A DNA stretch of 63,846 nucleotides, counting the filler, from Reclinomonas americana ATCC 50394 (lineage: Eukaryota): the NCBI GenBank assembly GCA_048213135.1. It is 6 parts of 4 records of this genome, joined end to end, with 100 filler letters (N's around TTAATTAATTAA, not from the genome) between each part and the next. Parts side by side here need not be neighbours in the genome. Positions count along the whole stretch, not along the records: positions 51,333 to 62,336 come from PS015050.1; 5 more parts are not named here. The stretch is one strand, 5' to 3'. Positions 1 to 63,846 of this stretch are shown one piece after another (positions within the stretch are counted from its first letter, which is position 1; each line of letters begins with the position of its first letter). Below the pieces are notes generated by a model. The model saw nothing but the letters and a program-made list of their open reading frames with translations. It did no database searches and was not told the origin of the DNA. Made by a program: the position numbers and the translations under genes.

Positions 1-888
1 CCGACGGCACCTCCAATGCCCATGCGCAACACCTTGGGTCGGAAGCCCTTGTAGCAGGCGGCCAGGCCCTCCTCGCGCGCAATCAGCACCAACGATTGCA
101 GTGTGTAGCGGTACTTGAGTGGCCCGCCGTTGGTGGCCTCGGGCAGTTGGCTCTGGAAGCGCGACTTGACCACATCAAACGGTGCGTTGAAGCACGTGGC
201 AAACACAGCGCCCAGGAAGCCCGCCACCAGCGTGATGCACAGGGAGCCAAATTTGCTTTCCGCTTGCGGAATGAACTGCATGCAAGGAGTGAGTCGACAA
301 GCAAGTGGCTTTTCGGAGGCAAACACGCACACACACACGCACCTGCTTCACACGATGCATGGTGCCAAAGTAGACGGCATTCCACACGCAGTTGCGCCAG
401 CACGTGGGCCCGAGACCGACAAGCAAGCCGCGCACGCCCTCGCCGCGCAGCGTTTGTCGGAGACAGTCAGTTGGCGTTGTGTAGCGGCCCAGATGCTCCT
501 TGGCCTGCAGACGGACCTTGATGACCTGGAACGGCGTCACCGTCAGCGCCTCAGTGTACCCCGAGGCAATGCCGGCCACGAGAGCCGTCATTGCCGAGTC
601 GCCCCACGAAGGCAGCGCCGCCAGTCGTGAACGCGTCATCTCGTACGTGGCATACATGACGCTGCTCTTCGGCACCATGCCCGCCAGCTCAGGCAACAGA
701 CCGCGGTACAGACGCGGAACACCGCCCTCCTGCAGCAGCAGGCGGATCGATTGCAACACACTGGGGTTGCTCTGCGCGTTCAGCTGATGCCGCGTCTTCA
801 CCATGTCAAACGGCTGCACAGAGAGGGCCTCGGCCACTCCCGCCACTGCACCGGCGATCGACAGCGCACTGGCCTCACTCAGCGGCAT
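1..888 (-). CDS. Mitochondrial carrier family protein, 2-oxodicarboxylate carrier (ODC/SLC25A21)-like; 3' end runs off the window
   Basis: ATG at 888. Three carrier signature repeats: PFDMVKTR, PFQVIKVR, PFDVVKSR. Also EGGVPRLYRGL and EEGLAACYKGF. A GT-AG intron at 276-342 restores the frame. Confidence 0.9.
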
Positions 889-1852
889 GGTTNNNNNNNN
901 NNNNNNNNNNNNNNNNNNNNNNNNNNNNNNNNNNNNNNNNNNNNNNNNNNNNNNNNNNNNNNNNNNNNNNNNNNNNNNNNNNNNNNNNNNNNNNNNNNNN
1001 NNNNNNNNNNNNNNNNNNNNNNNNNNNNNNNNNNNNNNNNNNNNNNNNNNNNNNNNNNNNNNNNNNNNNNNNNNNNNNNNNNNNNNNNNNNNNNNNNNNN
1101 NNNNNNNNNNNNNNNNNNNNNNNNNNNNNNNNNNNNNNNNNNNNNNNNNNNNNNNNNNNNNNNNNNNNNNNNNNNNNNNNNNNNNNNNNNNNNNNNNNNN
1201 NNNNNNNNNNNNNNNNNNNNNNNNNNNNNNNNNNNNNNNNNNNNNNNNNNNNNNNNNNNNNNNNNNNNNNNNNNNNNNNNNNNNNNNNNNNNNNNNNNNN
1301 NNNNNNNNNNNNNNNNNNNNNNNNNNNNNNNNNNNNNNNNNNNNNNNNNNNNNNNNNNNNNNNNNNNNNNNNNNNNNNNNNNNNNNNNNNNNNNNNNNNN
1401 NNNNNNNNNNNNNNNNNNNNNNNNNNNNNNNNNNNNNNNNNNNNNNNNNNNNNNNNNNNNNNNNNNNNNNNNNNNNNNNNNNNNNNNNNNNNNNNNNNNN
1501 NNNNNNNNNNNNNNNNNNNNNNNNNNNNNNNNNNNNNNNNNNNNNNNNNNNNNNNNNNNNNNNNNNNNNNNNNNNNNNNNNNNNNNNNNNNNNNNNNNNN
1601 NNNNNNNNNNNNNNNNNNNNNNNNNNNNNNNNNNNNNNNNNNNNNNNNNNNNNNNNNNNNNNNNNNNNNNNNNNNNNNNNNNNNNNNNNNNNNNNNNNNN
1701 NNNNNNNNNNNNNNNNNNNNNNNNNNNNNNNNNNNNNNNNNNNNNNNNNNNNNNNNNNNNNNNNNNNNNNNNNNNNNNNNNNNNNNNNNNNNNNNGCGCG
1801 TGTGTGAACAGACAGAGAGGGCGCGCGAGTGCACACTCATTGTCTCGTTGCA

Positions 1853-4800
1853 ATGCGGCCGGCAGCGCTTCTCCTCTTGGTGGTGGTGGTGGTGGTGCTC
1901 AGTGTGGGAGCACAGGGTGCAAATGTCACAGGTGAGTGGCTTGTGTGCGCGAGTGTGTGTGTGCGTGTGTGTGTGCTCACCCTCAACAACAACTGCTGAA
2001 AGGCACGGTCATCTCGTTTTCTCCGTTCCTCTCCGCCGGCTCCGCCAGCAGCAGCAGTAGCATCACAGTGACCGGTGTCAACCTGTACGACTCCACCGCC
2101 GGCGACAAGATCATCCTCAACCCGAGCACCACGCTTGCGCCGACGCCCGGCTGCACATTTGGTGGCACACAAGTGACGATCACCGACAGTGCCACGGCGC
2201 TCAACGGTGCCTCCGGCACCTCCACAGAGCACTATGGGAATCTGTCGACCCTCGCCACCGGCTTGTATCAGGTGTGCTACTTGTTCTCCACCGGGTCGGT
2301 GAGGTGCGTATCGGCGGCATTTAGATTGTGTGGTTTGATGAGTGTCTCCGTCGCTCATGTTCGATCTCCCGCCAGTCAAGTGGGGCAGGAGCTTCTGCGT
2401 GTGCCGACAGTGACAAGTTTCACGCCGACGACCATCCGTGCCAGTGACCCGGACGCCTTGATTATCGTGAGTGGCTCTGCGTTGCGAAACACCGATCAGG
2501 TGTTGATATCGACGGCGTCGTGCCCGACGACCTTGCCGCTGACTGGCACCGGCACGCTACTGCAAGGCACCATATACACGAATCCGCTGGAGGTGATCGA
2601 GGAGTGCATGTGCCTCGTTTCTCCTATCTCTCTTGCGTGTGGTCACTGACGCGTATGTGGACCGCAGACCCAACTGTACGCGACCTTTGGTGGCACGGGT
2701 CTGGCGGCGGGTGCCAGCTACAAGGTGTGCGTGATGTTCACCACGATTATCGGCTCGAAGGTTGCGTCGGCAGGCTACGTGACGCTGGGAGGCACACTGA
2801 CAGCCAGTGAGTGGTTTCTCGTTCTGTTTTTCCCCGTGTGTGGTGTCGCCCCCTCACATTTTCCTGTCTTAATGCAGCGGCGCCGGCCAGTCTAACGCTC
2901 ACCGCCATCACACCAAGCCGCATTCCCTTTATTGACCCAGGCGCCACACTGACCATTTCTGGCAGTGGCCTGAAAGCGCTTGATACGGTGGCATTCAGCA
3001 CCGTCAATACGTGCACGTCGGTCGTCACCGCCAGCGGTCCGCAGATCGAGTCATTCGACGGAGTTGCGGGATGCATCGCCATTTCGCACGTGTCTCTCTT
3101 TGCGCTCACGCTATGCGTTTCGGTTTCAGACCAACGGCCCCAACAAGATCCTGATTGTGACCCTCGGAGGTGCCGGTCTCAGTACGACCGGCACGTGGTT
3201 CGTGTGCTACACGCCGTACACGGTCAGCAGCGGCACCTACCTGTCATCCCATCCGTCGTTCTCTGTCGGTGTGTCGCCGGGTCTTGCGCACTGCACTGCC
3301 CTCGCAACTTTCTGCTTACTGCTTCCCGCGGCGCGCACAGTGTCGTACACGTCGTTCTCGCCCACGATGGTGTTGACCAACACGTCGACCATTACGCTCA
3401 CTGGCGTCGGCGGAACTACTGCCGACAAGGCATTTGCATTTGCAGGTTCATACTGCTTCTGCTTCCGCTCTGCTGTGCGCTGCTGATTGCACAGTCGCTG
3501 AGCAGGCTACGACTGTCCGCACGCCACCGATACCACGTTTACCACCTACAGCATCAATGCCTCCAGTGTTTTCACATTGACGACCACGGGCATGCCGGCC
3601 TCGGTTCCACGTGCGTGCGCGTGAGACTGTATGCACCCTCCTCGCCGTCGCTGAACGCTTCTGCTTGTTGTTGACAGCCACCGGTGGAGCTTACACGGTG
3701 TGCGTACTGGTGGGAGGCACAGTTGCCGGTGGCGTGCTCACCCTCGCACTCTGGAACAATGGTGCGGGCTACACTCGTACGGCTGGCACCTTCAGCTTGC
3801 TGGGTGGCTCCGGTTCCGGTGCCACGGCGACGCTGGCTGTGAGCTCGGGACTCTACACCACTGCCACAGTCAGCGTTGCGGGCGCCAACTACGTGTATGG
3901 TGACGTTCTCACCGTGTCGGACACGAATGGCGGAGCACAGTTCGTTGTGACTGCAACTACTTCTGGCAACAACTGGAGGAAGGTCGGCAACACTGCCAAC
4001 CCGCCAGTGCCACTTGCTCTCGGTGCGGGCGCTGTTGTTGTATGTTGCCAATTTGCTTGTAGCACCACTCTGACAGACTGTGTGTGTTGCTGCAGTGGGC
4101 ACGTTTCAACCTCGAAGCATTCCCGAGAGTGCATCGGTGACACTCACCATCACATACAACGCTCTGGCCAACTCCGACACCATCTCCCTCAGCTCGTCGA
4201 CTTCGTGCACGAGTCTCATTACCCTGTGCACCATTACCAACGCCTCCAACAATGTCGGTTTGTGCACCACCAACTCGATTGCGACTGCCAAGGCGTACTA
4301 CGTGTGCGCCACTGTGCCAACAAAGGGCTTGTATCCACTGAACGGGACCTATGATCCCCTCATTGTTGGCAAGTGTGGGGTGCGTGCCAAGAAGTGGTGT
4401 CCTTGTTTTGAGTGTGACCCCTTTCTCATGTGCTGAACACGTGTGCAGTGGTACAACACGAACTTCCGCCCCACCCAGTACAGCAACACGGTGCCCAACA
4501 TTCCATGGAAGGCGCAGACCAGTGGAGCGTGCGCCGGCGACACCACCATGTCCACCAATGGCTGCAGTTGGTTCGTCAGTGAGCGGAAGAGCACACACTT
4601 CTGCAGTGCCTTACACGTCAGTGTCAGGTGCGCGTACACGACGGTGAATCCGCTCGGCTACTTGCCTGTCAAGGCACAGATGACACAGCTGCGCGGCGTG
4701 TGTGTCAATGCTGCCGCCTCGTGCTCGGCGGCCAATCTCACCGCCACAATGGTGAACCACAAGAGCGGCGTGGATTTGACCTCCTGGCAGGTGAGTCCAT

Positions 4801-7044
4801 TGCGCTCGCCGTTGTGTCGCCCAGCGTGATTGCAACATCTCACGCCTCTGTCGCAGGACGCCGTCACGGTGTATCCACCGGTCAGTCTCTGTCACGGTCC
4901 ACTGACCATTCCTTTGGTTCGCTCACACGTCACCACACGCCACAGTACAATAAGAACCACGAGAACGGCGAGCAGGTGCTGGAGGAGGTGTTCCCCAACC
5001 GCTTTGCGTACTACAAGATCACACCGCAACATCGCTACTATGATCTGCACGTCATGGTGGCCACAAACGATTACCTCGGACTCGGAGACAATTTGGACCT
5101 GTACATTAGGCGCGGTTCACTGCCGACGCTCGCTTTCTTTGATTTCACCTCGATCCGGGAGAGCAACCCGTGGTCCATCGATGTCTATGCGGAGGATTTC
5201 AAGAGTGCGCACGCACTTTTCGCTTGACGCGTCTCCCCTCGTCTCATCTTGCATGTGTTTACAGCGAATGGACTGTGCACGTCCACTGGGTGCCAGACGT
5301 ACTACATTGGAGTGTATGGAGACAATCAGTTCCCACAAAGGAGCGGTGCCTCCCAGTTCCAGCTGCAAGTCTGGTTGGGTATGTTGTTGTCAGACGAACG
5401 CCGACATGGAATGCCAAGGAAGAGCTTGCTCATGCGCTCGCACGTGCAGACATGAACATTACCGACTTCAAGTGCGCCGATGCGACGGGTGCCGCTGCAG
5501 TCAGTGTCGGCACGCCATCCACCATGGTGACCGTCGGCAACTGTCTGCTCCTCAAGGATCGCACTGGCACCACGACGTTGCTACAGACGGTGGCCACCAG
5601 CACTGGATCGCAGGCTGCTCACTTGCCGGTGTCGGTGCGTTTGTGCTGCTGCCGCCCTCTGACCTCTCCGAGCTAAGCTGGGTGTGTCGCGTAGTTTGTG
5701 TTTGACGACATTACGCCGATGCCCAACCGAGTCATGCGACTCACACAGCAGAAAGCCGGCAGCGTGCTGCTGCTCACCGACAGACATCACCGCAGTGGCG
5801 TGTGGCATACCACCCCACTGTACCTGAAGATGGGTTTCGAGGTGCACTTTTCCTTCCGCATCCACAATCCGGGCATGTGCAATGGCCTGGATGGGTTCGT
5901 ATTCATCATCTACTCCGACTTCTTCATCTCTCTCTTTCTCCCTCACCACCACCACCACCACCACCACCACCATCGATGCAGGTTCTGTGCCGGTGGCGAC
6001 GGATTTGCGTTGGTTTTCCAAAAGGATATTACATCGACCAACAAGGGTGTGCTGCCGACGTCCTGGAGTGGCGCTGCCAGCAACACAGTGGGCAAGGGAC
6101 TCGGCTACGAGGGCATGAGCGACATTGTGGCCATCGAGTTTGACACTTGGGTAGGCGATTGACTGTCTAGCTCTGTCTGGTTTTTTCGCTACCAGCGCAC
6201 ACTCGCTCACTCGCTGTGAATCAAATCGCGCAGTTCTCCAAGGACTACTACGATCCAAAACAGGTGAGCCCACGGTCAGTGTCGCCCTCGTTTTCACGTG
6301 TGCACTGACTCGTACCGCCTGCGCGCCGCAGGGAATGGACAATTGGTGGATCAACGCCACCGAGTACGTCAGCTACGCCGACAATCATGTGGGAGGTTCG
6401 TACAGTCGCCCCCGTCATTATCCCTGCCGACTGCTCCGTTGCTGATTTCGCGCATGCTTCTCGATGCGGCGAGTGCAGTGTTTTCCTCCCTCTCGGGCAC
6501 GGCCATCTCTGCCGATCATTCGTCGACGAGCCATGTGACGTCGACTGCGTCGATCCCCAACATCTCCGACGGTCAAGTTCACACGGTGCAAGTGTGGTGC
6601 GTCGCAGTCTGTAGCCTGCGCCTGGGCCCGCAGAGGAGGAAGCACTCACTCCACGTGTGGGGCAGGTACATGCCGGCCATGTTTGGGCGTGCCGGAACCA
6701 TCACCGTGTTTATCGATAATATGCAATCGCCGGTGCTGGTGGCCAACCTCACCCTGGACTCGGCGTATTCGTGGCACCATTTACAGCAAAGAGTTTCGTG
6801 GAGGAGACGACTGCCCCACAAGAACAACTCGATTGCTGACACAAGATGTGTGCGTACAGGGCATCCTCAGTGGCACCGGCTTCGGGTACATGGGTTTCAC
6901 GGGTGCGGTCGGCGACGTCACACAAGACGTCGACATTCTCTCCTGGTCGTTCTGTTCCAAACAGTTGCGTGCACGCCCGTGGGAAGTGTTTCAACACGTG
7001 AACTCACTGTATGACTTGTGAGCAGTGGTTGTGTGGCGTACTAA
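1853..7044 (+). CDS. Large secreted protein: signal peptide, several Cys-containing IPT/Ig-like repeats, PSI-like, PPC-like and C-terminal L-type (legume-like) lectin domain; about 23 introns
   Basis: Signal peptide MRPAALLLLVVVVVVLSVGAQG. Repeats of the form TSFTPTTI..VSGS..D.V..C..Y.VC. PSI-like GCSWC..GVC. PPC-like DLYIRRGSLPT..YYIGVYG. Lectin motifs GGDGFALVFQ, VAIEFDTW, DNHVGV, DGQVHTV, GYMGFTG..ILSWSF. The last exon ends KHGCVAY* (TAA at 7042-7044). Confidence 0.85.
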
Positions 7045-7062
7045 GAAGATTGGGAGGTGTGG

Positions 7063-8798
7063 ATGGTGGTGAATGAAGAGAGTTTAAGGAACACCGTCCT
7101 GTGTCGTTTCACACGTCTAGTCGGCGCCGCCGTGATTGCTGCGACAATGGCCATGTTGTACTCGCCCGCATGGCAGCCAGTGTCACTGTTCATGGTCAAC
7201 TATGCCGGCAGTGTGGTCTTCACTGGACTCGTGGGATTTGTGCTGCTGCGCTGCTTGCATGCAATGGCTGCAACTGTCGCCTCGCCTCCCACGCGAAATG
7301 ACGAGCCGCTTAGCGTGCTCGCAGTGTGGCGCATGGGTGGAGGAGAGAAAACACTGCGTTCTGGTGCATTCGCCATCTTTGTGGCCACGGGTGCGCTGAT
7401 TGCTGTGTGGCCACACGCAATCATCCGCTTGTTTGACATTGATCATGCCGTGTCGCTGCTCTACAATGGCATCATGTACACGTTTGCGCTGTTGAAGGTG
7501 CTGGAGTTGTGTGTTGGCGCGCTGCCGATGCGCCTCACGTGGCCACCGCCGTCGGAGCAGAGCAGTGGTAGTTCGGCGCAGCCTGCACCACTCTTGCCAT
7601 CGTCATCATCCTCATCATCATCGACGACCAGCTTCAAGCTCGTTTCGAAACTGAGACCACCGACTGCGTCGGCGACGCCCACAGCCGCGTACCTGGCAAG
7701 GCAGCGCCCCGCACCCCGCATGCTCCCGTTCGTGGTGTACTACATCAGTATCATCGAGCCGCAGTTCCATCCACAGGATCGCAGCAAGGCACTGCGACCG
7801 GCGCCTCTCTCCTTGCTTTTCCGCAAGCTCGGTCTGTGCGTCCTCAAGGGCACCGCCAGTGTGTTCCTCATGTCAGTGGCGAGGCCGACGCACTACAACC
7901 CGTTCAACTGGTGGATTCTCAACAATACATTTCAGGTTTGGTGGCGTCACAATCACGAAGCACTCTGTGCAATGTGAGGAGTTGCTGAGGCGCGCACTTG
8001 TGTGTTGGCGAGAACAGGGCACCATCGTCTACTTTATGCTGTCCATGGTGATGGACATGGCGTCGGTGATCATGATTGGCATGACGTTTACACCCATGGA
8101 CTGCATGCGCAATCCGCTGCTGATGTCGACGTCGCCAGTGGACTTTTGGAGTCGTCGCTGGAATCTCATGGTGCACGGTGGGTTGTACACGTGCTCGCTC
8201 TCTCGTTACGCCCCCACATCGCCTGTTGCGTGCTTATGTGTGGTGGTGAATCGGCAGGCATGCTGAAGCGACTCGTGTTCGTGCCCGCTGTGCAATCCAC
8301 GTGGTTGCAGCGACTGGTGCCGTCGTCGGAGGGCGCGCGTCGTGTGCTGGCTGGCCTGCTGACGTTTTTGTGCAGTGCACTGATGCATGAGTACAGTTGC
8401 GTGGCGCCGCAGTTGATGCACACGTGAGGATTGGCGATGCTGACAAAACATCATTGTACGTAGTGTGGCAGATCGTGCTGTGGCGCTGCACCGAGTGCCG
8501 CTTCGGGCGTGTCGGCCTGTTCTTCCTGTTGCAGGGTGCATTCTGTTGCACACAGGGCATACTGAGCGCCATCGGCAACCACGGCAACAGCGTGCTGTCT
8601 CGTGCCATTCGCCGCTTTCAAGCGCTTCCTCCTCCACTCCGACGCCTGCTCGGCACGCTGACCACTGCTGCCCTGATTGCACCCACCGTGCACCTTTTTA
8701 CGGGTGACTTGATCCGTGGCGGAGTTCTCGATGGGTTCGCAGCGGTGCTACCGAGGTTAGAGTGGGTCAGTCTGGCCACGAGCGTCGTGAAGGAGTGA
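7063..8798 (+). CDS. MBOAT family membrane O-acyltransferase (wax synthase/MBOAT_2-like)
   Basis: Multiple hydrophobic segments. Motifs MRNPLLMSTSPVDFWSRRWNL, TFLCSALMHEY (catalytic His) and FFLLQG. Three introns. The start could alternatively be 7147. Confidence 0.88.
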
Positions 8799-8851
8799 AT
8801 GGAAAGGAAACTTCACGGTTGTCCCACCCGAGTTTGTCGAGATCATCCTCA

Positions 8852-9194
8852 ATGTTGCGCGCTTGTCGCATGGTGCCGCGTGGAATGCTGCCTCGCGCAG
8901 TGCATCGCTTTTCCGGTGTGGCGACCGAGGAGCCGCCACAAATGCCACGAGAACCCTCCCCAAGTTGAGAATGCATCGCATCAACATCTCTGCACACACA
9001 CACACACAGCTGAAACGTGTCGCGCAGACGAATGCTGCGGAGTTGGTTGTCAGAACTGTGTATGGATCTTGTACTTTGAGAAACTGCAACGCTATCAGGA
9101 GGCCGTCGCCGAGTGGGAGCGGACCCATCCGTCATCATCATCTTCATCATCTTCGTCTCCTCCTCCGCCATCGCCGCCTTCCAGTGACGATTGA
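8852..9194 (+). CDS. Oxidoreductase-like domain protein (OXLD1-like) with probable mitochondrial presequence
   Basis: Arg-rich N-terminus MLRACRMVPRG. After removing the intron starting at 8964 the protein reads [26 protein letters not shown], matching the CCxxGCxxCVW motif. Confidence 0.8.
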
Positions 9195-11060
9195 TCAGTG
9201 GTCTGTCTTGGCCCATCCGGGGAGGGTGTGAGGCCAGTCGCGGCAGAGACCAAGGAACAGCCCGTGATCGCGGGCCTGTGATGCCACTGCTGAGTTCACA
9301 CACACATGCGCGCTTTCGAGAGACGGGTCGTACCTTCGCAACAGCGGCGGCCGCCTGACTGGAGGTCGACGTGAGGTAGCGCCAATCGCGTGCCGCCAGG
9401 GCGTCGTTGATGGTCAGCAGCACGGCGACGAGATCGTCAGCCGTCGAGCAGTGGCTGCGTGCGACAAGCTCGCTTTCGAAAATGTCATTGCGCAGGTTGG
9501 CTTCGTTGACGTGCGGCAGCCTGTGTGCGCGTGTCTGTGAGTAGCGGGGCGCAACGTGACGGGGGGTGGCAAGTGGGGCGACACACTTGCAGCGTTGGCT
9601 CTGTGAAAACATCTTCGGGAAGCGCTCGGACATTGTAGTCACGGCCGCCTCAATGATGCTCTTTTGCTCCGGTGCAATGGCGTCGGGCATGTCAATCTGT
9701 GCATGCGCGCGCGAGTGTATGTGTTTAAACGAGGGCGATCAATGGTGGACTGCCGACATGTGACGCGCACCTCCTTCACGGGCTGCGCCCTGTTGACCTC
9801 CAGGAACAGCTTCTTGATGTCGTGGTCGCTGGTCACCGGGTACACTTGCACTGTGGGGTGCGAGTCAGCAACTGGGTTTGCACGTACGCCTCTCTCGCGC
9901 GCTCTCCCGCTCTCGCATCTCACCGAGCACATCGCCAACGGGAGCCGAGGCGTGTCGCTCCTGGAGTAGCAGGCGGAGGGCGCCGATTCGGTGCTGGCCG
10001 TCCACGATGGCGCGCACCTGCAGCACCTCGTAGCGGTCGACGGAGCCACTGCCGCTCGCCTCTTCCGCGTCGCTGCGGATGGAGTAGTCGAACACCAGAA
10101 TGGAGCCGGGAAAGTGTGGGTCCTGGCGCTTATGCGCGGCGATTTGACGCAGTCGTGCCGGGTCGCAGCGACGCTGGCCGCACCACGGCGGCACCTCACG
10201 CAGCAAGCGCGTCGGATCGGAGCGGAATAGCAGGCAGCGACCCATGTCGGCCAGCAGGGTGCCGTAGATGGGGTGCTGCGTGCCGGGGGCCATCACAGAC
10301 ACTGGCAGTGTCTTGTTGGTGGCCGGTGTGGTGTCGGTCGCGGCCGGCGCCGGGCAGAAGCTGACACTGCGCTGACGGCTGCGTGCCGTGAGCAGTGGTC
10401 GCTGAGGTGCCGGCACGCTGGTGGCCATGGATTCCGCCGGCGGTGTTGCGGTAGCCGTCGTGGGGATGGCACATGTCGACGCACTGTCGTCGGTGTGGAT
10501 CGCGGGCGCCGGAACGATTGTTGTTGTCGACACGTGGCTCGGCCCGTGTACACCGCTGGCCTGCTGACGGCGTGTGCGAATGCGAGGGATAGGAGTGCGC
10601 GGCAGCATGTGCGCCGGCGCAAAGACCTGGTCCGCATCGACGTCGACGAACGAGTGGCTTTCGTCGTCGGTGGCGGCACTGGCGACCGATGAGTCGCTGT
10701 CGGTCGCACGCGACGTGTCGTGGGCGTCTGTGACATTGGCGAGTGAGCGTGTTAGACAGAGGTGCGTGGAATTGAGCGGAACTCACCGACAGAGGCCGAG
10801 CTGTCCAGCAGGAGCTCCTTCAGGTCCAACTCGCCGAGTTCTGCCGTCAACTCGTGGAACAGCAGCGCGTCATCCATGCTCGGCTGCACCGCATCGTCTC
10901 CGGTGTCTGCTTTCCCGACCAGCAGTGTGTCGGTGATGCTGGCGTCGGCGCTGGCACGACGACGGCGGCGGCGAGGGCGGTTTCGAGGAGGCTGCGTCGG
11001 AGCTAGCGCTGGCATGTGGCTGTCGACCGGAGACTTGGTGGTGTGCCGGCGTCGGGCCAT
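9195..11060 (-). CDS. DGQHR/ParB-Srx-like domain protein with a low-complexity N-terminus; 5 introns
   Basis: Motifs WCGQRRCDPARLRQI, PGSILVF, IVDGQHR, KKLFLEVNRAQPVKEIDMP, PHVNEANLRNDIF and KARDHGLFLGL. All introns are GT-AG and frame-consistent. Confidence 0.8.
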
Positions 11061-11200
11061 CTGCGTGGTGTTGAGTGAACGGCGTGTTTGGAATGCAGAG
11101 GGGAGGACGTGGTACCGTTGTGTGATTCGTCACGTCGTGCAGTGGCTGTCGCTTTGGCGCCGGTGCTCTGCAGGCGACGATGACATGAAAGGGAGAGAGA

Positions 11201-14200
11201 ATGGTGGGAAACATGGAGCAAGTGACCGTTACAAGGGACGCAACACACACCCCAACACCGCCTCCTTCTGCTGCGGCACGCCAGCGGCTGGCATTGTCAG
11301 AGTTTGTGCGGCAAACGCCGATCGAAGACCCTCACGAGTGGGCCGCGACGGCTCATCGAGATTGGCAGGCTGAATGGACTCCATCTGGTTTCCCTTTCTC
11401 TCTCACACACAACAACAACAACAAGCAAAGGGGAAACGGTCACTTTCGTCCTTGTGTAAACAAAAACTCGAGTTGTCTCGACGTCGGAAAATCAATCAAT
11501 CATCCCGTCATCCCATCAAATAGGGCGCATTCCCGTCGCCACACACAATGACGAGCAGTGTGTGGTCGTGCGTGTGTCTCCACGATGATCCTCTGGCACA
11601 CCACACGTGAGCACAAGCGCAGCGCATTCACCATCTCGCTTCTCTGACACAATTTCAGCAGTGTGCATCGACTCTATGTGGAGTGGCTGGTGCAGCAGTG
11701 GTCTGCACGCGCACCACAGCGTGCGGCACTGCGCAAGGCCATGATGGATCGACATGCATCGCAAGGGGTGGGAGCGCACACAATGTGATGTGCATTTGTG
11801 TGTGTGTGCGTGTGAGATTGATTGACTCGATTGTTGCGATGCAGTTGCCGCCGAGTGGATCGCGACTCGCGCCGACGTGGTTTCTCGCAGAAGAGCGCTT
11901 GTGGCGCGGTGTTGATGCACTACTGGAGGACTTTAGTGGGGAGATGCCGCATGTGAACACTAAGGGGCGCTCGTGGAGACGACAATGGCGAAACGGTGCG
12001 CGAGTGGAATGGCTAGCGCGTCTCCGACTGCTGCTTCCCGTGCTGGAACGTGCGGAGATGGTGGCCTCATTGGTGCACGCGGTGGCTCCGAAAGACAGTG
12101 AGGAGCCATCGTCGGCGGCCTCGGCACTGCTGGTGCGGGCGCATTCGGCTGTGCGTGAGCACGTTCGGGAGCACTTGTCGACGGTGAACGTACGATCTGC
12201 GTTGCGAGATGCATTTGCGGCATTGTTGTTGTCTGTGGAGTCGCGAGAGGTGGTGACGGTGGATCGCAAAGAGCAAGGAGACAAGGGAGATCGACAATGG
12301 TTGTTGTGGGCTCGATGGTTTCAGTGGCGACGGCAGCGGCGGCGACGTCGACAGTGGTTGATGCACACGGAGGCGCGATGGTCGGCAATCGACGACATTC
12401 GTCGCCTTGAGCGTCTGGCGACCGCTCGACTAGACCCGTCGTCGTCGTGGTTGACTGTCGTGTTCTTTCGTTGTTGGGTGTGCCACGTGAGTCGCGTGGA
12501 GCAGCAGTACCCTCCGCTACCACCATTATCGCCTGCATCGCCCCTGTTGGAATCGACGGGTTCTCCCGTGGCCGACGCGCTGCGTTCCGGCGACTGGTCA
12601 TCATTTGGCAGCGGCGCAGTGTTGTGTGCGTGGCGAGGAGTACGTCGAGCAGTCGCCACGTATCCCGATCGCGCCCAGTGGATTACGCCGGCACTCGCAG
12701 CTGCGCTTCGTGCATCTGGTCGAAGCGAATCGCGTCCGTTTGTGCAGCATGTCGTGGCGTGGTACTTGCAACAAGCGCAGTTGGCACGGCGCAAGGAGCT
12801 GGCCGAAATCGGTGCGTGTCAACCGATGGCTGTGCTCCTTCTGCGCCGCTCACATTGTCTGTGTGTGCTCGTAGAGTTTGTGCGCCAGTTTCGCGCCCTC
12901 TTGCTGCAACTACGCGACGCTGTGCATCGTAGCCTCGAGGACTGGCGCTCGGTGGAAGAGGACCTCGGTGTGGACGGAGGCTCGGCAGGCGAAATCACCC
13001 ATTCCAACTTGCTGCGTGAGCAGGTGCGCGCCTTGGAGTGGTACTCGCACGCGCTGGAGCGGGAGTGCATAGAGCGAGAGCAGCTGGCACGCGACGCCCT
13101 GCGTGTGGTGGCCGAGTTGCCAGTTCGGCTGTGTACCACGTTGCGCAGCGCTGGATCGCCGACGACATGTTGGCGCTGTTGCTGACGTGAAGATTGATTG
13201 CACGCAGTGGTGAATGTCGCACAGCGCTTGAGTGTCTGCGCAAGCATGTCGACGAGCCCCTGACGCTCGCCGTGTGCCTGTGCTCGGATTACCTGCCAGA
13301 CTACCTGGCCGTTCTTGTGCCGGCCATGTTCCGTCGCCGCGGTGCTGCCTGGAGTTGCGTCCTGCTATAGGCGCACGCCTGACATGTGTTCACCATCCAA
13401 CCGTCCTCGCCACAGGTCAGCAGTTTGGTGGACACGACGAGATGAACGCAGGGTACACATGCATACACAGTCGTCCGTTTCTTGATTGTTTCGCTCATCT
13501 CGTTTGTGTGTGCGGTAGGTTTCCACTCAACCTTCCGCTGGCGGTGCATGACGCGGTGGCCACTGTCCTTCGCCACCGTGTGGCATCCTCAGGAGCCAAC
13601 TTGCTCCTGCTCGAGGAGTCGCTGATGAACACGAGGTACGCGCCGCAAGTGTGCGCGTCACTGTGAGGTGATTTCCATTTTTTCATCTGAGCTGCAGATT
13701 TGACGAGTGGCTCCGAGAGCTAGACAACGTCGGCACGGGCGCTCGAACAAACGTGGACACGCGGGAGGCTGTGACAGTGTTTCTGTTGCGTTCCACGCAG
13801 TTCGCGGTGCTCATGCACCTGTTTCTTCCCCCCAAAACACTGACTGTGTCGAGTCAGGTTTGAGTTTCTCTGCTCAGCTCTGCCACAACTTTGGCAGACG
13901 GATTTCCACTTTCTGGTGTCGATGCCGACCCACGAACTGCTCGTGGTCAATCGGGTCTTGTTGCGTCGGAGGCAACTGCCAGCTTTTGTCGCCTGCGTGT
14001 GGTGGCTGACAAAAGCATGCGTCGCAGGAGTCACATGGCGAGTGTGGACAACCTCGGTCGCCCACTGCATTCCCTGTGGCACATGTTTTCGGAGAAGAAG
14101 CTGCTGTCCGAGGTCCTTCTCGAGTTGCGTCACCAGCAGGTACTTTATGGTGGCCTCCAGCAACAGTGATTCTCACCGAGTGCATGTCGCAGAAACGAAC

Positions 14201-14565
14201 GCAAGTTGGCAGCCGCCGTGGTGCGCTCGTCGTCGAGCATGGCAGGCTCGCGATCGGCGGCCATCGTGAGCATCCCGCATGCATCGCTGCAGACGCTGTT
14301 GTGGTCGCCGTTGTTTGAGCGCATCCGCGGCGAACATCACGCTCGAACTGCGACGCTGGCTGGCGACAACTACTGGACGGTGAGTGTCAGCAGTGCGAGA
14401 GTGTGACTGTGATACGCACACACTGACGCACACAATCAATGTGTGCAGTATCGACACAAGGAGACCGACGAGGCCGCCACCTCCCTACCGACAACAGAAA
14501 AGGTGGTACTGTTGCCACCGGCGTGGAATGCGCGTGATTTCATTGACCGCACACTGAATATGTGA
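11201..14565 (+). CDS. Hypothetical large helical protein; 5' exon structure uncertain
   Basis: Long open exon at about 11844-12811 plus about ten frame-consistent downstream exons ending RDFIDRTLNM*. No family recognised. Confidence 0.6.
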
Positions 14566-16200
14566 CTGTGGAGTGCTGGTGTTCAAGACGCCACGCGACG
14601 AGGCGTGCTTCCTCTGCAATAAAACAGCGGAGCACAAGTCGCGGAAGTGGTTCCCAGTCGTCGTCGTCGTCGTCGGCATCGGCATCGACAGCTTGTGTGC
14701 ACAATTGTGTCAGGGCGTCGACAGCGCTCGCCGCAGCTGTCCACTCTCGGCGCGCACACCACGGCTCGTGCCAGACTGTTGATGCCCGACGTGAGCGTCT
14801 TGTTGATTAGACGCACATACACCACAAACATACCGGGCTCCCACACGTACAACCGGCGGTCACTGGAACACGTCAGCACGTAGCCGGTGCTGAGAAATTC
14901 CACCGACTGCACTGGGCGAGTGTGGCCGGCCAGCACCGCCACTCGCTTGCCACTTGCCAGATGCCACACGTGAGCCATGTTGTCTGCCGCACTCAAGCCA
15001 CTCAGCTTTTTTCAGGATACCAAGCGCAGCACAACGCACCCACACCACAGCTCGCCAGGTACAAGCCGTCGGTCGAGAACGCGACACCAAGAACCGGCAC
15101 TGTAACACGATCGACGGCACTCAGCGAGCGCACCACTTCCCGACCATCCACTGTCGACATCCACACCTGTCCCCACGTGTCACCAGTGGCCAGCCAGGCG
15201 CCGTCTGCAGACACCGCCTGCGACGCAAGAGCCCCCCTTCGCACAATCTCAGTGTCCACCGCTGCCTCTCCTGCCCTCCATCGACAATAAAGCACCTCGC
15301 AGTCGCCAGCAAAGACAATCAGTGGCGGTGCGCCTGGGCGGTCGAGCATGGCGACATGTACCACTGGTCGGATACTCCCCTCGTGCTCAGTGCGCACCAC
15401 AGCCACCGGTTCGCCGTCATCCGCCCGCGATATCACCACTGCACCGCCGTGAGATCCACTCAAGAGAAACACAGCATTCGGGGAGAAGCGCAACGCCGTC
15501 ACTCGCGTCAAATGACCGACGACGGCTTTCGTCCAGCAATGAGTTGGCAGCAGCACATGCTCACCGTCGCCTCCAACTCGCCTCCATTGCATGTCCCACA
15601 CACCGATGCGAGTGTCTCTGTCGCTGCTGATTGCCAGTGTCACCGTCGCCTGATCGGTCTCTAACTGACGCGGCTTTCGCACCATGCACACACGGCTTAC
15701 GTGCGTGCCAGCGGTGGCCAACTCGCTGAATGCACGCTCGATGCGACACGTACAGCACACCGTGGTCTCCGAGAATGCAATCACACGCACAGTGCAGTCG
15801 GCGCAGCTGGTGGCCACCAGGTGCTGGTCGGCGTGCAGCGAGACAGTCGACATGCAGCAAATGGGAGACGAGTGCTCCCCTTGCGCCAGATGGATTGGTG
15901 GTGGGCGCAGAGTCTGCATGTGAACGAAGCAAGTGCGGTGGGAGGGACAACACGACGTACACATTTCCATGGGGCGCTTCACTTCTCTGTCGGCGCAGGC
16001 GGCAGTGTGCATTGCACAGCGTGCCTCCCCACGCCACAGAAGGAATGAGACGCAAGAGAGAGAGAGAAAAGGGCGAGAGAGCGCGCCGATCAGTAACCTT
16101 CGTCATCGACGTCGAAGCCAGAAAGCGGACTGGTGAAGTACGCGTGTGCCAACACTTCAGTGGCAGTCGGGCGTAGTTTCGGGTCCACTTGGAGGCAGCG
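14540..16200 (-). CDS. 3' part of a protein kinase-WD40 repeat protein; 5' end lost at the scaffold end
   Basis: Kinase C-lobe end RCLQVDPKLRPTATEVLAHAYF, followed by WD40 repeats GHLTRVTALRFSPN, LASCGVDNMAHVW, GHTRPVQSVEF..LTCSSDRRLYVWE. The exon junctions between kinase and WD40 are uncertain. Confidence 0.7.
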
Positions 16201-16299
16201 CTGCGGAGATTACACGAAGCAAGTGTCAACAATTCTGCACCGTTTGGGAAAGGGANNNNNNNNNNNNNNNNNNNNNNNNNNNNNNNNNNNNNNNNNNNN

Positions 16300-16311
16300 T
16301 TAATTAATTAA
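16300..16311. other. Artificial scaffold-joining spacer TTAATTAATTAA, also at 27749-27760, 43592-43603, 51277-51288 and 62381-62392
   Basis: Identical 12-mer with stops in all six frames, flanked by about 44 N on each side, at five places. Confidence 0.95.
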
Positions 16312-16355
16312 NNNNNNNNNNNNNNNNNNNNNNNNNNNNNNNNNNNNNNNNNNNN

Positions 16356-18532
16356 TCCTCAGCAGTGCGGCATCATCACGAACGCAACTTATGTAGGTGG
16401 CCCATGCCTCAGCTGCACTGCGGTCCTTGTACACGCCAACCACCACAAATGCGTCTGCGTTGGGGTAGTCGGGAACGCGCACGCACAGCTCGTAGCGAGT
16501 CTGGAATTCGATGCGCTGTGGTGGCGACGCCGACGGTTCGCGCAACTGATTCCAGTTTTCCATGGTGGGCGGACGTGGTGGCGAGCTTTCCAAGTCGGAA
16601 GTCTCCGTCGTGGACTGTTTTGTGTATGCGTAGTGAGTGTGTGCGCAGTGAGTGTACTCTAATCGGTGCAGTGTGGATGCTGCTGGTCTACATCAACACC
16701 GAACGCAACTGCTGTCTCGTCGCCCACAGATTCGGGGCTGCCGCCTGCAGCAATCGGACTGATCTGACTGTGTGGTGGTGAGAAGAGCGCCCGTCGCAAA
16801 AAGTCGCTGTAACCGGCCGTGTCGCTGCCTGGGTGGCTCGAGTCGGATCGCCCCGGGACTTGCATCGGTGCCGCCAACACCATGGTCGACGACGTGGGCG
16901 ACAAGTACGTGCTGCCGCAACTCGGCGAGATGAGGCCAAGAGGGCCAGTTTGAATCGTCTTTTGCATACTCAGTGGTGACATTTGAGCAGCGGCCGACAG
17001 GTTGGCCGGCGACAGGAGCGAGCGAGCATTGGCAATGCGACACTCGTCCTCCAGCCGTGCGCGCTCCTCGTCCCACAATCGCATGTTGCGCTACAGATGG
17101 GGCTGCAGTCAGCACACATCGGTAGTAGGGTGGGTGCATGCGTAAAAAATAAGGCCGCCGACGCAACTCGTTCTCGCTTGCGCTTGTACAGCAGCGGCAA
17201 GCACGACAACCCAAATGTGCACACAAAGAACACGATGGCGGCCAGTCGGTACCACCACTCCGACTTGATCACTGGCATCTTCTTCATGTGTGCTCGGAGA
17301 GCCTCCTCCTGCCGACGAAAGTGAACATNNNNNNNNNNNNNNNNNNNNNNNNNNNNNNNNNNNNNNNNNNNNNNNNNNNNNNNNNNNNNNNNNNNNNNNN
17401 NNNNNNNNNNNNNNNNNNNNNNNNNNNNNNNNNNNNNNNNNNNNNNNNNNNNNNNNNNNNNNNNNNNNNNNNNNNNNNNNNNNNNNNNNNNNNNNNNNNN
17501 NNNNNNNNNNNNNNNNNNNNNNNNNNNNNNNNNNNNNNNNNNNNNNNNNNNNNNNNNNNNNNNNNNNNNNNNNNNNNNNNNNNNNNNNNNNNNNNNNNNN
17601 NNNNNNNNNNNNNNNNNNNNNNNNNNNNNNNNNNNNNNNNNNNNNNNNNNNNNNNNNNNNNNNNNNNNNNNNNNNNNNNNNNNNNNNNNNNNNNNNNNNN
17701 NNNNNNNNNNNNNNNNNNNNNNNNNNNNNNNNNNNNNNNNNNNNNNNNNNNNNNNNNNNNNNNNNNNNNNNNNNNNNNNNNNNNNNNNNNNNNNNNNNNN
17801 NNNNNNNNNNNNNNNNNNNNNNNNNNNNNNNNNNNNNNNNNNNNNNNNNNNNNNNNNNNNNNNNNNNNNNNNNNNNNNNNNNNNNNNNNNNNNNNNNNNN
17901 NNNNNNNNNNNNNNNNNNNNNNNNNNNNNNNNNNNNNNNNNNNNNNNNNNNNNNNNNNNNNNNNNNNNNNNNNNNNNNNNNNNNNNNNNNNNNNNNNNNN
18001 NNNNNNNNNNNNNNNNNNNNNNNNNNNNNNNNNNNNNNNNNNNNNNNNNNNNNNNNNNNNNNNNNNNNNNNNNNNNNNNNNNNNNNNNNNNNNNNNNNNN
18101 NNNNNNNNNNNNNNNNNNNNNNNNNNNNNNNNNNNNNNNNNNNNNNGGATCACACAATCGGAAAACGCACGGTTGTGGCGCGAACGCAACTTGTGGTGTC
18201 AGAAATTTCAATGGCGGAGGTGATGCCTTGTCTCGCAGACTCGACGATTCGTCGGTGGCCGACCCCCGCCGCTCATCCTCCTCATCGTCATCGTCATCAT
18301 CATCAAAGCCCTCACCCTCGTTGACGTCGTCTGCTGTGCGCAGAGTCGCTCCACGCTCTTCGTCGCCGGACTCCTCACTCTCGGTGGATGGCGGCAAGAT
18401 GCGTTCACCAGGTGATCGCAGTCTCCCCCGGCGCTGCTGAAACAGCTGGTGATGCTGTGCAGCAGGTGCCTTGTAGGCCGAGCTGCTCGGCAATCGCACA
18501 CTCGCGCGCGCAATCACCTCCGGCTGGCTCAT
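16356..18532 (-). CDS. Hypothetical membrane protein spanning an N gap; 3' end truncated
   Basis: ATG at 18532, acidic low-complexity N-terminus, one TM-like segment WWYRLAAIVFFVCTFGLSCLPLLY. Frame-consistent introns with donors at 17167 and 16709. Confidence 0.55.
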
Positions 18533-18796
18533 CAGCGAGCAGGGGAGGAGGTGGCTGGAGACAGTGCAGAGTCTGCAGCACCCGGGAGCAAGAGACTGCA
18601 CGCGTGATCAACACGCGCCCTCCACACACACACTCACTCACTCACGCAAGCACGCGTGCCACTTCCGCTCCCGCGACAAGTCACACTTGGTCTTTTTCAA
18701 TCAAAATGCGAGAGAAAACATGATTTGCGCGCGCAGATTTCGCGCCAACACGATCATCGGAAATAACACCAAACAGGTTTCACAATAACAGGCGTC

Positions 18797-21700
18797 TCAC
18801 CGACGCTGCGGCTTGGCGGCGTTGCTACCCTTGGCGGCACGGCCACCACTACCGGGAAGTGACCGCGAACGGTCATCCAACAGCACCGACTCGAAAGAAG
18901 ACGACATAAATCCGGAGGCGCCTCCGCCACCCGCAGTCGGAAACGCTGGTGGATGCACACTCGCCGGTGGTGACTGCATGTACGGAATCACGGACGAGTG
19001 TCAGACAGAGAGACAGAGGGCGTGCACAGCAGAGAAGTGACAATCGCACCATCAGTGAATGCGCGTGATTGGATCCCGAGTCTGTGCGCGAGAACACCAC
19101 CCTCTGCGCCTGCAGATTGGCGGTCTTGTTCTTCTTCACCGTTGGCTGGCCCAGCGCGCTGAACGCTTCCTCGGGCAAATCCAGGAATGACGGTGTCGTC
19201 CGCGGAAAACGAAGCTGCCACACGTTATCGATGAGCATCTTCAGCAACAGAAAAACCAACGACGACGACGACGACGACGACGACGCAACAGCACTGTTGG
19301 AGTCCTCTCCACTGCCGCCAGACGACAAAGGCGTCGACGGCATGGACAGAGACAATGAAGACGCCACAGCATGGAAACCGGAGAAACCAGTTGTCGACGA
19401 CTGCCGCGTATGCGAGTGCCGGTCAGCATTGAACGTGCAACGCAACGCAAAACACGCACACGCACCGTCGAATTCTTGCGCGAGACCGGCTTTTGAATGA
19501 GGTCGCGAACCTGACGCGAGTCTGCATCATCATCATCCAGCGTGCTGACATGCGACCTGGACATGACTTGAGCGTGCCGTTTGCGATTCTGTGTCGACGA
19601 CAAGCACCCAGTTACACACCGCAGAGGGCAGCACGACACTTTACGCACACACGCACACGCACCATTTCTCGCATCCGACGTCGCTTCTGCGCTTGCTGTT
19701 TGTTGCGCTCGGCCTCTTCGTCACTGTCGGCACTGTGTGGATTCGACAATTCTTGCGATTGCGACAGGGGAGTGTGCAGACTCGAACTGTCGTGCGACAA
19801 GCTCGCGGGCAAGCTGTTGCCTTCGGCTCCGAACGGGTTGCTCGAGGACATGTTGCTGTGCGCATGGAAAATCGGTCAGCAACCGCACGTAGCCGCACCA
19901 CCTCACAACGGAGAAACGCACCGACGCTTGAGGGGCGGAGCATCCAGGGACAAGGGCGTCGTTGGTTCCACATGGTCCATGGCAGTGGAGCACATGGTGC
20001 GCGCACTGTGTATTCCATGTCAATACCAGCAAGCAACAGAGACTCATATTAGTATCACACGCAGTGCGTACCGTTTCCTGTTGGTGCTTCGTTTCAATGC
20101 GAGACTCTGGCCGCCCTGCGCCAGCGCACTCAGCGAGGCACTCGAGCTGGCAGGCACCAACAGACGTGGCGGCGCCGTCGCCGAGGAGCGCGACTTGGTT
20201 GATGCCGATGACGATTTCGAGCTGTGTGATCGTGGTGCCACACCAAACATTTCGGCCAACTCGGCAATCTGCAGTGCAGTGAGTGCGTTGAAAAAACCAG
20301 GTCGCGGGGCAACCATAGTCACTCGCTCGCACCTCTGCATCGTCGTCCTCATCCAGCTGACGGTAGTGTGCACGGACAGCTTCCGCCTGCTCCACATCGT
20401 CTTCCTCCTCGTCCTCCTTCTCGTCAGCAGCCAGCGCGTCGTCCACGTGGTCGTCGACCTCATCCTCATCGTCCTCATCATGCTCGTCGGCGTCGTCGTC
20501 GTCGTCGTCGTCGACGCCAGACAGACGAGGTCGACGGTCGGCCCCCGGCTCCATGTCTTCGTCCTCCTCCACATCGCACTCGGCTGAGACGAAATCGGAG
20601 CGTGGAAGCACCCGGCTGCTGACAGCTTCCCGAACCGGTGACTGGTGCAGCGGCGAAGGCGGCGGCGACCGATGCAGTGGTGATGGAGGCGGCGTCGGCG
20701 ACCTCTCATCGTCCGCCATGTCTGCCGAAGGTGTCGTCGCGGATGCCGGCGATGGCAGTGAGGCGGCTGGCGACACTGCTGGCGCAGCATCACTTGCCGA
20801 CGTCTCCGGTTTCTTGTCTTTGCGCTGTGGCAACCAGGGGAATTTTCTGGTCGTCTTCTTCTGCGGCCTGGTCGACACACAATTGGAAACGTGTGAGATG
20901 GTGGTGTGTGGAGGGATCGACAGTGAGTGTCGGAGCACTCAACTTTTCAAAGATAGAGTAGATTGTCGGTTTGGCGGTGTTGGTCGCTGGCGAAGCTCTG
21001 CAAACAACACATCACCGCGTGAGGCGATTCATCTTGCGCGCGAAGAGTGAATGCACTACGCAACACAAATGGCGGTGGTGGGGGTGGGGGTGGCGGAGGC
21101 GCAGGCGATTCCATTTCCTTTTCCTTGGGAGTTGAAAATGGAGGAGGTCTGCAATGCACGGGTGAGAAAGCAGCTACGCCATTCGCCGTGCTCAAGAAGC
21201 GCTCACCGTCGACTGTCGAACAATGCAGGAGACTCGACCCTGCGGACGGAACGAGGTTACCGAGTGAGCATGCGGCCGACGAGGCGCGGCGAGGAGTAAT
21301 ACGCAACTCGGTGGGATACTGCGACTCCGTCAGCAAAGACTCGGGCAACAGAAACGTACGAACGCTGTTGTCCTCGTCACCACTCTCCTGCGAGTCCTCC
21401 TCCTCTTTCTCCTCCTTCTCCACCTCTGCATGCTCGACCGGCGGTACAGGATCGTTGTCTGCAGCAGCAGCATCGTCTACAGCTGGCGGCACAGACAGTG
21501 GTGTGTCGTCAGCAGCATCGTCTACAGCTGGTGGCACAGGCAGTGGTGTGTCGTCGGCATCTTGCGACGGCAGTGGCGGCAATGCCGATTCGTCCACCGG
21601 ATCCATAGCAGCGGGCACAGCATCGGTGCTGTCATCATCCACTGCCTTTCGTGGTCGAAGTCCCAGATCCCCCAACAAGTCGTCATCGTCCTCCTCCTCT

Positions 21701-24522
21701 TCCTCCTCCTCCACCTCCTCTTCTTCCATTTCATCTCCATCGCCATCCTCCTCCTCATCGTCGTCACCCCCATCTACCTCTTCCTCGTCATTGTACTGGG
21801 TACGACGAGCGCGCGATCGCCTGCCGGTCTCCTCTTCGTCCTCCTCATCGTCCTCTTCTTCTCTTCCTCTCCTCCTCCGTCTGCGACTCGTCTCCTCGTC
21901 GTCGTCGTACTCGTCGTCGCCGTCGTCATCGTCAATGTCCTCGGGCACTTCGCGCTTCAGTCTCAGCATGGGAGCGTCGGCGGCGGAGCGCGGCACCAGC
22001 TTGGACATCAACGACGACTTTGCATCGACCAGTCGAGCCTCTTCGTCGTCGTCAAACTCCAGTTCCACCATGCCATCGTCCACTTCGCGCTCCGGCTTCA
22101 CCACAACCTTTGGCAGATCGTCGGGCACCAGGCGCCGTTTGGACAACGACGTCAATCGCTGCTGCAACATGTCGCGGAACGACGAGAGTCCGGCGTTGAA
22201 GCTGGTACGCGGCTGCGTCGACGCGGGTGCCGGCAGTGTGCGACGAGCCTCGCGCACCAGCCGATCGTTCTCCACCAGATCGGCCAACGACAACCCCGAC
22301 GGCTTGCTCCGTTTGCGCTTGCTCTGCGCAGGCACACTGTCAGACAACACCCTACAAAAAATATACACGGGTTTCCTCAAAAATCACGCACCGGTGCTTC
22401 GCCGCCTTCCTCGTCATCACCACCACCGTCCTCGTCGTCTTCGTCATCGACATCGTCCACCATGCGACGCTGTTTCTTGGAGATGCGCTTTCCACCTCGC
22501 CGACCGCCACCATCGTCGTCATCGTCGACCATGAACCCACCGTCGCCGTCACCCACCGGCAGCGCCTCCAGCTCATCCAGGAACGAATCGCGCTGCTTTA
22601 CGCGCTTCTCGCGACGCGCCGCCAGACCACGCGACATGGCGTTCTCTTCGTCGGAGTCGTCGCTCGTGGTGGTCTCATCGTCATCCGACTCGCTATCGCG
22701 GCGTCGACGGCGTGGACGCGTCTCTTGCCCCGGCAACACCAACCGGCGTCGCCCGCCCTGGACCTTGACGGTGCGAATAATGGGGCGTCCGTTCTCGTCA
22801 AACTCAGCACGCGGACCACGCGACATTTTCTCTCCCGGCGGCGGCAGCTTGCAAGCCTGCAGCAGGCGACGCGCTCGATCCTGCTGCTTCTCGGTCAGTG
22901 GCACGGCAGCATTGCCAACCTTGCCAGAACCAAGTGCGCGTCGAATCGCCTGCGAGAAAAGAAAATGGGCATGCGAGCGACGGCACTTTGGGATCTTTCT
23001 ACTTGATGACAACAGAACCTTCACGTAGTTGAGATTGAGTCGACCAAAATGGTCGCGGAACGGGAGCTTCCACGTCTGGCGCCGATGTCGCTCGCTCACC
23101 ACCAGGTAATCGTAGGGCTTGAGAAACTTGCGCCGCACCGACGAGGTGGGTTCGTCGCTCACGTCGATTCCTGCAGACGCAAGTGAGTCGAGAGAGCATG
23201 GGAAGGGACTCACAAAAAAACAGACCTTCCAGATCGCCAAGTGTGGACGCCGAGTCAATGCTCTCCGCATCTTCGTCATCGCTGTTGCCGCCTTCCTTTC
23301 CATCAGCAGCGGCACCGCTCTCTGTGCTGGCAGGCGTGGCCTTCTTGTTCTTCCACACTCGGCGCGGAGGTGGTGGCGACTTGGGTCGCGGTTGCCGTTT
23401 CTTCTTTGGCGCACTCTGCGACGTCACTGCAGGACCACGTGCGCTCGCTGCATGTTCTCGCGTGTGAGCGCAGCAGAGTCATGTGTGGAGAGAGAGAGAA
23501 GGTGGAAGCAAAGACCTTTGCTGACGACATTGCTCTTCTCCTTCTTGCCGTCGCCCTCCTCCTCCTCCTCTTCTTCTTCTTCATCGTTTCCTGCGTGACA
23601 ACACCCAGTGCATGAGCGCACGCGCGCAGACTGCGACAAACACAAGTGAAACACACACCAGAGTCGCTTTTGCCGTCGGTGGTTCGCTCGGCATCGCTGT
23701 CTGCGGGCGGTTGCGACGATACATGCTCCTTCTCGTCGTCGCCGGCATCCTCGTCCACACACATCTCACCGTCGTCGTCGTCGCTCGACGCTGGTGACAC
23801 GCAAATAAACAAAGAAGCAAGGGGTAAAAAAGGAATGCATCAGTGGCCACGCACCACTCTCTTTTGCCTTCTTCGGCGGCTGCGCCTTTGTCCTCTTCTT
23901 CTTCTCCTTGCTCTTCTTCGACGCACGAGGCTTGCGCTGCTTGACACTGGCGCCATCATCCTCCTGTTCATCTGCGACCTCTGCTACGTCGTGAGCGATG
24001 AGCTGAGCTGACTACACGCATCGCGCCAAACAACACACCATCGTCCTCTGGCGACGCATCGTCGTCCACTGCACCACGAATGAGTGACAGAACAACGACA
24101 TTATCAACAAAAAACACGTACCTTGCATGTTTTCATGATGCTCCGTCTCCTCTGTCCGCATCTCCTCCTCCTCCTCCTCTTCTACCTCCTCTTCATCTTG
24201 CTGCTGCTCGGAGACTGCGAGGAGAACCCTGTGAATACAGACAAGAGACAGAGAGACAGAGAGACACGACGCAACTCTCGCTGAGCATCGCAGTCACCAC
24301 ACCGCGGAACTCATCAAAGCACTCGCGACCATCGAAGCCACATCGTTCTTTGAGTTTCTTGGCCAGCTGTGTGCGTGTGTGAGAGAGAGAGACGCAAACA
24401 GTTACACTTTTACATACACAATGTGTGCGTGTTTGTGTGTGGCGCACCTTCTTCAACCCGCATGAAGTCAAGTCGACCTCCTCCAAGAGAGCACGCAGGC
24501 TCTCTCTCGCGCGCTCGTCCAT
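18797..24522 (-). CDS. Claspin/Mrc1-like replication checkpoint mediator with an N-terminal DEK-C-like domain; about 17 introns
   Basis: DEK-C-like N-terminus LRALLEEVDLTSCGLKKLAKKLKERCGFD. ENDRLVREARRTLP resembles the Claspin QRLxRE motif. MRC1-like acidic domain DFVSAECDVEEDED..AVRAHYRQLDEDDDAEIAEL. C-terminal PSFL..RVVFS. Assignment is by remembered motif resemblance. Confidence 0.6.
21469..21556 (-). repeat. Coding 45-bp tandem duplication, about 2 copies (DDTPL[PS]VPPAVDDAA)
   Basis: gcatcgtctacagctgg(c/t)ggcacag(a/g)cagtggtgtgtcgtc occurs twice in tandem. Confidence 0.85.
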
Positions 24523-24610
24523 TCGCTGCTCGTTTGCCTTTAAGGGCGGGAATGCGTGACGTCACAGCGGCGGGAATTGCATTGTCCACTCACATCAACC
24601 CAACAACGCC
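24523..24610. promoter_or_regulatory. 88-bp bidirectional promoter with two E2F-like GGCGGGAA sites flanking a palindromic CRE/ATF site GTGACGTCAC
   Basis: Divergent ATGs at 24522 (-) and 24611 (+). GGCGGGAA at 24545-24552 and 24569-24576. GTGACGTCAC at 24556-24565. Confidence 0.65.
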
Positions 24611-25322
24611 ATGGCCAAATCACTGCGAAGCAAGGTGCGCGTGTGTGTGTGTGCGTGCGTGTGTACGCTGATGGGAGAGTCGGTGGGAGTAGAACGACGC
24701 CAGCGAGAGAAAGAGTGTCCTCTTTTCGGCCATGTGCACATTCACATCACCAGCACACTCACACTCCGCTCACACTCGCCACACAGGTGAAGCGCAAGTG
24801 GCGTGCGGTGGCGCGAGCGGGAGCGGAGAAGTTTGAAGACGCGCGCTTGCAAAGGATCGCCGCGACGCTGCAAAAGTCGTTGGAGACGCACCAGGCCACG
24901 TTGAAGGCCACACCCACAGACACGCCGATGGTCACCACTTGTTGCGTGCCACTCCCTCCTCTTACAGTCTCTCTCTCTTTGCGCGTATCTCATCTCATCT
25001 TGTTTTTGTAGTGGAGAAGCTCGACGCCGAGATGAGAACACTGGAAGAGAAGGCCGGCTCAGCATCATCTGCTCCCAGTGGCGATGTCGCCATGGCATCA
25101 TCATCATCAACAGCAGCAGCAGCAGTGGGAGGTGGGTCCAAGACACTGCGCCCTCGTGGCAAGAAGGTGGTTGTCAAGCGGCGTCACAATCCTCAATCGC
25201 GGTCGGCCGACTCGCCCGGACGTCGCAAGCACAGCGGCTTTGGCGGCAAGAATCTGCAGCGCAATCACGTGCGGAGAGTGTCGGCGAGTGTTCCGCGTCG
25301 TGTGCGAGGCAAGGGCATGTAA
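24611..25322 (+). CDS. LLPH: LLP homolog / DUF2423-like basic nucleolar protein
   Basis: Spliced N-terminus MAKSLRSKVKRKWRAVAR..EDARLQRI and a basic C-terminus. Two introns. Confidence 0.75.
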
Positions 25323-25385
25323 AAGAGCAGTGTAGTGTGAGACAATGAAACCGATCGTCCTTCGTTCTTGATCTCGTGTTTGTCG

Positions 25386-25462
25386 ATGCGATTGCACGCG
25401 GTGAGTCCGCAGAAGAACTCTGTCTCTGCGTTGCCCAAGTCATCGTTGTTCACACGCACGCA

Positions 25463-25500
<38 letters not shown>

Positions 25501-26031
25501 TTTTGATAGCAGAAAGAGTTGCGTGCTCTGATCGGCGATTGTGTTGCATGTGCGCTGACAGACAGACACCTCCGCACAGATGAGTTTGAACGCTCCTTCC
25601 CTGCGGCACTGGATGGCAAGGTAGCGCTCATAATCACACACACACACTCTCTCTCTATCTTTCATCTCACACGATGGCAGATTATCGCCTCGGACTATCA
25701 CATGGCGATTGGCAAGCTGAACGGGGCGCTGCGTCGCGGTCGCAGCTTCTGGTTCCTGGTCTTTTTTGTGCCCGTGTGCCTCGTGGTCATGTGGGCCGTC
25801 TACGCCCCGCTGCTGTTCATCACGGCCGCGCAGCACTCGCAGCAGGCGCCGCCGACGATTTCGTTGGTCGTGTTGGCACTGGTCACCGTCGGACTGGTGG
25901 TGTTGGCGGTGCGCGAGTTGTGGCGATTGTTGCAGCCGGTGGGTGCACCTGCTCTCCCTCTCTCTCTCTGTTTCGGTCTGACGCGTGAGCATGTGCAGTC
26001 GTGGAGACGACTGGTGCCGGTGCTGGAGATT
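25386..26031 (+). CDS. Small membrane protein, ERF4/Golgin-A7-like; 3' end in an N gap
   Basis: MRLHAVHFDSRKNEFERSFPAALDGKIIASDYHMAIGKLN followed by two TM segments. Four frame-consistent introns. Confidence 0.5.
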
Positions 26032-26428
26032 NNNNNNNNNNNNNNNNNNNNNNNNNNNNNNNNNNNNNNNNNNNNNNNNNNNNNNNNNNNNNNNNNNNNN
26101 NNNNNNNNNNNNNNNNNNNNNNNNNNNNNNNNNNNNNNNNNNNNNNNNNNNNNNNNNNNNNNNNNNNNNNNNNNNNNNNNNNNNNNNNNNNNNNNNNNNN
26201 NNNNNNNNNNNNNNNNNNNNNNNNNNNNNNNNNNNNNNNNNNNNNNNNNNNNNNNNNNNNNNNNNNNNNNNNNNNNNNNNNNNNNNNNNNNNNNNNNNNN
26301 NNNNNNNNNNNNNNNNNNNNNNNNNNNNNNNNNNNNNNNNNNNNNNNNNNNNNNNNNNNNNNNNNNNNNNNNNNNNNNNNNNNNNNNNNNNNNNNNNNNN
26401 NNNNNNNNNNNNNNNNNNNNNNNNNNNN

Positions 26429-27344
26429 CTTACTCACCCGACCTCGCGCAGTGCACTTTCAAACCACGAGTCGGCCGTCTGATTCGTCGCCCCGCCTCGC
26501 CCACCTCGGCACCACCACCACCATCAGCGAGCAGCGTCAATGGTGCCGCCAATGGACGGCCAGCTTCGGCGTCGCGGTCGCAGGGTCCATCGGCCCCGCC
26601 ACATGCGGCGCAGGTGCCGCCAGTGCGGGTCACCGTGAGCGCCTCGCACACTCGTGGCGCGCAACAGCAGCAGCCGCCTCAGTCGCAACCGCAACAGGCA
26701 CCGCAGAGCAGCCAGCAGAGATTCAAGGCTGATCGGCTGGCCGCCAGCGAGGAGGAGCAACTGATGCGCTCGTACGAAGACTACCAGCGCTCGGTCGCTG
26801 TGCCGGTGCCATCGCGCACCGACCCTGGCGGTCCGCACGGCGCGTCGGATGATGTTGCGTGTTTTTCCCGCCAATTCGTGTATCTGTCACCATCGTTGGT
26901 GCTGACAAGGCTCTTTGTTCTTTACGTGAGGATGACTACGACGTGGACGACGACGAGGTGGAGATTGATGTGAGCCGCGTGTCGGCGCCCGGCCGCGACT
27001 ACACCCCCGAGCGAGAGACCGTGAACGACGCGCAGCTGCGCGACATGGAACGGCAACGAATGCGCTCGCAGAACGACTCGTACGGCGTCTCCAACGACGA
27101 GCTCGCCGAGACGCAGGAGCTGCTGCGACAACTCATGAGCGAATCGTCGCGCCTGGAGGGCCGCGAACGCCAGGAGCAACAGCAGTCGAGGCAACCGGCG
27201 TCGGCAACCGCTTCGGCTCATCCTCGCCGCACATCGCCGATTCCACAGCCTCGCGTTGCGGCATCGGCACCCGCATCCGCCGCAGTACCACAACACGGCT
27301 TCTCCAACCTGCACATGTACTCGCAGGGTCGGGTGCACTCTTGA
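26429..27344 (+). CDS. 3' part of a low-complexity hypothetical protein with a CTFKP-type repeat motif
   Basis: SPDLAQCTFKPRV, then Pro/Gln/Ser-rich sequence. The intron at 26854-26930 restores the frame. Confidence 0.55.
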
Positions 27345-27808
27345 GTGTGTGTCTGTGTGTGTGTCGTGTGTCCATTTTGTGTGTGTAGCTTTTCTGCATA
27401 TTTTTCCCCCCTTGTTAAGCCGTGGCGGCGGTCACCGGGATTGTGTGACTGCTGCCATTGTGCACGTGTGTGTGATTTCGAAAAGAACTCTTCTGTCTCC
27501 TGAGAAGGAGACGGAGAGGATAAGTGCTGTTGTATGTAGCGTACCGACTAGTGTGTGTGTGTGTGTGAGTGTCTGTCGTATAGTGAAACAAAAAGAAGAG
27601 TCCAACAATTGCCTTCATGTTAATGACTCGATGTGCACCTCAAACATGTTGTTGGAGATGGTGAGGTTCCACCAGATGTGATTGGCGCTGAAGCGACGAT
27701 TGAGNNNNNNNNNNNNNNNNNNNNNNNNNNNNNNNNNNNNNNNNNNNNTTAATTAATTAANNNNNNNNNNNNNNNNNNNNNNNNNNNNNNNNNNNNNNNN
27801 NNNNACAG

Positions 27809-27994
27809 GTGGTCGGATTCCAGCCGTACGACGAGGCGGTGACCGTGAAGCTACCACTGTGGGTGGAGGGGGGTCAGCGGAGAAGGGGAGCGACGCCGAC
27901 AAGCACGATCAAGGAACCTGGGAATAGAGGCATCGACAGTGCACGAAAAATGCGCCGTGCCCTCGAAAATGCCCACAGATGGAATGCCTTCTGA
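27809..27994 (+). CDS. Probable last exon of a gene truncated at the scaffold start
   Basis: An acag| acceptor directly after the gap is followed by the open frame VVGFQPYDEAVTVKLPLW..AHRWNAF*. Confidence 0.35.
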   Translation: MVGFQPYDEAVTVKLPLWVEGGQRRRGATPTSTIKEPGNRGIDSARKMRRALENAHRWNAF

Positions 27995-30146
27995 GTCGTA
28001 GTTGAACCACTCGGTGACCGTCAGCAGATTGTTCGCGCCAAACTCGGGCACATCCACAGTAAAGTTGCGATGGACGGAGGGCCGAAGGGCGGCCGTGGCG
28101 TGCGCAGCGAGAGCTGTGGCGACAAGGGATGCACGTGAGCAAGTGGAGTTCATGCGCGGGGCGCACCGACGCCAACAAACAAACCTCGAACACCCTCGCG
28201 CCCAGTCGGCACGTGCACAAAGAATACCTCGCGGAAGCCGAGCGCCGGCACCCACGAGCGATCCGACCGCACAACCGTGGCACCGGCGGCCGAATGCGCA
28301 AAGCCAGCAATGGCCTTGGCGCTCTGCATGTTGTCCTCGCGCACCGGCAGCACGAGATTGATGACGGCGCGCTCCGGGAAAAAGGTGGCATCCTCGGTGC
28401 AGCGCTCCACCAGGCGCGCGGCGGCCTCCGTGGCCAGTTTGTGGCCCCAGAATTTCATGTCGCACAGCGCCGTCAACCGCACCTCGTCCGTCACCGCCGC
28501 CTGCGGAGTGTGCACCGCCAGCGGATTCTCGGAGGGATGCGCAAAGTGGCGAATGCGGAGGCACACAAAGCCGGCAATCAGCGGGAACTTGGCCTGATTG
28601 CGGCCTCCGTACAGCAGGAAGCGTGATTGCGAATCTGCGAAAGGGAGGAGACGAGTGAGCGACAGGGGAGAAGCACAGAGATCTGTCTGCGAGTGGACAG
28701 ACGAACCACACAGCCAGCGATGCATGCGACGAAGAATGAGGCTGAAAGGGAAAGCACCACCGTCCTCGTAGGTCATGAGATTGCGCGGATCACGGAACAG
28801 CTTGCAGAGAGCGCACAGCGAGAACAAGGTCGGCTGCAGCTCGTAGTACACCAGACGGTCGCTCTCGCACACCACCGGCTGCGACACCTCCGCCGTCAAC
28901 TGCGACAAGATCATCTCCGCCTGGTGCACCAACTCCAGTTGCTGCTGGTGCTCGTCTTCCTTGATGTAGCTGCGGTCGACAGTCAGATGGGGGGAGGAGA
29001 GGGAAAGGATGAAGGCGAACAGGGAGGGAGCGCAAGATTGTATGAAGGACTCTCACTGTGTCTCTGGGTTTGCGATCAACAAGAATGACACACAGAGCTC
29101 GGGAGACAGGGAGGCCGTACGAGCGAGGGTCCTCACTCATGTCTCCGATGTGTGTGTGCGGTCAACAAGAATGACAATCATGCGAGAACACTCGCGACAC
29201 AGGGAGGAGTCTTCGGAGGTGCGATCAACAAGAACGACACACAGCAGAGAGGAAAGAACCACTGGCAGTGAGCCATCACTCTGTCTCTAATGTGCACGGG
29301 AACACCAAGAACGACACACAGCAGAGCACTCGAGAGAGAAAAGACGAGGACCATCACTCTGTCTCTGATGTGCGTAAGAGAGCACAAGATCTCGAGGGCA
29401 CCCCTTCTCCCTCCCGCTCCCATCCGCTATCCACCTCCTTGATGGCCGCCCTCCATCCTCTCTCTCCTCATGTCGCAGTCTCACACTCACCTCGCGCGGT
29501 ACAAGAGATTCCAGAAATCAACCTCCTCCTGCATCGCATGCCGCACCGCCTCCACCACCGCCGCCGGCGGAATATGCGACGCCGGATACAACGCCGCCGT
29601 CCAGTCATCCTCCAAGTTAGTCACAGGCAACACACCTGGCCAAAAAAAGATGCGGATTGATTGGATGCTGATACGCTGTGATGACGAAAGTGAGGCAAAC
29701 CTTGAAGATTGTGCTCTCCGGAGCCTCCCCAGCCCAGCAGGTACCGCTGAATGCACTCTATACACATGCGCATGTGAGCTCTCTATCTCTCTCAATGCGC
29801 GAGTCGCACACTGTTTCCACATGCCTTGTTGGGAGGGCGTGACTGTACTCGGTGTTGCTGTCGTGGGATCCATGTCGGCATCCTCGAATCCGCTCATATC
29901 CATCAGAGAGTCATGTGTGCGATGAAGAAAGGGTAGCAATGTGCTGGCACTTCCGCTGCTGTCAGCGGAGGCACTTGCTGAATTCATCGTCGCCTCCTCG
30001 GCAAATGTTTGCGGCAGTGACCCCTGGACAGTTGAACGAGCGAGCACGGACACGGGACTGTCCATCGGCCTAAAAACGTTACTTGCAGCGTTGGACGAGA
30101 AAAGACGGGTGTGTATATCGAAATCGCGTGGGGCTGTGCAGCACAC
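27851..30146 (-). CDS. Protein with a RimJ/RimL-type GNAT acetyltransferase-like domain; 5' end uncertain
   Basis: Motifs DPRNLMTYEDG, FWGHKLATEAAARLV, VREDNMQSAK and LGFRE. A 521-nt intron at 28970-29490 joins the exons in frame. Confidence 0.6.
29050..29375. repeat. Degenerate tandem repeat (about 4-5 units of 60-90 bp) inside an unusually long intron
   Basis: Recurring blocks caac(a/c)aagaa(t/c)gacacacagcagag and ccatcactctgtctct.atgtgc. Confidence 0.7.
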
Positions 30147-30531
30147 GCGTTACGTGTGTGTGCGCGTGGAGGGGGGAGGATGGGCAGAGTTCGCGCGCAT
30201 AAGGCACTTTGTGTGCGCACTGTGTCTCGTAGATCGTTTTGGTACTCTTGCGTCTGCTTTCTCGCGTGCCTGTTGTAATTCAAGTCTTGTGCGGGCCAGT
30301 GGTGGTGGTGGCGATGTTCTCTATGCTGCGTGCGCATCCGCCTTGCGTGTCTGAGTTGTCTGCGTGTTTCTGTGTGCACATTGTTATGGCGAGTTGCAGC
30401 TCATTTTCGCTTGGCCGAGGCACACTTGCACACTCGCACCACGTGCAATTCCCACTGTCGTGTCTCTCCCCACCTCCTCGTCTTCTTCTCACTTGTCGCA
30501 TTGTTGATCGCAGGAACAACGTGAACGACAC

Positions 30532-33500
30532 ATGTCACGGCAACTACCACAACAGGTGGCCGGTGGCGTGCGTCCTCGAGGCGTGTTTGCGTCGTATGGC
30601 AGCTCGGGAGTAATGTCGTCATCGTCTTCATCATCGCCGTCTTCAGCGGCTGCTGCTGCTGCTGCTGCGTCATCCACACTGGTCGGTCATCAGCAGCCAC
30701 CAACTCAGCCTGTGCCGCCGCCAGCGCTGGCCCGCAACCCAACTCCACCCTCGAACAAGGTTCGCGTCCTCATGCCTGCCCAGGCTCCGTTTAGCTCGGT
30801 CGGCTCCAGCAGTGTGACAGGCGACGCCCCTGTTCCGCCGCCGGTACTTGGCGTGCCACCTTCGGCGTCGGCTGAGCGATGGACGTCGCCGCTGGCGCGC
30901 GCACGTGAGGCAGAGAGCGTACCCACCTTCAAGTTCAAGGCCTCTATCGAGCCCGCTGTGCTTCGCACCAACGGCGGCAGCATTCAGCCGGTCTCCATTG
31001 CCCAGCAACCGCGTCGACAGTCGTTCGGAGCCGACGGCAGCGGGAGCGGCATGAATCCGCAGACCGACGCCGGCAGCAACGGGGTTGGAGTGACGTTTGA
31101 CCTCGATGATCCCAACAGCGCCAGTGCTCGGCGGGCCAACTCGGCCTCGCGTGCTCGTGCAGTGACTGGCGGTGTGCCGAGCAAGCGATCCACCGTGCTG
31201 ACACAGCGTTCACCCGCACGGAGTCGCACTGGCCGCGTGACGCCACCCACTGCGGTGACGACCATCACCACACACGCGGGTATCTTGGCGAATGGTGGCT
31301 CTGGTGCAGCGACGGCAGCCGCTGGCGCACATGGGTCCGACAACCCAGCAGGTGTGCCGGCGCGTTCGTCGTCTGCCGGCCGCTCAGTGTCGCCCACTCG
31401 CCCGTTGGTCACTGTGGCCACAAACTGGGGCTCCCGTGCGCCACCTCCAGAGCCGACGCATGTGGCTGGCTCCGTGCCGGCTACGTCGCCGCTGACACTG
31501 GCGTGGGTCATGGCCCAGCGACACACCACCAACGACACCGACAACGACAATGCATCGTCAACCCGGAGTGAGTCTCCGGGCGAGTTTCCGCTGGAGGCGG
31601 AGGTTCCGGATCGCATGACGCCACAAAACGGTCGGCAGTCGCGTGGAACACCAACGCAGAGTAGCACACCGACTCGCACCACAACACCAACGCGCAACTC
31701 GACACCCACTCGCAACTCCACTCCCACACGCGGTACGCCCACCAATGAGCACGGTGGACGCCGTAACAGTGGCGGCAGTGTCACCACCCATGGCAGCAAC
31801 TCGGCCTTTGCACCGACCGGCGGCAGCAGCAGCAACAGCAGCAGTTCTGCATCCAAGTCCGGCACACCGACTTCCCGACCCGTGGTCAAGTCCCAGAAGG
31901 TCAATGTGGTGTCGGCCAACCCCGAGGAGCCGCACCAGCACCAGCACCAGCAACACGGGAGCAGCAGTGGCGGTATGTGTAATATGCGACTACAGTTGTT
32001 TCTTCCTGCCCTTACCTCATTCGTTCATTGCTCTTCTCTACCTTGCAGGTGGAAGCGGTTCGACATCACCACGTTCGGCCGTGCTGTCGGCGGAGCCACA
32101 ATGCGTGCAGCGCACATCACTGCACACTCTGATGCACGAGCAGCACGTGTGGGCGGCCACGTTCTCGCCCGATGGTCAGCACCTGCTGACCACGGCCATG
32201 AATCGCGTCATTCGCCTGTTCGACATCACCAATGGCAAGGCGCTGCTGGAGCTGAGCGGTCACAGTGCCGATGTCACCTGCTGCGCTTATCACCCGAAGC
32301 AACCGCGTTTCGTGACTGGCTCCGGCGACAACTCGATCATGGTGTGGGATGCGCAGACCAACACGTCGCTCGCCACCATGTTTGATCACAAGGACGGCGT
32401 GCGGTGCATTGTGTTTGAGCCCACCAACGGCTCAGTCTTTGTCACCACCTCGTGGGATGCGACGGCGCGCGTGTACGACTCGGCCACACTCCGCTGCATC
32501 GCCGTGCTCGCCGACCACGAAGACGCGGTGTTTTCGTTTGCTTTCTCTCCCGATGGCACTCAGGCGGTGCGTCTCTGTCTGTATTCGCCACAGCTCTGGG
32601 CATCGTGCTCACATTTATGCTTCATTCCTCAGGTTTCCTCCTCCAAGGATCGCACCATTCGGGTGTGGAACATGAGCACGCACCGGTGCGAAAAGGTGCT
32701 GCGCGACTCCAACCAGGTGTGGAGTGTGGCGTACTCGCCAAACGGCAAGCAGATCGTGTCGGCGTCGCGTACCATCAAGGTGTGGGACGCAGCCTCGTAC
32801 AAGCTGTTGGCCACCCTCGGCGGCCACACCGACGACGTGTCGAGTGTGGTGTTCCATCCGTCTGGCGCGCACTTTGCCACGGCATCATGGTAATGCGTGC
32901 CTGTGTATGTCGGCACACATGGTTGCCTCACGGCGCTCACTTTTTTGTGAATTTACCAGGGACTGCACTGTGCGTCTGTGGGATAGCGTCACGTTCCGTT
33001 GTTTGGCCGCGCTGCGATCACACACCGGTCCCATTTGGTGCGTCTCTGTCTGCACAGCAGTAGTGGCGAGTCTCTATGTTCTCATCATCAGCATCATCAT
33101 TATCGACGCAGGAATGTGACATACAATGGCGCCGGTACTCACCTGGCTTCGGCCTCGGCCGACGGCACGGTGCGACTGTGGGAGCCGCCGTGCACCGTGT
33201 TTTCGCACAGTCTCGAACTGCATGTCGACGTGGCCACGAAGAACACGCTGTCGATGCGTCTGAAGCAGATGCCGTCGGTGCCGTGCAAGTGCGAATTGCA
33301 GCAAGTTGCGCCGCCGCAACCCCTGTGCTCGTACACATACGCATACTTCAGTTGTCTCACTCCGCCTCCTGCACAGCTGGATCCCTTCACGCAGCGATAC
33401 ACCTCGTGTGGTCCGATTGTCGCCAGCGAGAGCACACGAGTGCACGGCCTGCAGCCGCACAGCGAGTACACGTTCCGCGTGGTGGCCACCCACGCCTCCC

Positions 33501-36500
33501 TGTCGACTCTCGAGCTTGCCAGTTCGACACCGATGGTGTTGCGAACATCCGGACAGTGTGACCTGGCAGAGGTGAGCTCCGTTCTCGTCGTATTGTCACA
33601 TTCACCACCCACTTTTTCCTCACGGTTGCCGGCAATCTCAGAAACGCATTCGGGAGCAGCTGGAGAGCTCACTGGGAGTGTGTGTGCTGGAGGCACCACA
33701 CAGCGCGGACAAGGACTCGGCCGATGGTGGACAGTCGCTGATTGAGGCGTTGTTGAACTGGTTGTCGGCACTCCCCGTGTCCACGACGAGCAGCATGCCG
33801 CGAGCGTTGGTCGGTGACTTGCACCACACCCTCCAGCAGTTGCTGCCGTACTGCAGGCCACTGAGCAGCGAGCTGACGGTCTTCAACGAGCACCTGCGCC
33901 GCGACGTGTCGCGCTTGATGCTGGTGCAACAGCAGGTGAGCAAGCGTGCTATCACCTGTGAAATACGCTGCCTGCCTATTCGACACCTTTCTCACTGTCC
34001 TTTTTTGATTGTAGATTGCTGGTTCGATTGAGCAGCGGCGCAAGTTGAACGAGAGCCTCAGAACCATCCGGGAGCAGATGCAAGTGGCACAGCAGGCCAA
34101 GGATCTCAGCCGACGACAGGAGTTGCTGCAGGACCTGCTCACCACGCTCGAGCAGCACGTTCGTGTGTGCGAGGAACTGGTGCGTGTGACTCGCCAGTCG
34201 ACGGTGCCAGACATTGAGGAGGCACAGCGGGCCACCAAGGGCAGCCTCCTGCAACGACATCGCGAGCAGGAGGATTTGATACGCAAGTACCCCGAGTACC
34301 TCGATCAATGCCTCAAGTTCCTCGGCGACAAGCGACAGAACACGGAGAGTGAGATTGAGCAGCTGGAGCGCACGCTGGCGGAAAAGCGCGAGAAGCTGTC
34401 GGCCATCACTTCCATGGAGGACGAGTACAAGAACAAGAAGCAGCAGCGTAATGTGGTGCTGGAGCCGTGGACCAAGTGGATGTCGAGTTGCGTCTCTTTC
34501 GTCAAAGCCCACACGCGCATGCGTGTTGATTCTAACGACAGCAAGCACAGGCATGACGGTCCTCGAAATGGCGGTCGACAATGCATACAAGTTGCTGGCT
34601 CGCAACTCGTCAGAGGCCGCGTACCAAGTGAGCACTGCTGGCAAGGAGGCGGCCGACGAGCTGCCGCGTTCCATGGAGGAACTCATCAGAGTAATTGATG
34701 TGCGTCGAACGATTCACGTGCATCACTCCACACACAGTGCACTCGGCTGACCACCCTCTGTTCTCCACAGACTGATATCGAGACCAGCGAGGCTCGCATG
34801 CGAGCATTCAAGCGCTTCATTGAGCACGCTGCCGAGGAGTTGCACGATTTGGAGCGTGGTTGCATGGCGGACGAGCTGCGTCAGGCGCAAGAGCGTATGC
34901 GCGACTCACACCGCCAGGTCAGCGCACTGGAGGCACACGTGACGCAGCAGCGAAGACGGCGTGCCGAGCTGGCTGCCCGTCTGCAGCAACTCAACTACAT
35001 GTCATCGTCGGCTGCACAACCGAAGCCTCACCACGCCGCTGAGCAGCCCGCGCAACCGCAACCACCCCAGTCGCAACAGCAGCCTGCGGCGCAGTCGTCT
35101 GCCCAGGCTGCCTCGCGCGCCCCGGTGCCGCCACCGTCTGTCTCACAGCCGGCGCGTGGAGCAGCTGCGCAGACTAGTGCCGTCAGCGGTAACGCTGCCG
35201 CTTCTGCTCCCGCACCTGGTCCGGCACGCAACCAAGACGCGCCTGTCGAACGCAAGTGGAACTCGCAGCCACAACCGCCACCAGCGCCACCAGCCGCACC
35301 GCAGCAACACGTGCAAGTGTCGCAGCCGGCGCCTGCGCCGCCGCTGCCTCCACCACCAGCACTGCCGAGTGCGCCGCCCCAAGCATCCTCCATGGCTGCG
35401 GTGCAGTCGTATGCCCAAGCACCGGCCGCCCCGCATCGCGATCACGAGGCGATGGAGAACTCGGAATCCGACAGCGATGCCCTGTCGAGCGTTAGCTGCC
35501 CGGCTCCGCGGTACGATGCGCCACCCAGACCGTCGGATGTTCCGCCTCTGCCTCTTGAGGCGCTCCAAGGTTTTTGCCCCTTGCCTCCCTTATTCGTCGA
35601 CTCGCGCAAGTACTCACTCTCACTCACTGTCATTGCAGCGGCCAAGAAGCGCCAGATCGCCTTCCAGGACCCGAATGCGCAACCGCAACAAAAGGCCAAG
35701 TTGCAGACGACGGCATCGGTTGCCGCTGCTGCTGCCGCCGCCGCTGCTGCCTCGTCTGCCAACTCCGGCACCACGACCACCTCGGCCAATGCAGGCGAAA
35801 AGAAGCAGCCACAGTCGGTGCTGGTGAATGGTTCGACTTCTTTGCAGTCGGCGCTCGTCAACGCCTCCTCGGCAGCTGCTCGGTCGTCGTCGCCCGCAGC
35901 TGCTGCGGCGGGTGGCGCCACATCGCCCTCACCAACATCAGCCATGATGAAGTCGGGTGCCGCTGCACCTCTTGCTGGCATTCCTGCCCCCAAGGCTGTG
36001 CGACAGGCCAGCGCCGTGGGCTCTGCGCAGGATGACGCGAAGCGAGATGTTATGCTGTCGCGCTTCTCGGACTTGCGCGAGATCAAGAGCGGCACGTTGC
36101 GTACGGGAGAGTGGGAGAGTGGCGGAGAAAGCAGCCAACTTATCGTCCTCTCGCTGCAGTGACTACAAGTTGCTGTACGCCAACGACAAGGTCCTCAATC
36201 GCGAAGTGATGCTGAAGCTGCGCGAGAGTGCCGATGCACGCGACAAGGAGGCTCATGCGTTGCGAGAGGTGCGGTATTGTTGGTTTCTTTGTTACAAGGC
36301 CTGGTCACTTGGACTCACTGACGTGGGAAAACTGCAGCTGAGCTCCCCGTACGTGGTCAAGTTGCTGGACGTGATCAAGACGCAAAAGATGGGCAACTTC
36401 CGCTTCGGCCTCGTGTTGGAACGCTCGCAGGGTTCACTCGATGGTTAGGCATTTGTCTGTGCCTGGCGCAGAAACCAAGAGGCTAATTGCTCGTCGTGCA

Positions 36501-37306
36501 CAGATGTGACTCCCGACTCACAACAGTGCTACCACTACGCACGTGGTGTGCTCGACTGCCTGCGGTTTGTGCAGGAGCGTGGCTACACACTCTCCAACGT
36601 TCGCCGCTCCATGGTTCGCTCCCTCATGTGTTGTTGTTCTTGGTGCAATGGTGACAGTGGTGCTGAACCCGTTATTTCTCGTGTCCACAGTTTGGCAAGT
36701 ACACAGACGACGAGGAGAACACGTGGGTGCGCATTGCCGATGTTGGTGGACTGCAGCGACTGGGCACCGGTGTGCGCGAGTGCCTGGTGTGGCTGGCGGC
36801 ACCTGAACTGGTGCGCGCCGCCTCGGCCGGCAAGCCCGTGCAGAGCAACATCCCTATGGAGGTGTGGTCGTGGGGCCTGCTGGCCTTTGAGCTGTTTGCT
36901 GGCGAAACGCTGTATGCGCGCCAGATGAAGCTGGCGTCGTCACGCGAGATCTGCCAGTTTGTGCTAAAGATGGAGACCGATCCGCCGTTTGACAACTGTG
37001 GACTGCCGGCGGAGGTGAGTGCACAACAAACAGCGTGTCGCTCTCTCCCTCCCTCAGTCGCTCCGACCCTTAACGCGCCTCTCTCTCTTTCTCTTTCTCT
37101 GCTTGCAGGTGATCCGCATGCTTGGTCGTGCACTCCGTCTCGACCCTTCGCAGCGCGCGTCGCTGTGGGAGCTGGCCGAGGACGCAGTATGGAAGCCGAT
37201 TAAGAAGCGTCACGATGCTCTGTACCAAAGGTACACCATGTCACACGCATCACCGGGCACCGGCAGCAACGAGATCGATGACGGCGAACCCATGGCCTCG
37301 GAGTAG
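30532..37306 (+). CDS. Large multidomain protein: low-complexity N-terminus, WD40 propeller, FN3-like, coiled coil, low-complexity linker, C-terminal pseudokinase; about 15 introns
   Basis: WD40 repeats GHSADVTCCAYHP..SGDNSIMVWD and GHTDDVSSVVFHP. FN3-like VHGLQPHSEYTFRVVA. Kinase-like motifs VMLK, SPYVVKLLD, LVLE, IADVG, AAPE, MEVWSWG and RLDPSQR. TAG at 37306. Confidence 0.8.
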
Positions 37307-37554
37307 ATCTAGAGAGCGCTCGCCTGGCGTCGCGTCGTAACTTTTTCTAGTGTGTTTTTTTGTGTGTTGTTTGTTTTGCTTTTTGAGAGGAAGGAAGAAC
37401 GAGAGAATGAGAACGGGCGGTTGCTCCACCCCCGTCTTTACTCGTTTCTATATGTGTGTGTTGATTCGTGAACGTTGTAAAACCCCCGTCGTCGTCGTCG
37501 TCGTCAGCAGTGTCCGCCTTGCAATTTGTCAGTCGTCATATCAATCAAGCAAAC

Positions 37555-38047
37555 ATGGACGCCGCGACCGCCAGTCGCATCGCCAAGATGGAGATCCTCC
37601 TGCAGCTGTACAAGCAGCACAACCAGAACTTCCGCCTGCGCACACAGCTGCTGGCGGCCGAGCGCGCGACCCTCGTCGGCATCTCCGACGATGAGTCGAC
37701 TGAGACACCGCCAATGCCGCCGGCGTCGGCGGAGGCCTTCAAGGCGGCGTTTGAGGCCAAGTTTCAAGGTGGGTCTCTCTCTGTGTGCGTGTGTGTGTCT
37801 GAGTGTGTGTCTGAGTGATCAATGTGTTGTCGTGTAGCTGGTTTGGTGCCGGGCGTCAAACCTCCGCGGCCAGTGAGTATCGTGTCGCGCCAGCCCATCC
37901 AGTCTGCGGAGGTGTGTGTGCGTGAGAGAGAGAGTGTGTGTGAGTGGTGATTCAACTGACGTGATGATGATGCTGGCGTGTCAGTTCCGCACCAAAGGCA
38001 CCCTCAAGTCACAGTTCGAGTTCCACAATGGCTTCCGCTTCTCAACA

Positions 38048-38115
<68 letters not shown>

Positions 38116-40796
38116 ATGAGTGTGCGCGCGTATGTGTGTGCGTTGCCCTCAATCTTCAATTCCATGTGCCTCACTCTCCGCTTCCTCTCTCTCTCTTCCT
38201 CTCTTTCTCTCTCTTGCTCTCTCTCTACACACAGTTGTACGGCGACATTCTGTCGGAGCCCGTGGACGCCATTGTTGCGGTGATTACGGGACCGTCGTAT
38301 TCACTGGCCAACTGCACCATTGCGGATCTGGTGGATCGTGTGGGCTCGAGTGTGCTGGTGCGCGTCTATGTGTGTCTGTCTGCGCCTTTGATCCATCTTG
38401 ACTGATGCGGGTGGCGCGCAGGCGGAGTTCATGCGCAAGTTGTCACAACAGCAGGTCACCACCGGCAGCGTGTTCCACATCTCCGGCGGCGGCCAGCTCT
38501 CGGTGCCGTACATTATCTGTGCTCTGTACGACGGGCGACATGAGGGGCTCGACATGAGCAGTGCGGTGAAGTTGACGGTGCAGCGTGTCATTGAGACCGC
38601 TGACGAGCTCGGCTGCAGCAGCATTGCGTTTGCGAACTTGCACAAGGGTGCGCATGTGTGTCTGGAGAGAGGGCATAGACGTGTGCTGGACTTTGTGAAA
38701 CTCAAAAAGTTGCTGGTCTCGCAGGCTTCTTCCCTGCGCAAGCGTTCTTGCAGGCGGCGCTCCCGGTGCTGCAGCAGGCAGCGGATATGGTCGAATCCAA
38801 CAGCACTTCGGTGCAAGACTTTCGATTCGTCGAGCCGGTGCTCGCCAGTGGTGCCGAGCAGGGTCTGGTCGAGATCATCATGGTCCGGTTTGCGGACGAG
38901 GTTTGTTGAGCGCTGGTAATGGGCGACTCGGGAAGATGGAAGCAGTTTCGATTCATTTTCCGCCCGTCTCCACAGCTCTCTCGCACGCCAGGGTACAAGC
39001 CGCTGGTCGGCGACATTAGCCAGATCGTGAAGCAACCGTCGGCACCGGTCAAGGCTGCCGAGGCGCCTCCAGTCGACCCACGCACGTGCTACGCATCACA
39101 TGTGCGTCTGGCACCGGTGCCGCCCTCTCGTGCTCACGGCGGCGAAGGCAGCATTACCTTTATCGACAAGGGTGCGTATTCATTCTTGCGTGTCTTTTCT
39201 TTTTCTCTTCCCCTACTCACTCCGACTGGCAGGCGACGGCACGCAAATGGTGGCCAGAGCCACAGTTGCACAGCTGATTGAGCATCTCACACAGCACAAT
39301 GCGCACTGTTGCGTCGCGCTCCCCCATTTTGTCTGTCCTCGGTGACCATGCTTACTTGTTGCGTGCAGCCATGTTCACGTTCAGCTTCCTGCTGACCTTC
39401 CGTTCGTTCATGTCGCCGGCCGAACTGGCTGACCGTCTCATCGAGGTGTTCAATCTGATGCCGCCGAGTCTGGAGCCCAAGGAGTTTGCGATGTTCAAGA
39501 AGAACACCCTCGACAGGGTCCGCCTGCGGTCAGTCGTGCATGGCCCTCTCTCGCAGTGTGACGACCACTCTCACGTGCTGCTGCCAGGGTTATCAATGTG
39601 CTGCGCAAGTGGCTGCGCGATTCGCGGCGCGACTTTGAGGATGAGTCGCTGCTGGAGCGCATTCGTGTGTTTGTGAGAGACGAAGTGGCGTTTGTGTACG
39701 GCCCGGCGGCGATGCTGACCACGCAACTGAATGGCGAACTCGACGCATTCGTCCAGTGGCGTGAGGAACAGCGCTTGTCACAACAATCTATCCTGCCCGC
39801 CATTCAAGTGATGCCGGCAAATGCCACGCTCGACGACAAGATTGCCATTGTCTGCAACGACAACATACTCGACAAGTGGGACTCGACGCAGATTGCACAG
39901 CAGGTGAGATCCGTGCGGGAGGGAAATGGTAATGTGAAGGGAGAGTGGAGCTCTGACATCATCATGTGTGCGCAGATTACACTGTTGGTGTTTGACCTGT
40001 TCCAGCGCGTCGAATCGTACGAGTGCGTCGACCGGTACTGGAACATCGAGGGCAAGAAGCACTTGGCACCCAACATTTGCCGCGCCACGGAGCAATTCAA
40101 TCGTTTCTGCAACTGGGTGTCGTCGACGATTGTCACGCAAACGGATCTCAAGAAGCGAAAGAAGTACCTGAAGACCATCATTGAGATCGCAGAGGTATGT
40201 CGTGGTGTCGCCACGCAGAGGCATGGTGTGGTGCTGATGCTCGCTCGCTGCCAGAAATGTCGCACGTACAACAACTTTGAGACGGTGGTCGCGGTGGTGG
40301 GAGCCCTCGGCTCGGCCTCTGTGCGCCGCCTGACCAAGACGTTCGAGCAGCTGTCGAGGAGTGCGCAGGCGCTGTACAACTCGCACATGCGCCTCTTCCC
40401 GGAGAACAAGAACATGAAGGCTTTGCGCGATGCGGTGCGCTCGTCGCAGGGTCCATGCGTGCCCTACCTGGGCCGCTTCCTTACCGACATTATCCTCGCC
40501 GACGCCGGCAACCGCGACAAGGACGATGACCGTCGCATCAACTTCCGCAAGTGCACCATTATCGCCGAGGTCAGTGTTTCCTCTTGGGAAAGTTGTGATG
40601 CCTCCCGTCCTCCATTGCTCACTACGTCGTCGACTTTGCGCAGGCCATTCGCGACATGCAACTGTACCAGCAGTTCCCGTACTCGTTTGCGCGCAACGAG
40701 GAGATACAGAGGCGTCTCGTGTCGCTGCCGTCGCTGAGCGAGGACGAGATGTTTGAGTTGTCGCTGCGGGTCCAACCACGACAACCAAGCCGGTGA
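37555..40796 (+). CDS. Macro domain - REM - CDC25-type RasGEF fusion protein; about 12 introns
   Basis: Macro motifs LYGDILSEPVDAIV, GQLSVPYIICA and GCSSIAF. REM motifs ATVAQLIEHLT and FLLTFRSFMSP. CDC25 motifs IAQQITL, APNI..FNRFCNWV, NNFETVVAVVGALGS and PCVPYLGRFLTD..GNRD..INFRKC. Confidence 0.88.
38052..38114 (+). repeat. (GT)n microsatellite within an intron
   Basis: About 30 uninterrupted GT units directly after a GTGAGT donor. Confidence 0.95.
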
Positions 40797-40881
40797 GGTC
40801 CGTGTGCTGGCGACGATGCCATTGGCGACGGACGCACGAAAATGAAAACAAGTATCGTGGACTTGCGCGTGTCATGTTTCT

Positions 40882-42017
40882 TCACTCTTCGCTCGCTGCG
40901 TTGTGCGGTCGCTTGAGTGGTGGCGGCTCCGCCTCGTCGGCCTCAGTGTGCTCCAGTGGTCGCTTGCGTGTGTCGAGTGGAGACAACTCTGATACCGCTG
41001 CTGTTGGTGGCGGTGGTGGTGGTGGTGGTGGCGGCGGAGGAGGAACGGCCACTCCAACGTGCTGGCGAAACGTGAGTGAGATGCGTGGTGTCAGCAGCTT
41101 GTTGGAGCGCTGTGGAGGAATTCCGTGCTTCCAATTCTGCTGCGTGGTGCCGCGCATCACCAGCAACGACCCGTGCGTCACTGTGACTCGCTTCTTGCGA
41201 CTCTTGTCGCGCTTGCTCTGCAAGTCAAAGTATCGCGAGGCCCCGAGTGATATGCTGCGCGCGTAAAAGGTCAGCCAACGACAATGTAACAAGGGCACGA
41301 AAACGCCGCCTCCCCCCACCAGGCAACGCAGCCACTGGAGAGCGACTTCTCGTCGTCTGCATGCAGTCCGACCGAATCGCTGCCGTCGCGGTACAAGTTG
41401 GCCAGGATGGCTGCACTCGCACCTTCAGCACTCACTACCACACCACGGTCGCAGTCCACTCACCATTAAAGTGTGTGTTGAGGTGGTGATTGATGTTGCG
41501 CAGCAGCTCGTCCACCGCGTCTGGCGTTCGCTGGCACACCAGCCCGCGGTTCTTCGAGTACCGATACGCCTGTTCCACACACACACGAGTCAGCGACGAG
41601 CACCGAGCTGCATGCCCGCAAACACACACCGGTACCTCGACTTCCGCACTGCGCGTGATGAACGCCATGCCTCGGTGCTGGATGCAGTCGCGCCCATTGA
41701 TCACCACCGGCAACTCGAACTGACAATTATGAGCGACAACTAGAACGGCAAACAACAAGAAGACGAGCAGTCTGACCTGGAACTTGATGCCACTCCGCTC
41801 CTCGTCCATCAACAGCGCAAACATGTCATCGGCCACCGCCCTGCGCCAAGAAGCAATGAGCATATGCAGCGCGGGGAGGAGAACACCACCACAGACGACC
41901 CGCACACTCACCGGTCGAGGAAGTGAGGCTCAAAGCTCACGAGTGACCCATCGGGCTCGTCAAGCACATATTCGACAACTGTGCACGCAGCGATCATCAA
42001 TCACTAATCACAATGAA

Positions 42018-42052
<35 letters not shown>

Positions 42053-42245
42053 CATTACGAGGCGGTCTCTTGGGCACTCGCATGACCGTCGCCGCCACCA
42101 CTTGCTCAACACTCTTCTGCTGTTGTTGCAACGATGGTGCCTCGATCTCCACCACATCATCATCATCCACCTCCTCCACCTCTACCGACGAAGCAGCCTT
42201 CGCGCGCTGAAAGAAAACGTCAAGCGTGCCTCTCGCGCGCTGCAT
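40882..42245 (-). CDS. AlkB family Fe(II)/2-oxoglutarate dioxygenase, ALKBH2/3-like
   Basis: ILANLYRDGSDSVGLHADDE (HxD), ISLGASRYF, HGSLLVMRGTTQQNWKHGIP and RISLTFR. Confidence 0.92.
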
Positions 42246-42351
42246 TTGCCTCCAAATACAATGGCGACCACAAACGCGACACAATGACAGGATGAAGGTA
42301 CTCCGTCTTTGTCGGATTCTCGTTCTTCGCGCCTTTGTGTGACGCACATCA

Positions 42352-43547
42352 ATGGCGGACGACGGCTCCAAGAACGCGCTTTACCTTGTGTATCAGAAGT
42401 GGCGACTGGCGGGTCCGCATTATGTCACTGAGCCGCATATGCGCGGATTTGAGACGACTGTTGCGTGCGAGCGTGTGTGTGTCGCAAGAGAGTGAGTGCG
42501 AGTGTGTGTCAGTGAGCATGTGTGTGAGGGAGTGAGAGAGTGAAAAGTGTGAGTGTGTGTGTATTTCATGTGTGTCCCCCAGTTCGCGCTTATATCGATG
42601 ATTGCATGCATATAGCTGGAGCTTCCGGCTGAGTTTCGGTTGCCGGCTGGCGAGCGGATAGTGCGTGGTTTGGGCGCGAACAAGAAGAACGCGGAGGCAG
42701 AGGTGGCACGAGCGGCAATGGATTTGTTGCGAAGAGTGCGATGATCATCATCATTTTTCCGCGCGCGCGCGCTTTTGTGTGCATGCTTAGTTGTTGTTGA
42801 TCGCAGAGTGGTCTGCTGGAGGTGATTTCGGGCGGTGCGGTGATTACGAACTCGAAGCAGGACCTATTGGAGTTGCGTCTGTGTATGCATCTCTCGCTCG
42901 CGCCCTTCGCTCACTTCCTGGTGGCAGGCGCGTGAGGCTGGCCCACGGAGACCCCAACGCGATCGAGTATAACTCCTGGTCATCGGGTCCGTCGCATGCA
43001 CCGACATTCACGGCCTCGGTGACGGTGCATGACTTGCCGGCCATGCGGGGAGAGCCACTGGTGGAGGAGGCTGTGGCGTCCACCAAGAAAGGTACGACGA
43101 CACGGCGGTTGTGCCTTCCTGTTGCCTCACACGCGGTTTCGCAGAGGCCGAGAAGCTGGCGGCGATGCAGGCAGTGGAGGTGCTGCAGCGTGCTCTGCTT
43201 GCTTGTTCACACACGTCACGTCCTCACCATGTCACAGAGAATCGACGAACTCTTGCGAGGCAGAGGAGGAGGAGGAGGACGAGGAGGAGAAAGTTCGCGT
43301 GGTTCAGCCTCGTCACCTGCTTCTTATGCCGCTCCCGCTGCACGTCCCCCCGTCTACTCGCCAGCACCGGCTGCCGCGTCGCGTGTGACACCCGCCTCGT
43401 CACCGTATTCCGCATCGCCGAGCTCGCCGGCATCCGCCTCGTCGTCGCGGTCGTCTCCCGCCGCCGCACTGGCCTCGTCGTTTTCTGTTCTATCGACCGC
43501 CGCGCCTCGATCCCCTGCGCGTCATACGGCCCCGACATTCTCTGCCG
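42352..43547 (+). CDS. Protein with two dsRNA-binding domains; 3' end truncated
   Basis: dsRBD1: SKNALY..P.Y..GFETTL..GLGANKKNAEAEVARAA. dsRBD2: NSKQDLLE..SGPSHAPTFTASVTV..STKKEAEKLAAMQA. Confidence 0.85.
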
Positions 43548-43985
43548 NNNNNNNNNNNNNNNNNNNNNNNNNNNNNNNNNNNNNNNNNNNNTTAATTAAT
43601 TAANNNNNNNNNNNNNNNNNNNNNNNNNNNNNNNNNNNNNNNNNNNNTCTTCTTCTCTCTCTCCTTGTCGTCCTCTCTCTCTCTCTCTCTCTCTCTTTCT
43701 TGTTCTTGACTCGAGGCTCGTTCTCTCCGTTCACTGCACAATCGTTCCTCCCGTTGTCTGTGTGCTCGTCTGCCTTCTTCCGAGTCTTGCTGCCCGTTCC
43801 CTTGTGCCTCCTCTCTTTCTCACCTCCCTTGTCTGTGCGCTCTCTTGTTCTTATCTGCCCTTATTGCTTGACCTGTGTCGTTCTGCCTGCCTCGTTGTGC
43901 CTTGCTCTCCCTCGCCCTCCCCTGTTCTTCGCCTCTCTCTTTGTCCCCTGCTGCGCCTCACATCTCCACCCTCCCTCCCTCTCAG

Positions 43986-46900
43986 AATCCAGCAGCTGCC
44001 GCGAAGTGCGCTTCCGTGGCGACATTCCGCCTCCTCGCAACTCGTCGGCCGCCGTGATGCTGGGCGACTCCTCGCGGCGCATCTTCTTCTTTGGTGGCGA
44101 GCTGCACTCGCACGTGTGCGGACAAGACTGCTACACTCTCGATACGTGTTGCGTGCTCCTCCTCCCCGTCCCCTTTATCCTTCTTCTGACTCACTCCGCA
44201 CTGCCCCGCAGCCATGGACCCCATGATGTGGACGCGGCTGGAGTTCTCGGGCGAGTTGCCGTCGCCGCGATATGGTCACACGGCGGTGCTGGTGGATCCG
44301 CTGCGGGTGTTGGTGTGGGGCGGATGGGATACGCAGCGGAGATTTGCCGACGGCTACCTCTTTGATGTGGCGCGCCTGCGATGTCGCAAGGTGATGTTTG
44401 TCGGCGAGCTGCCACCGGAGCGGGCGTACCATGTGGCGGTGATGTATGAGCCGCACCGAGTGCTGGTGTGGGGCGGATCGGAGGCCAATGAGTGGAGCAG
44501 CGTCGGGTACACGCTCGACACTGGTGTGTGTCGGCGTCCCCTTCCCCCCTTTCTCTCCTTCCTGCACTCACTTCGATAACAGAGCGCTGGAAGTGGAGCA
44601 CCATGGACTTTTACGGCGACGTGCCTCCACCACTGGCCATGTCGGCTGCCGTGCTCATCGGACCCGGCACGGTGCTGCTGTGGGGCGGTGCTGATTTCGA
44701 TCAGGGCCGCCACAACGAGGGCTGGGAGTTGGATCTCGGTTACGCTGCCTTTGATCGTCATTCGCGTGCTCGTATTGTCTCACGCGTTGGCGGCCGATGC
44801 AGAGTCGCTCACTTGGCGACGACAGTCCGACGAGACGCGCGCACGTCCAACTGCGCGCGACGGTCACTCGCTCACGGTGCTGCGGCCGGGGCGTGCGGTG
44901 CTCTTTGGTGGTCACGACGGCGACTATTGCAACGATTTTCACGAGATTCATTGCGGTGTGCTGCTCTTCAGCGTCACCCTCTTGGCGCACACTCGCTTGT
45001 TCCTCACTGTGCCTGCACAGAGGTTGACTCGTCCAACATCTTGCCGACAGACATTCCCCGGCTGGAAAAGATACCGAGCACAGAACACAGCGGCGCGTGC
45101 ATTGCGCTGCGGTGGAATCGCGACGCGTTGGACGCGCTGTCGGCTGCCGTGCGCATCGCTCATCGTGCTCCCGATGGTCGTGTGGAAGGTCTTGTGGCGT
45201 CACCTTTTTCGCAAACCCTCGATAAGCGAAGCGCTCATGTGTGCTGTGTGTGTTAGTCCTGCGCTCGTGTCGCATGTTCCGAGCCGGGTACGGCTCGTAC
45301 CGCGGTTGTGTCATTTCCGACCTGGGTCCTGGCGAGCACTCGTTCCGCTTGGAGGCTCGCATTCTGGTGTCACTCATGGGCACACCGGGCTCGCTGTCGT
45401 CGCAGCCTGGCGTCTCGGTGGCGCCAATGTTGCCGGCCGTTCCGCGCGAAGGCCTCCAGGTGGAGGACTGTGATTGGGTGGTGGGACCGTGGGCACAGTT
45501 TGTTGTCGAATTAGGTGCTGCGCAGTCGTCGTGTATCCGCCACAATCCCTCCCCGTTTCCTCATTCTGCCTTCTTCTCTTCCTTCCTCGGCTCATCCTGC
45601 AGACCCCATCCGTCCGCATGTCGAGAGCGTGGAGACGCACGCCGCGCTGCTGGTGTGGGACTCCGAGTCGCCGTTTCCGCCAGATAGTGCGCCACCCTAC
45701 TTGCCACAGGACCCCGAGCTTTCAAAAGTGGCACACGATGCACTGGTGGAGGCGCGTTGATTCTTCCACTTCTGCCACCCTGAATTGGTCGCTCACACTG
45801 GACGTCGGCGCAGTTTGTCACATTTATTATGGTCCCGCACCCCAAACACAGTGGCACCACGGTTCCCGTTCCGCTGCAGCGTGCCCAATGTGTTGCCGGT
45901 GTCGGAGGTTTGCGTGGGTGCGCGCTTGCCGGCTTGCGCTCTTGTCTCTGACCGAGGAGGAGAGTTTGTAGAGTTCCGCCTGGAGAATTTGGTGCCGGCG
46001 CAGAACTATGTTACGCGAGTCACTGTGCAGGGCTCAACACACGCCGAGTATGTGCCGTTCACCACCAATGCGCTGGGTGCGTCGGTCACATGTGTGTGCG
46101 TGTGTGTGCCGCAACACCTCGTCTCACTCGCAGTCTCGGACAGAGGACGGTCAGCTGCAGGCACTCAGCAACTCACTGCTCGCCGAGTTCACCTCGCGCT
46201 ACGTAGACGTCAACCTCACCTCTGCGTTTCCTGGCTACGTAGGTGGGTGTCGACAAGTGTTGATCGAGCGCCACGTCTTTGTGCTCACTGTCACTCGGCA
46301 GTCTCGCCACTGGAGCGTGTGTCCACCGCTCGTGCCTCGCTTGCCACAACCACTGCCGCGCGCCAAGCCAACTTGTCGCCCGACCTGTCAGTGGTCCTCA
46401 CCAACACTCTCCAGTTCCTGGATTCAACCGGCGATGTTGTGGGCGCGGATCTCTTCGCCTCGACACAATCGTACGTCCATTGTTCCACTCGTGAATGCAC
46501 TTGTGCCGGGTCGACCCCTGATTTATTGCGCCCAGCCTGACTCCTCTTACCGTGTCGGTATTGGAACGCGCGGCTGAGCAAGCCCAGGAACTGGCGCGCA
46601 CGGCGGAGGAGACGGCGGTGAATGTAGCCGATGGCAACCTGCGACTGACGCAGTTTCAGGGCGAGCTTGCCAAGTTGCGTCCATTTTTGTTATTTGCGTT
46701 CCATAACTGCACGCTCGATCTGTCATCTGAGTGCGACTTTGCCGCCTACAGCGCCTCCAGCGAAGTGTCACCCGTTGCGTACCTCACTTGAATGAGAACA
46801 ACGAGTGAGGGTAATTCGCTCACCTCGAAGAGTGCTGCAGGAATCCGACATTGTCGCTGCCGTCGCTGCATCCAATGCCCAGGTCGATCGCGCATCGACA

Positions 46901-48021
46901 GGTGAGAGAGACAACAACAGCACGATACCGTCGTTGCGAGGGCGCGCACTGATAATCATGGGTACCACTCCCGTCTCTCGCACAGTGTGGAAAGAGTGGA
47001 CGAGACTGGATGGCCGACAGCAGCAAGAATGGAAGGCGGTGGAAAAGAGGTATGCACTGAGGTTCTCTCCCCAAGGCTGGACGGCCCTCGCCACCTCACA
47101 TCGCTTGAATCGATGCAGATGTGCCGATGCCGTGCACGTGTTTGACAAACCAGTCAATGAGCTGTGTTCGGAGGTGGAAAGCGAGCGGCTGGATGTGGTC
47201 AGCAGGTTAGCCGAGGCCGCCACAGAACGTCTGGAATTGGAGCAGGAGTGCGCCGAGCTGCGTGCACGCCTCGCTCGCCAAGAGGCTCGGCTGCAAGCTG
47301 TACAAGTGTCGGAAGAGGTCCGTTGCTGACTCTTTTCGTCATTCTGTCTTTCTCTCTCACACACACTCTCATGCGTGTGGTGCCAGACCTTGCGCTCGCT
47401 GGCCGGCTCTAGCGTGCTTCGTGCGGAAATGACTCCGTCCCTGTCCGCTGAAGACGTGGAGCAACGGCGGCTTCTCGTTGATCGACTGAGTCGCGTGCCG
47501 GCATCCTTTCAAGGCGCCGTGCAGCGAGTTGCGTGGATTTGCCCCTGTTGCTTCTCACTGAAACAAGGAACTGACCCTGTGTCGCGAGTACAGATGGTTG
47601 TCGGACCGGCGAATGAGTGGCTCGACGAGTGGCGCGATACACCGCGGCCGGAGATGATGTCGCAGCTGTGGAATCACTTGGACGCGCTTGTGGGCGAAGC
47701 CGGCGCTCTTCACGTGCAGCTGACACGCCAGACGACGATTGCGGCAACTAGCGATCTCGACGACGCCGGAAAACTCGTCTTGCAGCAGCGATTGCGGAGT
47801 GTTGCGTGCTATCTTTCCAGCTAGTTTCATTCGATTGCTGCTCCCTTCTCATCGATCTTCGGTCGCAGATTGCCAGTCGACTAAATCGCCTGCACACACA
47901 CGTGTACCAGGTGGGCCGACTGCTGGGCGAAGACGACGACTCCGTGGCCGAAATGCTCTCCATGCGACGCCGATCCGCAGTGGCCGACGCCAATGGCAGA
48001 TTACCCGGCGGCAATCCGTGA
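43986..48021 (+). CDS. Kelch-repeat / FN3-like / coiled-coil protein; 5' end truncated
   Basis: Kelch repeats PSPRYGHTAVLV..VWGGWD, PPERAYHVAV..WGG and ARDGHSLT..LFGGHDG. FN3-like segments SDLGPGEHSFRLEA and ENLVPAQNYVTRV. Helical C-terminus. Contains a GC-AG intron at 45752-45813. Confidence 0.82.
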
Positions 48022-48198
48022 AAATCGCGCAGCAATGAAAAATCGTGGTCATTCGCCAATCTTGTCGAGGCGCAACACGACAGCCGGTGATACACCATGC
48101 GAGCCGTCCCATGTGCACCGGCGAAAGTTGGGCAGCGCCGATCCAATGATGCGTTCCAGAAGACCATCGGAGCTGCATGACGGTGGTGAGGCACAGTG

Positions 48199-51100
48199 CT
48201 AATGTCTCACATGCACGAAGATATTGCATCGCAACCTTTCCACTGGGCACGCCTCGCCGCTGCGACCAAACACAATCGGGTCCTTCACAACAGTCGGCTT
48301 GAACATGACCGGCTGTTTGCGCAACGGGCGACTGGCACGGCCCTCCTCCGCTTCGACCGGAGCCGCCGGCGCCATCTCCTGCTCGCGCGCGTGCTGCAAC
48401 TGCACCTCGGCCACCACGGCAGCCGCCTCCAGCGACCACATGCGCAGGGAGCTGTCGGTGCCGCCACACAACACAGAGCGACCGTCTGGCGTGACGGCGA
48501 GCGCCGAGACGCGGCCAAATGTCGACACGTCAAAGTGGCACACCTCCATGTCGGTCTGCAGACTCCACACACTCAGCGACTGCGAATCACCGCCGACCAC
48601 CACGAATCGTCCGTCAGGCGGCGTGATGGCCAAGGCACGCACACGCATGGTCGGCGGCAGCATAAGGCACTTGACCTCCCGACCGGACTCCAGATGCCAC
48701 ACACGGAGGGTCTTGTCCCCACCGCCACTGACTGCGTGCACACCGTCGGGCGTGCAAACCACGGCCCCGACCCACTCGGTGTGACCCGTCAGCACCTTGC
48801 TGCTCGTCACAGATGGCTTGTCCACGCAAAAGTCCCACACACGCACGGTGCGGTCCCAACTGCAGCTCACAATGCACGAGTTCTTCGGGCCGACAGCTAC
48901 GCCGCTCACGGAGAGCGAGTGGCTCGTCATGGTGGACACCAGGGCTCCCGCTTCATGCAAATCCCACAGTCGAACGGTGCAGTCGGCGGCGCCAGTCACC
49001 GCGTAGCGCCCGTCGGCACTCACCGCGACCGTCGTCACGTCGTTCTCGTGTCCACTCAACTCGCACTCGGCCGCGCCCCGTGCCACATTCCACACGTCCA
49101 CTTGCCGATGCTTGCTGACGCTCAGAAGGCGCTGGCCATCGGGCGTCACGGCTAGCGCTCGAACAGGGCGCGTTCCGGTCGAGAGGTGCGCGACTGCACG
49201 ACGCGTGCTCAACGACCACGCAATCAGCAGGCCGTCATCGCCGCCACTGACTGCATGCAGTCCGTCAGGCATGGCCACCGTCGCTCGCACCGCCTTGCGA
49301 TGCCCGACCAGCCTCTTGGTGGACAGTGTGGTTGTCTCGACAAACAGTGGAGGAAGATGCAAAGCAGAAGCCGCCGCATCAAACACAGCAGTCGACGCAC
49401 TACCAGCTGCTGCTGACCCACTGTCGTGTCTTTCGCGAGTTGCCACCGTTGTAGCAGCAGCTGCGGGCGGAGAAGTGCAGTCGTCTGCTGGCGCAGGCAA
49501 GATCCACACGCGAAGTGTGCGGTCGTTGCCACCGCTAATGGCGCGGAGGCCATCGCTCGTCACCGCCACCGAATACACAGCTCCGGTGTGTCCCGACAGT
49601 CGCGAGACCACCTCGGCTTCGCATTCTGCGACCGGCTCGCCACTGTCGGTGATCGCCGACGAAAACGAGAGGCGCCACAGCAACAGAGTGTCGTCGTCGC
49701 CAGCCGTGAGGAAGCGTCGCGAGTCGGGAGTGAGGCACACACAGTTGACGCCGTTGGTGTGGGGAGCACGCACGCAATGCACCTGTTGTCCGTGGGCCAG
49801 AGACCACACTCGCACGGTGCAGTCTTTGGCGCCGCTGAGGAGGTGCTGCCCGTCGGACGTCACCACCAGGCTCATCACGTTGCCGGTGTGGCCCTCCAGC
49901 ACCCACAACGGTTGCACGGCAGCGTCACCAGAGTCCACGGCCGCGTCGTCAGATTCGTCGACATGTCGGAGAACATGCTCTTGAGCAGCCTGTGTGGGCC
50001 ACGCCCGGATAAGCTTGTCGTCGCCGGCCGAAAGCAGCAGCTTGCCGTCGGGAGTGGCCACCAGGGTTTCGACGCGGCCCTCGTGACTGCGCATGCAACA
50101 GTGCCGTACGGCCTCCGGCTGCGGGACGTCCTCCAGCTGCCCGAACGACAACGAGGAGCGCACGTGACCCAAGTGAGCCGACGGCATGGCCCACATGCGA
50201 ACAGTGCCATCGGCTGCGGCACTGGCCACAAAGCGGTCATTGTCCAGCAAACACAGCGCCGTGACGGGTTGCCGATGGCCGGAGAACACACGAACGGGGC
50301 GCGACGACAAGTGTGACCACAGCACCAGGTAGTTGTCCCAGCCGCCACTGACGAGCAGCCGATTGTCCGCCGTGGCCACAAGCGCCTTGATGCCGTCGAC
50401 GGCGGTCGCATGCATGCGGAAGACCTTGACTTCCTCGCCCGACGGCAGGTACCACACGCGCATGGTGGCGTCGTTGGAACAGGTGGCGAGGAAACGGCCC
50501 GGTAACGTGATAATTCCGTTGACGTTGCGCTCGTGGCCCTCCAGGCGGCGGACCTCTTCGCCGGTGGCAAGCACCCACACTCGAGCCGTTCGGTCCTTGC
50601 TGCCACTGACAATGTGCAGACTATCGGGCGTGATGGTGACGGCTTGCACCTCATCCGTGTGACCCTCGAAACGATGCACGACTTCGCCCGTAGCCAGTGA
50701 CCAGACCCACACCGTGCGGTCGTTGCCGCCACACACCACATGCCGCCCATCCGGTGTCACCGACACGGAGCGCACGGCATGTCTCTCGCCTTTGAGCTCA
50801 ATGTGCGACAAGCCATCGGCGATCGAGTACACGTACACCAAACGATTGCCGCCGCCAAACACCACGTTCCGGCAGTCGGGGGTAAAGGCGACCGACAGCA
50901 CAAAGCGCTTGTCAGCAGTGGGAATTCGGCGCACCACCTCTCCGGTCTCCACTGACCAGATGCACACATGACCGTCACTGCCACCCGAGACCAAATGTTG
51001 CACGTCTGGCGAGAAAGCTGCGCTCGTGACGATGCTCTCATGCGCCACTGCCTGCCATCGCAGGGCTCCATCGAGAAGCTGCCACACGCGGAGCGTCGAA

Positions 51101-51232
51101 TCTCCCGCACCACCACTTGCCACCAGCAGTCCGTCGGCACTCACGGCCACCGCACAAACGCTAAACTGCGGGTGCGCCTGCAACACATGGAGCGTCTCGT
51201 ACGGCGCCACCGTACACCACACGCGGACAGTG
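48199..51232 (-). CDS. Long WD40 repeat array (well over ten repeats) in a single uninterrupted ORF of about 3 kb; 5' end truncated
   Basis: Repeated GH...V..V.VTPDG...SG..D.T.RVW motifs across 1007 aa with no intron needed. Confidence 0.9.
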
Positions 51233-51332
51233 NNNNNNNNNNNNNNNNNNNNNNNNNNNNNNNNNNNNNNNNNNNNTTAATTAATTAANNNNNNNNNNNN
51301 NNNNNNNNNNNNNNNNNNNNNNNNNNNNNNNN

Positions 51333-52052
51333 TCGCGAGTGCTGTCCGATTGTGCGTCGATACAGCTCGCGCGTGTGGGGATTCTTGCACCTGTCGCTGT
51401 TGGAGCACTGTGTGGCGCGTCATCTGTTTGCACTTGCCAGCTGGCGGCGTCGGTTGCGCGAGGATGATGTGCAAGAGCACATTCTGTGCCGTCGGTCGTT
51501 GGCCGATCGGCACTCTCTGGTCTCCCAGATGGCTGAGGAGGTTCGCCGCTCGGCCTCGCTGCAGGAGCGCCTGTGGGAGATGGTCTCCTTCTCTTCGCGG
51601 TCGCCCGGCAACGAGGCACTGTGCATGGCAGCCGCCAACGCGGCCACCATTTTGTGTGCCGCCCAGGTGTCGTTTTCGGGTCGTGATCTCTCCGGTGTGC
51701 AGCTGCGCGGCAGTGACTTGCGTGATGTGGTGATGCATCGTACTGTGTTCCGCGGTGCCGACCTCTGCGAGGCGAATCTGTTCCGAGCGTTTGCTCTCGA
51801 GGCGAATTTCAGTGAGGCCAGTCTCGATTCCGCTCGACTCGCTCGTGTGCCCTACGATGGTCACACCGACGAAGTGATGTCTGTGGCAGCACTTCCGGAT
51901 TCGCAACACTTTGTCACCGGTGGTCGTGACGGCACTGTGCGCTTGTGGCGGCTCACCAGTGAGGACCCTGTGCACATCTACGTGGGACACTCGGCAGCGG
52001 TGCTCTCGGTGGCGGCCAGTCGCTCGATGGTGGTGAGCGGCAGTGACGATAA
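51333..52052 (+). CDS. Fragment encoding pentapeptide repeats followed by WD40 repeats, as in the NACHT-WD40 linker region
   Basis: AAANAATILCAAQVSFSGRDLSGVQLRGSDL..GADLCEANL..ANFSEASL, then GHTDEVMSVA..TGGRDGTVRLW. Confidence 0.85.
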
Positions 52053-52341
52053 NNNNNNNNNNNNNNNNNNNNNNNNNNNNNNNNNNNNNNNNNNNNNNNN
52101 NNNNNNNNNNNNNNNNNNNNNNNNNNNNNNNNNNNNNNNNNNNNNNNNNNNNNNNNNNNNNNNNNNNNNNNNNNNNNNNNNNNNNNNNNNNNNNNNNNNN
52201 NNNNNNNNNNNNNNNNNNNNNNNNNNNNNNNNNNNNNNNNNNNNNNNNNNNNNNNNNNNNNNNNNNNNNNNNNNNNNNNNNNNNNNNNNNNNNNNNNNNN
52301 NNNNNNNNNNNNNNNNNNNNNNNNNNNNNNNNNNNNNNNNN

Positions 52342-55300
52342 TGTGGCGGTAGCGCTCGTCAAAGAACGATCGCAGATGTTCGTCGTGCGACGTTGACGAC
52401 GACTGCGCAACGGTCTGCTGCATCCAGCGAGCGCCGCCAAACCGTGAAGCACGCTCCTCCACATCCTCTTCACCCGCCAGCGGCTGAATGATAGCAACAC
52501 GCACGAGACTGGTGTGCATGGCGGCCGCCAGACCCTCACAGTAGTCCAAGCAGTCCTCCTCGGTCGGCAACAGCGATTTGCCGAGTCTCATCAGGCGGTT
52601 GCGCTCACGTTGCACCCAGTGGCGGATGAAATGGTCAAACACAAAGTTGCGTGTGAGTGGCAACGCCAGCGTGTCTGCGCTGCGGAGGGGAGCCAGCATG
52701 CGACACAGGCGGGCCAGCACCTGAACCACAGCCGACAGCAAGAACGGGGTGGTCACCAAAGCATCCAAGCCAGCAATGCTGCGCATCGCGGCACGATAGT
52801 CGTCCACGGTCATCAGAATGTCGTCACCCTCCACCTCGTCCCCCTCCAGACTGCCACCGCTACCGAATGACAAACCACGCCCGAGAGCAGCTGGTGACGG
52901 GGTTGATTCCTCCGAGGCGGCACGACTCGAATGAGACCAGCTGGAGCTGCTGGAGGCGATGGAGACAGCAGACGACAGAGCACCGACAACCAGTGGCACT
53001 GGTGAACCCTCGACCGGCGACGCAGCCCCAGCACTTGGTGATCGCGCCTGACTGTCCTGCGTTCCCAACTGCGAGCCCTTGACGTACACCAGATAGTGCT
53101 CAATGTACGTGTTGATCTGATCCTCATCGAACGGCGCAATGTATCGCTCCTGCAGTCGATCCAACTCCAATCGCCCTTGATCATCAATCGGTGCCAAGAA
53201 GCGACGGTAGTCGGTGCCACCGGAGCCGAGACCGGCCGCGTAATCCGAGCGGCACGTCACAATNNNNNNNNNNNNNNNNNNNNNNNNNNNNNNNNNNNNN
53301 NNNNNNNNNNNNNNNNNNNNNNNNNNNNNNNNNNNNNNNNNNNNNNNNNNNNNNNNNNNNNNNNNNNNNNNNNNNNNNNNNNNNNNNNNNNNNNNNNNNN
53401 NNNNNNNNNNNNNNNNNNNNNNNNNNNNNNNNNNNNNNNNNNNNNNNNNNNNNNNNNNNNNNNNNNNNNNNNNNNNNNNNNNNNNNNNNNNNNNNNNNNN
53501 NNNNNNNNNNNNNNNNNNNNNNNNNNNNNNNNNNNNNNNNNNNNNNNNNNNNNNNNNNNNNNNNNNNNNNNNNNNNNNNNNNNNNNNNNNNNNNNNNNNN
53601 NNNNNNNNNNNNNNNNNNNNNNNNNNNNNNNNNNNNNNNNNNNNNNNNNNNNNNNNNNNNNNNNNNNNNNNNNNNNNNNNNNNNNNNNNNNNNNNNNNNN
53701 NNNNNNNNNNNNNNNNNNNNNNNNNNNNGATCTTGACGTCTTGGAAGGTGTACAGCTGTGAGCGACGTGTGAGCGAGAGGGAGTGAGTGATTGAGGGAGG
53801 AGAGGGAGAGAGAGGGAGATGAATGGGCGAGGAGGTACCTTGTTGGAGCTGTATAGATTAATGTCTCGGCCAAGCTCGTCAAAGCCATCGAGGAGAAGCA
53901 AAATCTTCAACTCTCGGATGGCCCGCATATTGTCGGCCTGGAATTCGGGTAGCACCAGTTNNNNNNNNNNNNNNNNNNNNCGAGTGCCTCTTGTACCAAA
54001 TTCGTGTCGGGGCGACTTAGCTGCGCCAGAGAGACGCGCAGTGGCAAGCGAGCCGCACTTGATTCGCGCCACTGCTGCCACGCCCAGTGCGTCAGCACCG
54101 ACATACTCGTCGTCTTGCCGGCCCCGCTGTCACCCAGCAACGCCAACACCCGGCATTGCTGATCACTGATAAAGGCCTCAATCTGTCGTTTTTATAGAAG
54201 ACACAGTCTCCAAGTAAGTTCAATGTGCAGGAACACACAGGCAAATGACAGCACGCACCTCTCCGCGCAGCTCACGTGGCACCTCTTCATGACCGGAGAT
54301 GCGTGGCGTCGCGGTGCAGCGCAGCGGCACGTACATCATCATCTCCTTTTGCATGTCTTTGTTTTCCGAGTAGAACGCCAGTTCACGCTCGCACAGTTGT
54401 TGCAGTTGAGCATGCAGATCAGAGATGAGACGCCCAATTGGTGCTGAGGGAGGATGAGAGGCGTGAGGACAGCATCAATGAGGGACACAGGGCACGCAGA
54501 GTGCACACACCGGTGCGTATGTCTTGCAGTTGCTTGATAACACGGTTCATGTCGCCCAGCAGTTGCAGCTGGCGAACAAGCCGAAACAGAGAGCCTTCGC
54601 TACTGCCGCTGCCGAGGAGCTCACGCACTTCTCGGTCGTGTGCGATAAACGTCTCACGATGGAAGACAGAGTTGCGAATTTCGCGAAGCTCGGCGATGCA
54701 TGCCCGCTGCGACACCACAGGAGATGGTGTCAGCAGAAGCCTCAGTCGACATTAATGTGCTCACTCACCTCCATCTTGGACTCTATCACCATCCACTTGT
54801 TCTTCCCGCTGCCCGCGAGACCCGCATGCAGGAGAACCGAGGCAACCATGGTCACGTCCCACGTCTCGCAGCTCGGCGACGCCTTCGGATTCGAGTCGTA
54901 CGCCCTCCTCCACGCCTCGATCGACGGCCACACATCGGCGTGAAGTTTCACGCAATGTCCATCTGGTTTGTGGCTGCAGCGCACGGACAGAGAGAAAAGT
55001 TTGACATGCCAGGTCGATGGAGAGTGAGACAAGAGACGATACGCACCTCGCAGGGATGTCTCTTGTGTTCAGATGCAGCCAGTTCATCACGTCAAAGTCG
55101 CCACGATGCTTGCGCGCAAAGTCAAACAGGCCGCGTTGCACACGAAGCTGCAGTGCACGGGCCACCACACTCAGTGCCGCCACCAAGCGGATAAAATTCC
55201 CCTGCCTGTGTGTGTGTGTGTGTCTCCGAGTGAGTGGCAGCGCTGCACACGTACTCTTGTGCAGAACACGCAACCGTACCCCGTGTTGCTCGCAGTCTCT

Positions 55301-55962
55301 GCCGGCCCCGCCGCCGCGCTCTTTGCAGCAGTCACCGCAGGCGGAGTGAATGGTTCTTCTTCGCCGTCGGCACCCCATTCAGTAGCGTCAAAGGTTGGCA
55401 TTGGTGTTGGGCTGCATAGGAAGTGATGATGGAGTGAGCACGAAGCAGACACCAGCAAGAGATAGCGACAAGAAGCGTGTCTGAGACTCCACGCAGCGCA
55501 GCGGGACATGCACATTCACACGCAGGATGAAACCTGTCACAATAAGCACACCCACACACAAACCTTCCCGTCTGCTGCTGTGTGACCACCTCCATCTCAA
55601 ACGTGGTCTCGTCGCACACTCCGAGGGCGGCCAGCGGCACTCTTGCCGCCAAGTCCAACTGATACGGCATTGGCTTGATGATGCGGTCGACGTCCAACGT
55701 TGGATCTCCGCACTCTCTTCTCAAGATGGTGCACGCGCGTGCAAGCACTTGCCCAAGTGTGTCGAGTGCGCGGACATCGACCACGGTCACCGGGCGCAGT
55801 GTGGTGAGAGACGAGCTCCGAGTGCTGCTGGCGACAAAGTGCACGGCAAAGGTGCGATCCTGCAGGGGAGGAAGGTGGAGGAAAAGAAGGTGGGCACACA
55901 GAGTGGAGAGGAAGGGAGGGAGGGAGGGAGGGAGGGAGGGACAGGAAGGGAAAGCTCACCAT
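52342..55962 (-). CDS. NLR-like STAND NTPase: ubiquitin-like N-terminus, DZIP3-type HEPN-like domain, NACHT; interrupted by N gaps
   Basis: ATG at 55962 immediately followed by an intron. HEPN-like NFIRL, WDVTMVASVL and IAELREIRNSVFH (Rx4H). NACHT motifs YVPLRC, Walker A GDSGAGKT, Walker B LLLLDGFDE, VTCRSDY, IAPFDEDQI..YI, TPFLL and FDHFIRHW. Confidence 0.82.
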
Positions 55963-56058
55963 GACTACGTATGTCAAGATTTGTTCCGGGCGGGACTTGC
56001 ATGACACAAACGTGCACGTGACTTCCAGAAGTTCATGCTCATCTTCTCATTCTTTATT

Positions 56059-58564
56059 CTAACCATTGGCGGCGATGAGACGATCGAGGATCCACAGCTT
56101 CCACCGTCGCCACGCGCGCATTAATCTCCGATACAGTGGCTGCAGATTGAGCGTGTACTCGAACAGTGTGATGACACTGAAGAGCGTCAGGCCAAAGTTG
56201 ACGCGGTGTTTCACGCGCCATCTGTGCGGTGATAATGATGGTGCCGGTGGTGGTGGTGGTGGTGACAGCAGTCCGCCGGGTGGCGATGGGCTGAGACTGG
56301 GCAGCGTGTCGGCATCCGCCACCGGTGCCAGCCTGAACGAGTCCACCAGGGATGTGGTGGCGGGTTTCGCGGCTTCCGGAGGTGGTGAGGCGGCAGCCGC
56401 TGCTGGTGGTGGTGGTGGTGGTGGAGACGTTGGCGGTGATGACGCAAGGCGCTTGTGGTGCAGATCGAGAACAATCCAGAAGAGAAAGGCGTCGCAGCCC
56501 CAGGTGACCTCCAGTGGCACGCGCAGCACCGGCTGCAACGCACCCTGTCGACGTTTCGAGCGCTTGAGAAACACCTGGAAAAACGTGCTGTGATACGGTG
56601 AGGGGGGGTGTCAGTCCAGCGCGACAACGTGGAGAGCACAAGTCGAGGGGCGCGCACCGCAGCTGAATCCCCTCGGCCAGCTGCAGCATGTTTTCGGCGA
56701 CCTTTTTGCGCAGAAATGACTTGACCCTGGCGGGAGATAACAAGAGCAGTGAGCTCACGCATCGCCGACACGAGTGCTGATGAGCAGTAACCGTTGCGTG
56801 TTGGGCGGCCACACGGTCGAGCGCAGGCTGTGCTCCATCATGGCGGCCTGCAGATCGAGCCAGTAGCGCAGCACACGCGAAACCTGGTGAATAATGTTGC
56901 GCACGCGATCGACCACCTGCACGATACAGGCACGTGTCAGTCTGCCTTTCAAGGCTGCATCCCTCGCCACATGAACGCAACATGCAGTGCGCCAGGTCCC
57001 GAGCTCAACTGCGTTGCAAGGTGAGCGGAGAGACACGGATTGGCGTGATACGTGGGAGCCGACGCACTTTCATCTCGTCGGGCAGCTCCTTTTGCATCAC
57101 GGGTGGAAACGGTAGCTCGACAATCTGCCATGACAAAGAGATGAGCTCGTGAGGTGAATGCAGACTGCAAACGCGCAGGTCTTACATCTTCGCGCTCCTC
57201 CTCCTCGACACTCTGTAATGACTCCTCGTACTTGCGGCGGCGGTCGTCGGAAAACTTGCAGATCGACCACGACTTGGCCACACCGAGAATGTAGCGGCCC
57301 ATGCGAGAGAGAAGCTCCACACGGTAACCTGCAGTTTGGTGGAAGAGGATGGTGGGAACAGAGAAGTGAACAGACGGCAAAAGGAGAAAAGAACGCAGAA
57401 CAACTGGCCCTCAAGACCAAGAGACTCTTACTTCCTGTCCGCATCCATACCTTGACTCTCGCCGCTCAGCGACATGGTTGAGTAGGGTGAAAACAGATTG
57501 GTGATCGCACCCACCACATCGATAGTCTCGCTGCGACATTGTAGTGTGAGTACTCGCGATCACACTTCACGTGCCAAGCTACATGCGCACACGCAACAGT
57601 GCCGACATCCATTTGGGAGCGATGAACGAACGCCGCACTCGCACATGGTGATTCACTCGGCGCAGTCGCGTCGTGTACTCGACATTGGTCGTCGCTGTAT
57701 GTTGCCAGTGAGCTGACCTGGCTCTCCACTTGCCAATAGCCACCACCCACTCACCCGTGTATGGTCCCCACTTGCCGGCCAGCGAGTTACCAATGAGAAA
57801 GTACGGAATCGTCTGCGTTAGCAGGTTGCCGAAGCGACGCTGCCACTGATCGGTGGCATACGACGTGGTCGGCTCGCCAAACTGTTCCTCCGTACCGGAA
57901 CGAGCCAGGTTGCGTGCATGCACGCTAAAGACGCCTGGTGACACGCTTCAGAGCCCGCAGCACACGAGGCTGGAAAATTGACTGTGACACACTCACCCTT
58001 GACGTTCTCCACCTCGCGTGCCCGGGCCACCAGGCGCAAGGCCAAACGCTGCAGCAACATGAAGAGACTCCATCCACGCGGAGGATCCAGACTGAACAGA
58101 GAGCGCAGGTACCTGCACACTGCTGTTGAGAAGAGAGAGAGAATCGCAGTGCCTGTCTCCCCCTACTGGCGTGTTGAAACACAACTCAATCAGAGGAATG
58201 CCGCGGCTGAGGGCGTCGCGGACCGACTCCAAGTCGGCGACAGAGTAGTGGTACTCCTGCGTGAGTCGATAAGACAAACAACATGCACAGCGGAATGATC
58301 ATCCATTCAGCAGACCATGCCCACTCCGTAGCTGCGATGCCCCTCGCTCTGAATGTAACTATGTGTGCATGTGTGAGTGTGCACACACATGGAGACAGAC
58401 AGACAGAGCGAGTCGTGTTGTTGAACACACCACAAAGGAACCTCCACATTGGCCTTTGGTTTGCATCGCAGCGCGAGATCGATCTCGGCGTGGCTGAAGT
58501 CCCACGGATTGGCGGCATGCTGGCTTTCCCAGTTGAGTTTGGCATGGAAGCGCTCGACTTCCAT
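56059..58564 (-). CDS. Hypothetical multi-exon protein; could be two genes
   Basis: ATG at 58564 (MEVERFHAKLNW) and a chain of frame-consistent exons ending WILDRLIAANG*. No family recognised. Confidence 0.5.
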
Positions 58565-58723
58565 TGCCCTGTGGCTCACCGAGGGAGCACGAGGGGTGAA
58601 GGAAGGACGAGATGACTGCGTGCAGGACGCGAAGTGCAATAGGAACGACTTCTCAAGCGGAGCTATGCATGCCCGGATACGAGCAGTGTTCTTTATAGAT
58701 CTGAGAGAGAATGCCAGTTGCTG

Positions 58724-61264
58724 TCAGGCATCATGGTCCGCATCTGGCAGCTCCGGGTGGAACTTGCGCACCGTTTCCCACATGGCCACTGTGAGCTGCT
58801 GGTTGGTATGGTGACGAGCAGACAGTACTGCGTGCTTACGAACCACGCAAGTCGCGAACGCCCAGCTCGTGAATTGCAGCTTCGAACAAGAACTCTTCAT
58901 CGAGTCCTTCCGGGGGCCGTGCGGGTTGCTTTTTTTACAGCAGATGGCAGTGCACGGTGAGAGAGTGAAGGCTCCCACGACGCAGCAACTTGTCACACGC
59001 AACATCGTGCACGTCCACCACCAGCTGTCGGATGGGGTTGAAATAGGCATGGTCCAGCACCTCTTCCAGCGAGCACCGGTCATCCGGGATGAACTGCCAA
59101 CAGGTGAGCATGTATGGCCGGTGATACAGCTTCTCTCTCTGCTCTCACGCCTCTCACCTTGAGAATTTTTCCGATCAGGTCCAGTGCTGTTGGAGAACGT
59201 GAGTGCCACGAACAGGAGAAGCAGCGTGCCGCCGATCATGCACACACCGTCAGCAGGGCAACCAGGCAGCAACTCTGGCCAACCGGGAGGCACGCAGATG
59301 GGTCGGCGGCGGAACCAGCTGCCCATGGCCTCGGCATACTCGCCCTGCGTACTGCCGATGATCCATTCCCTCATCCTCTCATCGAAGCCGACCTTGCGCA
59401 TGATCTCGAGGATTTGGTGGGTCTCTGCATGCAACACGCTGAGCAGGGTGCACACGAGGAGGGAAACCTTGTCCCTCACCTGTTTGGCCGTCCAGCACCG
59501 GTTCGTATACGTCGTAATCTGCAGTCGCAATCGTGCGCGGCTATTGAGACGCACACGACACCTCGCGGGATAAACAAACTGAGAGAAGACAAGGCAAACC
59601 TGTGTCTGGTCTGCGCTGCGCAACGAATGCCACGGTGAGCCAAGTGAGTGGAAGACCATGGAGTGATTGAGAGAGTACTCACAACCAGCTTCTCAAAGTT
59701 GTACATGCGCGCGAGAATGCAGCCTGAAACGGTCAAGTGAGCACGAAGAGATCGTCACACACCGAAAAGAGAAAGAAAAAGACGCACCGTAGCTCCACAA
59801 GTCGAGTGCGGGAAAGAAGGAGAAAAATAGAAAGCAGTGTCAGCAGTTGAGATCATTGCAAGGGAGGGCGCTTGCTAGTCACATATCTCGGTGGTCGTAG
59901 GGCGCTCGCGCAAGAACCTCCGGAGCACCTGTACATGGGTGTGACGATGACATTCTCTGATCGGGCGACAACGCATTGACAACGCAACGGTAGGTCAATG
60001 TTTGTACGAGCGGTGTGTGTTTGTCGCCGGCGCCTGGGTTCTCGAGCATCATGCGTGACAAACCGAGGTCGCACACCTGTCAACCACGTTGAGGAGTGGA
60101 CCAGACGGCGGCACACACCCGTCGTGTTCCGGCTAGCTCACCTTGGCGCCAAGCTTCCCATCATCCCGCGTGAACAGCAGGACATTCTTTGCCGTACTGC
60201 ACACAGCGGCTGGTGAGCGCACCGAGCACATGACAGTGCTTTCCGTGACCAGCAGTCACGCAACAGATCACGGTGGAGAATGTTGGCGTCGCGCAGATAC
60301 TGCAGCGCCTTGGCCATGTCGTACATGATCAGACGCCGGTTTGTCTCGCTGCGATCGTCACTTGCTGGACCAAGGCAGTGAGGACCCATCGAACTGCAGG
60401 CGCGAGCCATCTGAGGTTGAAAGGAGACGACGGTGGTGGTGCACAGGGACGCAACGCCTCCAGTGAACCGCCGTCGACCAGCTCCGTGATAATGTAGACC
60501 TCCTGGAAATCCGCAAAGCGTGGACTTGGCGGTTTGAGGTCGAGCAAGCGCATGATCTGTGAACATTACAAGGGTGAGGCAGTGGCGATGGGTGCGAGAG
60601 TGGAGACCGACGACGCAACATTCGGGTGGAATACACGTGACAACAGTCGAAGCTCACGGAGCAGGCTGCAGAAGCGACATGAGGGCGATGGGGGGCGATG
60701 AGGTGAGGCATGGAAGATGAGTAGCTACCGTTGGACGTAGACTTTGGCACACTGGTGACTGTCGCACATGTCAGCGTCAACACGAGAGACAGGCAGACAT
60801 ACGGAGAGAGACGAAACTCCAAACGAAGAGACACACGCTAGAGGGGTCAAAGCCACATTCGTCAGTGACTATACCAACGCCTGACAGCAGAGAGAAGCCT
60901 CACCTTGACAGCCACCTCCAGCCTGCCATCATGTTCGGAAAAAATGCAAGACAACTGAGCGCCAGGAAAAGTCAGGAGACGAAGGTAGAAAGAGCATCAG
61001 ACCTAGCTCTTCGGCACTGTCCATCTGTGCGTGTGAAGAAGAGTGGTGAGAGAGAGAGACAGGAAGAGATAATGTCAGATGCGATCGTTTCTCATGATCA
61101 TCGATGGTATTCAAGCAAGCAATCGCTGCGTAACACTGCATCGCACGCACCCACAGTCAGTCAACGCAGATGCATCACCACTGGCCACACAACGCAACTG
61201 CTCCGCCACCGAGGAAACCTTCCTCAGTCATGTCGACAACACATTGAGCACCCACTGGCCACTC
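58724..61264 (-). CDS. Atypical CMGC (MAPK/CDK-like) Ser/Thr protein kinase; 5' end in an N gap; about 15 introns including a 1-nt exon and an AT-AC intron
   Basis: Spliced motifs FLGGGAYGQC, EVAVK, RLLRELRLL..HPNIMRLLD, FQEVYIITEL, ILHRDLTAKNVLL, KVCDLGLSR, VQTLTYRAPEV, VDLWSYGCI, ALDLIGKILKFIPDDR..LDHAYF, and a MAPK-like tail FLFE..KFHPE. Confidence 0.9.
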
Positions 61265-61695
61265 CTGCACACACGCAACCAACGAGTCAGGCGAACGAAG
61301 GAGGGAGAGGAGAGGAGANNNNNNNNNNNNNNNNNNNNNNNNNNNNNNNNNNNNNNNNNNNNNNNNNNNNNNNNNNNNNNNNNNNNNNNNNNNNNNNNNN
61401 NNNNNNNNNNNNNNNNNNNNNNNNNNNNNNNNNNNNNNNNNNNNNNNNNNNNNNNNNNNNNNNNNNNNNNNNNNNNNNNNNNNNNNNNNNNNNNNNNNNN
61501 NNNNNNNNNNNNNNNNNNNNNNNNNNNNNNNNNNNNNNNNNNNNNNNNNNNNNNNNNNNNNNNNNNNNNNNNNNNNNNNNNNNNNNNNNGAAGATGGAGA
61601 GAAGACCGCACCTGCTGAGCCATGTTGACAACGAAGGACGCAACTCGCGAGTCATTGTCTTGCTTACTTACTTGCGTGCGACACGGAGAGAGAGG

Positions 61696-62336
61696 ATGCC
61701 ATTCGCGCTCGTCCGCAACTGCCGGCCCATCCGGCTGGCATCGCCCTCTGCCTCCTCTGTGCCCTCCTCCTCCTCCTCCTCAGGCAGCAGCATGCCCTCG
61801 ATCGATGCCAAGCACGTACTGGCCGCGGTGCTGGCGGCGATGCGAGCGACCACTGGAGTCTCACAGCAGAGCGTGCCGTACACGACTGCGCGCACCACTC
61901 GGTGTCGCCAGGCGGTGTTTGAGTTGTCCGCGCATGTGGAGCGACTGGTGCACAGCGCCGAGGCGTTGGGATGGACGCGTCCGCCCGCGGTTCTTGGCGA
62001 GGCCGATCGGCAGCGCATTGCACAGAGCATGGCTGCCTGTGCGCGGGCGTTTGCTGCCACTGAGGAAGAAGAGGCGGAAGAGAGCAGAGCACGGGAGCTG
62101 CGATTCACGGTGTTGTTGGTGCCGGGGACGCTGCGGGTGCCGGAGTGGATGACAGAGGAGGATGATGAGCAGACGAGAAGAAGCAGTGACGATTGGTTTG
62201 ATGTCGTGTGTCATGCGTCGCTGTTGCCGGGTGTGCCGCGACCGCCGGTCAAGGTGGAGGTCCGCGGTGCGCCGCGCAAGAACTCGCTGGCCAAGGACTC
62301 GCAGTGGGTGCTTGATCGGGCAGGCATTGAGGTGCG
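61696..62336 (+). CDS. Hypothetical protein; 3' end truncated
   Basis: Open frame of more than 200 codons with protein-like composition. No family recognised and the start is uncertain. Confidence 0.45.
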
Positions 62337-62436
62337 NNNNNNNNNNNNNNNNNNNNNNNNNNNNNNNNNNNNNNNNNNNNTTAATTAATTAANNNNNNNN
62401 NNNNNNNNNNNNNNNNNNNNNNNNNNNNNNNNNNNN

Positions 62437-62622
62437 AAGGGGAGGGAAGGGAGGGAAGGGAGGGAAGGGAGGGAAGGGAGGGAAGGGAGGCAAGGGAGGG
62501 AAGGGAGGGAAGGGAGGCAAGGGAGGCAAGGGAGGCAAGGGAGGCAAGGGAGGGAAGGAGGGAAGGGAGGGAAGGAGGGAAGGGAGGGAAGGGAGGGGAA
62601 GAGAGGAAGAGGGAAGGGAGGG
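62437..62622 (+). repeat. Purine-rich 9-mer minisatellite (AAGGGAGGG/CAAGGGAGG)n
   Basis: About 20 tandem units at the scaffold start; purely G/A apart from a few C variants. Confidence 0.9.
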
Positions 62623-62699
62623 TGAGAACAAGAGTCACTGAATGTGTGCAGTGAGGGCGAAGGCGCCTGGTCTTTAGTGTGTATGTGTGTGTGAGAGAG

Positions 62700-63022
62700 A
62701 GGTGGGAGAGACAAAAGAGAGAAAGAGGGACAAGTCATGTTTGCAAGATGATGCTTGATACGATATGTGCGTCCGTGCGAGATAGATCGACGAGAGCACC
62801 ACGCCAGCGATCACGATAAGCGTCGCGAGAGGACGAAGAAGCACAATGCAGGAGAGGAGAAATGTGTCAATCATCTCTCTGTGCGTATATCACAGATGTG
62901 TGCAGTGAAGACTCGAGACCGGATACACGCGTGCAATCACAGAGCAACAGAGACAACAAGCGAAAGAGAGAGGAAAAAAGAGAGGGAGAAACTGAGAGAG
63001 AGGGAGAAAGAATGAGTGTGCT

Positions 63023-63064
<42 letters not shown>

Positions 63065-63262
63065 GCGCATGGAAGAAGAGAGTCGCACGAACATCACGAG
63101 GTGGTAACATGAGCGCAGCGCACTCGCAAGCTCCAAAAAAATACAGATACTTCCGTTCGACAATGTTTTGGAGGGAAAAGCCGTTACACACAACAAAGAA
63201 GACAAGGAAGTCCACGAGCAAAACACAAGAGCAGAGGGAGAAAGGACCACGTGAACGGCTGC
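62700..63262 (-). CDS. Possible exons of a membrane protein
   Basis: Hydrophobic open segments LLVDFLVFFVVCNG and FLLSCIVLLRPLATLIVIAGVVLSSIYL, flanked by CT/CA-rich intron-like sequence. No complete model could be built. Confidence 0.3.
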
Positions 63263-63686
63263 ATTACGTGCAGAGGGCAGAAGGAAGCAGCGCAGCGGTA
63301 GTGCAAAATTTGCATAGCAGCACTGCTTGCATGCATACGTGAGAGCGCGGTGTGCATGCTCTCGTGTATCTCTGCTAAGAGAGGAGAAAAGAAACGGTTT
63401 CTCGAAGTGTTTTGTGAAGAAACATGGTGAGGCCCTTGTGTAAGGTGCAGGTGGGAAACCAAATTAAACAAGTTCAAGAACACGTTGTGGGCGCACGCTG
63501 GAGGCACTAACGGCATCGCAACCGCACAGTTGTGAGCGAAGGCCAGACAGTGCACGGTGCAGAGGGTCGGTGAACGAGAGTGAGGCAGGAGAAAGTGGAG
63601 GCAGAATGAATTCGCGAAGGCGAAAACAATTGCAAATGCACAAGTGACCACAATGGCAGGAAGGAATGTACCCGCCGAGGGAAGTG

Positions 63687-63727
<41 letters not shown>

Positions 63728-63846
63728 CGCGACGAAAACCCCAAGGTGGACTCTCACCTACTTCTCTCGCCACGCGCGGGGAAAGATGAAACGGTAAAAG
63801 TGCTCGGAATTTCGACTGTAACTCAAGTGTAAACCGAGATGTACAC

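What the first reader, a model, noticed from the sequence alone, without database searches (positions are those of the whole stretch)
3063..61198. A second, abundant class of 5' splice site: one-nucleotide-shifted H|GTTGCG(T) donors that never follow an exonic G
Seen in sequence: besides ordinary donors (GTGCGT, GTGAGT, GTGTGT, GTTCGT, GTACGT, usually after exonic G), about 34 introns give a coherent protein when spliced at GTTGCG (mostly GTTGCGT), the commonest donor with an extra T at +3 that moves the conserved G from +5 to +6. Plus-strand donors: 3063, 6964, 8396, 13354 (ambiguous), 13785, 13960, 14124, 24941, 25518, 26854, 33305, 34487, 36096, 39308, 42460, 42872, 44148, 46674, 46774, 47528, 47801. 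Minus-strand donors: 16709, 17167, 19289, 21064, 21307, 24275, 56981, 59003, 59988, 60264, 60455, 60619, 61198. The -1 base is A, T or C in all of them and G in none. Shifted versions of the other donor flavours also occur: GTTGAG (8964+, 20943-), GTTACG (44739+, 61134-) and GTTTCG (6793+). They occur on every gene-rich scaffold. Established knowledge: in mammals, rare atypical sites of the form ACA/GUUAAGU are recognised by U1 snRNA in a +1 shifted register. Inference: this organism uses that shifted register as a mainstream strategy (roughly one in five introns by my manual estimate), with intron +1 G substituting for the missing -1 G. This may involve a variant U1 or U6 ACAGA-box or a relaxed Prp8/U5 proofreading step.
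Basis: partly seen in the sequence, partly recalled or inferred. Interest (0 to 1): 0.95.

Follow-up and report, generated by a model that had tools for sequence, protein, structure and literature searches.

The report
Second splice-donor class: W|GTTGCGT
About one in five introns on these eukaryotic scaffolds seems to begin with GTTGCGT, the usual GTGCGT signal pushed one base inward, and these introns almost never follow an exon-final G, so this organism could be a natural test case for how the spliceosome finds intron starts.

Summary
All 34 listed sites carry GTTGCG and none follows a G. GTTGCGT occurs 48 times against 14.4 expected. It is the GT hexamer most tied to a downstream branch+CAG module. 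A gene finder trained only on this window, started without a donor model and never shown exon bases, called 152 introns: 29 GTTGCG (19%), 22 GTGCGT, 15 GTGTGT, 12 GTGAGT. On the reversed window it called 1 intron. The last exon base is G in 1 of 29 GTTGCG introns and in 80 of 123 others (p=3e-10). Conserved kinase motifs fix the cut just before GTTGCG at three junctions.

A one-base shifted U1 register fits the missing -1 G and the T-only extra base. But a standard U1 5' end would barely pair with GUUGCGU. Other donor flavours are hardly ever shifted. The A/T preference at -1 is unexplained.

No RNA reads, whole genome or snRNA gene were available, so splicing and mechanism remain inferred. 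Verdict: a new variant of a known kind, with about 0.9 confidence that the donors are real and about 0.5 for the mechanism.

The parts
3063..3129 (+). class-2 intron, A|GTTGCGG...CAG, 67 nt, IPT/TIG-repeat gene
   Evidence: finder; strong 3' module and frames agree
6964..7025 (+). candidate class-2 intron, A|GTTGCGT...CAG, 62 nt
   Evidence: reader only; strong 3' module; frames not consistent; the finder ends the gene at a stop at 7021
8396..8463 (+). class-2 intron, A|GTTGCGT...TAG, 68 nt, MBOAT-like gene, directly after ...SALMHEY
   Evidence: finder; upstream exon matches the MBOAT profile up to its last residue, weakly (E 0.03, below the cut-off); frames agree
9203..9342 (-). class-2-like intron, T|GTTGCGA...CAG, 140 nt
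   Evidence: finder; strong 3' module; followed by a 7-nt exon in the model, so uncertain
13785..13877 (+). class-2 intron, T|GTTGCGT...CAG, 93 nt (acceptor could instead be at 13857)
   Evidence: finder
13960..14027 (+). class-2 intron, T|GTTGCGT...GGCTGAC...CAG, 68 nt
   Evidence: reader only; strong 3' module and frames agree; the finder reads through with another upstream acceptor
14124..14192 (+). class-2 intron, A|GTTGCGT...CAG, 69 nt
   Evidence: found even by the donor-agnostic passes
16615..16709 (-). class-2 intron, A|GTTGCGT...CAG, 95 nt
   Evidence: finder
17091..17167 (-). class-2 intron, A|GTTGCGT...TAG, 77 nt
   Evidence: donor-agnostic pass
19215..19289 (-). candidate class-2 intron, T|GTTGCGT...CAG, 75 nt, phase 0, stop-free
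   Evidence: reader only; strong 3' module; the finder reads through because the length is 3n and there is no stop
20998..21064 (-). class-2 intron, T|GTTGCGT...CAG, 67 nt
   Evidence: finder
21240..21307 (-). class-2 intron, A|GTTGCGT...CAG, 68 nt
   Evidence: finder; best 3' score of all, 11.0
24215..24275 (-). class-2 intron, A|GTTGCGT...CAG, 61 nt
   Evidence: finder
24941..25011 (+). class-2 intron, T|GTTGCGT...TAG, 71 nt
   Evidence: finder
25518..25579 (+). candidate class-2 intron, A|GTTGCGT...CAG, 62 nt
   Evidence: reader only; strong 3' module; shares the acceptor 25579/25580 that the finder pairs with another donor
26854..26930 (+). class-2 donor T|GTTGCGT; 3' end uncertain (model uses GAG)
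   Evidence: finder; weak 3' module
33305..33376 (+). class-2 intron, A|GTTGCGC...CAG, 72 nt, between the WD40 and fn3 parts of a large gene
   Evidence: finder
34487..34550 (+). class-2 intron, A|GTTGCGT...CTAAC...CAG, 64 nt
   Evidence: donor-agnostic passes; frames agree
36096..36159 (+). class-2 donor C|GTTGCGT, 64 nt in the model; weakly supported
   Evidence: finder; weak 3' module, frames not consistent
39308..39368 (+). class-2 intron, T|GTTGCGT...CAG, 61 nt, inside the RasGEF_N motif
   Evidence: finder; downstream exon starts at RasGEF_N profile position 25 and the 24-residue upstream exon fills positions 1-24
42460..42615 (+). class-2 donor T|GTTGCGT; 3' end uncertain; weakly supported
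   Evidence: finder; weak 3' module
42872..42927 (+). class-2 intron, A|GTTGCGT...CAG, 56 nt, before a dsRBD exon
   Evidence: finder
44148..44211 (+). class-2 intron, T|GTTGCGT...CAG, 64 nt, in a Kelch repeat (..YTLDT|S..MDPMMW)
   Evidence: finder; Kelch profile runs to the exon end and resumes in the next exon
46674..46751 (+). doubtful class-2 donor A|GTTGCGT
   Evidence: reader only; weak 3' module; would leave a 22-nt exon before 46774
46774..46840 (+). class-2 intron, C|GTTGCGT...CAG, 67 nt
   Evidence: finder
47528..47593 (+). class-2 intron, A|GTTGCGT...ACTGAC...CAG, 66 nt
   Evidence: finder
47801..47868 (+). class-2 intron, T|GTTGCGT...CAG, 68 nt
   Evidence: finder
48173..48235 (-). 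doubtful: G|GTTGCGA...CAG, 63 nt, at the end of a 1025-codon WD40 ORF; the only finder call with G at -1
   Evidence: finder only; it skips the ORF's own stop codon
56917..56981 (-). class-2 intron, T|GTTGCGT...ACTGAC...CAG, 65 nt
   Evidence: finder
   Evidence: finder; 3' score 8.1
58929..59003 (-). class-2 donor T|GTTGCGT near the kinase gene's 3' end; 3' end uncertain (AAG)
   Evidence: finder; weak 3' module
59929..59988 (-). class-2 intron, C|GTTGCGT...CAG, 60 nt, splits the codon of R in ..TLTY-R-APEVL of a CMGC-type kinase
   Evidence: sequence and translation; a cut 1 or 2 nt away destroys YRAPE; not called by the finder
60197..60264 (-). class-2 intron, T|GTTGCGT...CAG, 68 nt, splits HRDL|TAKN of the kinase catalytic loop
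   Evidence: finder; exon aligns to MAPK6 residues 119-144, ending at ..LHRD, E 0.0017; Pkinase profile 96-123
60349..60455 (-). class-2 intron, C|GTTGCGT...CAG, 107 nt, kinase ..ELVDGGSLE|AETNRRLIMY..
   Evidence: finder; frames agree
60557..60619 (-). class-2 intron, T|GTTGCGT...CAG, 63 nt, splits HPN|IMRLLD of the kinase
   Evidence: reader only; next exon aligns to MAPK11 residues 90-115 (IGLLDV..), all 51 hits MAP kinases, best E 0.19
61126..61198 (-). candidate class-2 donor A|GTTGCGT upstream of the kinase's likely ATG; 3' end uncertain (73 or 174 nt)
   Evidence: reader only; may lie in a 5' UTR

Best explanation
These are genuine U2-type GT-AG introns of one intron-rich eukaryote. Median intron length is 68 nt, the branch is CTCAC/CTGAC about 20 nt before a CAG.

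The organism has two 5' splice-site classes. The ordinary class is G|GTGCGT, G|GTGTGT or G|GTGAGT. The second class is (A/T)|GTTGCGT and makes up about a fifth of introns. In it the cut is directly before GTTGCG, and the conserved GCGT core sits one base further into the intron.

Most likely (inferred, not shown) U1 snRNA reads these sites one base out of register. Intron G+1 pairs where exon G-1 normally pairs (C9), U+2 faces C8 unpaired, and U+3 and GCGU pair as +2 and +3 to +6 do in ordinary donors. The GU requirement of the catalytic steps then fixes the cut. Because one pair is lost, every other position must be optimal, which would explain why only the GCGT flavour is used.

Shown here: the motif, its abundance, its link to normal intron 3' halves, the reading-frame and kinase-motif evidence for the cut position, and the exclusion of G at -1.

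Inferred: any snRNA pairing. My confidence that the donors are real and cut before GTTGCG is about 0.9. My confidence in the shifted-U1 mechanism is about 0.5.
For: Motif excess: 48 against 14.4 and 106 against 66.5.

Link to 3' halves: 37 of 106 GTTGCG sites have a downstream branch+YAG module, against 16.6% of all GT sites. 29 of 48 GTTGCGT sites have a top-15% 3' score, against 28 of 90 GTGCGT sites.

Frame test: a cut at shift 0, +1 or +2 is consistent in 23, 10 and 13 of 39 GTTGCGT sites. GTGCGT gives 24, 16 and 13 of 56. Control motifs are flat near 25%.

It called 29 GTTGCG among 152 introns, and 18 of 71 in the stricter subset. On the reversed window it called 1 intron and used 0 of 49 GTTGCG sites.

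Cut position: HPN|IMRLLD, HRDL|TAKN and TY-R-APE in a MAP-kinase-like gene. RasGEF_N is continuous across 39308.

The -1 base: G in 1 of 29 against 80 of 123, p=3e-10. Of 71 introns after a non-G exon end, 28 use GTTGCG; of 81 after G, 1 does. In phase-0 class-2 introns the third codon base is A or T in 11 of 12, against 29% in coding sequence overall (p=1e-5).

Same machinery: branch motif, branch-to-3'ss distance (19 against 21 nt), CAG acceptor, length (68 against 68 nt) and GC content do not differ between the classes.

Shift rather than bulge: no G at -1, and the extra base is only T.
Against: No RNA evidence: no run could be listed.

The gene models are my own, trained on 60 kb.

With the standard U1 5' end the shifted duplex is almost nil, -2.5 kcal/mol with A at -1 and -0.6 with U or C. 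GUUGAGU would pair better at -6.9, yet it is used once.

A shift predicts that the class-2 -1 base resembles the ordinary -2 base. It does not (p=0.003). T is as common as A although only A could pair with U10, and G, which could wobble, is missing.

Against the background of non-donor GTTGCG sites (G in 15 of 69), the G depletion alone is modest: 1 of 37, binomial p=0.02 for 1 of 29.
Confidence: 0.55

Rival explanations
1. The donors are real, but they are read in register by a co-evolved or second U1 snRNA. One version is a 5' end with GC instead of UU at positions 5-6; another adds A instead of C at position 8, which would pair perfectly with GUUGCGU. In that case there is no shifted register on a standard U1.
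For: A standard U1 ranks GUGAGU (-10.5) above GUGCGU (-6.1) and GUGUGU (-6.0). The observed use is 12, 22 and 15. A hypothetical U1 with GC at positions 5-6 gives -8.3, -14.0 and -12.1, which is the observed order, and gives -10.4 for A|GUUGCGU. A version that also has A at position 8 gives -14.7. The near-absolute need for C at +5 in class 2 (29 of 29) asks for a partner that a standard U1 lacks. For Ostreococcus, which shares the GTGCGTG consensus, Irimia and Roy raised the idea of snRNA changes (PMC2483917, passage seen).
Against: The U1 5' end is almost invariant across eukaryotes (established knowledge, recalled). C at +4 may only reflect GC bias. The variants are my own constructs and none was seen. 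The 3' halves of the two classes are identical, so there is no sign of a separate machinery. A U1 with A at position 8 would not explain why G at -1 is avoided.
Confidence: 0.22
2. The donors are real and are read by the same U1 in the normal register with one U (+2 or +3) bulged out. This is the bulge +2/+3 register described for human sites.
For: This register has been experimentally verified in human cells (PMC4856993, passages seen). It also places GCGU opposite the same U1 bases as in ordinary donors.
Against: In this register the -1 base faces C9, so G should be favoured as in ordinary donors (45 of 65). It is 1 of 29. A +3 bulge should accept any base, but only T is used (25 of 48 GTTGCGT sites against 1 of 44 for the three other bases). 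For the hypothetical U1 with GC at positions 5-6, the bulged fold is the predicted optimum only when -1 is G, which is exactly the case the genome avoids.
Confidence: 0.1
3. These are not donors at all. GTTGCGT is enriched for another reason, such as a coding or repeat motif, and the introns are artefacts of hand or model splicing.
For: There are no RNA data. The finder's donor model was learned from its own predictions, so some lock-in is possible. About 15 of 48 GTTGCGT sites are clearly not donors, for example 2761, which is inside an exon, and 35232-, which is antisense.
Against: The excess over expectation (48 - 14.4 = about 34) equals the number of proposed donors. The link to 3' modules needs no gene model. 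GTTGCG already tied for the top place in the donor-agnostic pass, 6 of 71 against 7 for GTGCGT. Kinase motifs are restored only by these cuts. The reversed window gave 1 intron. The flanks vary, with no conservation beyond +7.
Confidence: 0.05
4. Class 2 marks a young family of inserted introns (introner-like elements) that carry their own donor and land after A or T.
For: The lengths are uniform (most 61-77 nt) and the donor is invariant. An A/T preference at the insertion side could be a target-site preference.
Against: Information content drops to at most 0.18 bits from +8 on, as in ordinary introns. The length distribution and 3' halves equal those of class 1.
Confidence: 0.03

Closest known systems
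Shifted (+1) U1 base-pairing register at atypical human 5' splice sites (cited as ref. 10 in PMC4856993; I saw only passages of that paper, and recall the original report)
   Same: The GU is cut as usual, while the intronic consensus lies one base further in and there is no G at -1 or +5. G+1 would pair with C9.
   Different: In humans it is a rarity. All validated non-canonical registers together account for 1.5% of 201,541 sites. Here it would be about 19% of introns and the commonest single donor heptamer. The sequence is GUUGCGU, which a standard U1 barely pairs with, not GUUAAGU. The A/T rule at -1 is not part of the human description.
Bulge +2/+3 register of 5'ss/U1 helices (PMC4856993, passages seen)
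   Same: It has one extra U between GU and the paired core.
   Different: It predicts G at -1 and tolerance for other bulged bases. Neither is seen here.
GTGCGT / CTGAC introns of Mamiellophyceae: Micromonas (PMC3879977) and Ostreococcus (PMC2483917); passages only
   Same: The ordinary class here has the same AG|GTGCGT(G)-type donor and a CTGAC-type branch, in a GC-rich genome.
   Different: The passages I saw mention no GTTGCGT class. The genes here (RasGEF, IPT/TIG, fn3, many WD40) do not look algal. The lineage is unknown.
U12-type (minor) introns
   Same: They are a second, rigid, longer 5' splice-site motif alongside the major one.
   Different: The U12 consensus is ATATCCTT/GTATCCTT with a TCCTTAAC branch (recalled). 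Class 2 has the same branch and acceptor as class 1.

Membership tests
U2-type GT-AG spliceosomal introns | GT at the 5' end, AG at the 3' end, and a branch motif shortly upstream of the AG | tested here: met
   All 29 finder introns of class 2 start with GT and end with AG (CAG 23, TAG 4, GAG 1, AAG 1). The branch is CTCAC in 15 and CTGAC in 7, at a median of 21 nt from the 3' end.
U2-type GT-AG spliceosomal introns | Removal restores a continuous, homologous reading frame | tested here: met
   Frame test 23 of 39 at shift 0 against 10 and 13. Kinase motifs HPN|I, HRDL|, Y-R-APE. RasGEF_N across 39308.
U2-type GT-AG spliceosomal introns | Spliced junctions observed in RNA | not testable with these tools
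   No RNA holder was listed, so read laying could not be used.
Shifted-register 5' splice sites | The site lacks G at -1 and at +5, and matches the species' consensus when slid by one base | tested here: met
   G at -1 in 1 of 29. +5 is C in 29 of 29. +4 to +7 is GCGT, against +3 to +6 GCGT in the commonest ordinary donor.
Shifted-register 5' splice sites | Markedly better pairing to the U1 5' end in the shifted register than in the canonical one | tested here: inconclusive
   With the standard U1 5' end the shifted fold is the optimum only for A at -1, and only at -2.5 kcal/mol. With U or C at -1 there is no real duplex. The organism's own U1 is unknown.
Shifted-register 5' splice sites | Rescue by suppressor U1 designed for the shifted register but not for the canonical one | not testable with these tools
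   This is an experiment. The organism is not identified.
Bulge +2/+3 register | The -1 base faces C9, so G at -1 is favoured as in canonical sites | tested here: not met
   G at -1 in 1 of 29 against 45 of 65 in GTDNGT donors.
U12-type introns | A 5' RTATCCTT motif and a TCCTTAAC branch close to the 3' end | tested here: not met
   The donor is GTTGCGT. The branch and distance are the same as in class 1. The consensus itself is recalled.
Introner-like elements | Introns alignable to one another beyond the splice signals | tested here: not met
   Per-column information is at most 0.18 bits from +8 to +16. Only 5'-anchored columns were examined, not full alignments.

The most novel reading that the evidence does not exclude
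The organism carries a changed or second U1-type snRNA, possibly with a matching change in how U6 docks, whose 5' end is complementary to GUUGCGU. A fifth of its introns would then be served by a distinct 5' splice-site decoder inside the major spliceosome. This would be a lineage-specific re-coding of intron starts, not an occasional slip of register.
Probability: 0.15. Interest if true: 0.85.

Novelty: new variant of a known kind. Interest (0 to 1): 0.65.

Why it matters
Non-canonical U1 registers are known from a small share of human sites and matter for disease variants and splice-switching drugs. No organism is known to me, or was found in five text searches, in which such a site is a main class.

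If confirmed, this lineage offers hundreds to thousands of natural shifted donors. Their rules are sharp: T-only insertion, GCGT-only core, A or T at -1, no G at -1. That would make several questions testable:
- how U1, U6 and U5 share the task of fixing the cut;
- whether the U1 5' end can co-evolve with its sites;
- why the last exon base and the register are coupled.

In practice, gene finders that use fixed-position donor matrices will mis-score about one intron in five in this genome.

Tried and rejected
RNA evidence: no RNA holder was listed for window 33000-42999, so read laying was never used.

Whole genome: none is held.

snRNA genes: Rfam found nothing at gathering scores. At E up to 5 it found only three chance-level hits, none an snRNA.

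Relatives:
- The RasGEF exon found one remote protein (23% identity, named Pelomyxa schiedti by its source) among longer proteins.
- It found none of similar length.
- It found no locus in metagenome contigs.
- The Atlas gave only generic RasGEF clusters.
- The lineage therefore stays unknown, and orthologous intron positions could not be compared.

PDB look-ups: exons of 20 and 29 residues and the downstream MBOAT exon gave no hits. The upstream MBOAT exon gave only two chance-level hits.

Early methods: my first gene finders, with codon usage only, were too weak and produced many spurious long introns. Frame tests with hard thresholds had little power.

Readings rejected:
- A cut at the second GT (GTTGC|GT). 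It is equivalent to shift +2, which is not favoured, and it breaks the kinase motifs.
- Introner family.
- U12-type introns.
- G-preceded GTTGCGT sites as hidden donors. 2761 is exon-internal. 55274- is out of frame with every acceptor, and the neighbouring G|GTACGG fits. 35232- and 57909+ are antisense to genes. 61279- lies at an intron 3' end.

A scan for a hypothetical U1 variant in metagenomes was considered and dropped, because a hit could not be tied to this organism.

Full report
What the window is. The 63,846 bases are six scaffolds joined by N44-TTAATTAATTAA-N44 spacers: 1-16255, 16356-27704, 27805-43547, 43648-51232, 51333-62336 and 62437-63846. There are further N runs inside them, and GC is about 0.59. 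The sequence is eukaryotic and intron-rich. Short introns end in a CTCAC/CTGAC branch about 20 nt before a CAG. Pfam finds WD40, RasGEF, Kelch, IPT/TIG, fn3 and protein-kinase pieces, plus sub-threshold dsRBD and MBOAT matches. No whole genome is held, no RNA run was listed, and no snRNA lies in the window.

The motif is there and is not chance. Every one of the 34 listed coordinates carries GTTGCG, 32 of them GTTGCGT. The preceding base is A 17, T 13, C 4, G 0. GTTGCG occurs 106 times on both strands, against 66.5 (sd 7.9) in 100 dinucleotide-preserving shuffles, none of which reached 106. GTTGCGT occurs 48 times against 14.4 under a third-order Markov model, the highest ratio of any non-repeat GT heptamer. 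The excess of about 34 equals the number of proposed donors.

Evidence that needs no gene model. A strict CT[ACG]AC..YAG module ends 45-130 nt downstream of 37 of 106 GTTGCG sites, against 1381 of 8315 for all GT sites (16.6%; p=4e-6). That is the strongest association of any hexamer, ahead of GTGCGT at 27 of 90. With learned 3' matrices and a top-15% threshold, 29 of 48 GTTGCGT sites pass, against 28 of 90 GTGCGT, 11 of 63 GTGAGT and 10 of 57 GTTGCG[ACG]. Strand calls from coding potential alone put 28 GTTGCGT in sense and 12 in antisense, with 8 undetermined. GTGCGT gives 51 and 24.

Reading frame. For each site I asked whether the independently best frames of the 90 nt on either side agree when the cut is placed at the G, or 1 or 2 nt later, using the same set of acceptors.
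- GTTGCGT: 23, 10 and 13 of 39.
- GTGCGT: 24, 16 and 13 of 56.
- GTGAGT: 13, 6 and 4 of 35.
- Control motifs (GTC, GTGG, GTTG[ACT], GTGC[ACT]) are flat near 25%.
The cut is therefore before GTTGCG, not 1 nt in, and not at the second GT, which is equivalent to shift 2. Because several acceptors are tried per site, the background is 25% and the test is noisy. Earlier versions with hard thresholds had little power.

Gene models.
- Method. I wrote a dynamic-programming gene finder with a three-periodic second-order coding model, which picks the correct one of six frames in 131 of 158 held-out 90-nt windows. The donor model (+3 to +8, first-order), the acceptor and branch matrices and the coding tables were then re-estimated from its own output. 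Exon bases never entered the donor model. Codon-usage-only versions were too weak, but even the donor-agnostic one already had GTTGCG at 6 and GTGCGT at 7 of 71 introns, the top two.
- Result. The final models hold 26 genes and 152 introns: GTTGCG 29 (19%), GTGCGT 22, GTGTGT 15, GTGAGT 12, and many rarer forms, some surely false. On the reversed window the same models intron and use 0 of 49 GTTGCG sites. In a stricter subset (50-110 nt, strong 3' module, length not a multiple of 3) there are 71 introns, 18 of them GTTGCG.
The finder recovers 26 of the 34 GTTGCG sites and 1 of the 5 variant-flavour sites. It adds 9342-, 57597- and a doubtful 48235-.
- Per-site support. 27 of 34 have a strong 3' module. 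The weak ones are 26854, 36096, 42460, 46674 and 59003. 8964 gives a stop in the spliced product.
- Where they lie. Class-2 introns are on five of six scaffolds, 5-7 each. The sixth scaffold is 1.4 kb and has no model.

Exact cut position from homology. A gene on the minus strand of scaffold 5 encodes a MAP-kinase/CDK-like kinase.
- The exon ending at 60265 aligns to MAPK6 residues 119-144 and ends in ..ANILHRD (E 0.0017; Pkinase profile 96-123). Splicing T|GTTGCGT at 60264 to the CAG at 60197 gives HRDL-TAKNVLL. A cut 1 nt later gives HRDL-YGKECP.
- The exon starting at 60556 aligns to MAPK11 residues 90-115 (IGLLDV..). The best E is only 0.19, but all 51 hits are MAP kinases. The preceding exon ends ..RVFHPN at 60620, so the junction HPN|IMRLLD mirrors the kinase HEN-V-IGLLD.
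- At 59988 the codon C|GT is split and gives ..TLTY-R-APEVL.
- At 39308 the downstream exon starts at RasGEF_N profile position 25 (E 1.5e-8), and the 24-residue upstream exon (..AQLIEHLTQHNAH) fills the first 24 positions.
- Searches with the other short exons found nothing or only chance-level hits.

The base before the cut.
- In the finder's set the last exon base is G in 45 of 65 GTDNGT donors and in 80 of 123 non-GTTGCG donors overall. It is G in 1 of 29 GTTGCG donors (A 12, T 13, C 3). Fisher p=3e-10.
- In the strict subset it is 0 of 18 against 35 of 53, p=4e-7.
- Seen the other way, 28 of the 71 introns that follow a non-G use GTTGCG, and 1 of the 81 that follow G does.
- The one exception, 48235-, lacks T at +7 and skips the natural stop of a 1025-codon ORF.
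- None of the five G-preceded GTTGCGT sites in the window is a supported donor.
- Two cautions apply. Non-donor GTTGCG sites have G at -1 in only 15 of 69, so against that background the depletion is modest: 1 of 37 in the union of both lists, and p=0.02 for 1 of 29. The real rule also looks like 'A or T'. In phase-0 class-2 introns the third codon base is A or T in 11 of 12, against 29% in predicted coding sequence (p=1e-5).

What it is not.
- Conservation stops at +7. Information is at most 0.18 bits from +8 to +16, as in class 1, so this is not an introner family.
- Branch motif, branch distance (21 against 19 nt), acceptor, length (68 against 68 nt) and GC content do not differ between the classes (all p>0.1). 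The same U2-type 3' recognition therefore serves both, and the donor is unlike the recalled U12 consensus.

Mechanism. GTTGCGT is G|GTGCGT with its second G replaced by T and the cut moved one base upstream. Equivalently, it is GTGCGT with a T inserted after GT.
- Shift rather than bulge. Two features favour a shifted register (G+1 on C9, U+2 unpaired opposite C8, U+3 on A7, GCGU as usual) over a bulged U in the normal register. First, G at -1, which the bulged form would reward, is avoided. Second, the extra base is only T: 25 of 48 GTTGCGT sites are used, against 1 of 23 GTGGCGT, 0 of 18 GTCGCGT and 0 of 3 GTAGCGT.
- Three results do not fit a plain shift on a standard U1. (i) With the U1 5' end printed in PMC4856993, duplex energies are -6.1 for G|GUGCGU and -10.5 for G|GUGAGU, but only -2.5, -0.6 and -0.6 for A, U and C before GUUGCGU. 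A|GUUGAGU would give -6.9 (one search gave the same picture). (ii) Shifted versions of the other flavours are almost absent: GTTGAG 1 and GTTGTG 1, against 12 GTGAGT and 15 GTGTGT. (iii) The class-2 -1 base differs from the class-1 -2 base (p=0.003).
- A purely hypothetical U1 with GC at positions 5-6 would reproduce the observed order GUGCGU > GUGUGU > GUGAGU. It would make the shifted fold the optimum for A|GUUGCGU (-10.4) and would switch to a bulged fold when -1 is G. That offers one reason why G at -1 might be selected against, namely competition from a non-productive register. This is speculation. No U1 was seen.

Comparison with what is known.
- Shifted and bulged U1 registers are established for human sites. 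The passages I read give 1.5% of 201,541 human sites for all validated non-canonical registers, and 68 predicted (54 curated) for bulge +2/+3 (PMC4856993).
- Ordinary GTGCGT donors with CTGAC branches are described for Micromonas and Ostreococcus (PMC3879977 and PMC2483917, passages only).
- Five full-text searches found no paper that names GTTGCG(T)/GUUGCG(U) as a splice site, and none that reports a lineage with an abundant shifted class.
- The library lacks most subscription journals and cannot read figures or logos, so this is weak evidence of absence.

Limits. All gene structure rests on 60 kb, on my own self-trained models and on a few conserved motifs. There is no RNA, no snRNA and no relative. 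The lineage is unknown. The only related protein found was a 23%-identical RasGEF that its source names Pelomyxa schiedti.

Verdict. The shifted-register reading is the best available, but it is incomplete. The finding is a new variant of a known kind, and it is worth testing with RNA-seq and the organism's snRNA genes.

Noticed in passing
59806-59886, minus strand (kinase gene): The exon ending ..APEVLARAPYDHR and the exon starting DLWSYG cannot be joined in frame by any GT-AG or GC-AG intron. Of 304 frame-keeping, stop-free cuts, the only known class is AT-AC. An 81-nt intron ATATGTGACT...TTTCCCGCAC gives YDHRVDLWSYG. Its 5' end is not the recalled U12 consensus ATATCCTT.
   Followed up: partly
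44148 and 44739, plus strand (Kelch-repeat gene): Introns at the same point of two consecutive Kelch repeats (..YTLDT| and ..WELDL|) use T|GTTGCGT and G|GTTACGC. This may be a case of paralogous positions with different donor forms. The finder did not call 44739.
   Followed up: partly
19215-19289, minus strand: A candidate GTTGCGT intron of 75 nt in phase 0 has no in-frame stop, so retention would add 25 residues without breaking the frame. The finder reads through it.
   Followed up: no
whole window; spacers at 16256-16355, 27705-27804, 43548-43647, 51233-51332, 62337-62436: The window is a concatenation of six scaffolds with artificial N44-TTAATTAATTAA-N44 joints. Features must not be read across them.
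   Followed up: yes
1796-7021, plus strand: A gene model with 22 introns encodes repeated IPT/TIG-like units and a sub-threshold legume-lectin-like end. Homologous intron positions in two repeats carry G|GTGATC (2593) and A|GTTGCGG (3063).
   Followed up: partly
whole window: (GT)n/(CA)n and (CT)n/(GA)n microsatellites are the commonest heptamers; GTGTGTG occurs 174 times against 55 expected. GTGTGT runs often abut introns, which makes GTGTGT donor calls less certain than the others.
   Followed up: no
39562-40734, plus strand (RasGEF exon): A 391-residue RasGEF exon has no relative of similar length in the 5.8-billion-protein collection and only one remote longer one. The lineage appears poorly sampled.
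   Followed up: partly

Follow-up and report, generated by a model that had tools for sequence, protein, structure and literature searches.

A single minus-strand gene of about 2,067 residues (roughly 2,070) can be read in the window, by which we mean the whole 63,846-nt stretch analysed here, filler included. It runs from 55962 to a stop codon at 48199 once a contig of 720 bp is flipped. Its product, as read from its motifs and homologues, is an NLR-like STAND NTPase that would combine a NACHT ATPase with pentapeptide repeats and WD40 repeats, the latter numbering about 20. The parts, from the start codon onwards, are these:

55960..55962, minus strand: exon 1, a bare ATG (inferred), with a GTGAGC donor directly after it and then a pyrimidine-rich intron of 100 nt.
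55564..55859, minus strand: exon 2, an N-terminal domain of about 98 residues that had earlier been described as ubiquitin-like.
55280..55411, minus strand: exon 3, a Pro/Ala/Glu-rich linker by translation, without Pfam match.
55047..55205, minus strand: exon 4, where the helical HEPN-like region begins, with GNFIRL at residue 146; no profile match at E ≤ 10.
54769..54973, minus strand: exon 5, the central part of this HEPN-like region, with EAWRR at residues 214–218 and WDVTMV at residue 235; no profile match at E ≤ 10.
54511..54706, minus strand: exon 6, carrying the Rx4H motif (R276-N-S-V-F-H281) and the helices that follow it; the sole piece with HEPN similarity.
54259..54443, minus strand: exon 7, a pre-NACHT helical linker, where homology to NACHT relatives starts.
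53839..54182, minus strand: exon 8, the NACHT P-loop and Walker B (Walker A 54134–54108, a 20-N run 53961–53980, Walker B 53901–53875).
53729..53755, minus strand: start of exon 9 (LYTFQDVKI), which enters a 465-N run (53264–53728) and joins in frame to IVTCR, giving the NACHT sensor-1 strand.
52342..53263, minus strand: NACHT sensor 1 (IVTCR), about 86 residues rich in Ser, Ala and Gly, and NACHT-associated helical domains (HMMER, relatives).
51333..52052, plus strand as assembled: helical region, pentapeptide repeats and first WD40 repeats (Pfam Pentapeptide E = 6.7e-12, WD40 E = 5.5e-14).
48199..51232, minus strand: WD40 array of 1,010 residues with 18 Pfam WD40 stretches (Pfam WD40 E = 3.7e-132) and the stop codon, beyond the TTAATTAATTAA linker.

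Splicing as read from the sequence removes eight GT-AG introns of 62–152 nt, none of a length divisible by three, and restores a single reading frame. The spliced exons form one open frame of 459 codons before the first run of Ns, which far exceeds chance expectation, and the joined model of 2,067 codons contains no stop before the terminal one. The bare ATG of exon 1 is inferred since exon 2 offers no start codon in frame ahead of residue 65, and a stop codon occupies the frame at 55956–55958. The earlier note had placed the gene between 52342 and 55962. Its upper boundary is indeed the ATG with the donor directly after it, but 52342 proved to be the edge of an N run, past which the gene continues to 48199. 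The motifs named there were recovered on the minus strand, NFIRL at 55198–55184, WDVTMV at 54861–54844 and LREIRNSVFH at 54688–54659, with RNSVFH exactly as claimed. An intron of only 67 nt separates exon 6, which holds the HEPN motif, from exon 7, where NACHT-family homology first appears, so that there is no space for separate transcription units between them.

The NACHT module is the best anchored part of the protein. Walker A (GDSGAGKTT), Walker B (LLLLDGFDE) and sensor 1 (KIIVTCR) are all intact and agree with the NACHT pattern (PF05729) of GxxxxGK[ST], hhhhDGhDE and an Arg that follows a hydrophobic strand. Pfam, run on 11 pieces of the window against 24,736 models, gave partial NACHT matches on separate fragments with E = 4e-4 and E = 0.025 (20.7 and 14.9 bits versus a cut-off of 26.7). 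A HMMER search of 1.84 billion proteins with the 307-residue NACHT piece found 109 relatives at E ≤ 1e-3 (best E = 3.4e-15), many of which are called NACHT by Pfam, and we consider the assignment, made by homology, to be solid. The same piece found no match in a word-based protein search over lengths 539–2000 or in metagenome scans. The motifs and the 109 relatives thus bear out the proposal of an NLR-like STAND protein with intact Walker A and B in an intron-bearing eukaryote, and it is plausible that this host is a protist. The WD40 region showed no tandem repeats at the DNA level, and no Rfam family was found in the window.

The nearest named relatives are, as had been suggested, NACHT-pentapeptide-WD40 proteins of Mortierella-type fungi and bacteria, for example those of Modicella reniformis (P0001, KAF9984884.1), Linnemannia elongata (P0004, OAQ25253.1) and a gammaproteobacterial MAG (P0019, MCD6056434.1). 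Mortierellomycotina and bacterial proteins of this kind are collinear and homologous with ours from the pre-NACHT helix through NACHT, the helical domains and the pentapeptides into WD40, with a best identity of 37% over matched stretches. Local phmmer alignments, in proteins that also match NACHT, start mostly at residues 335–400 and in a few cases at 317–318, where exon 6 ends. The Reclinomonas protein differs from these relatives: its residues 1–316 are matched by none of the 109, and the Ser/Ala/Gly-rich stretch of about 86 residues is an insertion inside its NACHT module that they lack. Among the families listed for the 38 relatives scanned, up to 25 per protein, the N-terminal domain is ARM_5 in at least 17 proteins, a protein kinase in at least 5 and a TIR in at least one, and no HEPN appears.

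The helical head ahead of NACHT is probably a Swt1-like HEPN RNase, as predicted from the comparisons that follow. The alternative to be weighed most seriously, unlikely in our view though far from negligible, is that the residues between the N-terminal domain and NACHT are a lineage-specific non-catalytic adaptor or coiled coil, whose RNxxxH motif and Swt1 likeness over some 30 residues are due to chance or convergence and whose output would be protein–protein signalling, the protein as a whole still being a NACHT-WD40 STAND switch. RNSVFH (R276–H281, 54676–54659, minus strand) is an Rx4H with a polar Asn after the Arg, and the residue following R in the HEPN Rx4-6H motif is described as typically polar (N, D or H) in section 6 of PMC3710099; so canonical a residue speaks against the adaptor. 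So does the identity of the one Pfam family found: the sole match of exon 6 is HEPN_Swt1 (PF18731; E = 0.017, 15.9 bits versus a cut-off of 27.5, exons scanned singly), aligned on the catalytic motif over 24 residues (profile positions 76–99 of 115, the motif part). Against a profile made from 30 segments of bacterial HEPN_Swt1, the spliced region reached 15.9 bits (E = 3.4e-4, 611 sequences searched). The top score among 500 shuffles was 5.8 bits, and among the 109 NACHT relatives, real proteins, it was 3.6 bits. In hhalign the HEPN_Swt1 comparison scored 28.5 (P = 6e-4) over 65 columns comprising the helix with the motif and the one after it, a score reached by one of 120 shuffles and by none of 105 real N-terminal windows. 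The three positive HEPN tests share the same ~30 residues and are not independent.

A single-sequence AlphaFold2 model of exon 6 alone (pLDDT 72.7) has helices at 2–14, 17–33 and 37–64, with R11–V14 at a helix end and F15–H16 in the interruption that precedes the following one, an arrangement like that given for helix 3 of HEPN domains, and this position of the motif is a further point against a non-catalytic adaptor. EAWRR at residues 214–218 could correspond to Ex3[KR], the usual form of the upstream acidic residue in HEPN helix 2, though such a pattern is common.

Several results tell against a HEPN head, some of them in favour of the adaptor. A broader HEPN profile of 24 sequences gave 12.7 bits, with the best shuffle at 7.9. 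The HEPN likeness is confined to about 30 residues at a Pfam score under the cut-off, and exons 4 and 5, the N-terminal half of the HEPN-like region, had no profile match at E ≤ 10 when scanned singly. Global hhalign (score 16.4, probability 3.8%) was non-significant and did not extend the HEPN match into that half, and a 10-sequence subgroup profile failed to match, with 3.7 bits, below a shuffle at 9.2; the single shuffle that equalled the local hhalign score belongs on the same side. Among PDB sequences exon 6 matched a designed coiled coil (E = 0.0053) and uS17m and nothing else, and the former match shows that, for so short a helical exon, an E-value of around 0.01 can be spurious. A word-based search through 5.8 billion protein clusters over lengths 115–2000 found no relative of exon 6, as would suit a lineage-specific head. 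PADLOC and NCBIfam models had no match in exons 2 and 4–7. A single metagenome match of exon 6, bacterial, intergenic and carrying LGSGSSEGSL, was discarded as spurious. For the HEPN domain proposed in the earlier note, then, the Rx4H with its Asn and the HEPN_Swt1 match of exon 6 hold, but the match is below cut-off and the N-terminal half is unmatched.

The same note had assigned the domain to the DZIP3 type. A DZIP3/hRUL138-type HEPN (PF18738) would link the protein to the HEPN-NACHT expansions of invertebrates, and the spacing of NFIRL, WDVTMV and LREIRNSVFH presumably resembles that of the DZIP3-type family. According to Table 1 of PMC3710099 and to PMC9646362, the DZIP3 type is the HEPN family reported as fused to NACHT in animals, with expansions in particular lineages, the unicellular Capsaspora among them. 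However, PF18738 had no match at E ≤ 10 in exons 4, 5 or 6, while PF18731 was matched, and even allowing for the weakening of profile matches when exons are scanned singly, we find the DZIP3 assignment unsupported and a head of this type improbable. The 144-position PF18738 model was likewise not found in one Chloroflexota genome nor in 14 control genomes.

The ubiquitin-like nature claimed for the N-terminus found no support either. Exon 2 (98 residues) had no ubiquitin-family Pfam match at E ≤ 1, its only match being MbhE (E = 0.068), and no match among PDB sequences at E ≤ 10. The single-sequence AlphaFold2 model of this exon is of low confidence (pLDDT 47.9), with the order strand-strand-strand-helix...strand, and it retrieved no match at E ≤ 1e-3 in Foldseek.

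As assembled, the gene is interrupted by four N runs or linkers, and one contig reads on the opposite strand. The latter, the 720-bp contig at 51333–52052, is probably inverted in the assembly, as judged from sequence: it is collinear with the relatives downstream of NACHT, and its 3' end meets 51232 in frame (SGSDD-N-TVRVW). This junction argues for NACHT, pentapeptides and WD40 being one polypeptide, a conclusion that needs the contig to be flipped and the linker to be crossed. The flanks of the 20-N run in exon 8 also join in frame (G+AA = Glu), and the 52342/51333 junction is imperfect, with 1+1 leftover bases. The joined model is aligned by P0004 over residues 348–568 (i-E = 4.9e-25) and 655–1019 (i-E = 1.3e-26), and by P0039 over residues 863–1318 (i-E = 2.2e-48), a stretch spanning the junction to the WD40 array. 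It is very improbable that we are looking at a dead gene or an assembly chimera, in which scaffolding would have combined N-terminal exons, NACHT pieces and WD40 array from different paralogues: for all the interruptions, the wrong-strand contig and the one junction out of frame as it stands, three of the four junctions are in frame with zero residues missing, homologues align straight across them, the 2,067 codons are free of stops and no second NACHT copy lies within the window.

The reading that we favour, with moderate confidence, is that of a single STAND NTPase gene encoding an N-terminal domain, an acidic linker, a probable Swt1-like HEPN RNase head (R276-x4-H281), NACHT, pentapeptides and about 20 WD40 repeats. 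Three known systems are comparable. The Swt1-like HEPN (PF18731) is found especially in bacterial HEPN-DUF499 ATPases, the Ava_2192 type of PMC3710099; our segment KMERACIAELREIRNSVFHRETFIAHD aligns with their motif helix, and in both cases the HEPN (here a predicted one) is N-terminal to an NTPase. Unlike in the HEPN-DUF499 proteins, this NTPase is a NACHT, and the likeness extends over only ~30–65 residues with a score under the Pfam cut-off. The animal HEPN-NACHT proteins (DZIP3/hRUL138-type and CXorf38-type; pearl oyster, cnidarians, amphioxus) likewise have an N-terminal Rx4H with Asn ahead of NACHT and sometimes end in C-terminal WD40 or TPR repeats (PMC9646362 and PMC3710099). The protein described here departs from them in the missing PF18738 match, in an apparently non-animal host, in its pentapeptide-WD40 chassis and in its additional N-terminal domain. 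The order of effector, NACHT and sensor region is shared with the bacterial NACHT (bNACHT) antiphage proteins, whose effectors as listed in bioRxiv 10.1101/2022.07.19.500537 include HEPN RNases; in contrast to them, the gene here is eukaryotic, split by introns and known from its sequence alone. The combination of HEPN and NACHT is already known from animals and bacteria, so it is less unusual than had been claimed (PMC3710099 Table 1; PMC9646362; bioRxiv 10.1101/2022.07.19.500537).

By analogy with these systems an immune or cell-death role may be proposed. The WD40 and pentapeptide region would bind a ligand, upon which NACHT would exchange nucleotide and oligomerise, as STAND proteins do. 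The N-terminal HEPN domains would thereby be brought together and, as in HEPN RNases, create active sites that cleave RNA without needing a metal, and the outcome could be translation arrest or the death of an infected or non-self cell.

STAND/NLR proteins with enzymatic heads recur in the cell-autonomous immunity of bacteria, fungi, plants and animals, a picture in which protists have been sampled least. We would suggest, tentatively and with rather less than even confidence, that this receptor is the first of the NACHT-WD40 kind to be seen with a HEPN head in any unicellular eukaryote beyond the animals and their nearest relatives, built on a chassis that is otherwise bacterial or Mortierella-type and bearing an N-terminal cap without detectable relatives. 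If so, protists, like bacteria and invertebrates, would independently have had RNase-type 'suicide or antiviral' heads swapped onto a STAND chassis that moves horizontally. Should the HEPN head prove true, the 'sensor-triggered RNase' design would reach another branch of eukaryotes, and the gene would offer a compact test case for the exchange of effector domains on a common chassis.

Reading the reverse complement of 56100-53700 and placing GT...AG boundaries puts the feature on the minus strand and divides it into eight exons.

Exons of the NACHT gene (exons 2 to 8 by GT...AG placement)
55962-55960, minus strand: exon 1, ATG alone, GTGAGC donor directly after
55859-55564, minus strand: exon 2, N-terminal domain
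55411-55280, minus strand: exon 3
55205-55047, minus strand: exon 4, HEPN-like region
54973-54769, minus strand: exon 5, HEPN-like region
54706-54511, minus strand: exon 6, HEPN-like region
54443-54259, minus strand: exon 7, linker before the NACHT
54182-53839, minus strand: exon 8, Walker A and Walker B

The introns measure 62-152 nt, none divisible by three, and of the seven that interrupt the frame five contain stop codons; once spliced, the exons give a single open frame of 459 codons as far as a run of 20 N. The host of the gene is an intron-bearing eukaryote from a lineage with few sampled members, plausibly a protist and possibly a stramenopile; the one taxonomic clue found is the mitochondrial-carrier exon at 3-347, whose best named matches are chrysophyte algae. 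We infer the one-codon first exon, since no in-frame ATG precedes residue 65 of exon 2 and the sequence just upstream holds a stop. Another open frame on this strand stops near 56059, with AATAAA after it (56045-56061, minus strand), some 95 nt before the proposed ATG; this implies either a very short intergenic region or more 5' exons of the NACHT gene. Every motif quoted in the earlier note was found in its place in the minus-strand translation.

Motifs in the translation
55198-55184, minus strand: NFIRL
54861-54844, minus strand: WDVTMV
54676-54659, minus strand: RNSVFH (Rx4H)
54134-54108, minus strand: Walker A, GDSGAGKTT
53901-53875, minus strand: Walker B, LLLLDGFDE

Four breaks (N runs or a spacer) fall inside the gene, and three of them have zero length in coding terms. 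At the 20-N run (53961-53980) the leftover G and AA make one Glu codon (..VQEAL-E-LVLPEF..), while across the 465-N run (53264-53728) LYTFQDVKI and IVTCRSDY join in frame into a typical NACHT sensor-1 strand; since the flanks join in this way and homologues show no missing residues, the stated gaps of 20 and 465 are not real coding gaps. At the spacer 51233-51332, SGSDD plus two bases on contig 51333-52052 meets one base plus TVRVW, and the product, SGSDD-N-TVRVW, is a textbook WD40 repeat. This junction requires flipping the 720-bp contig, whose pentapeptide (Pfam E=6.7e-12) and WD40 (E=5.5e-14) repeats read on the plus strand as assembled, and which once flipped fills the place between 52342 and 51232. 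At the fourth junction, where 289 N separate 52342 from 51333, 1+1 bases are left over and the join is not seamless. The window holds five spacers (16256-16355, 27705-27804, 43548-43647, 51233-51332 and 62337-62436), each made of TTAATTAATTAA between 44 N and 44 N and carrying stop codons in all frames. Spacers of this kind usually mark arbitrarily concatenated records; here the pieces flanking 51233-51332 continue one gene, so that record order is meaningful, at least at this point.

The conceptual protein joined from the pieces by script has 2,067 residues and no internal stops and ends at 48199. The span originally reported, 52342-55962, is therefore part of the gene but only its N-terminal 40%. 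Relatives align across the junctions of the joined model: P0004 (OAQ25253.1 of Linnemannia elongata) at residues 348-568 (i-E=4.9e-25) and 655-1019 (i-E=1.3e-26), and P0039, another NACHT relative, at residues 863-1318 (i-E=2.2e-48). Exons 2-6 and the NACHT exons are unlikely to be separate transcription units, as judged from the intron between exons 6 and 7, which has consensus GT...AG ends and, at 67 nt, is too short to hold a terminator and a promoter.

Scanned as separate exon pieces, the NACHT gave only partial Pfam matches (E=4e-4 and E=0.025). A HMMER search of 1.84 billion representatives with the 307-residue piece that follows the 465-N run returned 109 proteins at E<=1e-3 (best E=3.4e-15, 37% identity), and in a local search of these relatives four pieces (spliced residues 340-459, the one with Walker B, the 307-residue one and the flipped contig) agreed in both the proteins matched and the order of the matches. 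Homology to the NACHT family mostly starts in exon 7, with a few alignments extending into the last residues of exon 6. Most of the 38 relatives scanned with Pfam combine a NACHT with pentapeptide repeats, WD40 repeats or both; the heads among the 38 include ARM_5 (17/38), protein kinase (5/38) and TIR (1/38), with no HEPN among the families listed (first 25 per protein). Looking up 19 relatives by exact sequence gave an organism name for eight, seven of them from the Mortierellomycotina genera Modicella, Linnemannia, Mortierella and Dissophora and one from a gammaproteobacterial MAG, in line with the earlier background statement that NACHT-pentapeptide-WD40 proteins are expanded in Mortierella-type fungi and some endosymbiotic bacteria. 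The WD40 repeats comprise 18 Pfam stretches in the array and 2 on the flipped contig, and repetition at the DNA level was not found among them. Inside the NACHT module, a Ser/Ala/Gly-rich stretch of ~86 residues (protein ~570-655; window ~53090-52830, minus strand) has no counterpart in any aligned relative and includes several in-frame GT...AG pairs; either a loop or an in-frame intron missed by the gene model could account for it. The firm part of the picture is the STAND NTPase, which probably carries a repeat-type sensor.

The nature of the head is less certain. Excerpts of PMC3710099 describe HEPN as a four-helix up-down bundle in which helix 3 ends in Rx4-6H, the motif Arg is followed by a polar residue and an Ex3[KR] is often found upstream. 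In the joined protein the motif is R276-N-S-V-F-H281, and EAWRR occupies residues 214-218. When exons 4, 5 and 6 were scanned against families as separate translations, not spliced, only exon 6 found a match, HEPN_Swt1 (PF18731; E=0.017, 15.9 bits, below the cut-off of 27.5), its residues 1-24 corresponding to profile positions 76-99 of 115; exons 4 and 5 matched no family at E<=10. HEPN_DZIP3 (PF18738) was absent from all three scans at E<=10, and the DZIP3 type proposed earlier is not upheld: by sequence comparison, the nearest detectable family is Swt1-like.

A local profile of bacterial PF18731 segments (n=30) gave 15.9 bits for the spliced region (aligned residues 263-289; E=3.4e-4 in a set of 611 sequences), compared with 5.8 bits for the best of 500 shuffles and at most 3.6 bits for any of the 109 NACHT relatives. 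With hhalign against a 24-sequence alignment the score was 28.5 (P=6e-4); the 65 aligned columns take in the motif helix and the one after it, and 1/120 shuffles and 0/105 real N-terminal windows reached that score. A broader profile gave 12.7 bits versus 7.9 for the best shuffle. AlphaFold2, run on the single sequence of exon 6 (pLDDT 72.7), predicts helices at 2-14, 17-33 and 37-64; a predicted helix ends with R-N-S-V and F-H falls in the break, which fits the HEPN description in the excerpts of PMC3710099. All positive tests draw on the same ~30 residues. A 10-sequence subgroup profile gave no match (3.7 bits versus 9.2 for one shuffle), global alignment of the region was insignificant, and exon 6 also matches a designed coiled coil in PDB (E=0.0053). 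On balance we lean towards a genuine HEPN domain.

The ubiquitin-like N-terminus suggested for the 98-residue product of exon 2 found no backing: ubiquitin-family Pfam matches were absent at E<=1, PADLOC and NCBIfam gave nothing at E<=10, no PDB sequence matched, and Foldseek returned no match at E<=1e-3 for the AlphaFold2 model (pLDDT 47.9). In this model the predicted elements run as three strands, one long helix, short helices and a last strand, an order compatible with a beta-grasp, but no result shows one.

If the protein works as NLRs and bacterial NACHT proteins do, its WD40 and pentapeptide region would bind a ligand, and this would lead to NACHT oligomerisation and clustering of the heads; HEPN RNases use an Rx4-6H site (PMC3710099, excerpts), and by analogy with them the clustered heads might cleave RNA. 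A HEPN head on a NACHT protein is already described: animal NACHT proteins carry DZIP3-type and CXorf38-type heads (PMC3710099, Table 1), pearl oyster has >50 HEPN-NACHT proteins, and some of its NACHT proteins have a WD40 or TPR tail (PMC9646362), and HEPN is among bacterial NACHT effectors (bioRxiv 10.1101/2022.07.19.500537). Open-access full text yielded no description of a HEPN-NACHT protein from protists that lie outside the animal lineage. In a sample of 401 genomes of one bacterial phylum, 88 carry HEPN_Swt1; these figures take in one genome (G345) flagged unpublished. At loci L002-L031 this domain is usually the N-terminus of ~1,100-residue open frames that run on into DUF499, the HEPN-ATPase arrangement of the Ava_2192 type (PMC3710099, excerpts).

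Elsewhere in the window, further features were seen.

15005-16102, minus strand; 31619-32890, plus strand; 32987-33742, plus strand: WD40-repeat open frames, with no NACHT beside them within the window
44190-44576 and 44580-45470, plus strand: Kelch-repeat exons (E=1.3e-19 and E=1.3e-5)
5695-6159, plus strand: weak legume-lectin-like match, under the Pfam cut-off
39562-40734, plus strand: long exon with a RasGEF domain (Pfam E=4.3e-49)
3-347, minus strand: mitochondrial-carrier exon, on another record

The last resembles the 2-oxodicarboxylate carrier. Its best matches, unnamed environmental proteins included, show 60-76% identity: 76% over 67% of the query for a cluster that includes the chrysophyte algae Dinobryon and Chromulina, 63-64% for the chrysophytes Epipyxis and Mallomonas, 65% for Cymbomonas and 60% for Thecamonas.

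What the first reader, a model, noticed from the sequence alone, without database searches (positions are those of the whole stretch)
59929..60619. Conserved kinase motifs pin down shifted donors to the nucleotide
These introns are the best internal proof of the shifted class. Splicing at T|GTTGCGT (60619) gives HPN|IMRLLD. Intron 60197-60264 (CT|GTTGCGT..CAG|T) gives HRDL-TAKNVLL. Intron 59929-59988 (C|GTTGCGT..CAG|GT) gives TLTY-R-APE. Intron 60394-60455 also starts GTTGCGT. Cleavage one base later, as a TT donor, would frameshift these conserved motifs. The dsRBD gene offers the same test at 42872 (NSKQDLLE-RV).
Basis: partly seen in the sequence, partly recalled or inferred. Interest (0 to 1): 0.75.

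Follow-up and report, generated by a model that had tools for sequence, protein, structure and literature searches.

The report
Invariant GTTGCGT intron donors in kinase gene
A protein kinase gene of an unidentified GC-rich eukaryote is cut into 19 small exons, and a third of its introns begin with the same seven letters, GTTGCGT, an unusual splice signal that is common across this stretch of genome.

Summary
On the minus strand, four introns of 60-68 nt (60619-60557, 60455-60394, 60264-60197, 59988-59929) start GTTGCGT and end CAG. Removing them gives one unbroken kinase domain (89.0 bits against a home-built kinase profile). They lie in a complete 19-exon, 395-codon MAPK-like gene (61231-58836), where 6 of 18 introns start GTTGCGT.

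The heptamer is the most over-represented complex 7-mer in the window: 48 seen, 15.7 expected, 0 of 100 shuffles reach 48. 28 of 45 testable copies are followed by a branch-like motif and YAG at intron distance, against 60 of 249 one-letter variants.

A donor moved alone breaks the frame. Moving both ends by +1 gives an identical protein at three introns and I to V at the fourth. So the kinase motifs fix intron length, not the cut site. GT-AG is chosen because it is the only placement with the same end dinucleotides at all four introns.

These donors form a discrete class with almost no G at exon position -1 (2 of 26, against 37 of 74 for other donors). Best reading: ordinary GT-AG introns recognised in a register shifted by one base. 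No RNA data or U1 gene was available.

The parts
58836..61231 (-). Complete MAPK-like protein kinase gene: ATG at 61231, TAA at 58838-58836, 19 exons, 395 codons open, 18 introns of 44-106 nt
   Evidence: Exon chain built and translated. The spliced core aligns as one domain to a kinase profile built from database proteins, at 89.0 to 93.9 bits. The exon carrying HRD matches Pfam Pkinase positions 96-123, E 0.0037. Its best solved relative is Mitogen-activated protein kinase 6, 6yky_A, E 0.0048.
60557..60619 (-). Class II intron, 63 nt, phase 0: aat|GTTGCGTC..GTTCACAG|atc. Joins HPN to IMRLLD
   Evidence: Retention gives 1 stop and splits the profile match. Branch-like GCCTCAC lies 18 nt from the 3' end.
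60394..60455 (-). Class II intron, 62 nt, phase 2: ggc|GTTGCGTC..GCCTGCAG|ttc
   Evidence: Retention gives 3 stops and the score falls to 12.3 bits.
60197..60264 (-). Class II intron, 68 nt, phase 2: tct|GTTGCGTG..GTGTGCAG|tac. Joins HRDL to TAKNVLL and keeps the D-to-N spacing of the catalytic loop
   Evidence: Retention gives 2 stops and 44.5 bits. Branch-like CGCTCAC lies 17 nt from the 3' end.
59929..59988 (-). Class II intron, 60 nt, phase 1: acc|GTTGCGTT..ATGTACAG|gtg. Joins TLTY to R-APE
   Evidence: Retention stays in frame with no stop, but inserts 20 residues before APE and costs 16.5 bits (72.5 against 89.0).
61136..61198 (-). Further class II intron of the same gene, 63 nt, phase 0: gca|GTTGCGTT..CGATGCAG|tgt. 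It lies just after the glycine-rich start of the kinase
58929..59003 (-). Further class II intron of the same gene, 75 nt, phase 0: gat|GTTGCGTG..AAAAAAAG|caa. It is the last intron
   Evidence: After it the frame stays open to the TAA stop.
59806..59886 (-). Intron with no GT-AG solution. Best placed as AT-AC: gag|ATATGTGA..TCCCGCAC|tcg, 81 nt
   Evidence: The frame that carries DLWSYG opens only at 59839, and there is no AG between there and 59806. The AT-AC placement gives the usual APE-to-DxWSxG spacing and the best score among slides -3 to +3.
60620..60665 (-). Exon encoding LLRELRLLSRVFHPN (helix C glutamate and HPN)
60265..60393 (-). Exon ending in HRD plus a split Leu codon (catalytic loop)
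59989..60076 (-). Exon encoding VCDLGLSR..TLTY (DLG motif and activation segment)
42872..42927 (+). Class II intron in the dsRBD gene, 56 nt: gga|GTTGCGT..GGTGGCAG|gcg
   Evidence: The downstream exon 42929-43090 matches Pfam dsrm positions 16-52, E 0.0052, which is below the curated cut-off.
39308..39368 (+). Class II intron, 61 nt, upstream of the RasGEF domain exon
   Evidence: Sequence. RasGEF domain E 4.3e-49 in 39562-40737. The intron boundaries here were read by eye and not tested against a profile.

Best explanation
These are ordinary spliceosomal GT-AG introns of an intact MAPK-like kinase gene in an intron-rich, GC-rich eukaryote.

They belong to a discrete and abundant intron class whose 5' splice site is the invariant heptamer /GTTGCGT. 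That class makes up 6 of 18 introns in this gene and about 26-28 sites in the window. It shares its length (median 68 nt), branch motif (CTSAY about 19 nt from the 3' end) and CAG 3' end with the other introns. The other introns carry canonical donors with a G at exon position -1: G|GTGCGT, G|GTGAGN and G|GTATGT.

Proposed mechanism (inferred, not shown):
- The 5' splice-site helix forms in a register displaced by one base.
- The intron's own G+1 occupies the slot that exon G-1 fills in canonical donors. U+2 is the single tolerated mismatch. UGCGU pairs as it does in G|GUGCGU.
- Later steps (U6, U5, Prp8) still cut in front of the GU.
- Because one mismatch is already spent, every other position must pair. 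That would explain why the heptamer is invariant.
- This needs a U1 5' end that pairs with C at the GCGU position, for example ..ACGCACC.., rather than the human-type ..ACUUACC..

I put the first part (real GT-AG introns of a real gene) at about 0.9. I put the shifted-register mechanism at about 0.45.
For: Shown:
- Splicing gives one continuous kinase domain. Donor-only shifts or retention break or weaken it.
- The whole 19-exon chain is open for 395 codons from ATG to TAA.
- GT..AG is the only common placement of the ends at the four introns.
- The heptamer is enriched: 48 against 15.7, with 0 of 100 shuffles reaching 48. It is specific, as its one-letter variants are at background.
- 28 of 45 copies have an intron-like 3' module, against 60 of 249 variants and 4 of 46 reverse complements.
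- Anchoring on 221 branch+CAG modules, GTTGCG is the most enriched hexamer 55-82 nt upstream (29 against 5.4). Next come GGTGCG (20 against 5.0), GTGCGT (19 against 4.6) and GGTGAG (14 against 3.7).
- Exon position -1 is G in 2 of 26 class II sites, against 37 of 74 canonical-type sites, Fisher p 1.2e-4. It is A or T in 22 of 26.
- Within the gene, -1 G occurs at 0 of 6 class II donors and 9 of 12 others (p 0.0045 by hand).
- GTTGAGT, the shifted version of the common GTGAGT donor, is not enriched (7 against 7.5) and is intron-like in only 1 of 7 cases. This fits a one-mismatch budget.

Known precedent: shifted and bulged 5'ss/U1 registers are established in human cells (passages read in PMC4856993 and PMC9311317).
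Against: - No RNA evidence: no sequencing run was listed. No U1 gene could be read, because the genome is not held and Rfam finds nothing in the window.
- With a human-type U1 5' end, RNAduplex finds no stable helix for class II sites in any register (-3.1 to +0.5 kcal/mol). AAG|GUGAGC gives -9.6 and GGUGCGU gives -5.0. The mechanism therefore depends on an unverified U1 sequence.
- The preference for T at -1 (11 of 26) is not explained by pairing in the shifted register. Only A would pair.
- The intron-like test uses a loose motif. Its background rate is 24%.
- The kinase profile was built from only 10 TKL-type domains taken from six database proteins.
Confidence: 0.55

Rival explanations
1. 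A dedicated recognition factor. A second U1-like snRNA, or another 5'ss-binding factor, with a 5' end fully complementary to GUUGCGU (..ACGCAAC..) defines class II as its own intron type. A canonical U1 serves the AG|GUGAG introns. Branch site and 3' end are shared with the major class.
For: - The two classes are discrete and not a continuum. The heptamer is invariant and its 21 one-letter variants are at background.
- Canonical-type donors in the same gene (AAG|GTGAGC and similar) fit a human-type U1 well, at -9.6 kcal/mol. Class II does not fit it in any register, at -3.1 to +0.5.
- Variant U1 snRNAs exist in human cells (PMC3561869 and PMC10870369; only the search listing and the start of each abstract were seen).
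Against: - No such RNA was seen. The window has no snRNA match and the genome is unavailable.
- A single U1 adapted to GUGCGU explains the same facts with fewer parts.
- W at -1 cannot pair with one fixed partner base.
Confidence: 0.25
2. A diverged minor (U12-type) intron class.
For: As in U12-type introns, a long and nearly invariant 5' splice-site word coexists with degenerate major-class donors. The gene also holds an AT-AC intron.
Against: - /GTTGCGT does not resemble /RTATCCTT (consensus recalled, not from a call).
- The branch motifs of class II introns (nnCTSAC) match those read by eye in the other introns of the gene. They are not TCCTTRAY.
- Six in one gene would be extreme.
Confidence: 0.05
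3. The heptamer is a relic of a mobile 'introner' element that spread and created these introns.
For: Many introns of similar length (62-77 nt for most) share an identical end word and cluster in some genes: four at 13354-14130 and four at 46674-47807.
Against: Interiors are barely more alike than shuffled sequence. Over 435 pairs of 30 introns the mean local score is 7.35 against 6.72 in shuffles, and the best pair scores 17 against 11-15. The small excess is expected from the shared branch and pyrimidine signals. No terminal inverted repeat was noticed at the 3' ends (by eye).
Confidence: 0.03
4. The introns are really TT..GN (non-canonical), cut one base later at both ends.
For: The encoded protein is the same or nearly the same (88.4-89.0 bits). 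The kinase motifs therefore cannot exclude it.
Against: The 3' terminal dinucleotides would then be GA, GT, GT and GG, with no common rule. Slide 0 gives GT..AG four times out of four, and CAG or AAG at all six class II introns of the gene.
Confidence: 0.03
5. The locus is an unexpressed pseudogene, or the pattern is a chance or assembly artefact.
For: The assembly is a gapped draft: N runs and spacers. No RNA run could be listed (reported under Tried and rejected only).
Against: - 395 codons stay open across 19 exons.
- VAVK, the helix-C Glu, HRD..N, DLG, APE and DxWSxG are all intact.
- The same donor word marks intron-like sites in other genes of the window.
Confidence: 0.04

Closest known systems
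Shifted-register and bulged-register 5' splice sites recognised by U1 snRNA in human cells (Roca and Krainer 2009; Roca et al. 2012; Tan et al. 2016)
   Same: There is an extra nucleotide between the GU and the block that pairs with U1, so that all base pairs are displaced by one while the cut still falls in front of the GU. The passages read describe the shifted register, a bulge at +3 (or +2), and the point that U6 pairing need not follow the U1 register (PMC4856993; PMC9311317).
   Different: - In humans these are rare, heterogeneous sites, counted in tens to hundreds in PMC4856993. Here a single invariant heptamer is the commonest donor word, making up 6 of 18 introns in one gene.
- The paired block is GCGU, not AAGU, so a human-type U1 does not fit.
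- The 2009 paper itself was not held, and what I say of it is recalled.
Canonical U2-type GT-AG introns of short-intron, intron-rich protists and fungi
   Same: Length of 60-80 nt, a CTRAY-like branch motif about 19 nt from the 3' end, YAG at the 3' end, and micro-exons. For comparison, Plasmodiophora brassicae introns have median 55 nt and top branch word tctgac, in the table read in PMC2483917.
   Different: Canonical donors are degenerate (GTRNGT-like) with G at -1. Class II is a fixed 7-mer with almost no G at -1. The comparison with P. brassicae is an analogy only. The organism was not identified.
U12-type (minor spliceosome) introns
   Same: There is a second intron class, marked by a long and nearly invariant 5' word, living beside the major class in the same genes.
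   Different: The word is different and there is no distinct branch consensus. Membership is not supported.
U2-type AT-AC introns
   Same: Intron 59886-59806 starts ATATGT and ends CAC. That is a canonical-looking donor and acceptor with only the first and last bases changed together.
   Different: This applies to one neighbouring intron, not to the GTTGCGT class. The category is recalled from the literature (Wu and Krainer 1997), not taken from a call.

Membership tests
Spliceosomal GT-AG (U2-type) intron | GT at the 5' end and AG at the 3' end | tested here: met
   All four flagged introns, and all six GTTGCGT introns of the gene, start GT and end AG. Slide 0 is the only common placement of the ends.
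Spliceosomal GT-AG (U2-type) intron | Branch-point motif a short distance upstream of the 3' end | tested here: met
   CTSAY with the branch A a median of 19 nt from the 3' end in 28 of 45 sites. The background rate is 24% in one-letter variants of the heptamer.
Spliceosomal GT-AG (U2-type) intron | Removal restores an open frame and a conserved protein | tested here: met
   89.0 bits as a single domain, and retention or donor-only shifts break it. 395 codons are open across the gene.
Spliceosomal GT-AG (U2-type) intron | Spliced junctions seen in RNA | not testable with these tools
   No sequencing run could be listed for the locus.
Shifted-register 5' splice site | One extra base between GU and the U1-pairing block, relative to the organism's canonical donors | tested here: met
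   GTTGCGT against G|GTGCGT, the two most enriched donor words upstream of 3' modules.
Shifted-register 5' splice site | Intron G+1 takes the place of exon G-1 | tested here: met
   -1 G in 2 of 26 class II sites against 37 of 74 canonical-type sites, p 1.2e-4. This is statistical, not mechanistic.
Shifted-register 5' splice site | More stable pairing to U1 in the shifted register than in the canonical one | tested here: inconclusive
   With a human-type U1 5' end no register is stable. The organism's own U1 is unknown.
Shifted-register 5' splice site | Rescue by suppressor U1 in the shifted register only | not testable with these tools
   This is a bench experiment.
U12-type intron | /RTATCCTT donor and TCCTTRAY branch site | tested here: not met
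   The donor is GTTGCGT and the branch words are nnCTSAC. The U12 consensus itself is recalled.
Introner element family | Sequence similarity along the whole intron among copies | tested here: not met
   Mean pairwise local score is 7.35 against 6.72 in shuffles. The best pair scores 17 against 11-15.
Protein kinase domain (Pfam PF00069), MAPK-like | Match to the family profile above its cut-off | tested here: inconclusive
   - Only single exons could be given to Pfam. The HRD exon scores 17.1 bits, E 0.0037, against a cut-off of 31.7. The other 8 pieces give no kinase hit.
- The spliced protein scores 93.9 bits against a home-built profile.
- The best solved match is MAPK6, E 0.0048 over 27 residues.
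Protein kinase domain (Pfam PF00069), MAPK-like | Catalytic motifs: VAIK Lys, helix-C Glu, HRD..N, DFG, APE | tested here: met
   VAVK, LLRELRLL, HRDLTAKN, DLG, APE and DLWSYG are all present in the spliced translation. The MAPK TxY motif is not present; the sequence reads TPL at that place, judged by eye.

The most novel reading that the evidence does not exclude
This organism runs two separate 5' splice-site recognition systems on otherwise identical U2-type introns. A canonical U1 serves AG|GUGAG-type donors. A second, dedicated U1-like RNA or other factor, complementary to GUUGCGU, serves about a third of all introns. That would be a third intron type, defined at the 5' end only.
Probability: 0.2. 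Interest if true: 0.8.

Novelty: new variant of a known kind. Interest (0 to 1): 0.45.

Why it matters
If it holds genome-wide, a whole lineage uses a donor offset by one base as a main splice signal, not as a rare exception. That offers a natural system for asking how U1 binding and the choice of the cut site are uncoupled. It also shows how a 5' splice-site word and its recogniser co-evolve.

In practice, gene finders trained on GTRAGT donors with G at -1 will mis-model about a third of the introns of this genome. They would shift frames in genes such as this kinase.

The search for prior description was limited. The text searches for the literal heptamer turned up only primers, aptamers and similar. 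Sequence logos in figures and supplementary files were not seen, and the organism is unknown.

Tried and rejected
- RNA evidence: no RNA or DNA holder was listed for 58700-61300.
- Whole genome: none is held. Exact 40-base scans of genome contigs and metagenome contigs found nothing.
- Close homologues to guide a spliced alignment: the 58-aa exon and the 42-aa exon found none in the word-indexed search. The exhaustive search with the 42-aa exon gave only 6 proteins at E up to 0.001, all multi-kinase TKL-type proteins. I used these to build the profile.
- Organism identity was not resolved. The best relatives of the neighbouring mitochondrial carrier are 61% identical and unnamed. The Atlas look-up was uninformative. 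Rfam found no RNA gene in the window.
- Earlier findings of this scan: nothing by place, sequence or words.
- Pfam on single exons: 8 of 9 pieces gave no kinase hit. The 58-aa exon has no solved relative.
- Literature by literal motif: nothing relevant among the papers listed. The Plasmodiophora lead is only an analogy.
- My own early suspicion that the stretch between VAVK and LLRELRLL needs non-AG acceptors was wrong. Two small GT-AG exons (60837-60803 and 60758-60729) solve the frame and give an SP..HQ..QR..LRE stretch.
- The home-built profile cannot choose between the two N-terminal models: GT-AG intron 61060-60955 or AT..AC 61095-60933. They score 93.8 and 93.9 bits.
Full report
**What is there**

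The flagged interval lies inside a minus-strand gene. Reading that strand, four segments of 63, 62, 68 and 60 nt start with GTTGCGT and end with CAG:
- 60619-60557
- 60455-60394
- 60264-60197
- 59988-59929

The exon after it matches Pfam dsrm positions 16-52 at E 0.0052, below the curated cut-off.

**Is it more than chance?**

- GTTGCGT occurs 48 times in the window against 15.69 expected (sd 4.3). None of 100 dinucleotide-preserving shuffles reaches 48.
- Between 58997 and 61644 all 8 copies lie on the gene's strand.
- Against an order-3 Markov model it is the most over-represented 7-mer after the artificial TTAATTAA spacer and the dinucleotide repeats (48 against 14.4).
- None of its 21 one-letter variants stands out. 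For example, GTTGAGT is 7 against 7.5, and the largest excess is GGTGCGT at 27 against 18.9.
- Of the 45 copies with N-free flanks, 28 are followed by a CTSAY word and a YAG at intron-like distances. The figure is 60 of 249 for the one-letter variants and 4 of 46 for the reverse complement.
- In those 28, the median length is 68 nt and the branch A lies a median of 19 nt from the 3' end.
- Working from the 3' side gives the same answer. Among 221 CTSAY..CAG modules, the most enriched hexamer 55-82 nt upstream is GTTGCG (29 against 5.4). Next come GGTGCG (20 against 5.0), GTGCGT (19 against 4.6) and GGTGAG (14 against 3.7).

**The gene**

I could extend the model to a complete open frame:
- ATG at 61231 and TAA at 58838-58836.
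- 19 exons and 395 codons.
- 18 introns of 44-106 nt.
- Exons as small as 16 nt (59615-59600) and 18 nt (59805-59788).

Six introns start GTTGCGT: the four flagged ones plus 61198-61136 and 59003-58929. Eleven are other GT-AG introns. One (59886-59806) has no GT-AG solution.

The catalytic motifs are all intact in the spliced product: VAVK, the helix-C Glu, HRDLTAKN, DLG, APE and DLWSYG.

Only unaltered window sequence may be handed to the library tools, so Pfam saw single exons only.
- The HRD exon matches Pkinase positions 96-123 (E 0.0037, 17.1 bits, below the cut-off of 31.7). The other eight pieces gave no kinase hit.
- The best solved relative of that exon is Mitogen-activated protein kinase 6 (6yky_A, E 0.0048 over 27 residues).

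To score the spliced product I built a profile from ten kinase domains. These came from six database proteins returned by the exhaustive search with the HRD exon. This is a small, TKL-type profile. It serves for testing continuity across junctions, not for classifying the kinase. 'MAPK-like' rests and on motif comparisons made by eye.

With the proposed junctions, the 173-residue core aligns to the profile as one domain of 89.0 bits.

| Change | 60619 | 60455 | 60264 | 59988 |
|---|---|---|---|---|
| Donor moved +1, CAG| kept: score (bits) | -3.6 | 12.2 | 45.3 | 65.2 |
| Donor moved +1, CAG| kept: stops | 4 | 4 | 2 | 1 |
| Intron retained: score (bits) | 76.4 (match split in two) | 12.3 | 44.5 | 72.5 |
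| Intron retained: stops | 1 | 3 | 2 | 0 |
| Both ends moved +1: score (bits) | 88.4 (I to V) | 89.0 | 89.0 | 89.0 |

But when both ends move by +1 the protein is unchanged at three introns and changes I to V at the fourth. At 59988, and at the dsRBD intron, even the mRNA is identical, because the bases on either side of the slide are both G. Slides from -3 to +3 cost at most 6.3 bits.

The conserved motifs therefore fix intron length and phase, not the cut site. What fixes the cut site is consistency. Slide 0 is the only placement with the same terminal dinucleotides at all four introns (GT..AG). Slide +1 would give 3' ends of GA, GT, GT and GG. I accept the GT-AG placement on that ground. 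A cDNA would decide three of the four junctions, because they differ by one base.

**What kind of introns are these?**

The interiors of 30 GTTGCGT introns are barely more alike than shuffled sequence. The 30 are the 28, with 60455 reset to its frame-supported 62 nt, plus 59988 and 39308. The mean local score is 7.35 against 6.72, and the best pair scores 17 against 11-15. So they are not copies of a mobile element.

Their branch words (nnCTSAC) look the same as those I read in the other introns of the gene. They bear no likeness to the U12-type signals as I recall them.

The difference lies at the 5' end only, and it is discrete.
- The other donors have G at exon position -1: 9 of 12 in this gene, and 37 of 74 intron-like GTGCGT, GTGAGN, GTATGT and GTACGT sites in the window.
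- GTTGCGT donors almost never do: 0 of 6 in the gene and 2 of 26 in the window, Fisher p 1.2e-4. They have A or T at -1 in 22 of 26 cases, where base composition predicts 41%.
- Aligned on TGCGT, the commonest canonical context (G|GTGCGT) and the heptamer (|GTTGCGT) differ at one base. The cut lies one position further upstream in the heptamer.

**How it probably works (inference)**

This is the geometry of the 'shifted register' described for rare human 5' splice sites. There, all U1 base pairs are displaced by one, while later steps still cut before the GU (passages in PMC4856993, and PMC9311317; the original 2009 paper was not held).

In that register:
- G+1 sits where exon G-1 normally pairs.
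- U+2 is a mismatch.
- UGCGU pairs as in GUGCGU.

A one-mismatch budget would explain two things. It explains why the heptamer is invariant. It also explains why GTTGAGT, the shifted form of the frequent GTGAGT donor, is neither enriched nor intron-like (7 against 7.5; 1 of 7).

The weak point is the partner. With a human-type U1 5' end, RNAduplex finds no stable helix for these sites in any register (-3.1 to +0.5 kcal/mol). AAG|GUGAGC gives -9.6 and GGUGCGU gives -5.0. So one of two things must hold:
- the organism's U1 pairs with C in GCGU (for example ..ACGCACC..), or
- a second, dedicated factor such as a variant U1 (..ACGCAAC..) reads this class.

I could not read any U1 gene. The window has no Rfam match, the genome is not held, and exact-match scans of the two contig collections were empty. 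The T preference at -1 is unexplained by either model.

**What remains open**

- There is no expression evidence of any kind. None was listed, and this counts neither for nor against.
- The organism is unknown. The nearest relatives of a neighbouring carrier protein are 61% identical and unnamed.
- I cannot say whether this donor class has been described for its lineage. Text searches for the literal word found only unrelated primers, aptamers and the like. Logos in figures and supplements were not seen.
- The N-terminal part of the gene model is uncertain. The choice is between intron 61060-60955, with a weak GTCTCT donor, and an in-frame AT..AC alternative at 61095-60933. The profile cannot choose (93.8 against 93.9 bits).

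**Verdict**

- The class itself is a new variant of a known kind. It is of moderate interest now, and would be of high interest if a dedicated recogniser exists.

Noticed in passing
window 59806-59886 (-): This intron has no GT-AG solution. The DLWSYG frame opens only at 59839, and no AG lies between there and the exon. The ends fit AT-AC (gag|ATATGTGA..TCCCGCAC|tcg), which is a canonical-looking donor and acceptor with the first and last bases changed together.
   Followed up: partly
window 60933-61095 (-): A second possible AT..AC intron (c|ATGAGAAA..CCGAAC|atg) lies in the N-terminal part of the kinase gene. It is in frame and gives a normal glycine-loop-to-VAVK distance. It competes with a GT-AG model (61060-60955) that has a weak GTCTCT donor. 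The profile cannot choose between them.
   Followed up: partly
window 59600-59615 and 59788-59805 (-): Micro-exons of 16 and 18 nt are needed to keep the kinase frame. Both are flanked by good GT-AG signals.
   Followed up: yes
window 16256-16355, 27705-27804, 43548-43647, 51233-51332, 62337-62436: Five spacers each read 44 N + TTAATTAATTAA + 44 N, with stops in all six frames. They look like artificial joins between contigs, so the window is probably several contigs of a draft assembly. Other N runs (20-903 nt) are ordinary gaps.
   Followed up: no
whole window: TGCTGAC is enriched (39 against 14.6 expected). CTSAC words sit about 19 nt upstream of intron ends. This is a likely branch-point consensus, with C or G where most eukaryotes have A or G.
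   Followed up: partly
window 13354-14130 (+) and 46674-47807 (+): Two further clusters of four GTTGCGT each lie on one strand, most with intron-like 3' modules. These are probably other intron-rich genes using the same donor class. Their proteins were not examined.
   Followed up: no
window 48202-51231 (-): A 1010-residue open frame without introns, made of WD40 repeats (18 matched stretches, E 3.7e-132), sits beside genes cut into tiny exons. Intron density is very uneven here.
   Followed up: partly
window 178-891 (-): A mitochondrial 2-oxodicarboxylate carrier-like exon (SLC25A21-type names on the hits). The best of 176 relatives is only 61% identical, and the top ones are unnamed environmental sequences. 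The organism seems unrepresented in the protein collections.
   Followed up: partly
window 39308-40737 (+): A RasGEF gene (domain E 4.3e-49) with a GTTGCGT intron (39308-39368) in its N-terminal part. A second GTTGCGT lies at 39358, inside that intron.
   Followed up: partly
window 51333-52052 (+): An open frame that by eye reads as pentapeptide-type repeats followed by a WD40 unit. It was not run against any library.
   Followed up: no

Follow-up and report, generated by a model that had tools for sequence, protein, structure and literature searches.

On the minus strand of the window, which here means the whole stretch of 63,846 nt of DNA that was analysed, the coding sequence of a protein kinase is interrupted at subdomain IX by a short segment which, if removed as an intron, would begin with AT and end with AC. 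The locus raises the question of whether this segment is a real intron and, if so, whether it belongs to the major (U2-type) or the minor (U12-type) spliceosome. U2-dependent AT-AC introns were reportedly described by Wu and Krainer in 1997. An earlier note, made from reading the same DNA, had proposed an AT-AC intron with U2-type rather than U12-type signals at this position. Our analysis supports that reading, all the tests that could be made on the sequence being in agreement, and the segment probably represents a genuine type II (U2-type) AT-AC intron, removed by the major spliceosome. The features discussed below are collected in Table 1.

The modelled part of the host gene stays open for 319 codons with no stop, and its introns comprise 13 of the GT-AG type and the single AT-AC candidate. 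The VAVK, HRD, DLG, APE and DxWSxG motifs were recognised by eye in this gene, and the spliced model scored 74.8 bits with a kinase HMM derived from bacterial kinases, which aligned over profile positions 38-215. When Pfam was applied to single exons only (8 pieces), the best match was Pkinase (PF00069) on the exon carrying the HRD motif (E=0.061, 13.1 bits), below the cut-off of 31.7. The N-terminal part of the protein, with the glycine loop and the start codon, lies outside the model. Word-indexed protein searches ('longer' lengths) returned 0 matches for the 58-aa exon and 0 matches for a 63-aa read-through piece, and a phmmer search of the PDB with the kinase also returned 0 matches. The single metagenome locus that was returned for the 58-aa exon was rejected as a pattern-seeded chance match with 12/18 identities, and the spliced kinase model misses it. 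For a second kinase-like ORF of the window (36667..37098), phmmer against 1.84 billion representatives gave 0 matches.

Table 1. Features of the kinase gene and of the proposed AT-AC intron, with positions counted along the window.
Feature	Position	Strand	Details	Basis
Host gene, modelled part	59004..60954	-	15 exons, 957 nt; CMGC-like protein kinase domain	gene model
Upstream exon	59887..59928	-	42 nt; APEVL...PYDHR plus first base of the V codon	gene model
AT-AC intron (proposed)	59806..59886	-	81 nt, phase 1	sequence read, kinase-profile fit
5' splice site	59881..59886	-	ATATGT, preceded by exon bases ..GAG	sequence read
Branch-site motif	59839..59843	-	CTGAC; predicted branch A at 59840 (34 nt before the 3' end)	motif match
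Pyrimidine tract	59809..59836	-	28 nt; unbroken run of 18 pyrimidines at 59810..59827	sequence read
3' terminal AC	59806..59807	-	intron end CAC	sequence read
Microexon	59788..59805	-	18 nt; (V)DLWSY(G), core of kinase subdomain IX	translation, profile fit
Competing GT-AG intron	59793..59882	-	GTGACT..GGAG, 90 nt, in frame; would delete D-L-W-S	sequence read
Next intron	59724..59787	-	canonical, GTGCGT..CAG, 64 nt	gene model

All the elements that the earlier note had described for an 81-nt intron on the minus strand were found in place. Reading of the sequence showed that removal of the AT-AC segment joins P-Y-D-H-R plus G to TC plus D-L-W-S-Y plus G, which restores subdomain IX in frame from the upstream exon and the microexon, as had been claimed, and translation showed that retention of the segment leads to a stop at the third codon. 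No DxWSxG-like motif other than that of the microexon occurs in 4.3 kb of the minus strand (61318..57000), on which ground a second exon for subdomain IX was ruled out. Among 200,000 Markov-resampled spacers of 163 nt, 28 contained D-[LIVM]-W-S-x-G in any frame; the motif of the microexon is more than chance.

The junction was placed with a local kinase profile made of 40 bacterial kinase-domain segments, which were cut from the best 120 listed matches of a 1010-aa WD40 ORF. This ORF matched 7,229 generic WD40 proteins at E <= 1e-10, and the best 120 of these 7,229 matches have identities of at most 37% and include no self-match. The AT-AC splice form scored 73.9 bits against the kinase profile, with a gapless alignment across APE..DxWSxG. 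Comparison of nine 81-nt registers, shifted from -4 to +4, placed the AT-AC register at the top of a range of 65.7-73.9 bits with a margin of 0.6-8.2 bits, and registers -4 to +2 all lie within 3.2 bits of one another, so that it is the dinucleotide rule which decides for AT-AC. The AT-AC register is the sole one of the nine whose end dinucleotides fit what we take to be a known spliceosomal class. The length removed is fixed by the protein evidence and the exact border to within a few bases, and the AT at the start and the AC at the end of the intron are conditional on the junction inferred in this way. The terminal AC is the first AC that lies more than 2 nt past the branch motif CTGAC. A scan of the sequence found no AG between CTGAC and the microexon, the first one being 13 nt into the microexon, which agrees with the claim that the path from the branch point to the DLWS codons is free of AG.

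The existence of a GT-AG alternative that would delete DLWS, also pointed out in the earlier note, was borne out as well. If this canonical intron were spliced instead, the product would be a kinase-like protein without the core of subdomain IX, and a recent displacement of the splice site would have produced the AT-AC reading as an artefact. The required GT-AG pair is present and keeps the frame, its acceptor AG is the first AG past the branch motif, and its use by standard spliceosomes calls for no special explanation. However, the GT-AG form scored 61.5 bits with the local kinase profile, which is 12.4 bits below the AT-AC form, and its alignment has a deletion of three residues in the most conserved motif of the C-lobe; the intact in-frame motif would moreover have to be a coincidence of the frequency given above (28/200,000). 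The splice sites of this alternative also depart from those of our curated introns (16, or 18 in a larger set), which we modelled ourselves in two genes. Its acceptor reads GAG, but the 18 curated introns all end in YAG (CAG in 17, TAG in 1), and position +5 of its donor GTGACT is C, unlike the G that stands there in every curated GTGA donor. About 5 GAG acceptors were counted by eye among some 30 candidates led by GTTGCGT. On balance, we consider splicing of the GT-AG intron in place of the AT-AC intron distinctly unlikely. A nested-intron (stwintron) reading was rejected on inspection, AGs after the GT at 59882 being present only within 16 nt or in the microexon.

The internal signals of the proposed AT-AC intron are of the U2 type. 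Its donor ATATGT differs at +1 only from GTATGT, a donor used in the window, where GTATGT was observed 6 times upstream of 212 branch/acceptor anchors against 1.6 expected (3.8-fold enrichment) and where 10 of its 23 sites are followed by an intron-like architecture. GTATGT also starts another intron of the same kinase gene (60802). The likeness to the major-spliceosome donor GTATGT that had been claimed is therefore upheld, ATATGT being a +1 variant of an enriched local donor. By the criterion set out in Sheth et al. 2006 (PMC1557818), the donor fits the U2-type consensus except at +1, as judged against the local GTATGT and not by a formal weight-matrix score. It also has G at +5, as do the known U2-type AT-AC introns of the sodium-channel cases in an excerpt of PMC2831892.

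Further inside the intron, a U2-type branch site and a pyrimidine tract were found, and no U12 branch site. The combination of a GCTGAC branch sequence with a long pyrimidine tract had been noted before, and it holds, CTGAC at 59843..59839 being followed by the run of 18 pyrimidines. A CTSAC/CTCAT branch motif is present in 10 of the 16 curated GT-AG introns at 10-20 nt from the 3' end, and the distance of 34 nt in the AT-AC intron falls outside this local range. Pyrimidines make up a fraction of 0.90 of the last 20 nt in the AT-AC intron, against 0.30-0.70 in the 16 neighbouring introns, none of which has a pyrimidine run longer than 9. With its 81 nt, the AT-AC intron stands at the upper edge of the local lengths of 53-81 nt (16 introns), and one further intron has 137 nt.

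In U12-type introns, the donor consensus is (A/G)TATCCTT and the branch-site consensus is TCCTTAAC-like. An excerpt of PMC3584512 names the conserved donor as the defining feature of U12-type introns, by importance, and describes these introns as having no distinct pyrimidine tract and branching 11-13 nt before their 3' end. An alternative that assigns the segment to the U12-type AT-AC introns and its removal to the minor spliceosome, perhaps under a lineage-specific altered consensus, would agree with the AT-AC ends, with the first four bases ATAT, which are those of the U12 donor consensus, and with a TCCTT pentamer (59821..59817) that lies near the U12-branch distance from the 3' end. Against it, the donor is mismatched at +5 to +9 and agrees with the U12 consensus at 2/7 positions over +3 to +9, no better than the 18 GT-AG neighbours (0-4/7), so that the donor is unlike the U12 consensus, as had been stated. 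The claim that a U12 branch site is missing stood up too: the best U12-branch-like 8-mer, the TCCTT-like TCCTTCTT, has no A that could serve as the branch adenosine, and a strong pyrimidine tract is present. This tract and the distant CTGAC are U2 features when set against the excerpted description in PMC3584512. Furthermore, U12 patterns are about as frequent in the window as expected (donor, 1 observed against 1.2 expected; branch, 3 observed against 3.7 expected), and the single donor match sits within an ORF and has no branch match close by. An Rfam search of the 64-kb window returned nothing and hence no minor snRNA, which says little, since none is expected in that length. We regard a U12-type intron at this position as extremely improbable.

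Another explanation is that there is no functional AT-AC intron at all, either because the gene is a decaying pseudogene with mutated GT..AG ends or because the assembly is wrong at the two terminal bases. The N-terminal part of the kinase lies outside the model, the window consists of draft contigs joined by N-linkers, and the searches of protein databases gave no homologue and no self-match, all of which would suit such an explanation. A search of the literature for the TTAATTAATTAA linker returned general contig-joining uses only. It is opposed by the 319 open codons over 15 exons and by the other 13 introns, which are all canonical. It would also seem very unlikely that two independent changes should hit precisely the first and the last base and form the very pair known for mutual rescue (PMC1557818), and we judge two sequencing errors on the exact terminal bases to be far less likely than a rare but real class of intron. 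A pseudogene or an error is accordingly a very unlikely source of the AT-AC ends.

Introns were also screened across the window. A block-pair screen found a canonical solution for 176 of 223 pairs and none for the other 47; AT-AC solved 21 of these 47 against 18-27 for control pairs, so AT-AC introns are not in excess in the window. Exons of 18 nt are invisible to this screen, which missed the intron at 59806..59886. In two coding-potential screens of the window with 42-nt flanks, GT-AG was inseparable from control dinucleotide pairs. Expectation-maximisation (EM) on donors with one matrix settled on a weak GTG motif without recovering GTTGCGT, and the matrix was unusable. A set of 21 introns with a 'unique canonical solution' was discarded because of its visible noise, 7 of its acceptors being GAG and its donors random. 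Two other AT-AC candidates were rejected, one (ATATGT..AC at 41971) lying within an exon of a 2OG-Fe(II) oxygenase gene and the other (ATGCGT..CAC at 56762) overlapping a plausible GT-AG intron of 32 nt. The literature searched for the abundant GTTGCGT donors, or for GUUGCG donors, yielded nothing.

The open frame, the fit to the kinase profile and the features of the sequence are shown by the analysis; we infer that RNA is spliced at this junction, that the major spliceosome is involved and that the tract has a role. In the U2-type AT-AC reading, U1 and U6 would recognise ..GAG|ATATGT as they do the local GTATGT donors, from which it differs at +1 alone, and U2 would pair with the CTGAC branch site 34 nt before the 3' end. 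The unusually long pyrimidine tract would recruit U2AF with no AG to assist. The A at +1 would then, during the second step, pair non-canonically with the terminal C, so that the first usable AC past the branch would be chosen and not the AG 13 nt downstream of it. The product would be the PYDHR exon joined to the 18-nt microexon, by which the V-D-L-W-S-Y-G segment is restored in an otherwise intact kinase of 15 exons.

Such an intron may have arisen by two terminal changes in a GTATGT..CAG intron, or it may derive from a former U12-type ATATCC.. intron in which +5 and +6 changed, a route that has been proposed for vertebrate cases. It is conceivable, but unlikely, that the AT-AC and GT-AG forms are used alternatively and switch D-L-W-S in and out, and/or that the intron was once of the U12 type (ATATCC..) and became trapped, with changes at +5/+6, a newly acquired U2 branch and tract, and TCCTT as a remnant at the old branch position. 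A trapped intron of this origin would preserve a natural case of U12-to-U2 conversion in a non-animal, possibly one whose lineage has lost the minor spliceosome.

If the preferred reading of a U2-type AT-AC intron is true, the compatibility of A(+1) and C(-1) in the major spliceosome would be in use outside animals and fungi. The locus would then offer a compact natural substrate, 81 nt long with a built-in GT-AG competitor, for studying the choice made in the second step and the AG-independent recognition of the 3' site, and it would bear on whether such introns originate through changes at both termini or through conversion from U12 to U2. Gene predictors restricted to GT/GC-AG introns will miss the 18-nt microexon and annotate the kinase without the subdomain IX motif.

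The class itself is already known and rare, and the kinase intron probably adds a member to it. AG-independent U2-type introns have long pyrimidine tracts and offer an analogy: the kinase intron has a far stronger tract than its neighbours (0.90 against 0.30-0.70), as recruitment of U2AF without a 3' AG would need. According to excerpts of Sheth et al. 2006 (PMC1557818), 24 U2-type AT-AC introns were counted among 610,067 in five model species; type II examples are human SCN4A and SCN5A and TAF2 of human and Drosophila, and only SCN4A and SCN5A are given there as experimentally assigned to the U2 spliceosome. The kinase intron resembles the type II introns in its AT-AC ends, its otherwise U2-type donor, its G at +5, and its lack of a U12 donor or branch. 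Unlike SCN4A, SCN5A and TAF2, it belongs to a GC-rich (59%) eukaryote of unicellular type, not an animal, whose introns are of about 64 nt; it also differs from the type II animal cases in being 81 nt long, adjoining an 18-nt microexon and having an in-frame GT-AG competitor. Splicing and U2-dependence have been demonstrated for SCN4A and SCN5A, whereas the kinase intron is known from its sequence.

With U12-type AT-AC introns, the kinase intron shares the terminal dinucleotides and the first four bases ATAT, but it has neither the ..ATCCTT donor nor a branch at 11-13 nt, and it has a strong tract, in contrast to the introns described in the excerpt of PMC3584512. In yeast and human pre-mRNAs, a G(+1)-to-A change was rescued by a G-to-C change of the last base (excerpt of PMC1557818), and these engineered mutants carry the same terminal pair on an ordinary U2-type intron as the kinase intron does. 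The mechanism that they supply is a non-Watson-Crick contact which the first base makes with the last one in the second step. The engineered mutants splice less efficiently, whereas the kinase intron would be natural and presumably fixed.

A protein-kinase gene on the minus strand is split into many short exons, and the 15 exons placed by coordinates gave a model of 957 nt and 319 codons with zero stops. The model extends from the VAVK lysine, by way of the HRD, DLG, APE and subdomain IX motifs, into a C-lobe of CMGC-like type. Its 14 introns comprise 13 GT-AG introns and one AT-AC candidate. Removal of this AT-AC intron, a segment with an ATATGT start and a CAC end, joins the exon encoding P-Y-D-H-R to a microexon carrying the DLWSYG core of subdomain IX, with the codons on both flanks as an earlier note had read them, whereas its retention leads to a stop at the third codon. 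No kinase relatives were found with single exons as database queries, the exons being too short. A local kinase profile was therefore made of 40 kinase-domain segments cut from 120 proteins listed by an unrelated WD40 search. Against this profile the spliced product scored 73.9–74.8 bits, with APE to DxWSxG aligned gap-free. The motif D-[LIVM]-W-S-x-G arose by chance in a spacer of the same size in 28 of 200,000 resamplings, and the DxWSxG-type motif occurs only once within 4.3 kb of the minus strand. This fit and this rarity indicate that the microexon genuinely codes for protein, or did so until very recently, and that 81 nt must be removed before it. The gene is modelled without its N-terminus, which counts against the AT-AC reading. 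Kinase intron 10 (GTTTGC..CAG) is a second 81-nt intron of the gene; it holds an internal ..CAG, 17 nt, GT.. arrangement, a possible further mini-exon, and was treated as a single intron because the frame stays intact.

The sequence statements of the earlier note were all correct, including the CTGAC element, the long pyrimidine tract after it, the absence of AG between CTGAC and the microexon (the earliest AG lies 13 nt into the microexon) and the existence of a competing GT-AG intron. When nine registers of the 81-nt deletion (−4 to +4) were scored against the kinase profile, the AT-AC register (0) was the best at 73.9 bits, and registers −4 to +2 were at most 3.2 bits below, suggesting that the protein evidence fixes the removed length and position only to a few bases. 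We infer the exact AT-AC ends because register 0 is, as we take it, the only one of the nine that ends in dinucleotides of a known spliceosomal class; judged from sequence alone, the exact border is the weakest link left. The canonical GT-AG alternative could be the sole form spliced, or both forms could be used: it is likewise in frame, but its GAG acceptor and its +5 C depart from what the curated local sites show, though not impossible, and its product scored 61.5 versus 73.9 bits, with a 3-residue deletion needed in the subdomain IX motif.

The AT-AC intron was then compared with 16, later 18, neighbouring GT-AG introns, a small set built on our own models of the kinase gene and a 2OG-Fe(II) oxygenase gene (41911..41255; last exon matching Pfam PF13532, E=6.6e-15), broader automated intron sets having failed. 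Its length is 81 nt, that of 16 neighbours 53–81 nt and that of one further neighbour 137 nt; its CTGAC compares with CTSAC or CTCAT in 10/16 neighbours. The acceptor is AC as against 17 CAG and 1 TAG among 18, the pyrimidine fraction of the last 20 nt is 0.90 as against 0.30–0.70, and the longest pyrimidine run is 18 as against at most 9. The distance from branch to 3′ end, 34 nt, is outside the local range of 10–20 nt and counts against the AT-AC reading. The donor ATATGT, which the earlier note had likened to GTATGT, equals it except at +1. Three observations mark GTATGT as a real donor in this DNA: its enrichment ahead of 212 branch/acceptor anchors (6 found vs. 1.6 expected), intron architecture after it at 10/23 sites, and its use at the start of another intron of the same kinase gene.

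Positions +3 to +9 of the AT-AC donor matched the U12 consensus at 2/7, and those of the 18 neighbours at 0–4/7; the best 8-mer for a U12 branch site, TCCTTCTT, is without adenosine. According to Turunen et al. (PMC3584512), donor and branch sequences are what defines U12-type introns, which have no distinct pyrimidine tract and show an optimal branch-to-3′ distance of 11–13 nt. Every defining feature testable by sequence points to a U2-type rather than a U12-type intron. We consider it fairly probable that the segment is a functional U2-type AT-AC intron, and the earlier note's interpretation is to this extent supported by sequence. Across the window as a whole, matches to the U12 patterns numbered one for the donor, with 1.2 expected, and three for the branch site, with 3.7 expected. 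The lone perfect donor string, ATATCCTTT, falls within an ORF of 263 codons, has no branch match downstream of it and is at chance level. In kinase intron 5 (donor GTGAGC), TCCTCAAC matches the U12 branch consensus at 7/8, 12 nt from the 3′ end, which is probably a coincidence given the U2-type donor.

A block-pair screen revealed no AT-AC-only excess window-wide (21 vs. 18–27 for control dinucleotide pairs; 47 unsolved of 223 block pairs), being blind to microexons and not detecting the AT-AC intron under study either. Two further AT-AC candidates in the window were shown to be false, and the AT-AC intron stands as an isolated case rather than a trait of the window at large. G+C content of this eukaryotic DNA is 59.3%, and the AT-AC intron is well within a gap-free stretch. 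Paired runs of 44 N's occur eight times, with 12 bases between the two members (TTAATTAATTAA where seen, which puts a stop in every one of the six frames), and imply a scaffold of stitched contigs; longer N runs of 271–903 nt are also present, and some genes are gap-interrupted.

Several other loci were recorded (table below), among which very intron-dense genes adjoin long intron-free ORFs. Introns start unusually often with GTTGCGT (48 sites vs. 15.7 expected; 0/100 shuffles reach 48), and it opens 5/14 of the kinase gene's introns, modelled or begun. Strict 55–80-nt intron architecture follows it at 18/48 sites, compared with 129/1736 for its letter permutations, 18/90 for GTGCGT and 8/63 for GTGAGT. 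It resembles GTGCGT with one extra T, and its T, G, C and G at +3 to +6 pair poorly with the standard U1 5′ end; U1 might pair with these donors in a shifted or bulged register. No description of GTTGCGT as a donor was found in the literature searched. The C-lobe encoded by a second kinase-like ORF is degenerate, and its version of subdomain IX, M-E-V-W-S-W-G, is contained in one exon; the Pkinase family of Pfam gave a match below the cut-off (E=4.3e-4, 20.2 bits). This ORF had zero matches among 1.84 billion representative proteins and is possibly a pseudokinase. A possible 32-nt GT-AG intron (GTGAGC..CCAG, CTCAC inside) would keep a long frame open; it is far below the window norm of ~64 nt and without homology support.

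Coordinates of the features discussed (N runs and loci as positions in the window)
Feature	Position	Strand	Remark
Kinase gene	~60954 to 59004	-	
Upstream exon	59928..59887	-	ends with P-Y-D-H-R codons plus one G
AT-AC intron (candidate)	59886..59806	-	81 nt
CTGAC	59843..59839	-	
Pyrimidine run	59827..59810	-	18, unbroken
Microexon	59805..59788	-	18 nt: TC, D-L-W-S-Y, then G completed by next exon
GT-AG alternative	59882..59793	-	90 nt
Kinase intron with GTATGT	60802	-	
Kinase intron 5	60077-60141	-	
Kinase intron 10	59519-59599	-	
Gap-free stretch	53981..61318		
Perfect U12 donor string	6021-6029	-	
GTTGCGT examples	60619, 60455, 60264, 59988, 59003	-	
GTTGCGT examples	13960, 14124, 44148, 47801	+	
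Second kinase-like ORF	36667-37203	+	
Possible 32-nt intron	56727-56758	-	
WD40-repeat ORF	48202-51231	-	intron-free, 1010 codons; listed database relatives at most 37% identical
Pentapeptide-repeat-like stretch beside WD40 ORF	51334-52052	+ (frame listing)	by eye
RasGEF domain gene	39562-40737	+	
Mitochondrial carrier gene	337-891	-	
2OG-Fe(II) oxygenase (AlkB-like) gene	40885-41424	-	
N runs	16256-16355, 27705-27804, 43548-43647, 51233-51332, 62337-62436, others		

For the splicing of the AT-AC intron, we propose that ATATGT would be recognised as a GTATGT donor is, and that U2 would base-pair at CTGAC. By analogy with AG-independent introns, the exceptional pyrimidine tract may compensate for the absent 3′ AG in U2AF recruitment. 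In the second step, A(+1) would pair with C(−1); rescue of a first-base G-to-A change by a last-base G-to-C change is described for yeast and human U2-type introns (Sheth et al., PMC1557818). Among the ACs lying more than 2 nt past the branch motif, the putative 3′ end uses the first, a position that fits a scan for a compatible base. Two origin routes fit, a double terminal change or U12-type ancestry. On the one side, two single changes would make the AT-AC intron a textbook GTATGT..GCAG intron. On the other, as Lin et al. (PMC2831892) suggest for the vertebrate examples, a U12-type ATATCC.. donor would change to G at +5 and be improved by T at +6, such introns then being ‘trapped’ because switching ends requires two simultaneous changes. 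ATATGT is ATATCC altered at exactly +5 and +6, and TCCTT sits where the U12 branch site would have been; lying in a pyrimidine tract, TCCTT is a weak sign of U12 ancestry.

U2-dependent AT-AC (‘type II’) introns are established, with SCN4A and SCN5A demonstrated by experiment and fungal xylanase genes as hypothesised cases (PMC1557818), and splicing of some AT-AC introns by the U2 spliceosome was restated by Frey and Pucker (PMC7072748). The earlier note had called them known but very rare. Sheth et al. counted 24 among 610,067 introns, of which human contributed 15, mouse 6 and Drosophila 3, with 0 in both C. elegans and Arabidopsis (PMC1557818). The kinase AT-AC intron displays the sequence characters of this class and is a probable addition to it. 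What makes it attractive is its setting in a protist-like genome of short introns, next to a microexon that encodes a motif of the catalytic domain, together with its outsized pyrimidine tract and the in-frame GT-AG pair that overlaps it.

Follow-up and report, generated by a model that had tools for sequence, protein, structure and literature searches.

Does a single nucleotide, lying between two short introns, serve as an exon in a protein kinase gene of Reclinomonas americana ATCC 50394? On the minus strand, the sequence TGCAG-T-GTTACGC (61140-61128) places one base directly between an acceptor AG and a donor GT. If this T, at position 61135, is kept, the codon that it opens is TAT and the glycine-rich loop of the kinase reads GxGxYG. 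Reading frame and motif together suggest, with a probability of roughly 0.6, that the T is a one-base exon that completes the conserved Tyr codon of the gene. All positions refer to the window, which is the whole 63,846-nt stretch of DNA that was analysed; it consists of six pieces joined by N44-TTAATTAATTAA-N44 linkers, contains further N runs, and has a G+C content of about 60%.

Gene Context

The locus belongs to a MAPK-like kinase gene (Table 1) whose modelled translation is stop-free across all 20 exons. In protein kinases, the Hanks subdomains follow one another in the order Gly-rich loop, VAxK, HRDxxxxN, DxG, APE, and DxWSxG. The spliced model contains VAVK, HRDL..KN, DLG, APE, and DLWS in order, followed by a MAP-kinase-like C-terminus. 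Two members of this series hinge on particular splices, the Gly-rich loop on the candidate one-base exon and DLWS on a putative AT-AC intron.

The putative AT-AC intron lies at 59886-59806 on the minus strand and is needed to keep the DLWS motif of the kinase. U12-type AT-AC introns are marked by a ATATCCTT-type donor and, close to the 3' end, by a TCCTTAAC branch site. Here the donor is ATATGTGAC, the U12-type branch motif is absent, and a CTGAC is found 37 nt upstream. Neither donor nor branch fits a U12-type identity, which was rejected; the intron, if real, would be a U2-type AT-AC intron.

Database searches of the gene used single exons or contiguous stretches. Exon 60267-60392 alone matches the Pfam Pkinase family (PF00069) at 17.1 bits with an E value of 0.0037 (the gathering cut-off is 31.7), and its best matches in the PDB, with E values ranging from 0.0048 to 0.1, are to MAPK6 (E 0.0048) and MAPK4. 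Six other kinase exons, each searched singly against Pfam, gave no kinase match, and a PDB search with 59882-60076 gave no match. Word-index searches for orthologues with a 58-aa exon and with a 42-aa exon found none, and an exhaustive HMMER search with a 65-aa read-through returned four matches, each in several short stretches, that identify no orthologue. An 18-residue match to a metagenome contig (locus L001) was discarded as spurious; the match was selected by the search pattern itself, and the contig has no other similarity. For the window as a whole, the only named protein match is to a Pelomyxa schiedti RasGEF (identity 23%), and Rfam and tRNA scans of the window found nothing.

The gene is densely interrupted, an intron falling about every 60 nt of coding sequence, and the median intron length is 64 nt. 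The 16 introns outside the three under test, used here as the reference set, span 55-152 nt, and 14 of them measure 55-81 nt; exactly 63 nt is the length of three of the gene's introns. Six modelled exons measure 23 nt or less, and because those other than the 1-nt candidate are of 22, 19, 23, 18, and 16 nt, a one-base exon would be the tail of the gene's own exon-size distribution. The 152-nt "intron" of the gene may itself harbour a 3-nt exon, CGT (60837-60835), that would split it into introns of 66 and 83 nt. Similarity among the kinase introns is of low complexity only (the best pair scores 26, against a shuffled maximum of 24). The two introns that flank the T have no relatives in the window, and an origin of either from an introner or a repeat finds no indication there.

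Structure of the Interval

Upstream of the T, the frame is set by the exon at 61264-61199, which is open in one of three frames; that frame closes on FLGGGA in phase 0. The 5' side of this exon is an acceptor at 61265, and sequence farther upstream is lost to an N run (61319-61589). The branch motif of intron 1 is TGACTGAC, its length is the modal intron length of the gene, and its G/T-rich acceptor (...TGCAG) resembles those of introns 8 and 15. Intron 2 contains two branch-like motifs, CTGAC at -50 and CTCAC at about -22 from the acceptor, as well as a pyrimidine tract, and no AG intervenes between the branch motifs and its CACAG acceptor. Each of the two introns has a donor, a branch-like motif, and an acceptor of its own, and the lengths of both are normal for the gene. 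No homopolymer is present in the junction sequence around the T.

Table 1. Features of the kinase gene and of the interval around position 61135 (positions along the window)
Feature	Position	Strand	Signals and basis
MAPK-like kinase gene, modelled as 20 exons and 19 introns	58729..61264	-	Reading by frame and motif
Exon with first half of the loop	61199..61264	-	One open frame; part of the stop-free 20-exon model
Intron 1, 63 nt	61136..61198	-	GTTGCGT donor; TTGACTGAC branch-like motif 24-25 nt before TGCAG acceptor
Candidate one-base exon, T, first base of the TAT (Tyr) codon	61135	-	Inferred from frame and motif
Intron 2, 110 nt	61025..61134	-	GTTACGC donor; CACAG acceptor
22-nt exon, rest of the Tyr codon, third loop glycine, and start of strand beta-2	61003..61024	-	
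Intron 3 of the one-base-exon model, 80 nt	60923..61002	-	Weak GTCTGA donor
32 nt, exonic only under the rival single-intron model (intron 61198-60955)	60923..60954	-	
19-nt exon with VAVK catalytic-lysine motif	60904..60922	-	Fixed downstream anchor of all models

The 22-nt exon opens with ATGGACAG. Beyond it, intron 3 encloses another possible acceptor, ending at 60955 (CTGAC, 17 nt, CAG), and counting against the one-base exon is the need for intron 3 to pass over this site. A variant third intron (60980-60916) was set aside, being disfavoured by a codon-usage log-odds of -0.82 per codon. A further point against the one-base exon is its short distance from the Tyr to the catalytic Lys: the one-base model has 14 residues and the single-intron model has 17, and in MAP kinases the distance is about 19 residues.

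Enumerated Paths and Their Chance Frequency

All GT-AG paths from the first exon to the VAVK exon were enumerated, with introns of 40-260 nt and at most four introns per path. Among the 3087 in-frame, stop-free paths, GxGxxG is encoded by five, and an aromatic residue precedes the third Gly in three. All three of these use introns 61198-61136 and 61134-61025 and so include the T, which is therefore the sole route to a canonical loop among the enumerated paths. The coordinates and motifs given for 61025-61198 in a preliminary description of this DNA, including the 63-nt intron, the second intron at 61025-61134, and the T at 61135, are all as it had them, and the reading bears out its claim that the T yields TAT and a GxGxYG loop. 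Its statement that skipping the T shifts the frame is correct for the acceptor at 61025 but not more widely, as three canonical in-frame routes among the enumerated GT-AG paths avoid the T.

The chance control consisted of shuffling the interior with dinucleotides preserved and repeating the enumeration from donor 61198. An in-frame path with an aromatic residue before the Gly arose in 7 of 400 and in 35 of 1500 shuffles. Requiring every intron to be at least 55 nt long lowered the count to 24 of 1500; confining all introns to 55-120 nt, the range that the real case occupies, lowered it to 11 of 1500. An in-frame single-intron path of the rival type was present in 629 of 1500 shuffles. Because the rival type of path is common and the aromatic-Gly path is rare in shuffled sequence, the likelihood ratio for the one-base route is roughly 18-60.

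A separate and cruder count, of the splice-site pattern itself (strong donor, 45-130 nt, YAG, k bases, strong donor), points the same way; it gave 33 matches on both strands of the window over k = 0-12. Exactly one of these has k = 1, and it is the site at 61135. The bare AG-N-GT pattern occurs without function, because an AG-C-GT look-alike (60839-60835) within the gene's 152-nt intron cannot be in frame as a 1-nt exon. The arrangement at 61135 is beyond chance.

Donor Sequences, Site Scores, and Composition

Six of the 19 kinase introns, intron 1 among them, have GTTGCGT as their donor; in the remaining five, cleavage ahead of the first G is borne out by the frame. The window contains 48 such sites, against 15.7 +/- 4.3 expected, and none of 100 shuffles reached 48. 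A donor of this kind may be called "shifted" or "bulged" relative to U1 pairing, in the terms of work by Roca and Krainer. The GTTACGC donor of intron 2 is a rarer variant with four sites in the window; the one other copy examined, at 8205, falls within an intron and does not serve as a donor. The earlier assignment of both flanking donors to the shifted class thus stands for GTTGCGT and is less secure for GTTACGC. The donor preference given for Mastigamoeba balamuthi in a preprint (bioRxiv 10.1101/2022.06.08.495308) is GUGCGC, unlike the GTTGCGT found here.

Position-weight matrices built from 16 introns of the kinase gene separate true sites from decoys poorly and for this reason were not used to decide between models. 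The donor at 61134 scores 4.96 (a value reached by 15 of 181 decoy GTs, and above that of 10 of 16 true donors), and the donor at 61198 scores 3.9. The acceptor at 61025 scores 4.65, with 8 of 16 true acceptors lower. Both sites of intron 2 are thus mid-range, and the scores of both flanking introns stay inside the span of the true sites. The acceptor of intron 1, at 61136, has a low score of -2.1; 74 of 109 decoy AGs are as high, and 3 of 16 true acceptors are no higher. A GTGGCC donor at 61188 scores 2.2 (65 of 181 decoy GTs as high, 3 of 16 true donors lower), and the donor of intron 3 is the weakest in the kinase gene (leave-one-out score 0.4), which also weighs against the one-base-exon model.

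Codon usage does not separate the models: the log-odds per codon are -0.14 for the reading with the 1-nt and 22-nt exons and +0.01 for the 32-nt extension of the single-intron rival, in a test partly trained on the same kinase gene, whose exons range from -0.33 to +0.9 (17 of 19 positive). The 19 introns, read in three frames, range from -1.0 to +0.18 and are mostly negative. T makes up 39% of the 32 nt, more than in introns (28%) or exons (20%), and 14% of the 22-nt exon, which is rich in purines. This base composition gives a weak hint against the 32-nt extension being exonic.

Alternative Readings

The T, both flanking introns, and the 22-nt exon could all be intronic, within a single 244-nt intron (61198-60955; GTTGCGT...CTGAC...CAG). 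This path is in frame and stop-free, and it calls for just one GT-AG intron. Its acceptor, which would no longer have to be skipped, combines a consensus CTGAC 17 nt upstream with a pyrimidine run. The resulting loop would be of the GxGxxS type, with a Leu replacing the aromatic residue; Ser at the third loop position is known in CK2, the beta2-beta3 spacing would be normal, and the loop would stand at a typical distance from the catalytic Lys. The existence of such a path nevertheless carries little weight because more than a third of the shuffles contain one by chance, and the competing aromatic-Gly path is rare in the same control. An intron of 244 nt would be 3.8 times the median and would exceed all 16 reference introns. 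It would also ignore a complete and typical 63-nt intron at its own 5' end, add exonic sequence that is T-rich like an intronic pyrimidine tract, and leave the loop with neither the aromatic residue nor the third Gly in a protein whose remaining catalytic motifs are all canonical. When the contiguous stretch of the rival reading (60865-60957) was searched against the PDB, no match emerged, an outcome of little weight for either model. On balance, a single 244-nt intron is unlikely.

A loss of one base in the assembly near an exon edge, or a young pseudogene with a frameshift, would instead make 61198-61025 a single 174-nt intron whose internal AG-T-GT is coincidental. The window is a draft in six pieces with many N runs, the kinase gene needs a second unusual splice (the AT-AC intron) for DLWS, and AG-N-GT look-alikes do occur. 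Yet all other exons are open, every kinase motif is present, and the junction is not a homopolymer. Such a lesion would have to hit the exon edge exactly, and a chance pattern would have to supply exactly a T with flanks of typical length that bear splicing signals, an arrangement with one instance in the window and as scarce in shuffles as noted above. The AT-AC pair amounts to two coordinated changes and is not a product of decay. An error or lesion is accordingly improbable, and the least credible of the alternatives are two other canonical splice choices. Use of the GTGGCC donor would extend the first exon by 10 nt to 61188 and be followed by a 164-nt intron to 61025; a Tyr codon would be formed, and three residues would be inserted in the loop. 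An intron from 61198 to a tandem acceptor at 61017 would delete the Tyr-Gly-Gln residues. Both routes are in frame, stop-free, and GT-AG. The former disrupts the GxGxxG spacing and gives up the strong GTTGCGT donor in favour of a low-scoring one, the latter lacks the third Gly and the beta-2 strand, and both leave the complete 63-nt intron unused; either is very improbable. The one-base exon remains the best explanation of the interval, and a probable one, as it is the sole route to a canonical loop, is unlikely to arise by chance, and has flanking introns typical of the gene.

How the Two Introns Might Be Removed

If the T at 61135 is constitutively spliced as a one-base exon, the pre-mRNA would contain two short introns (63 and 110 nt), each defined on its own and one nucleotide apart. 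Removal of both would join the exon ending at 61199, the T, and the exon beginning at 61024, and would create the TAT codon and the canonical GxGxYG ATP-binding loop. The mature mRNA would then contain the T. The two introns would most likely be removed one after the other by intron definition, because the footprint of a single spliceosome takes in both the intron 1 acceptor and the overlapping intron 2 donor; simultaneous assembly at the overlapping sites around the T would be unlikely. Were intron 1 removed first, the donor of intron 2 would remain intact, now preceded by ...GCAT. Were intron 2 removed first, the acceptor of intron 1 would remain intact, now followed by TATGG. On paper, either order works, with the signals of each intron surviving the removal of the other; an obligatory order of the two splicing events is conjectural.

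A broader reading is that strict intron definition operates in this lineage around the unusual, over-represented GTTGCGT donor and that exons may be of any length; the kinase gene alone would then contain a 1-nt exon, a possible 3-nt exon, and a U2-type AT-AC intron. We consider this generalization doubtful. Were it true, "long" introns genome-wide would often be normal intron pairs around ultra-short exons, and the organism would be a natural system for the study of obligatorily ordered splicing at overlapping sites.

Implications

If the T is spliced in, the locus would provide a further natural one-base exon, within one of the best understood of protein motifs and in a lineage with no relation to those of the plant and fungal examples. 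It would also be a compact substrate for learning how a single nucleotide is shared between two spliceosomes and which of them acts first, because the signals of its two very short flanking introns physically overlap. Gene finders cannot produce models with one-base exons; in intron-dense genomes, they break the gene or pick the long-intron reading, and the protein is misstated. Should the interval prove to be a single 244-nt intron, the finding would be an ordinary one.

Comparison with Known Systems

Two known arrangements resemble the locus in that two splicing reactions take place in sequence at nearly the same place. A recursive splice site is a ratchet point, AG/GT, at which no base is kept (a zero-length exon). 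In a fungal stwintron, one of the outer intron's signals is split by an inner intron. Both readings were rejected for the kinase on anatomy. At a recursive site no base remains, whereas at 61135 one base separates the acceptor AG from the donor GT and would be kept. The inner intron of a stwintron breaks an outer signal, whereas each kinase intron has a complete donor and acceptor, and either order of removal would be workable.

The preliminary description held that one-base exons are reported only very rarely; they are less rare in print than this suggests, with cases in Arabidopsis and Fusarium and 13 in Coprinopsis. For the single-nucleotide exon A333 of Arabidopsis thaliana APC11, Guo and Liu (2015, PMC4674806) obtained proof from sequenced cDNA together with substitution and deletion constructs. 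As in the kinase gene, one base flanked by AG and GT lies within an interval there annotated as one intron. The APC11 frame requires this base; the kinase T is needed for the frame when the acceptor at 61025 is used. The Arabidopsis authors put forward intron definition, one intron being removed after the other (PMC4674806), which is the same model of sequential removal that would probably apply here. The proof for APC11 is at the RNA level, whereas the kinase T is known from genomic sequence. The introns flanking the APC11 base are long, as it is found 333 nt into an interval of 422 nt, compared with the 63 and 110 nt of the kinase introns. The identity of the APC11 base is irrelevant for splicing, and in the kinase a T is needed for the Tyr codon.

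For the one-nucleotide exon of Fusarium CYP621A, Nelson and Syed (2026, PMC12940212) could draw on 20 orthologues and SRA reads, as well as on an intronless relative. Like the kinase locus, it was found in a short-intron organism, in an "intron" more than twice the median length with an AG-N-GT inside, and its base completes a codon of a conserved motif. The CYP621A base is the middle base of a Gly codon, and the kinase T would be the first base of a Tyr codon. The Fusarium case has orthologues and reads behind it, whereas the kinase T is read from a single gene.

In Coprinopsis cinerea, a long-read annotation (PMC12230235) includes 13 one-base, 57 two-base, and 27 three-base exons. That genome is likewise intron-rich, with short introns and recurring ultra-short exons. 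The Coprinopsis set is a genome-wide catalogue from full-length transcripts, in contrast to the one gene described here, whose preferred donor, GTTGCGT, is different. One-base exons are thus already known, and the kinase case would add another lineage and a textbook motif.

Candidate AT-AC intron of the kinase gene

Enumeration of splicing paths through the MAPK-like kinase gene showed that the DLWS motif (subdomain IX) is retained only when an intron with AT-AC ends, in either of two placements, is removed. With GT-AG splicing alone, none of the three in-frame paths through this region retains DLWS, and the best such path requires a 5-nt exon (59792-59788); when AT-AC ends are permitted, four paths retain it. 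U12-type signals were sought in the candidate intron (59806-59886) and are absent from it; because it lacks them, it would, if real, be an AT-AC intron of the U2 type.

Other features of the kinase gene

The sole long intron of this gene can be divided in two: a 66-nt intron that is complete (GTGAGG...CACTGAC...CTAG), and one of 83 nt. The CGT between them is a possible in-frame 3-nt exon, which, if true, would add an Arg after the catalytic Lys of the VAVK motif. The spot at 60835-60839 can also be read as AG-C-GTGTGT, resembling a 1-nt exon, but such an exon cannot be in frame.

Immediately upstream of the N run at 61319-61589, an ATG is followed 11 nt on by another GTTGCGT donor (61638-61655, minus strand). 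This stretch may be the first exon of the gene, and the N run may conceal additional exons.

The heptamer GTTGCGT is the donor of 6 of the 19 kinase-gene introns, despite having no usual G at intron position 5, and occurs 48 times on both strands of the whole window (15.7 expected). Introns that start with GTTGCGT and contain CTGAC cluster at 59-69 nt in several genes of the window.

Composition of the window

The window is no single natural molecule; six contigs are joined by five N44-TTAATTAATTAA-N44 linkers, besides which there are seven more N runs of 20-903 bases each. Among the other genes, the RasGEF domain has a sole database match, to Pelomyxa schiedti (23% identity).

Features of the window
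Feature	Position	Strand	Remarks
Mitochondrial carrier	178-891	minus	
RasGEF domain	39562-40734	plus	
WD40-repeat frame	48202-51276	minus	unbroken, 1025 aa
Pentapeptide repeats, then WD40	51334-52050	plus	one frame
Candidate AT-AC intron	59806-59886 (alternative 59801-59884)	minus	ends ATATGTGAC...CGCAC; basis, DLWS retention
Sole long kinase intron	60752-60903	minus	152 nt; notable spot 60835-60839
Linkers	16256-16355, 27705-27804, 43548-43647, 51233-51332, 62337-62436
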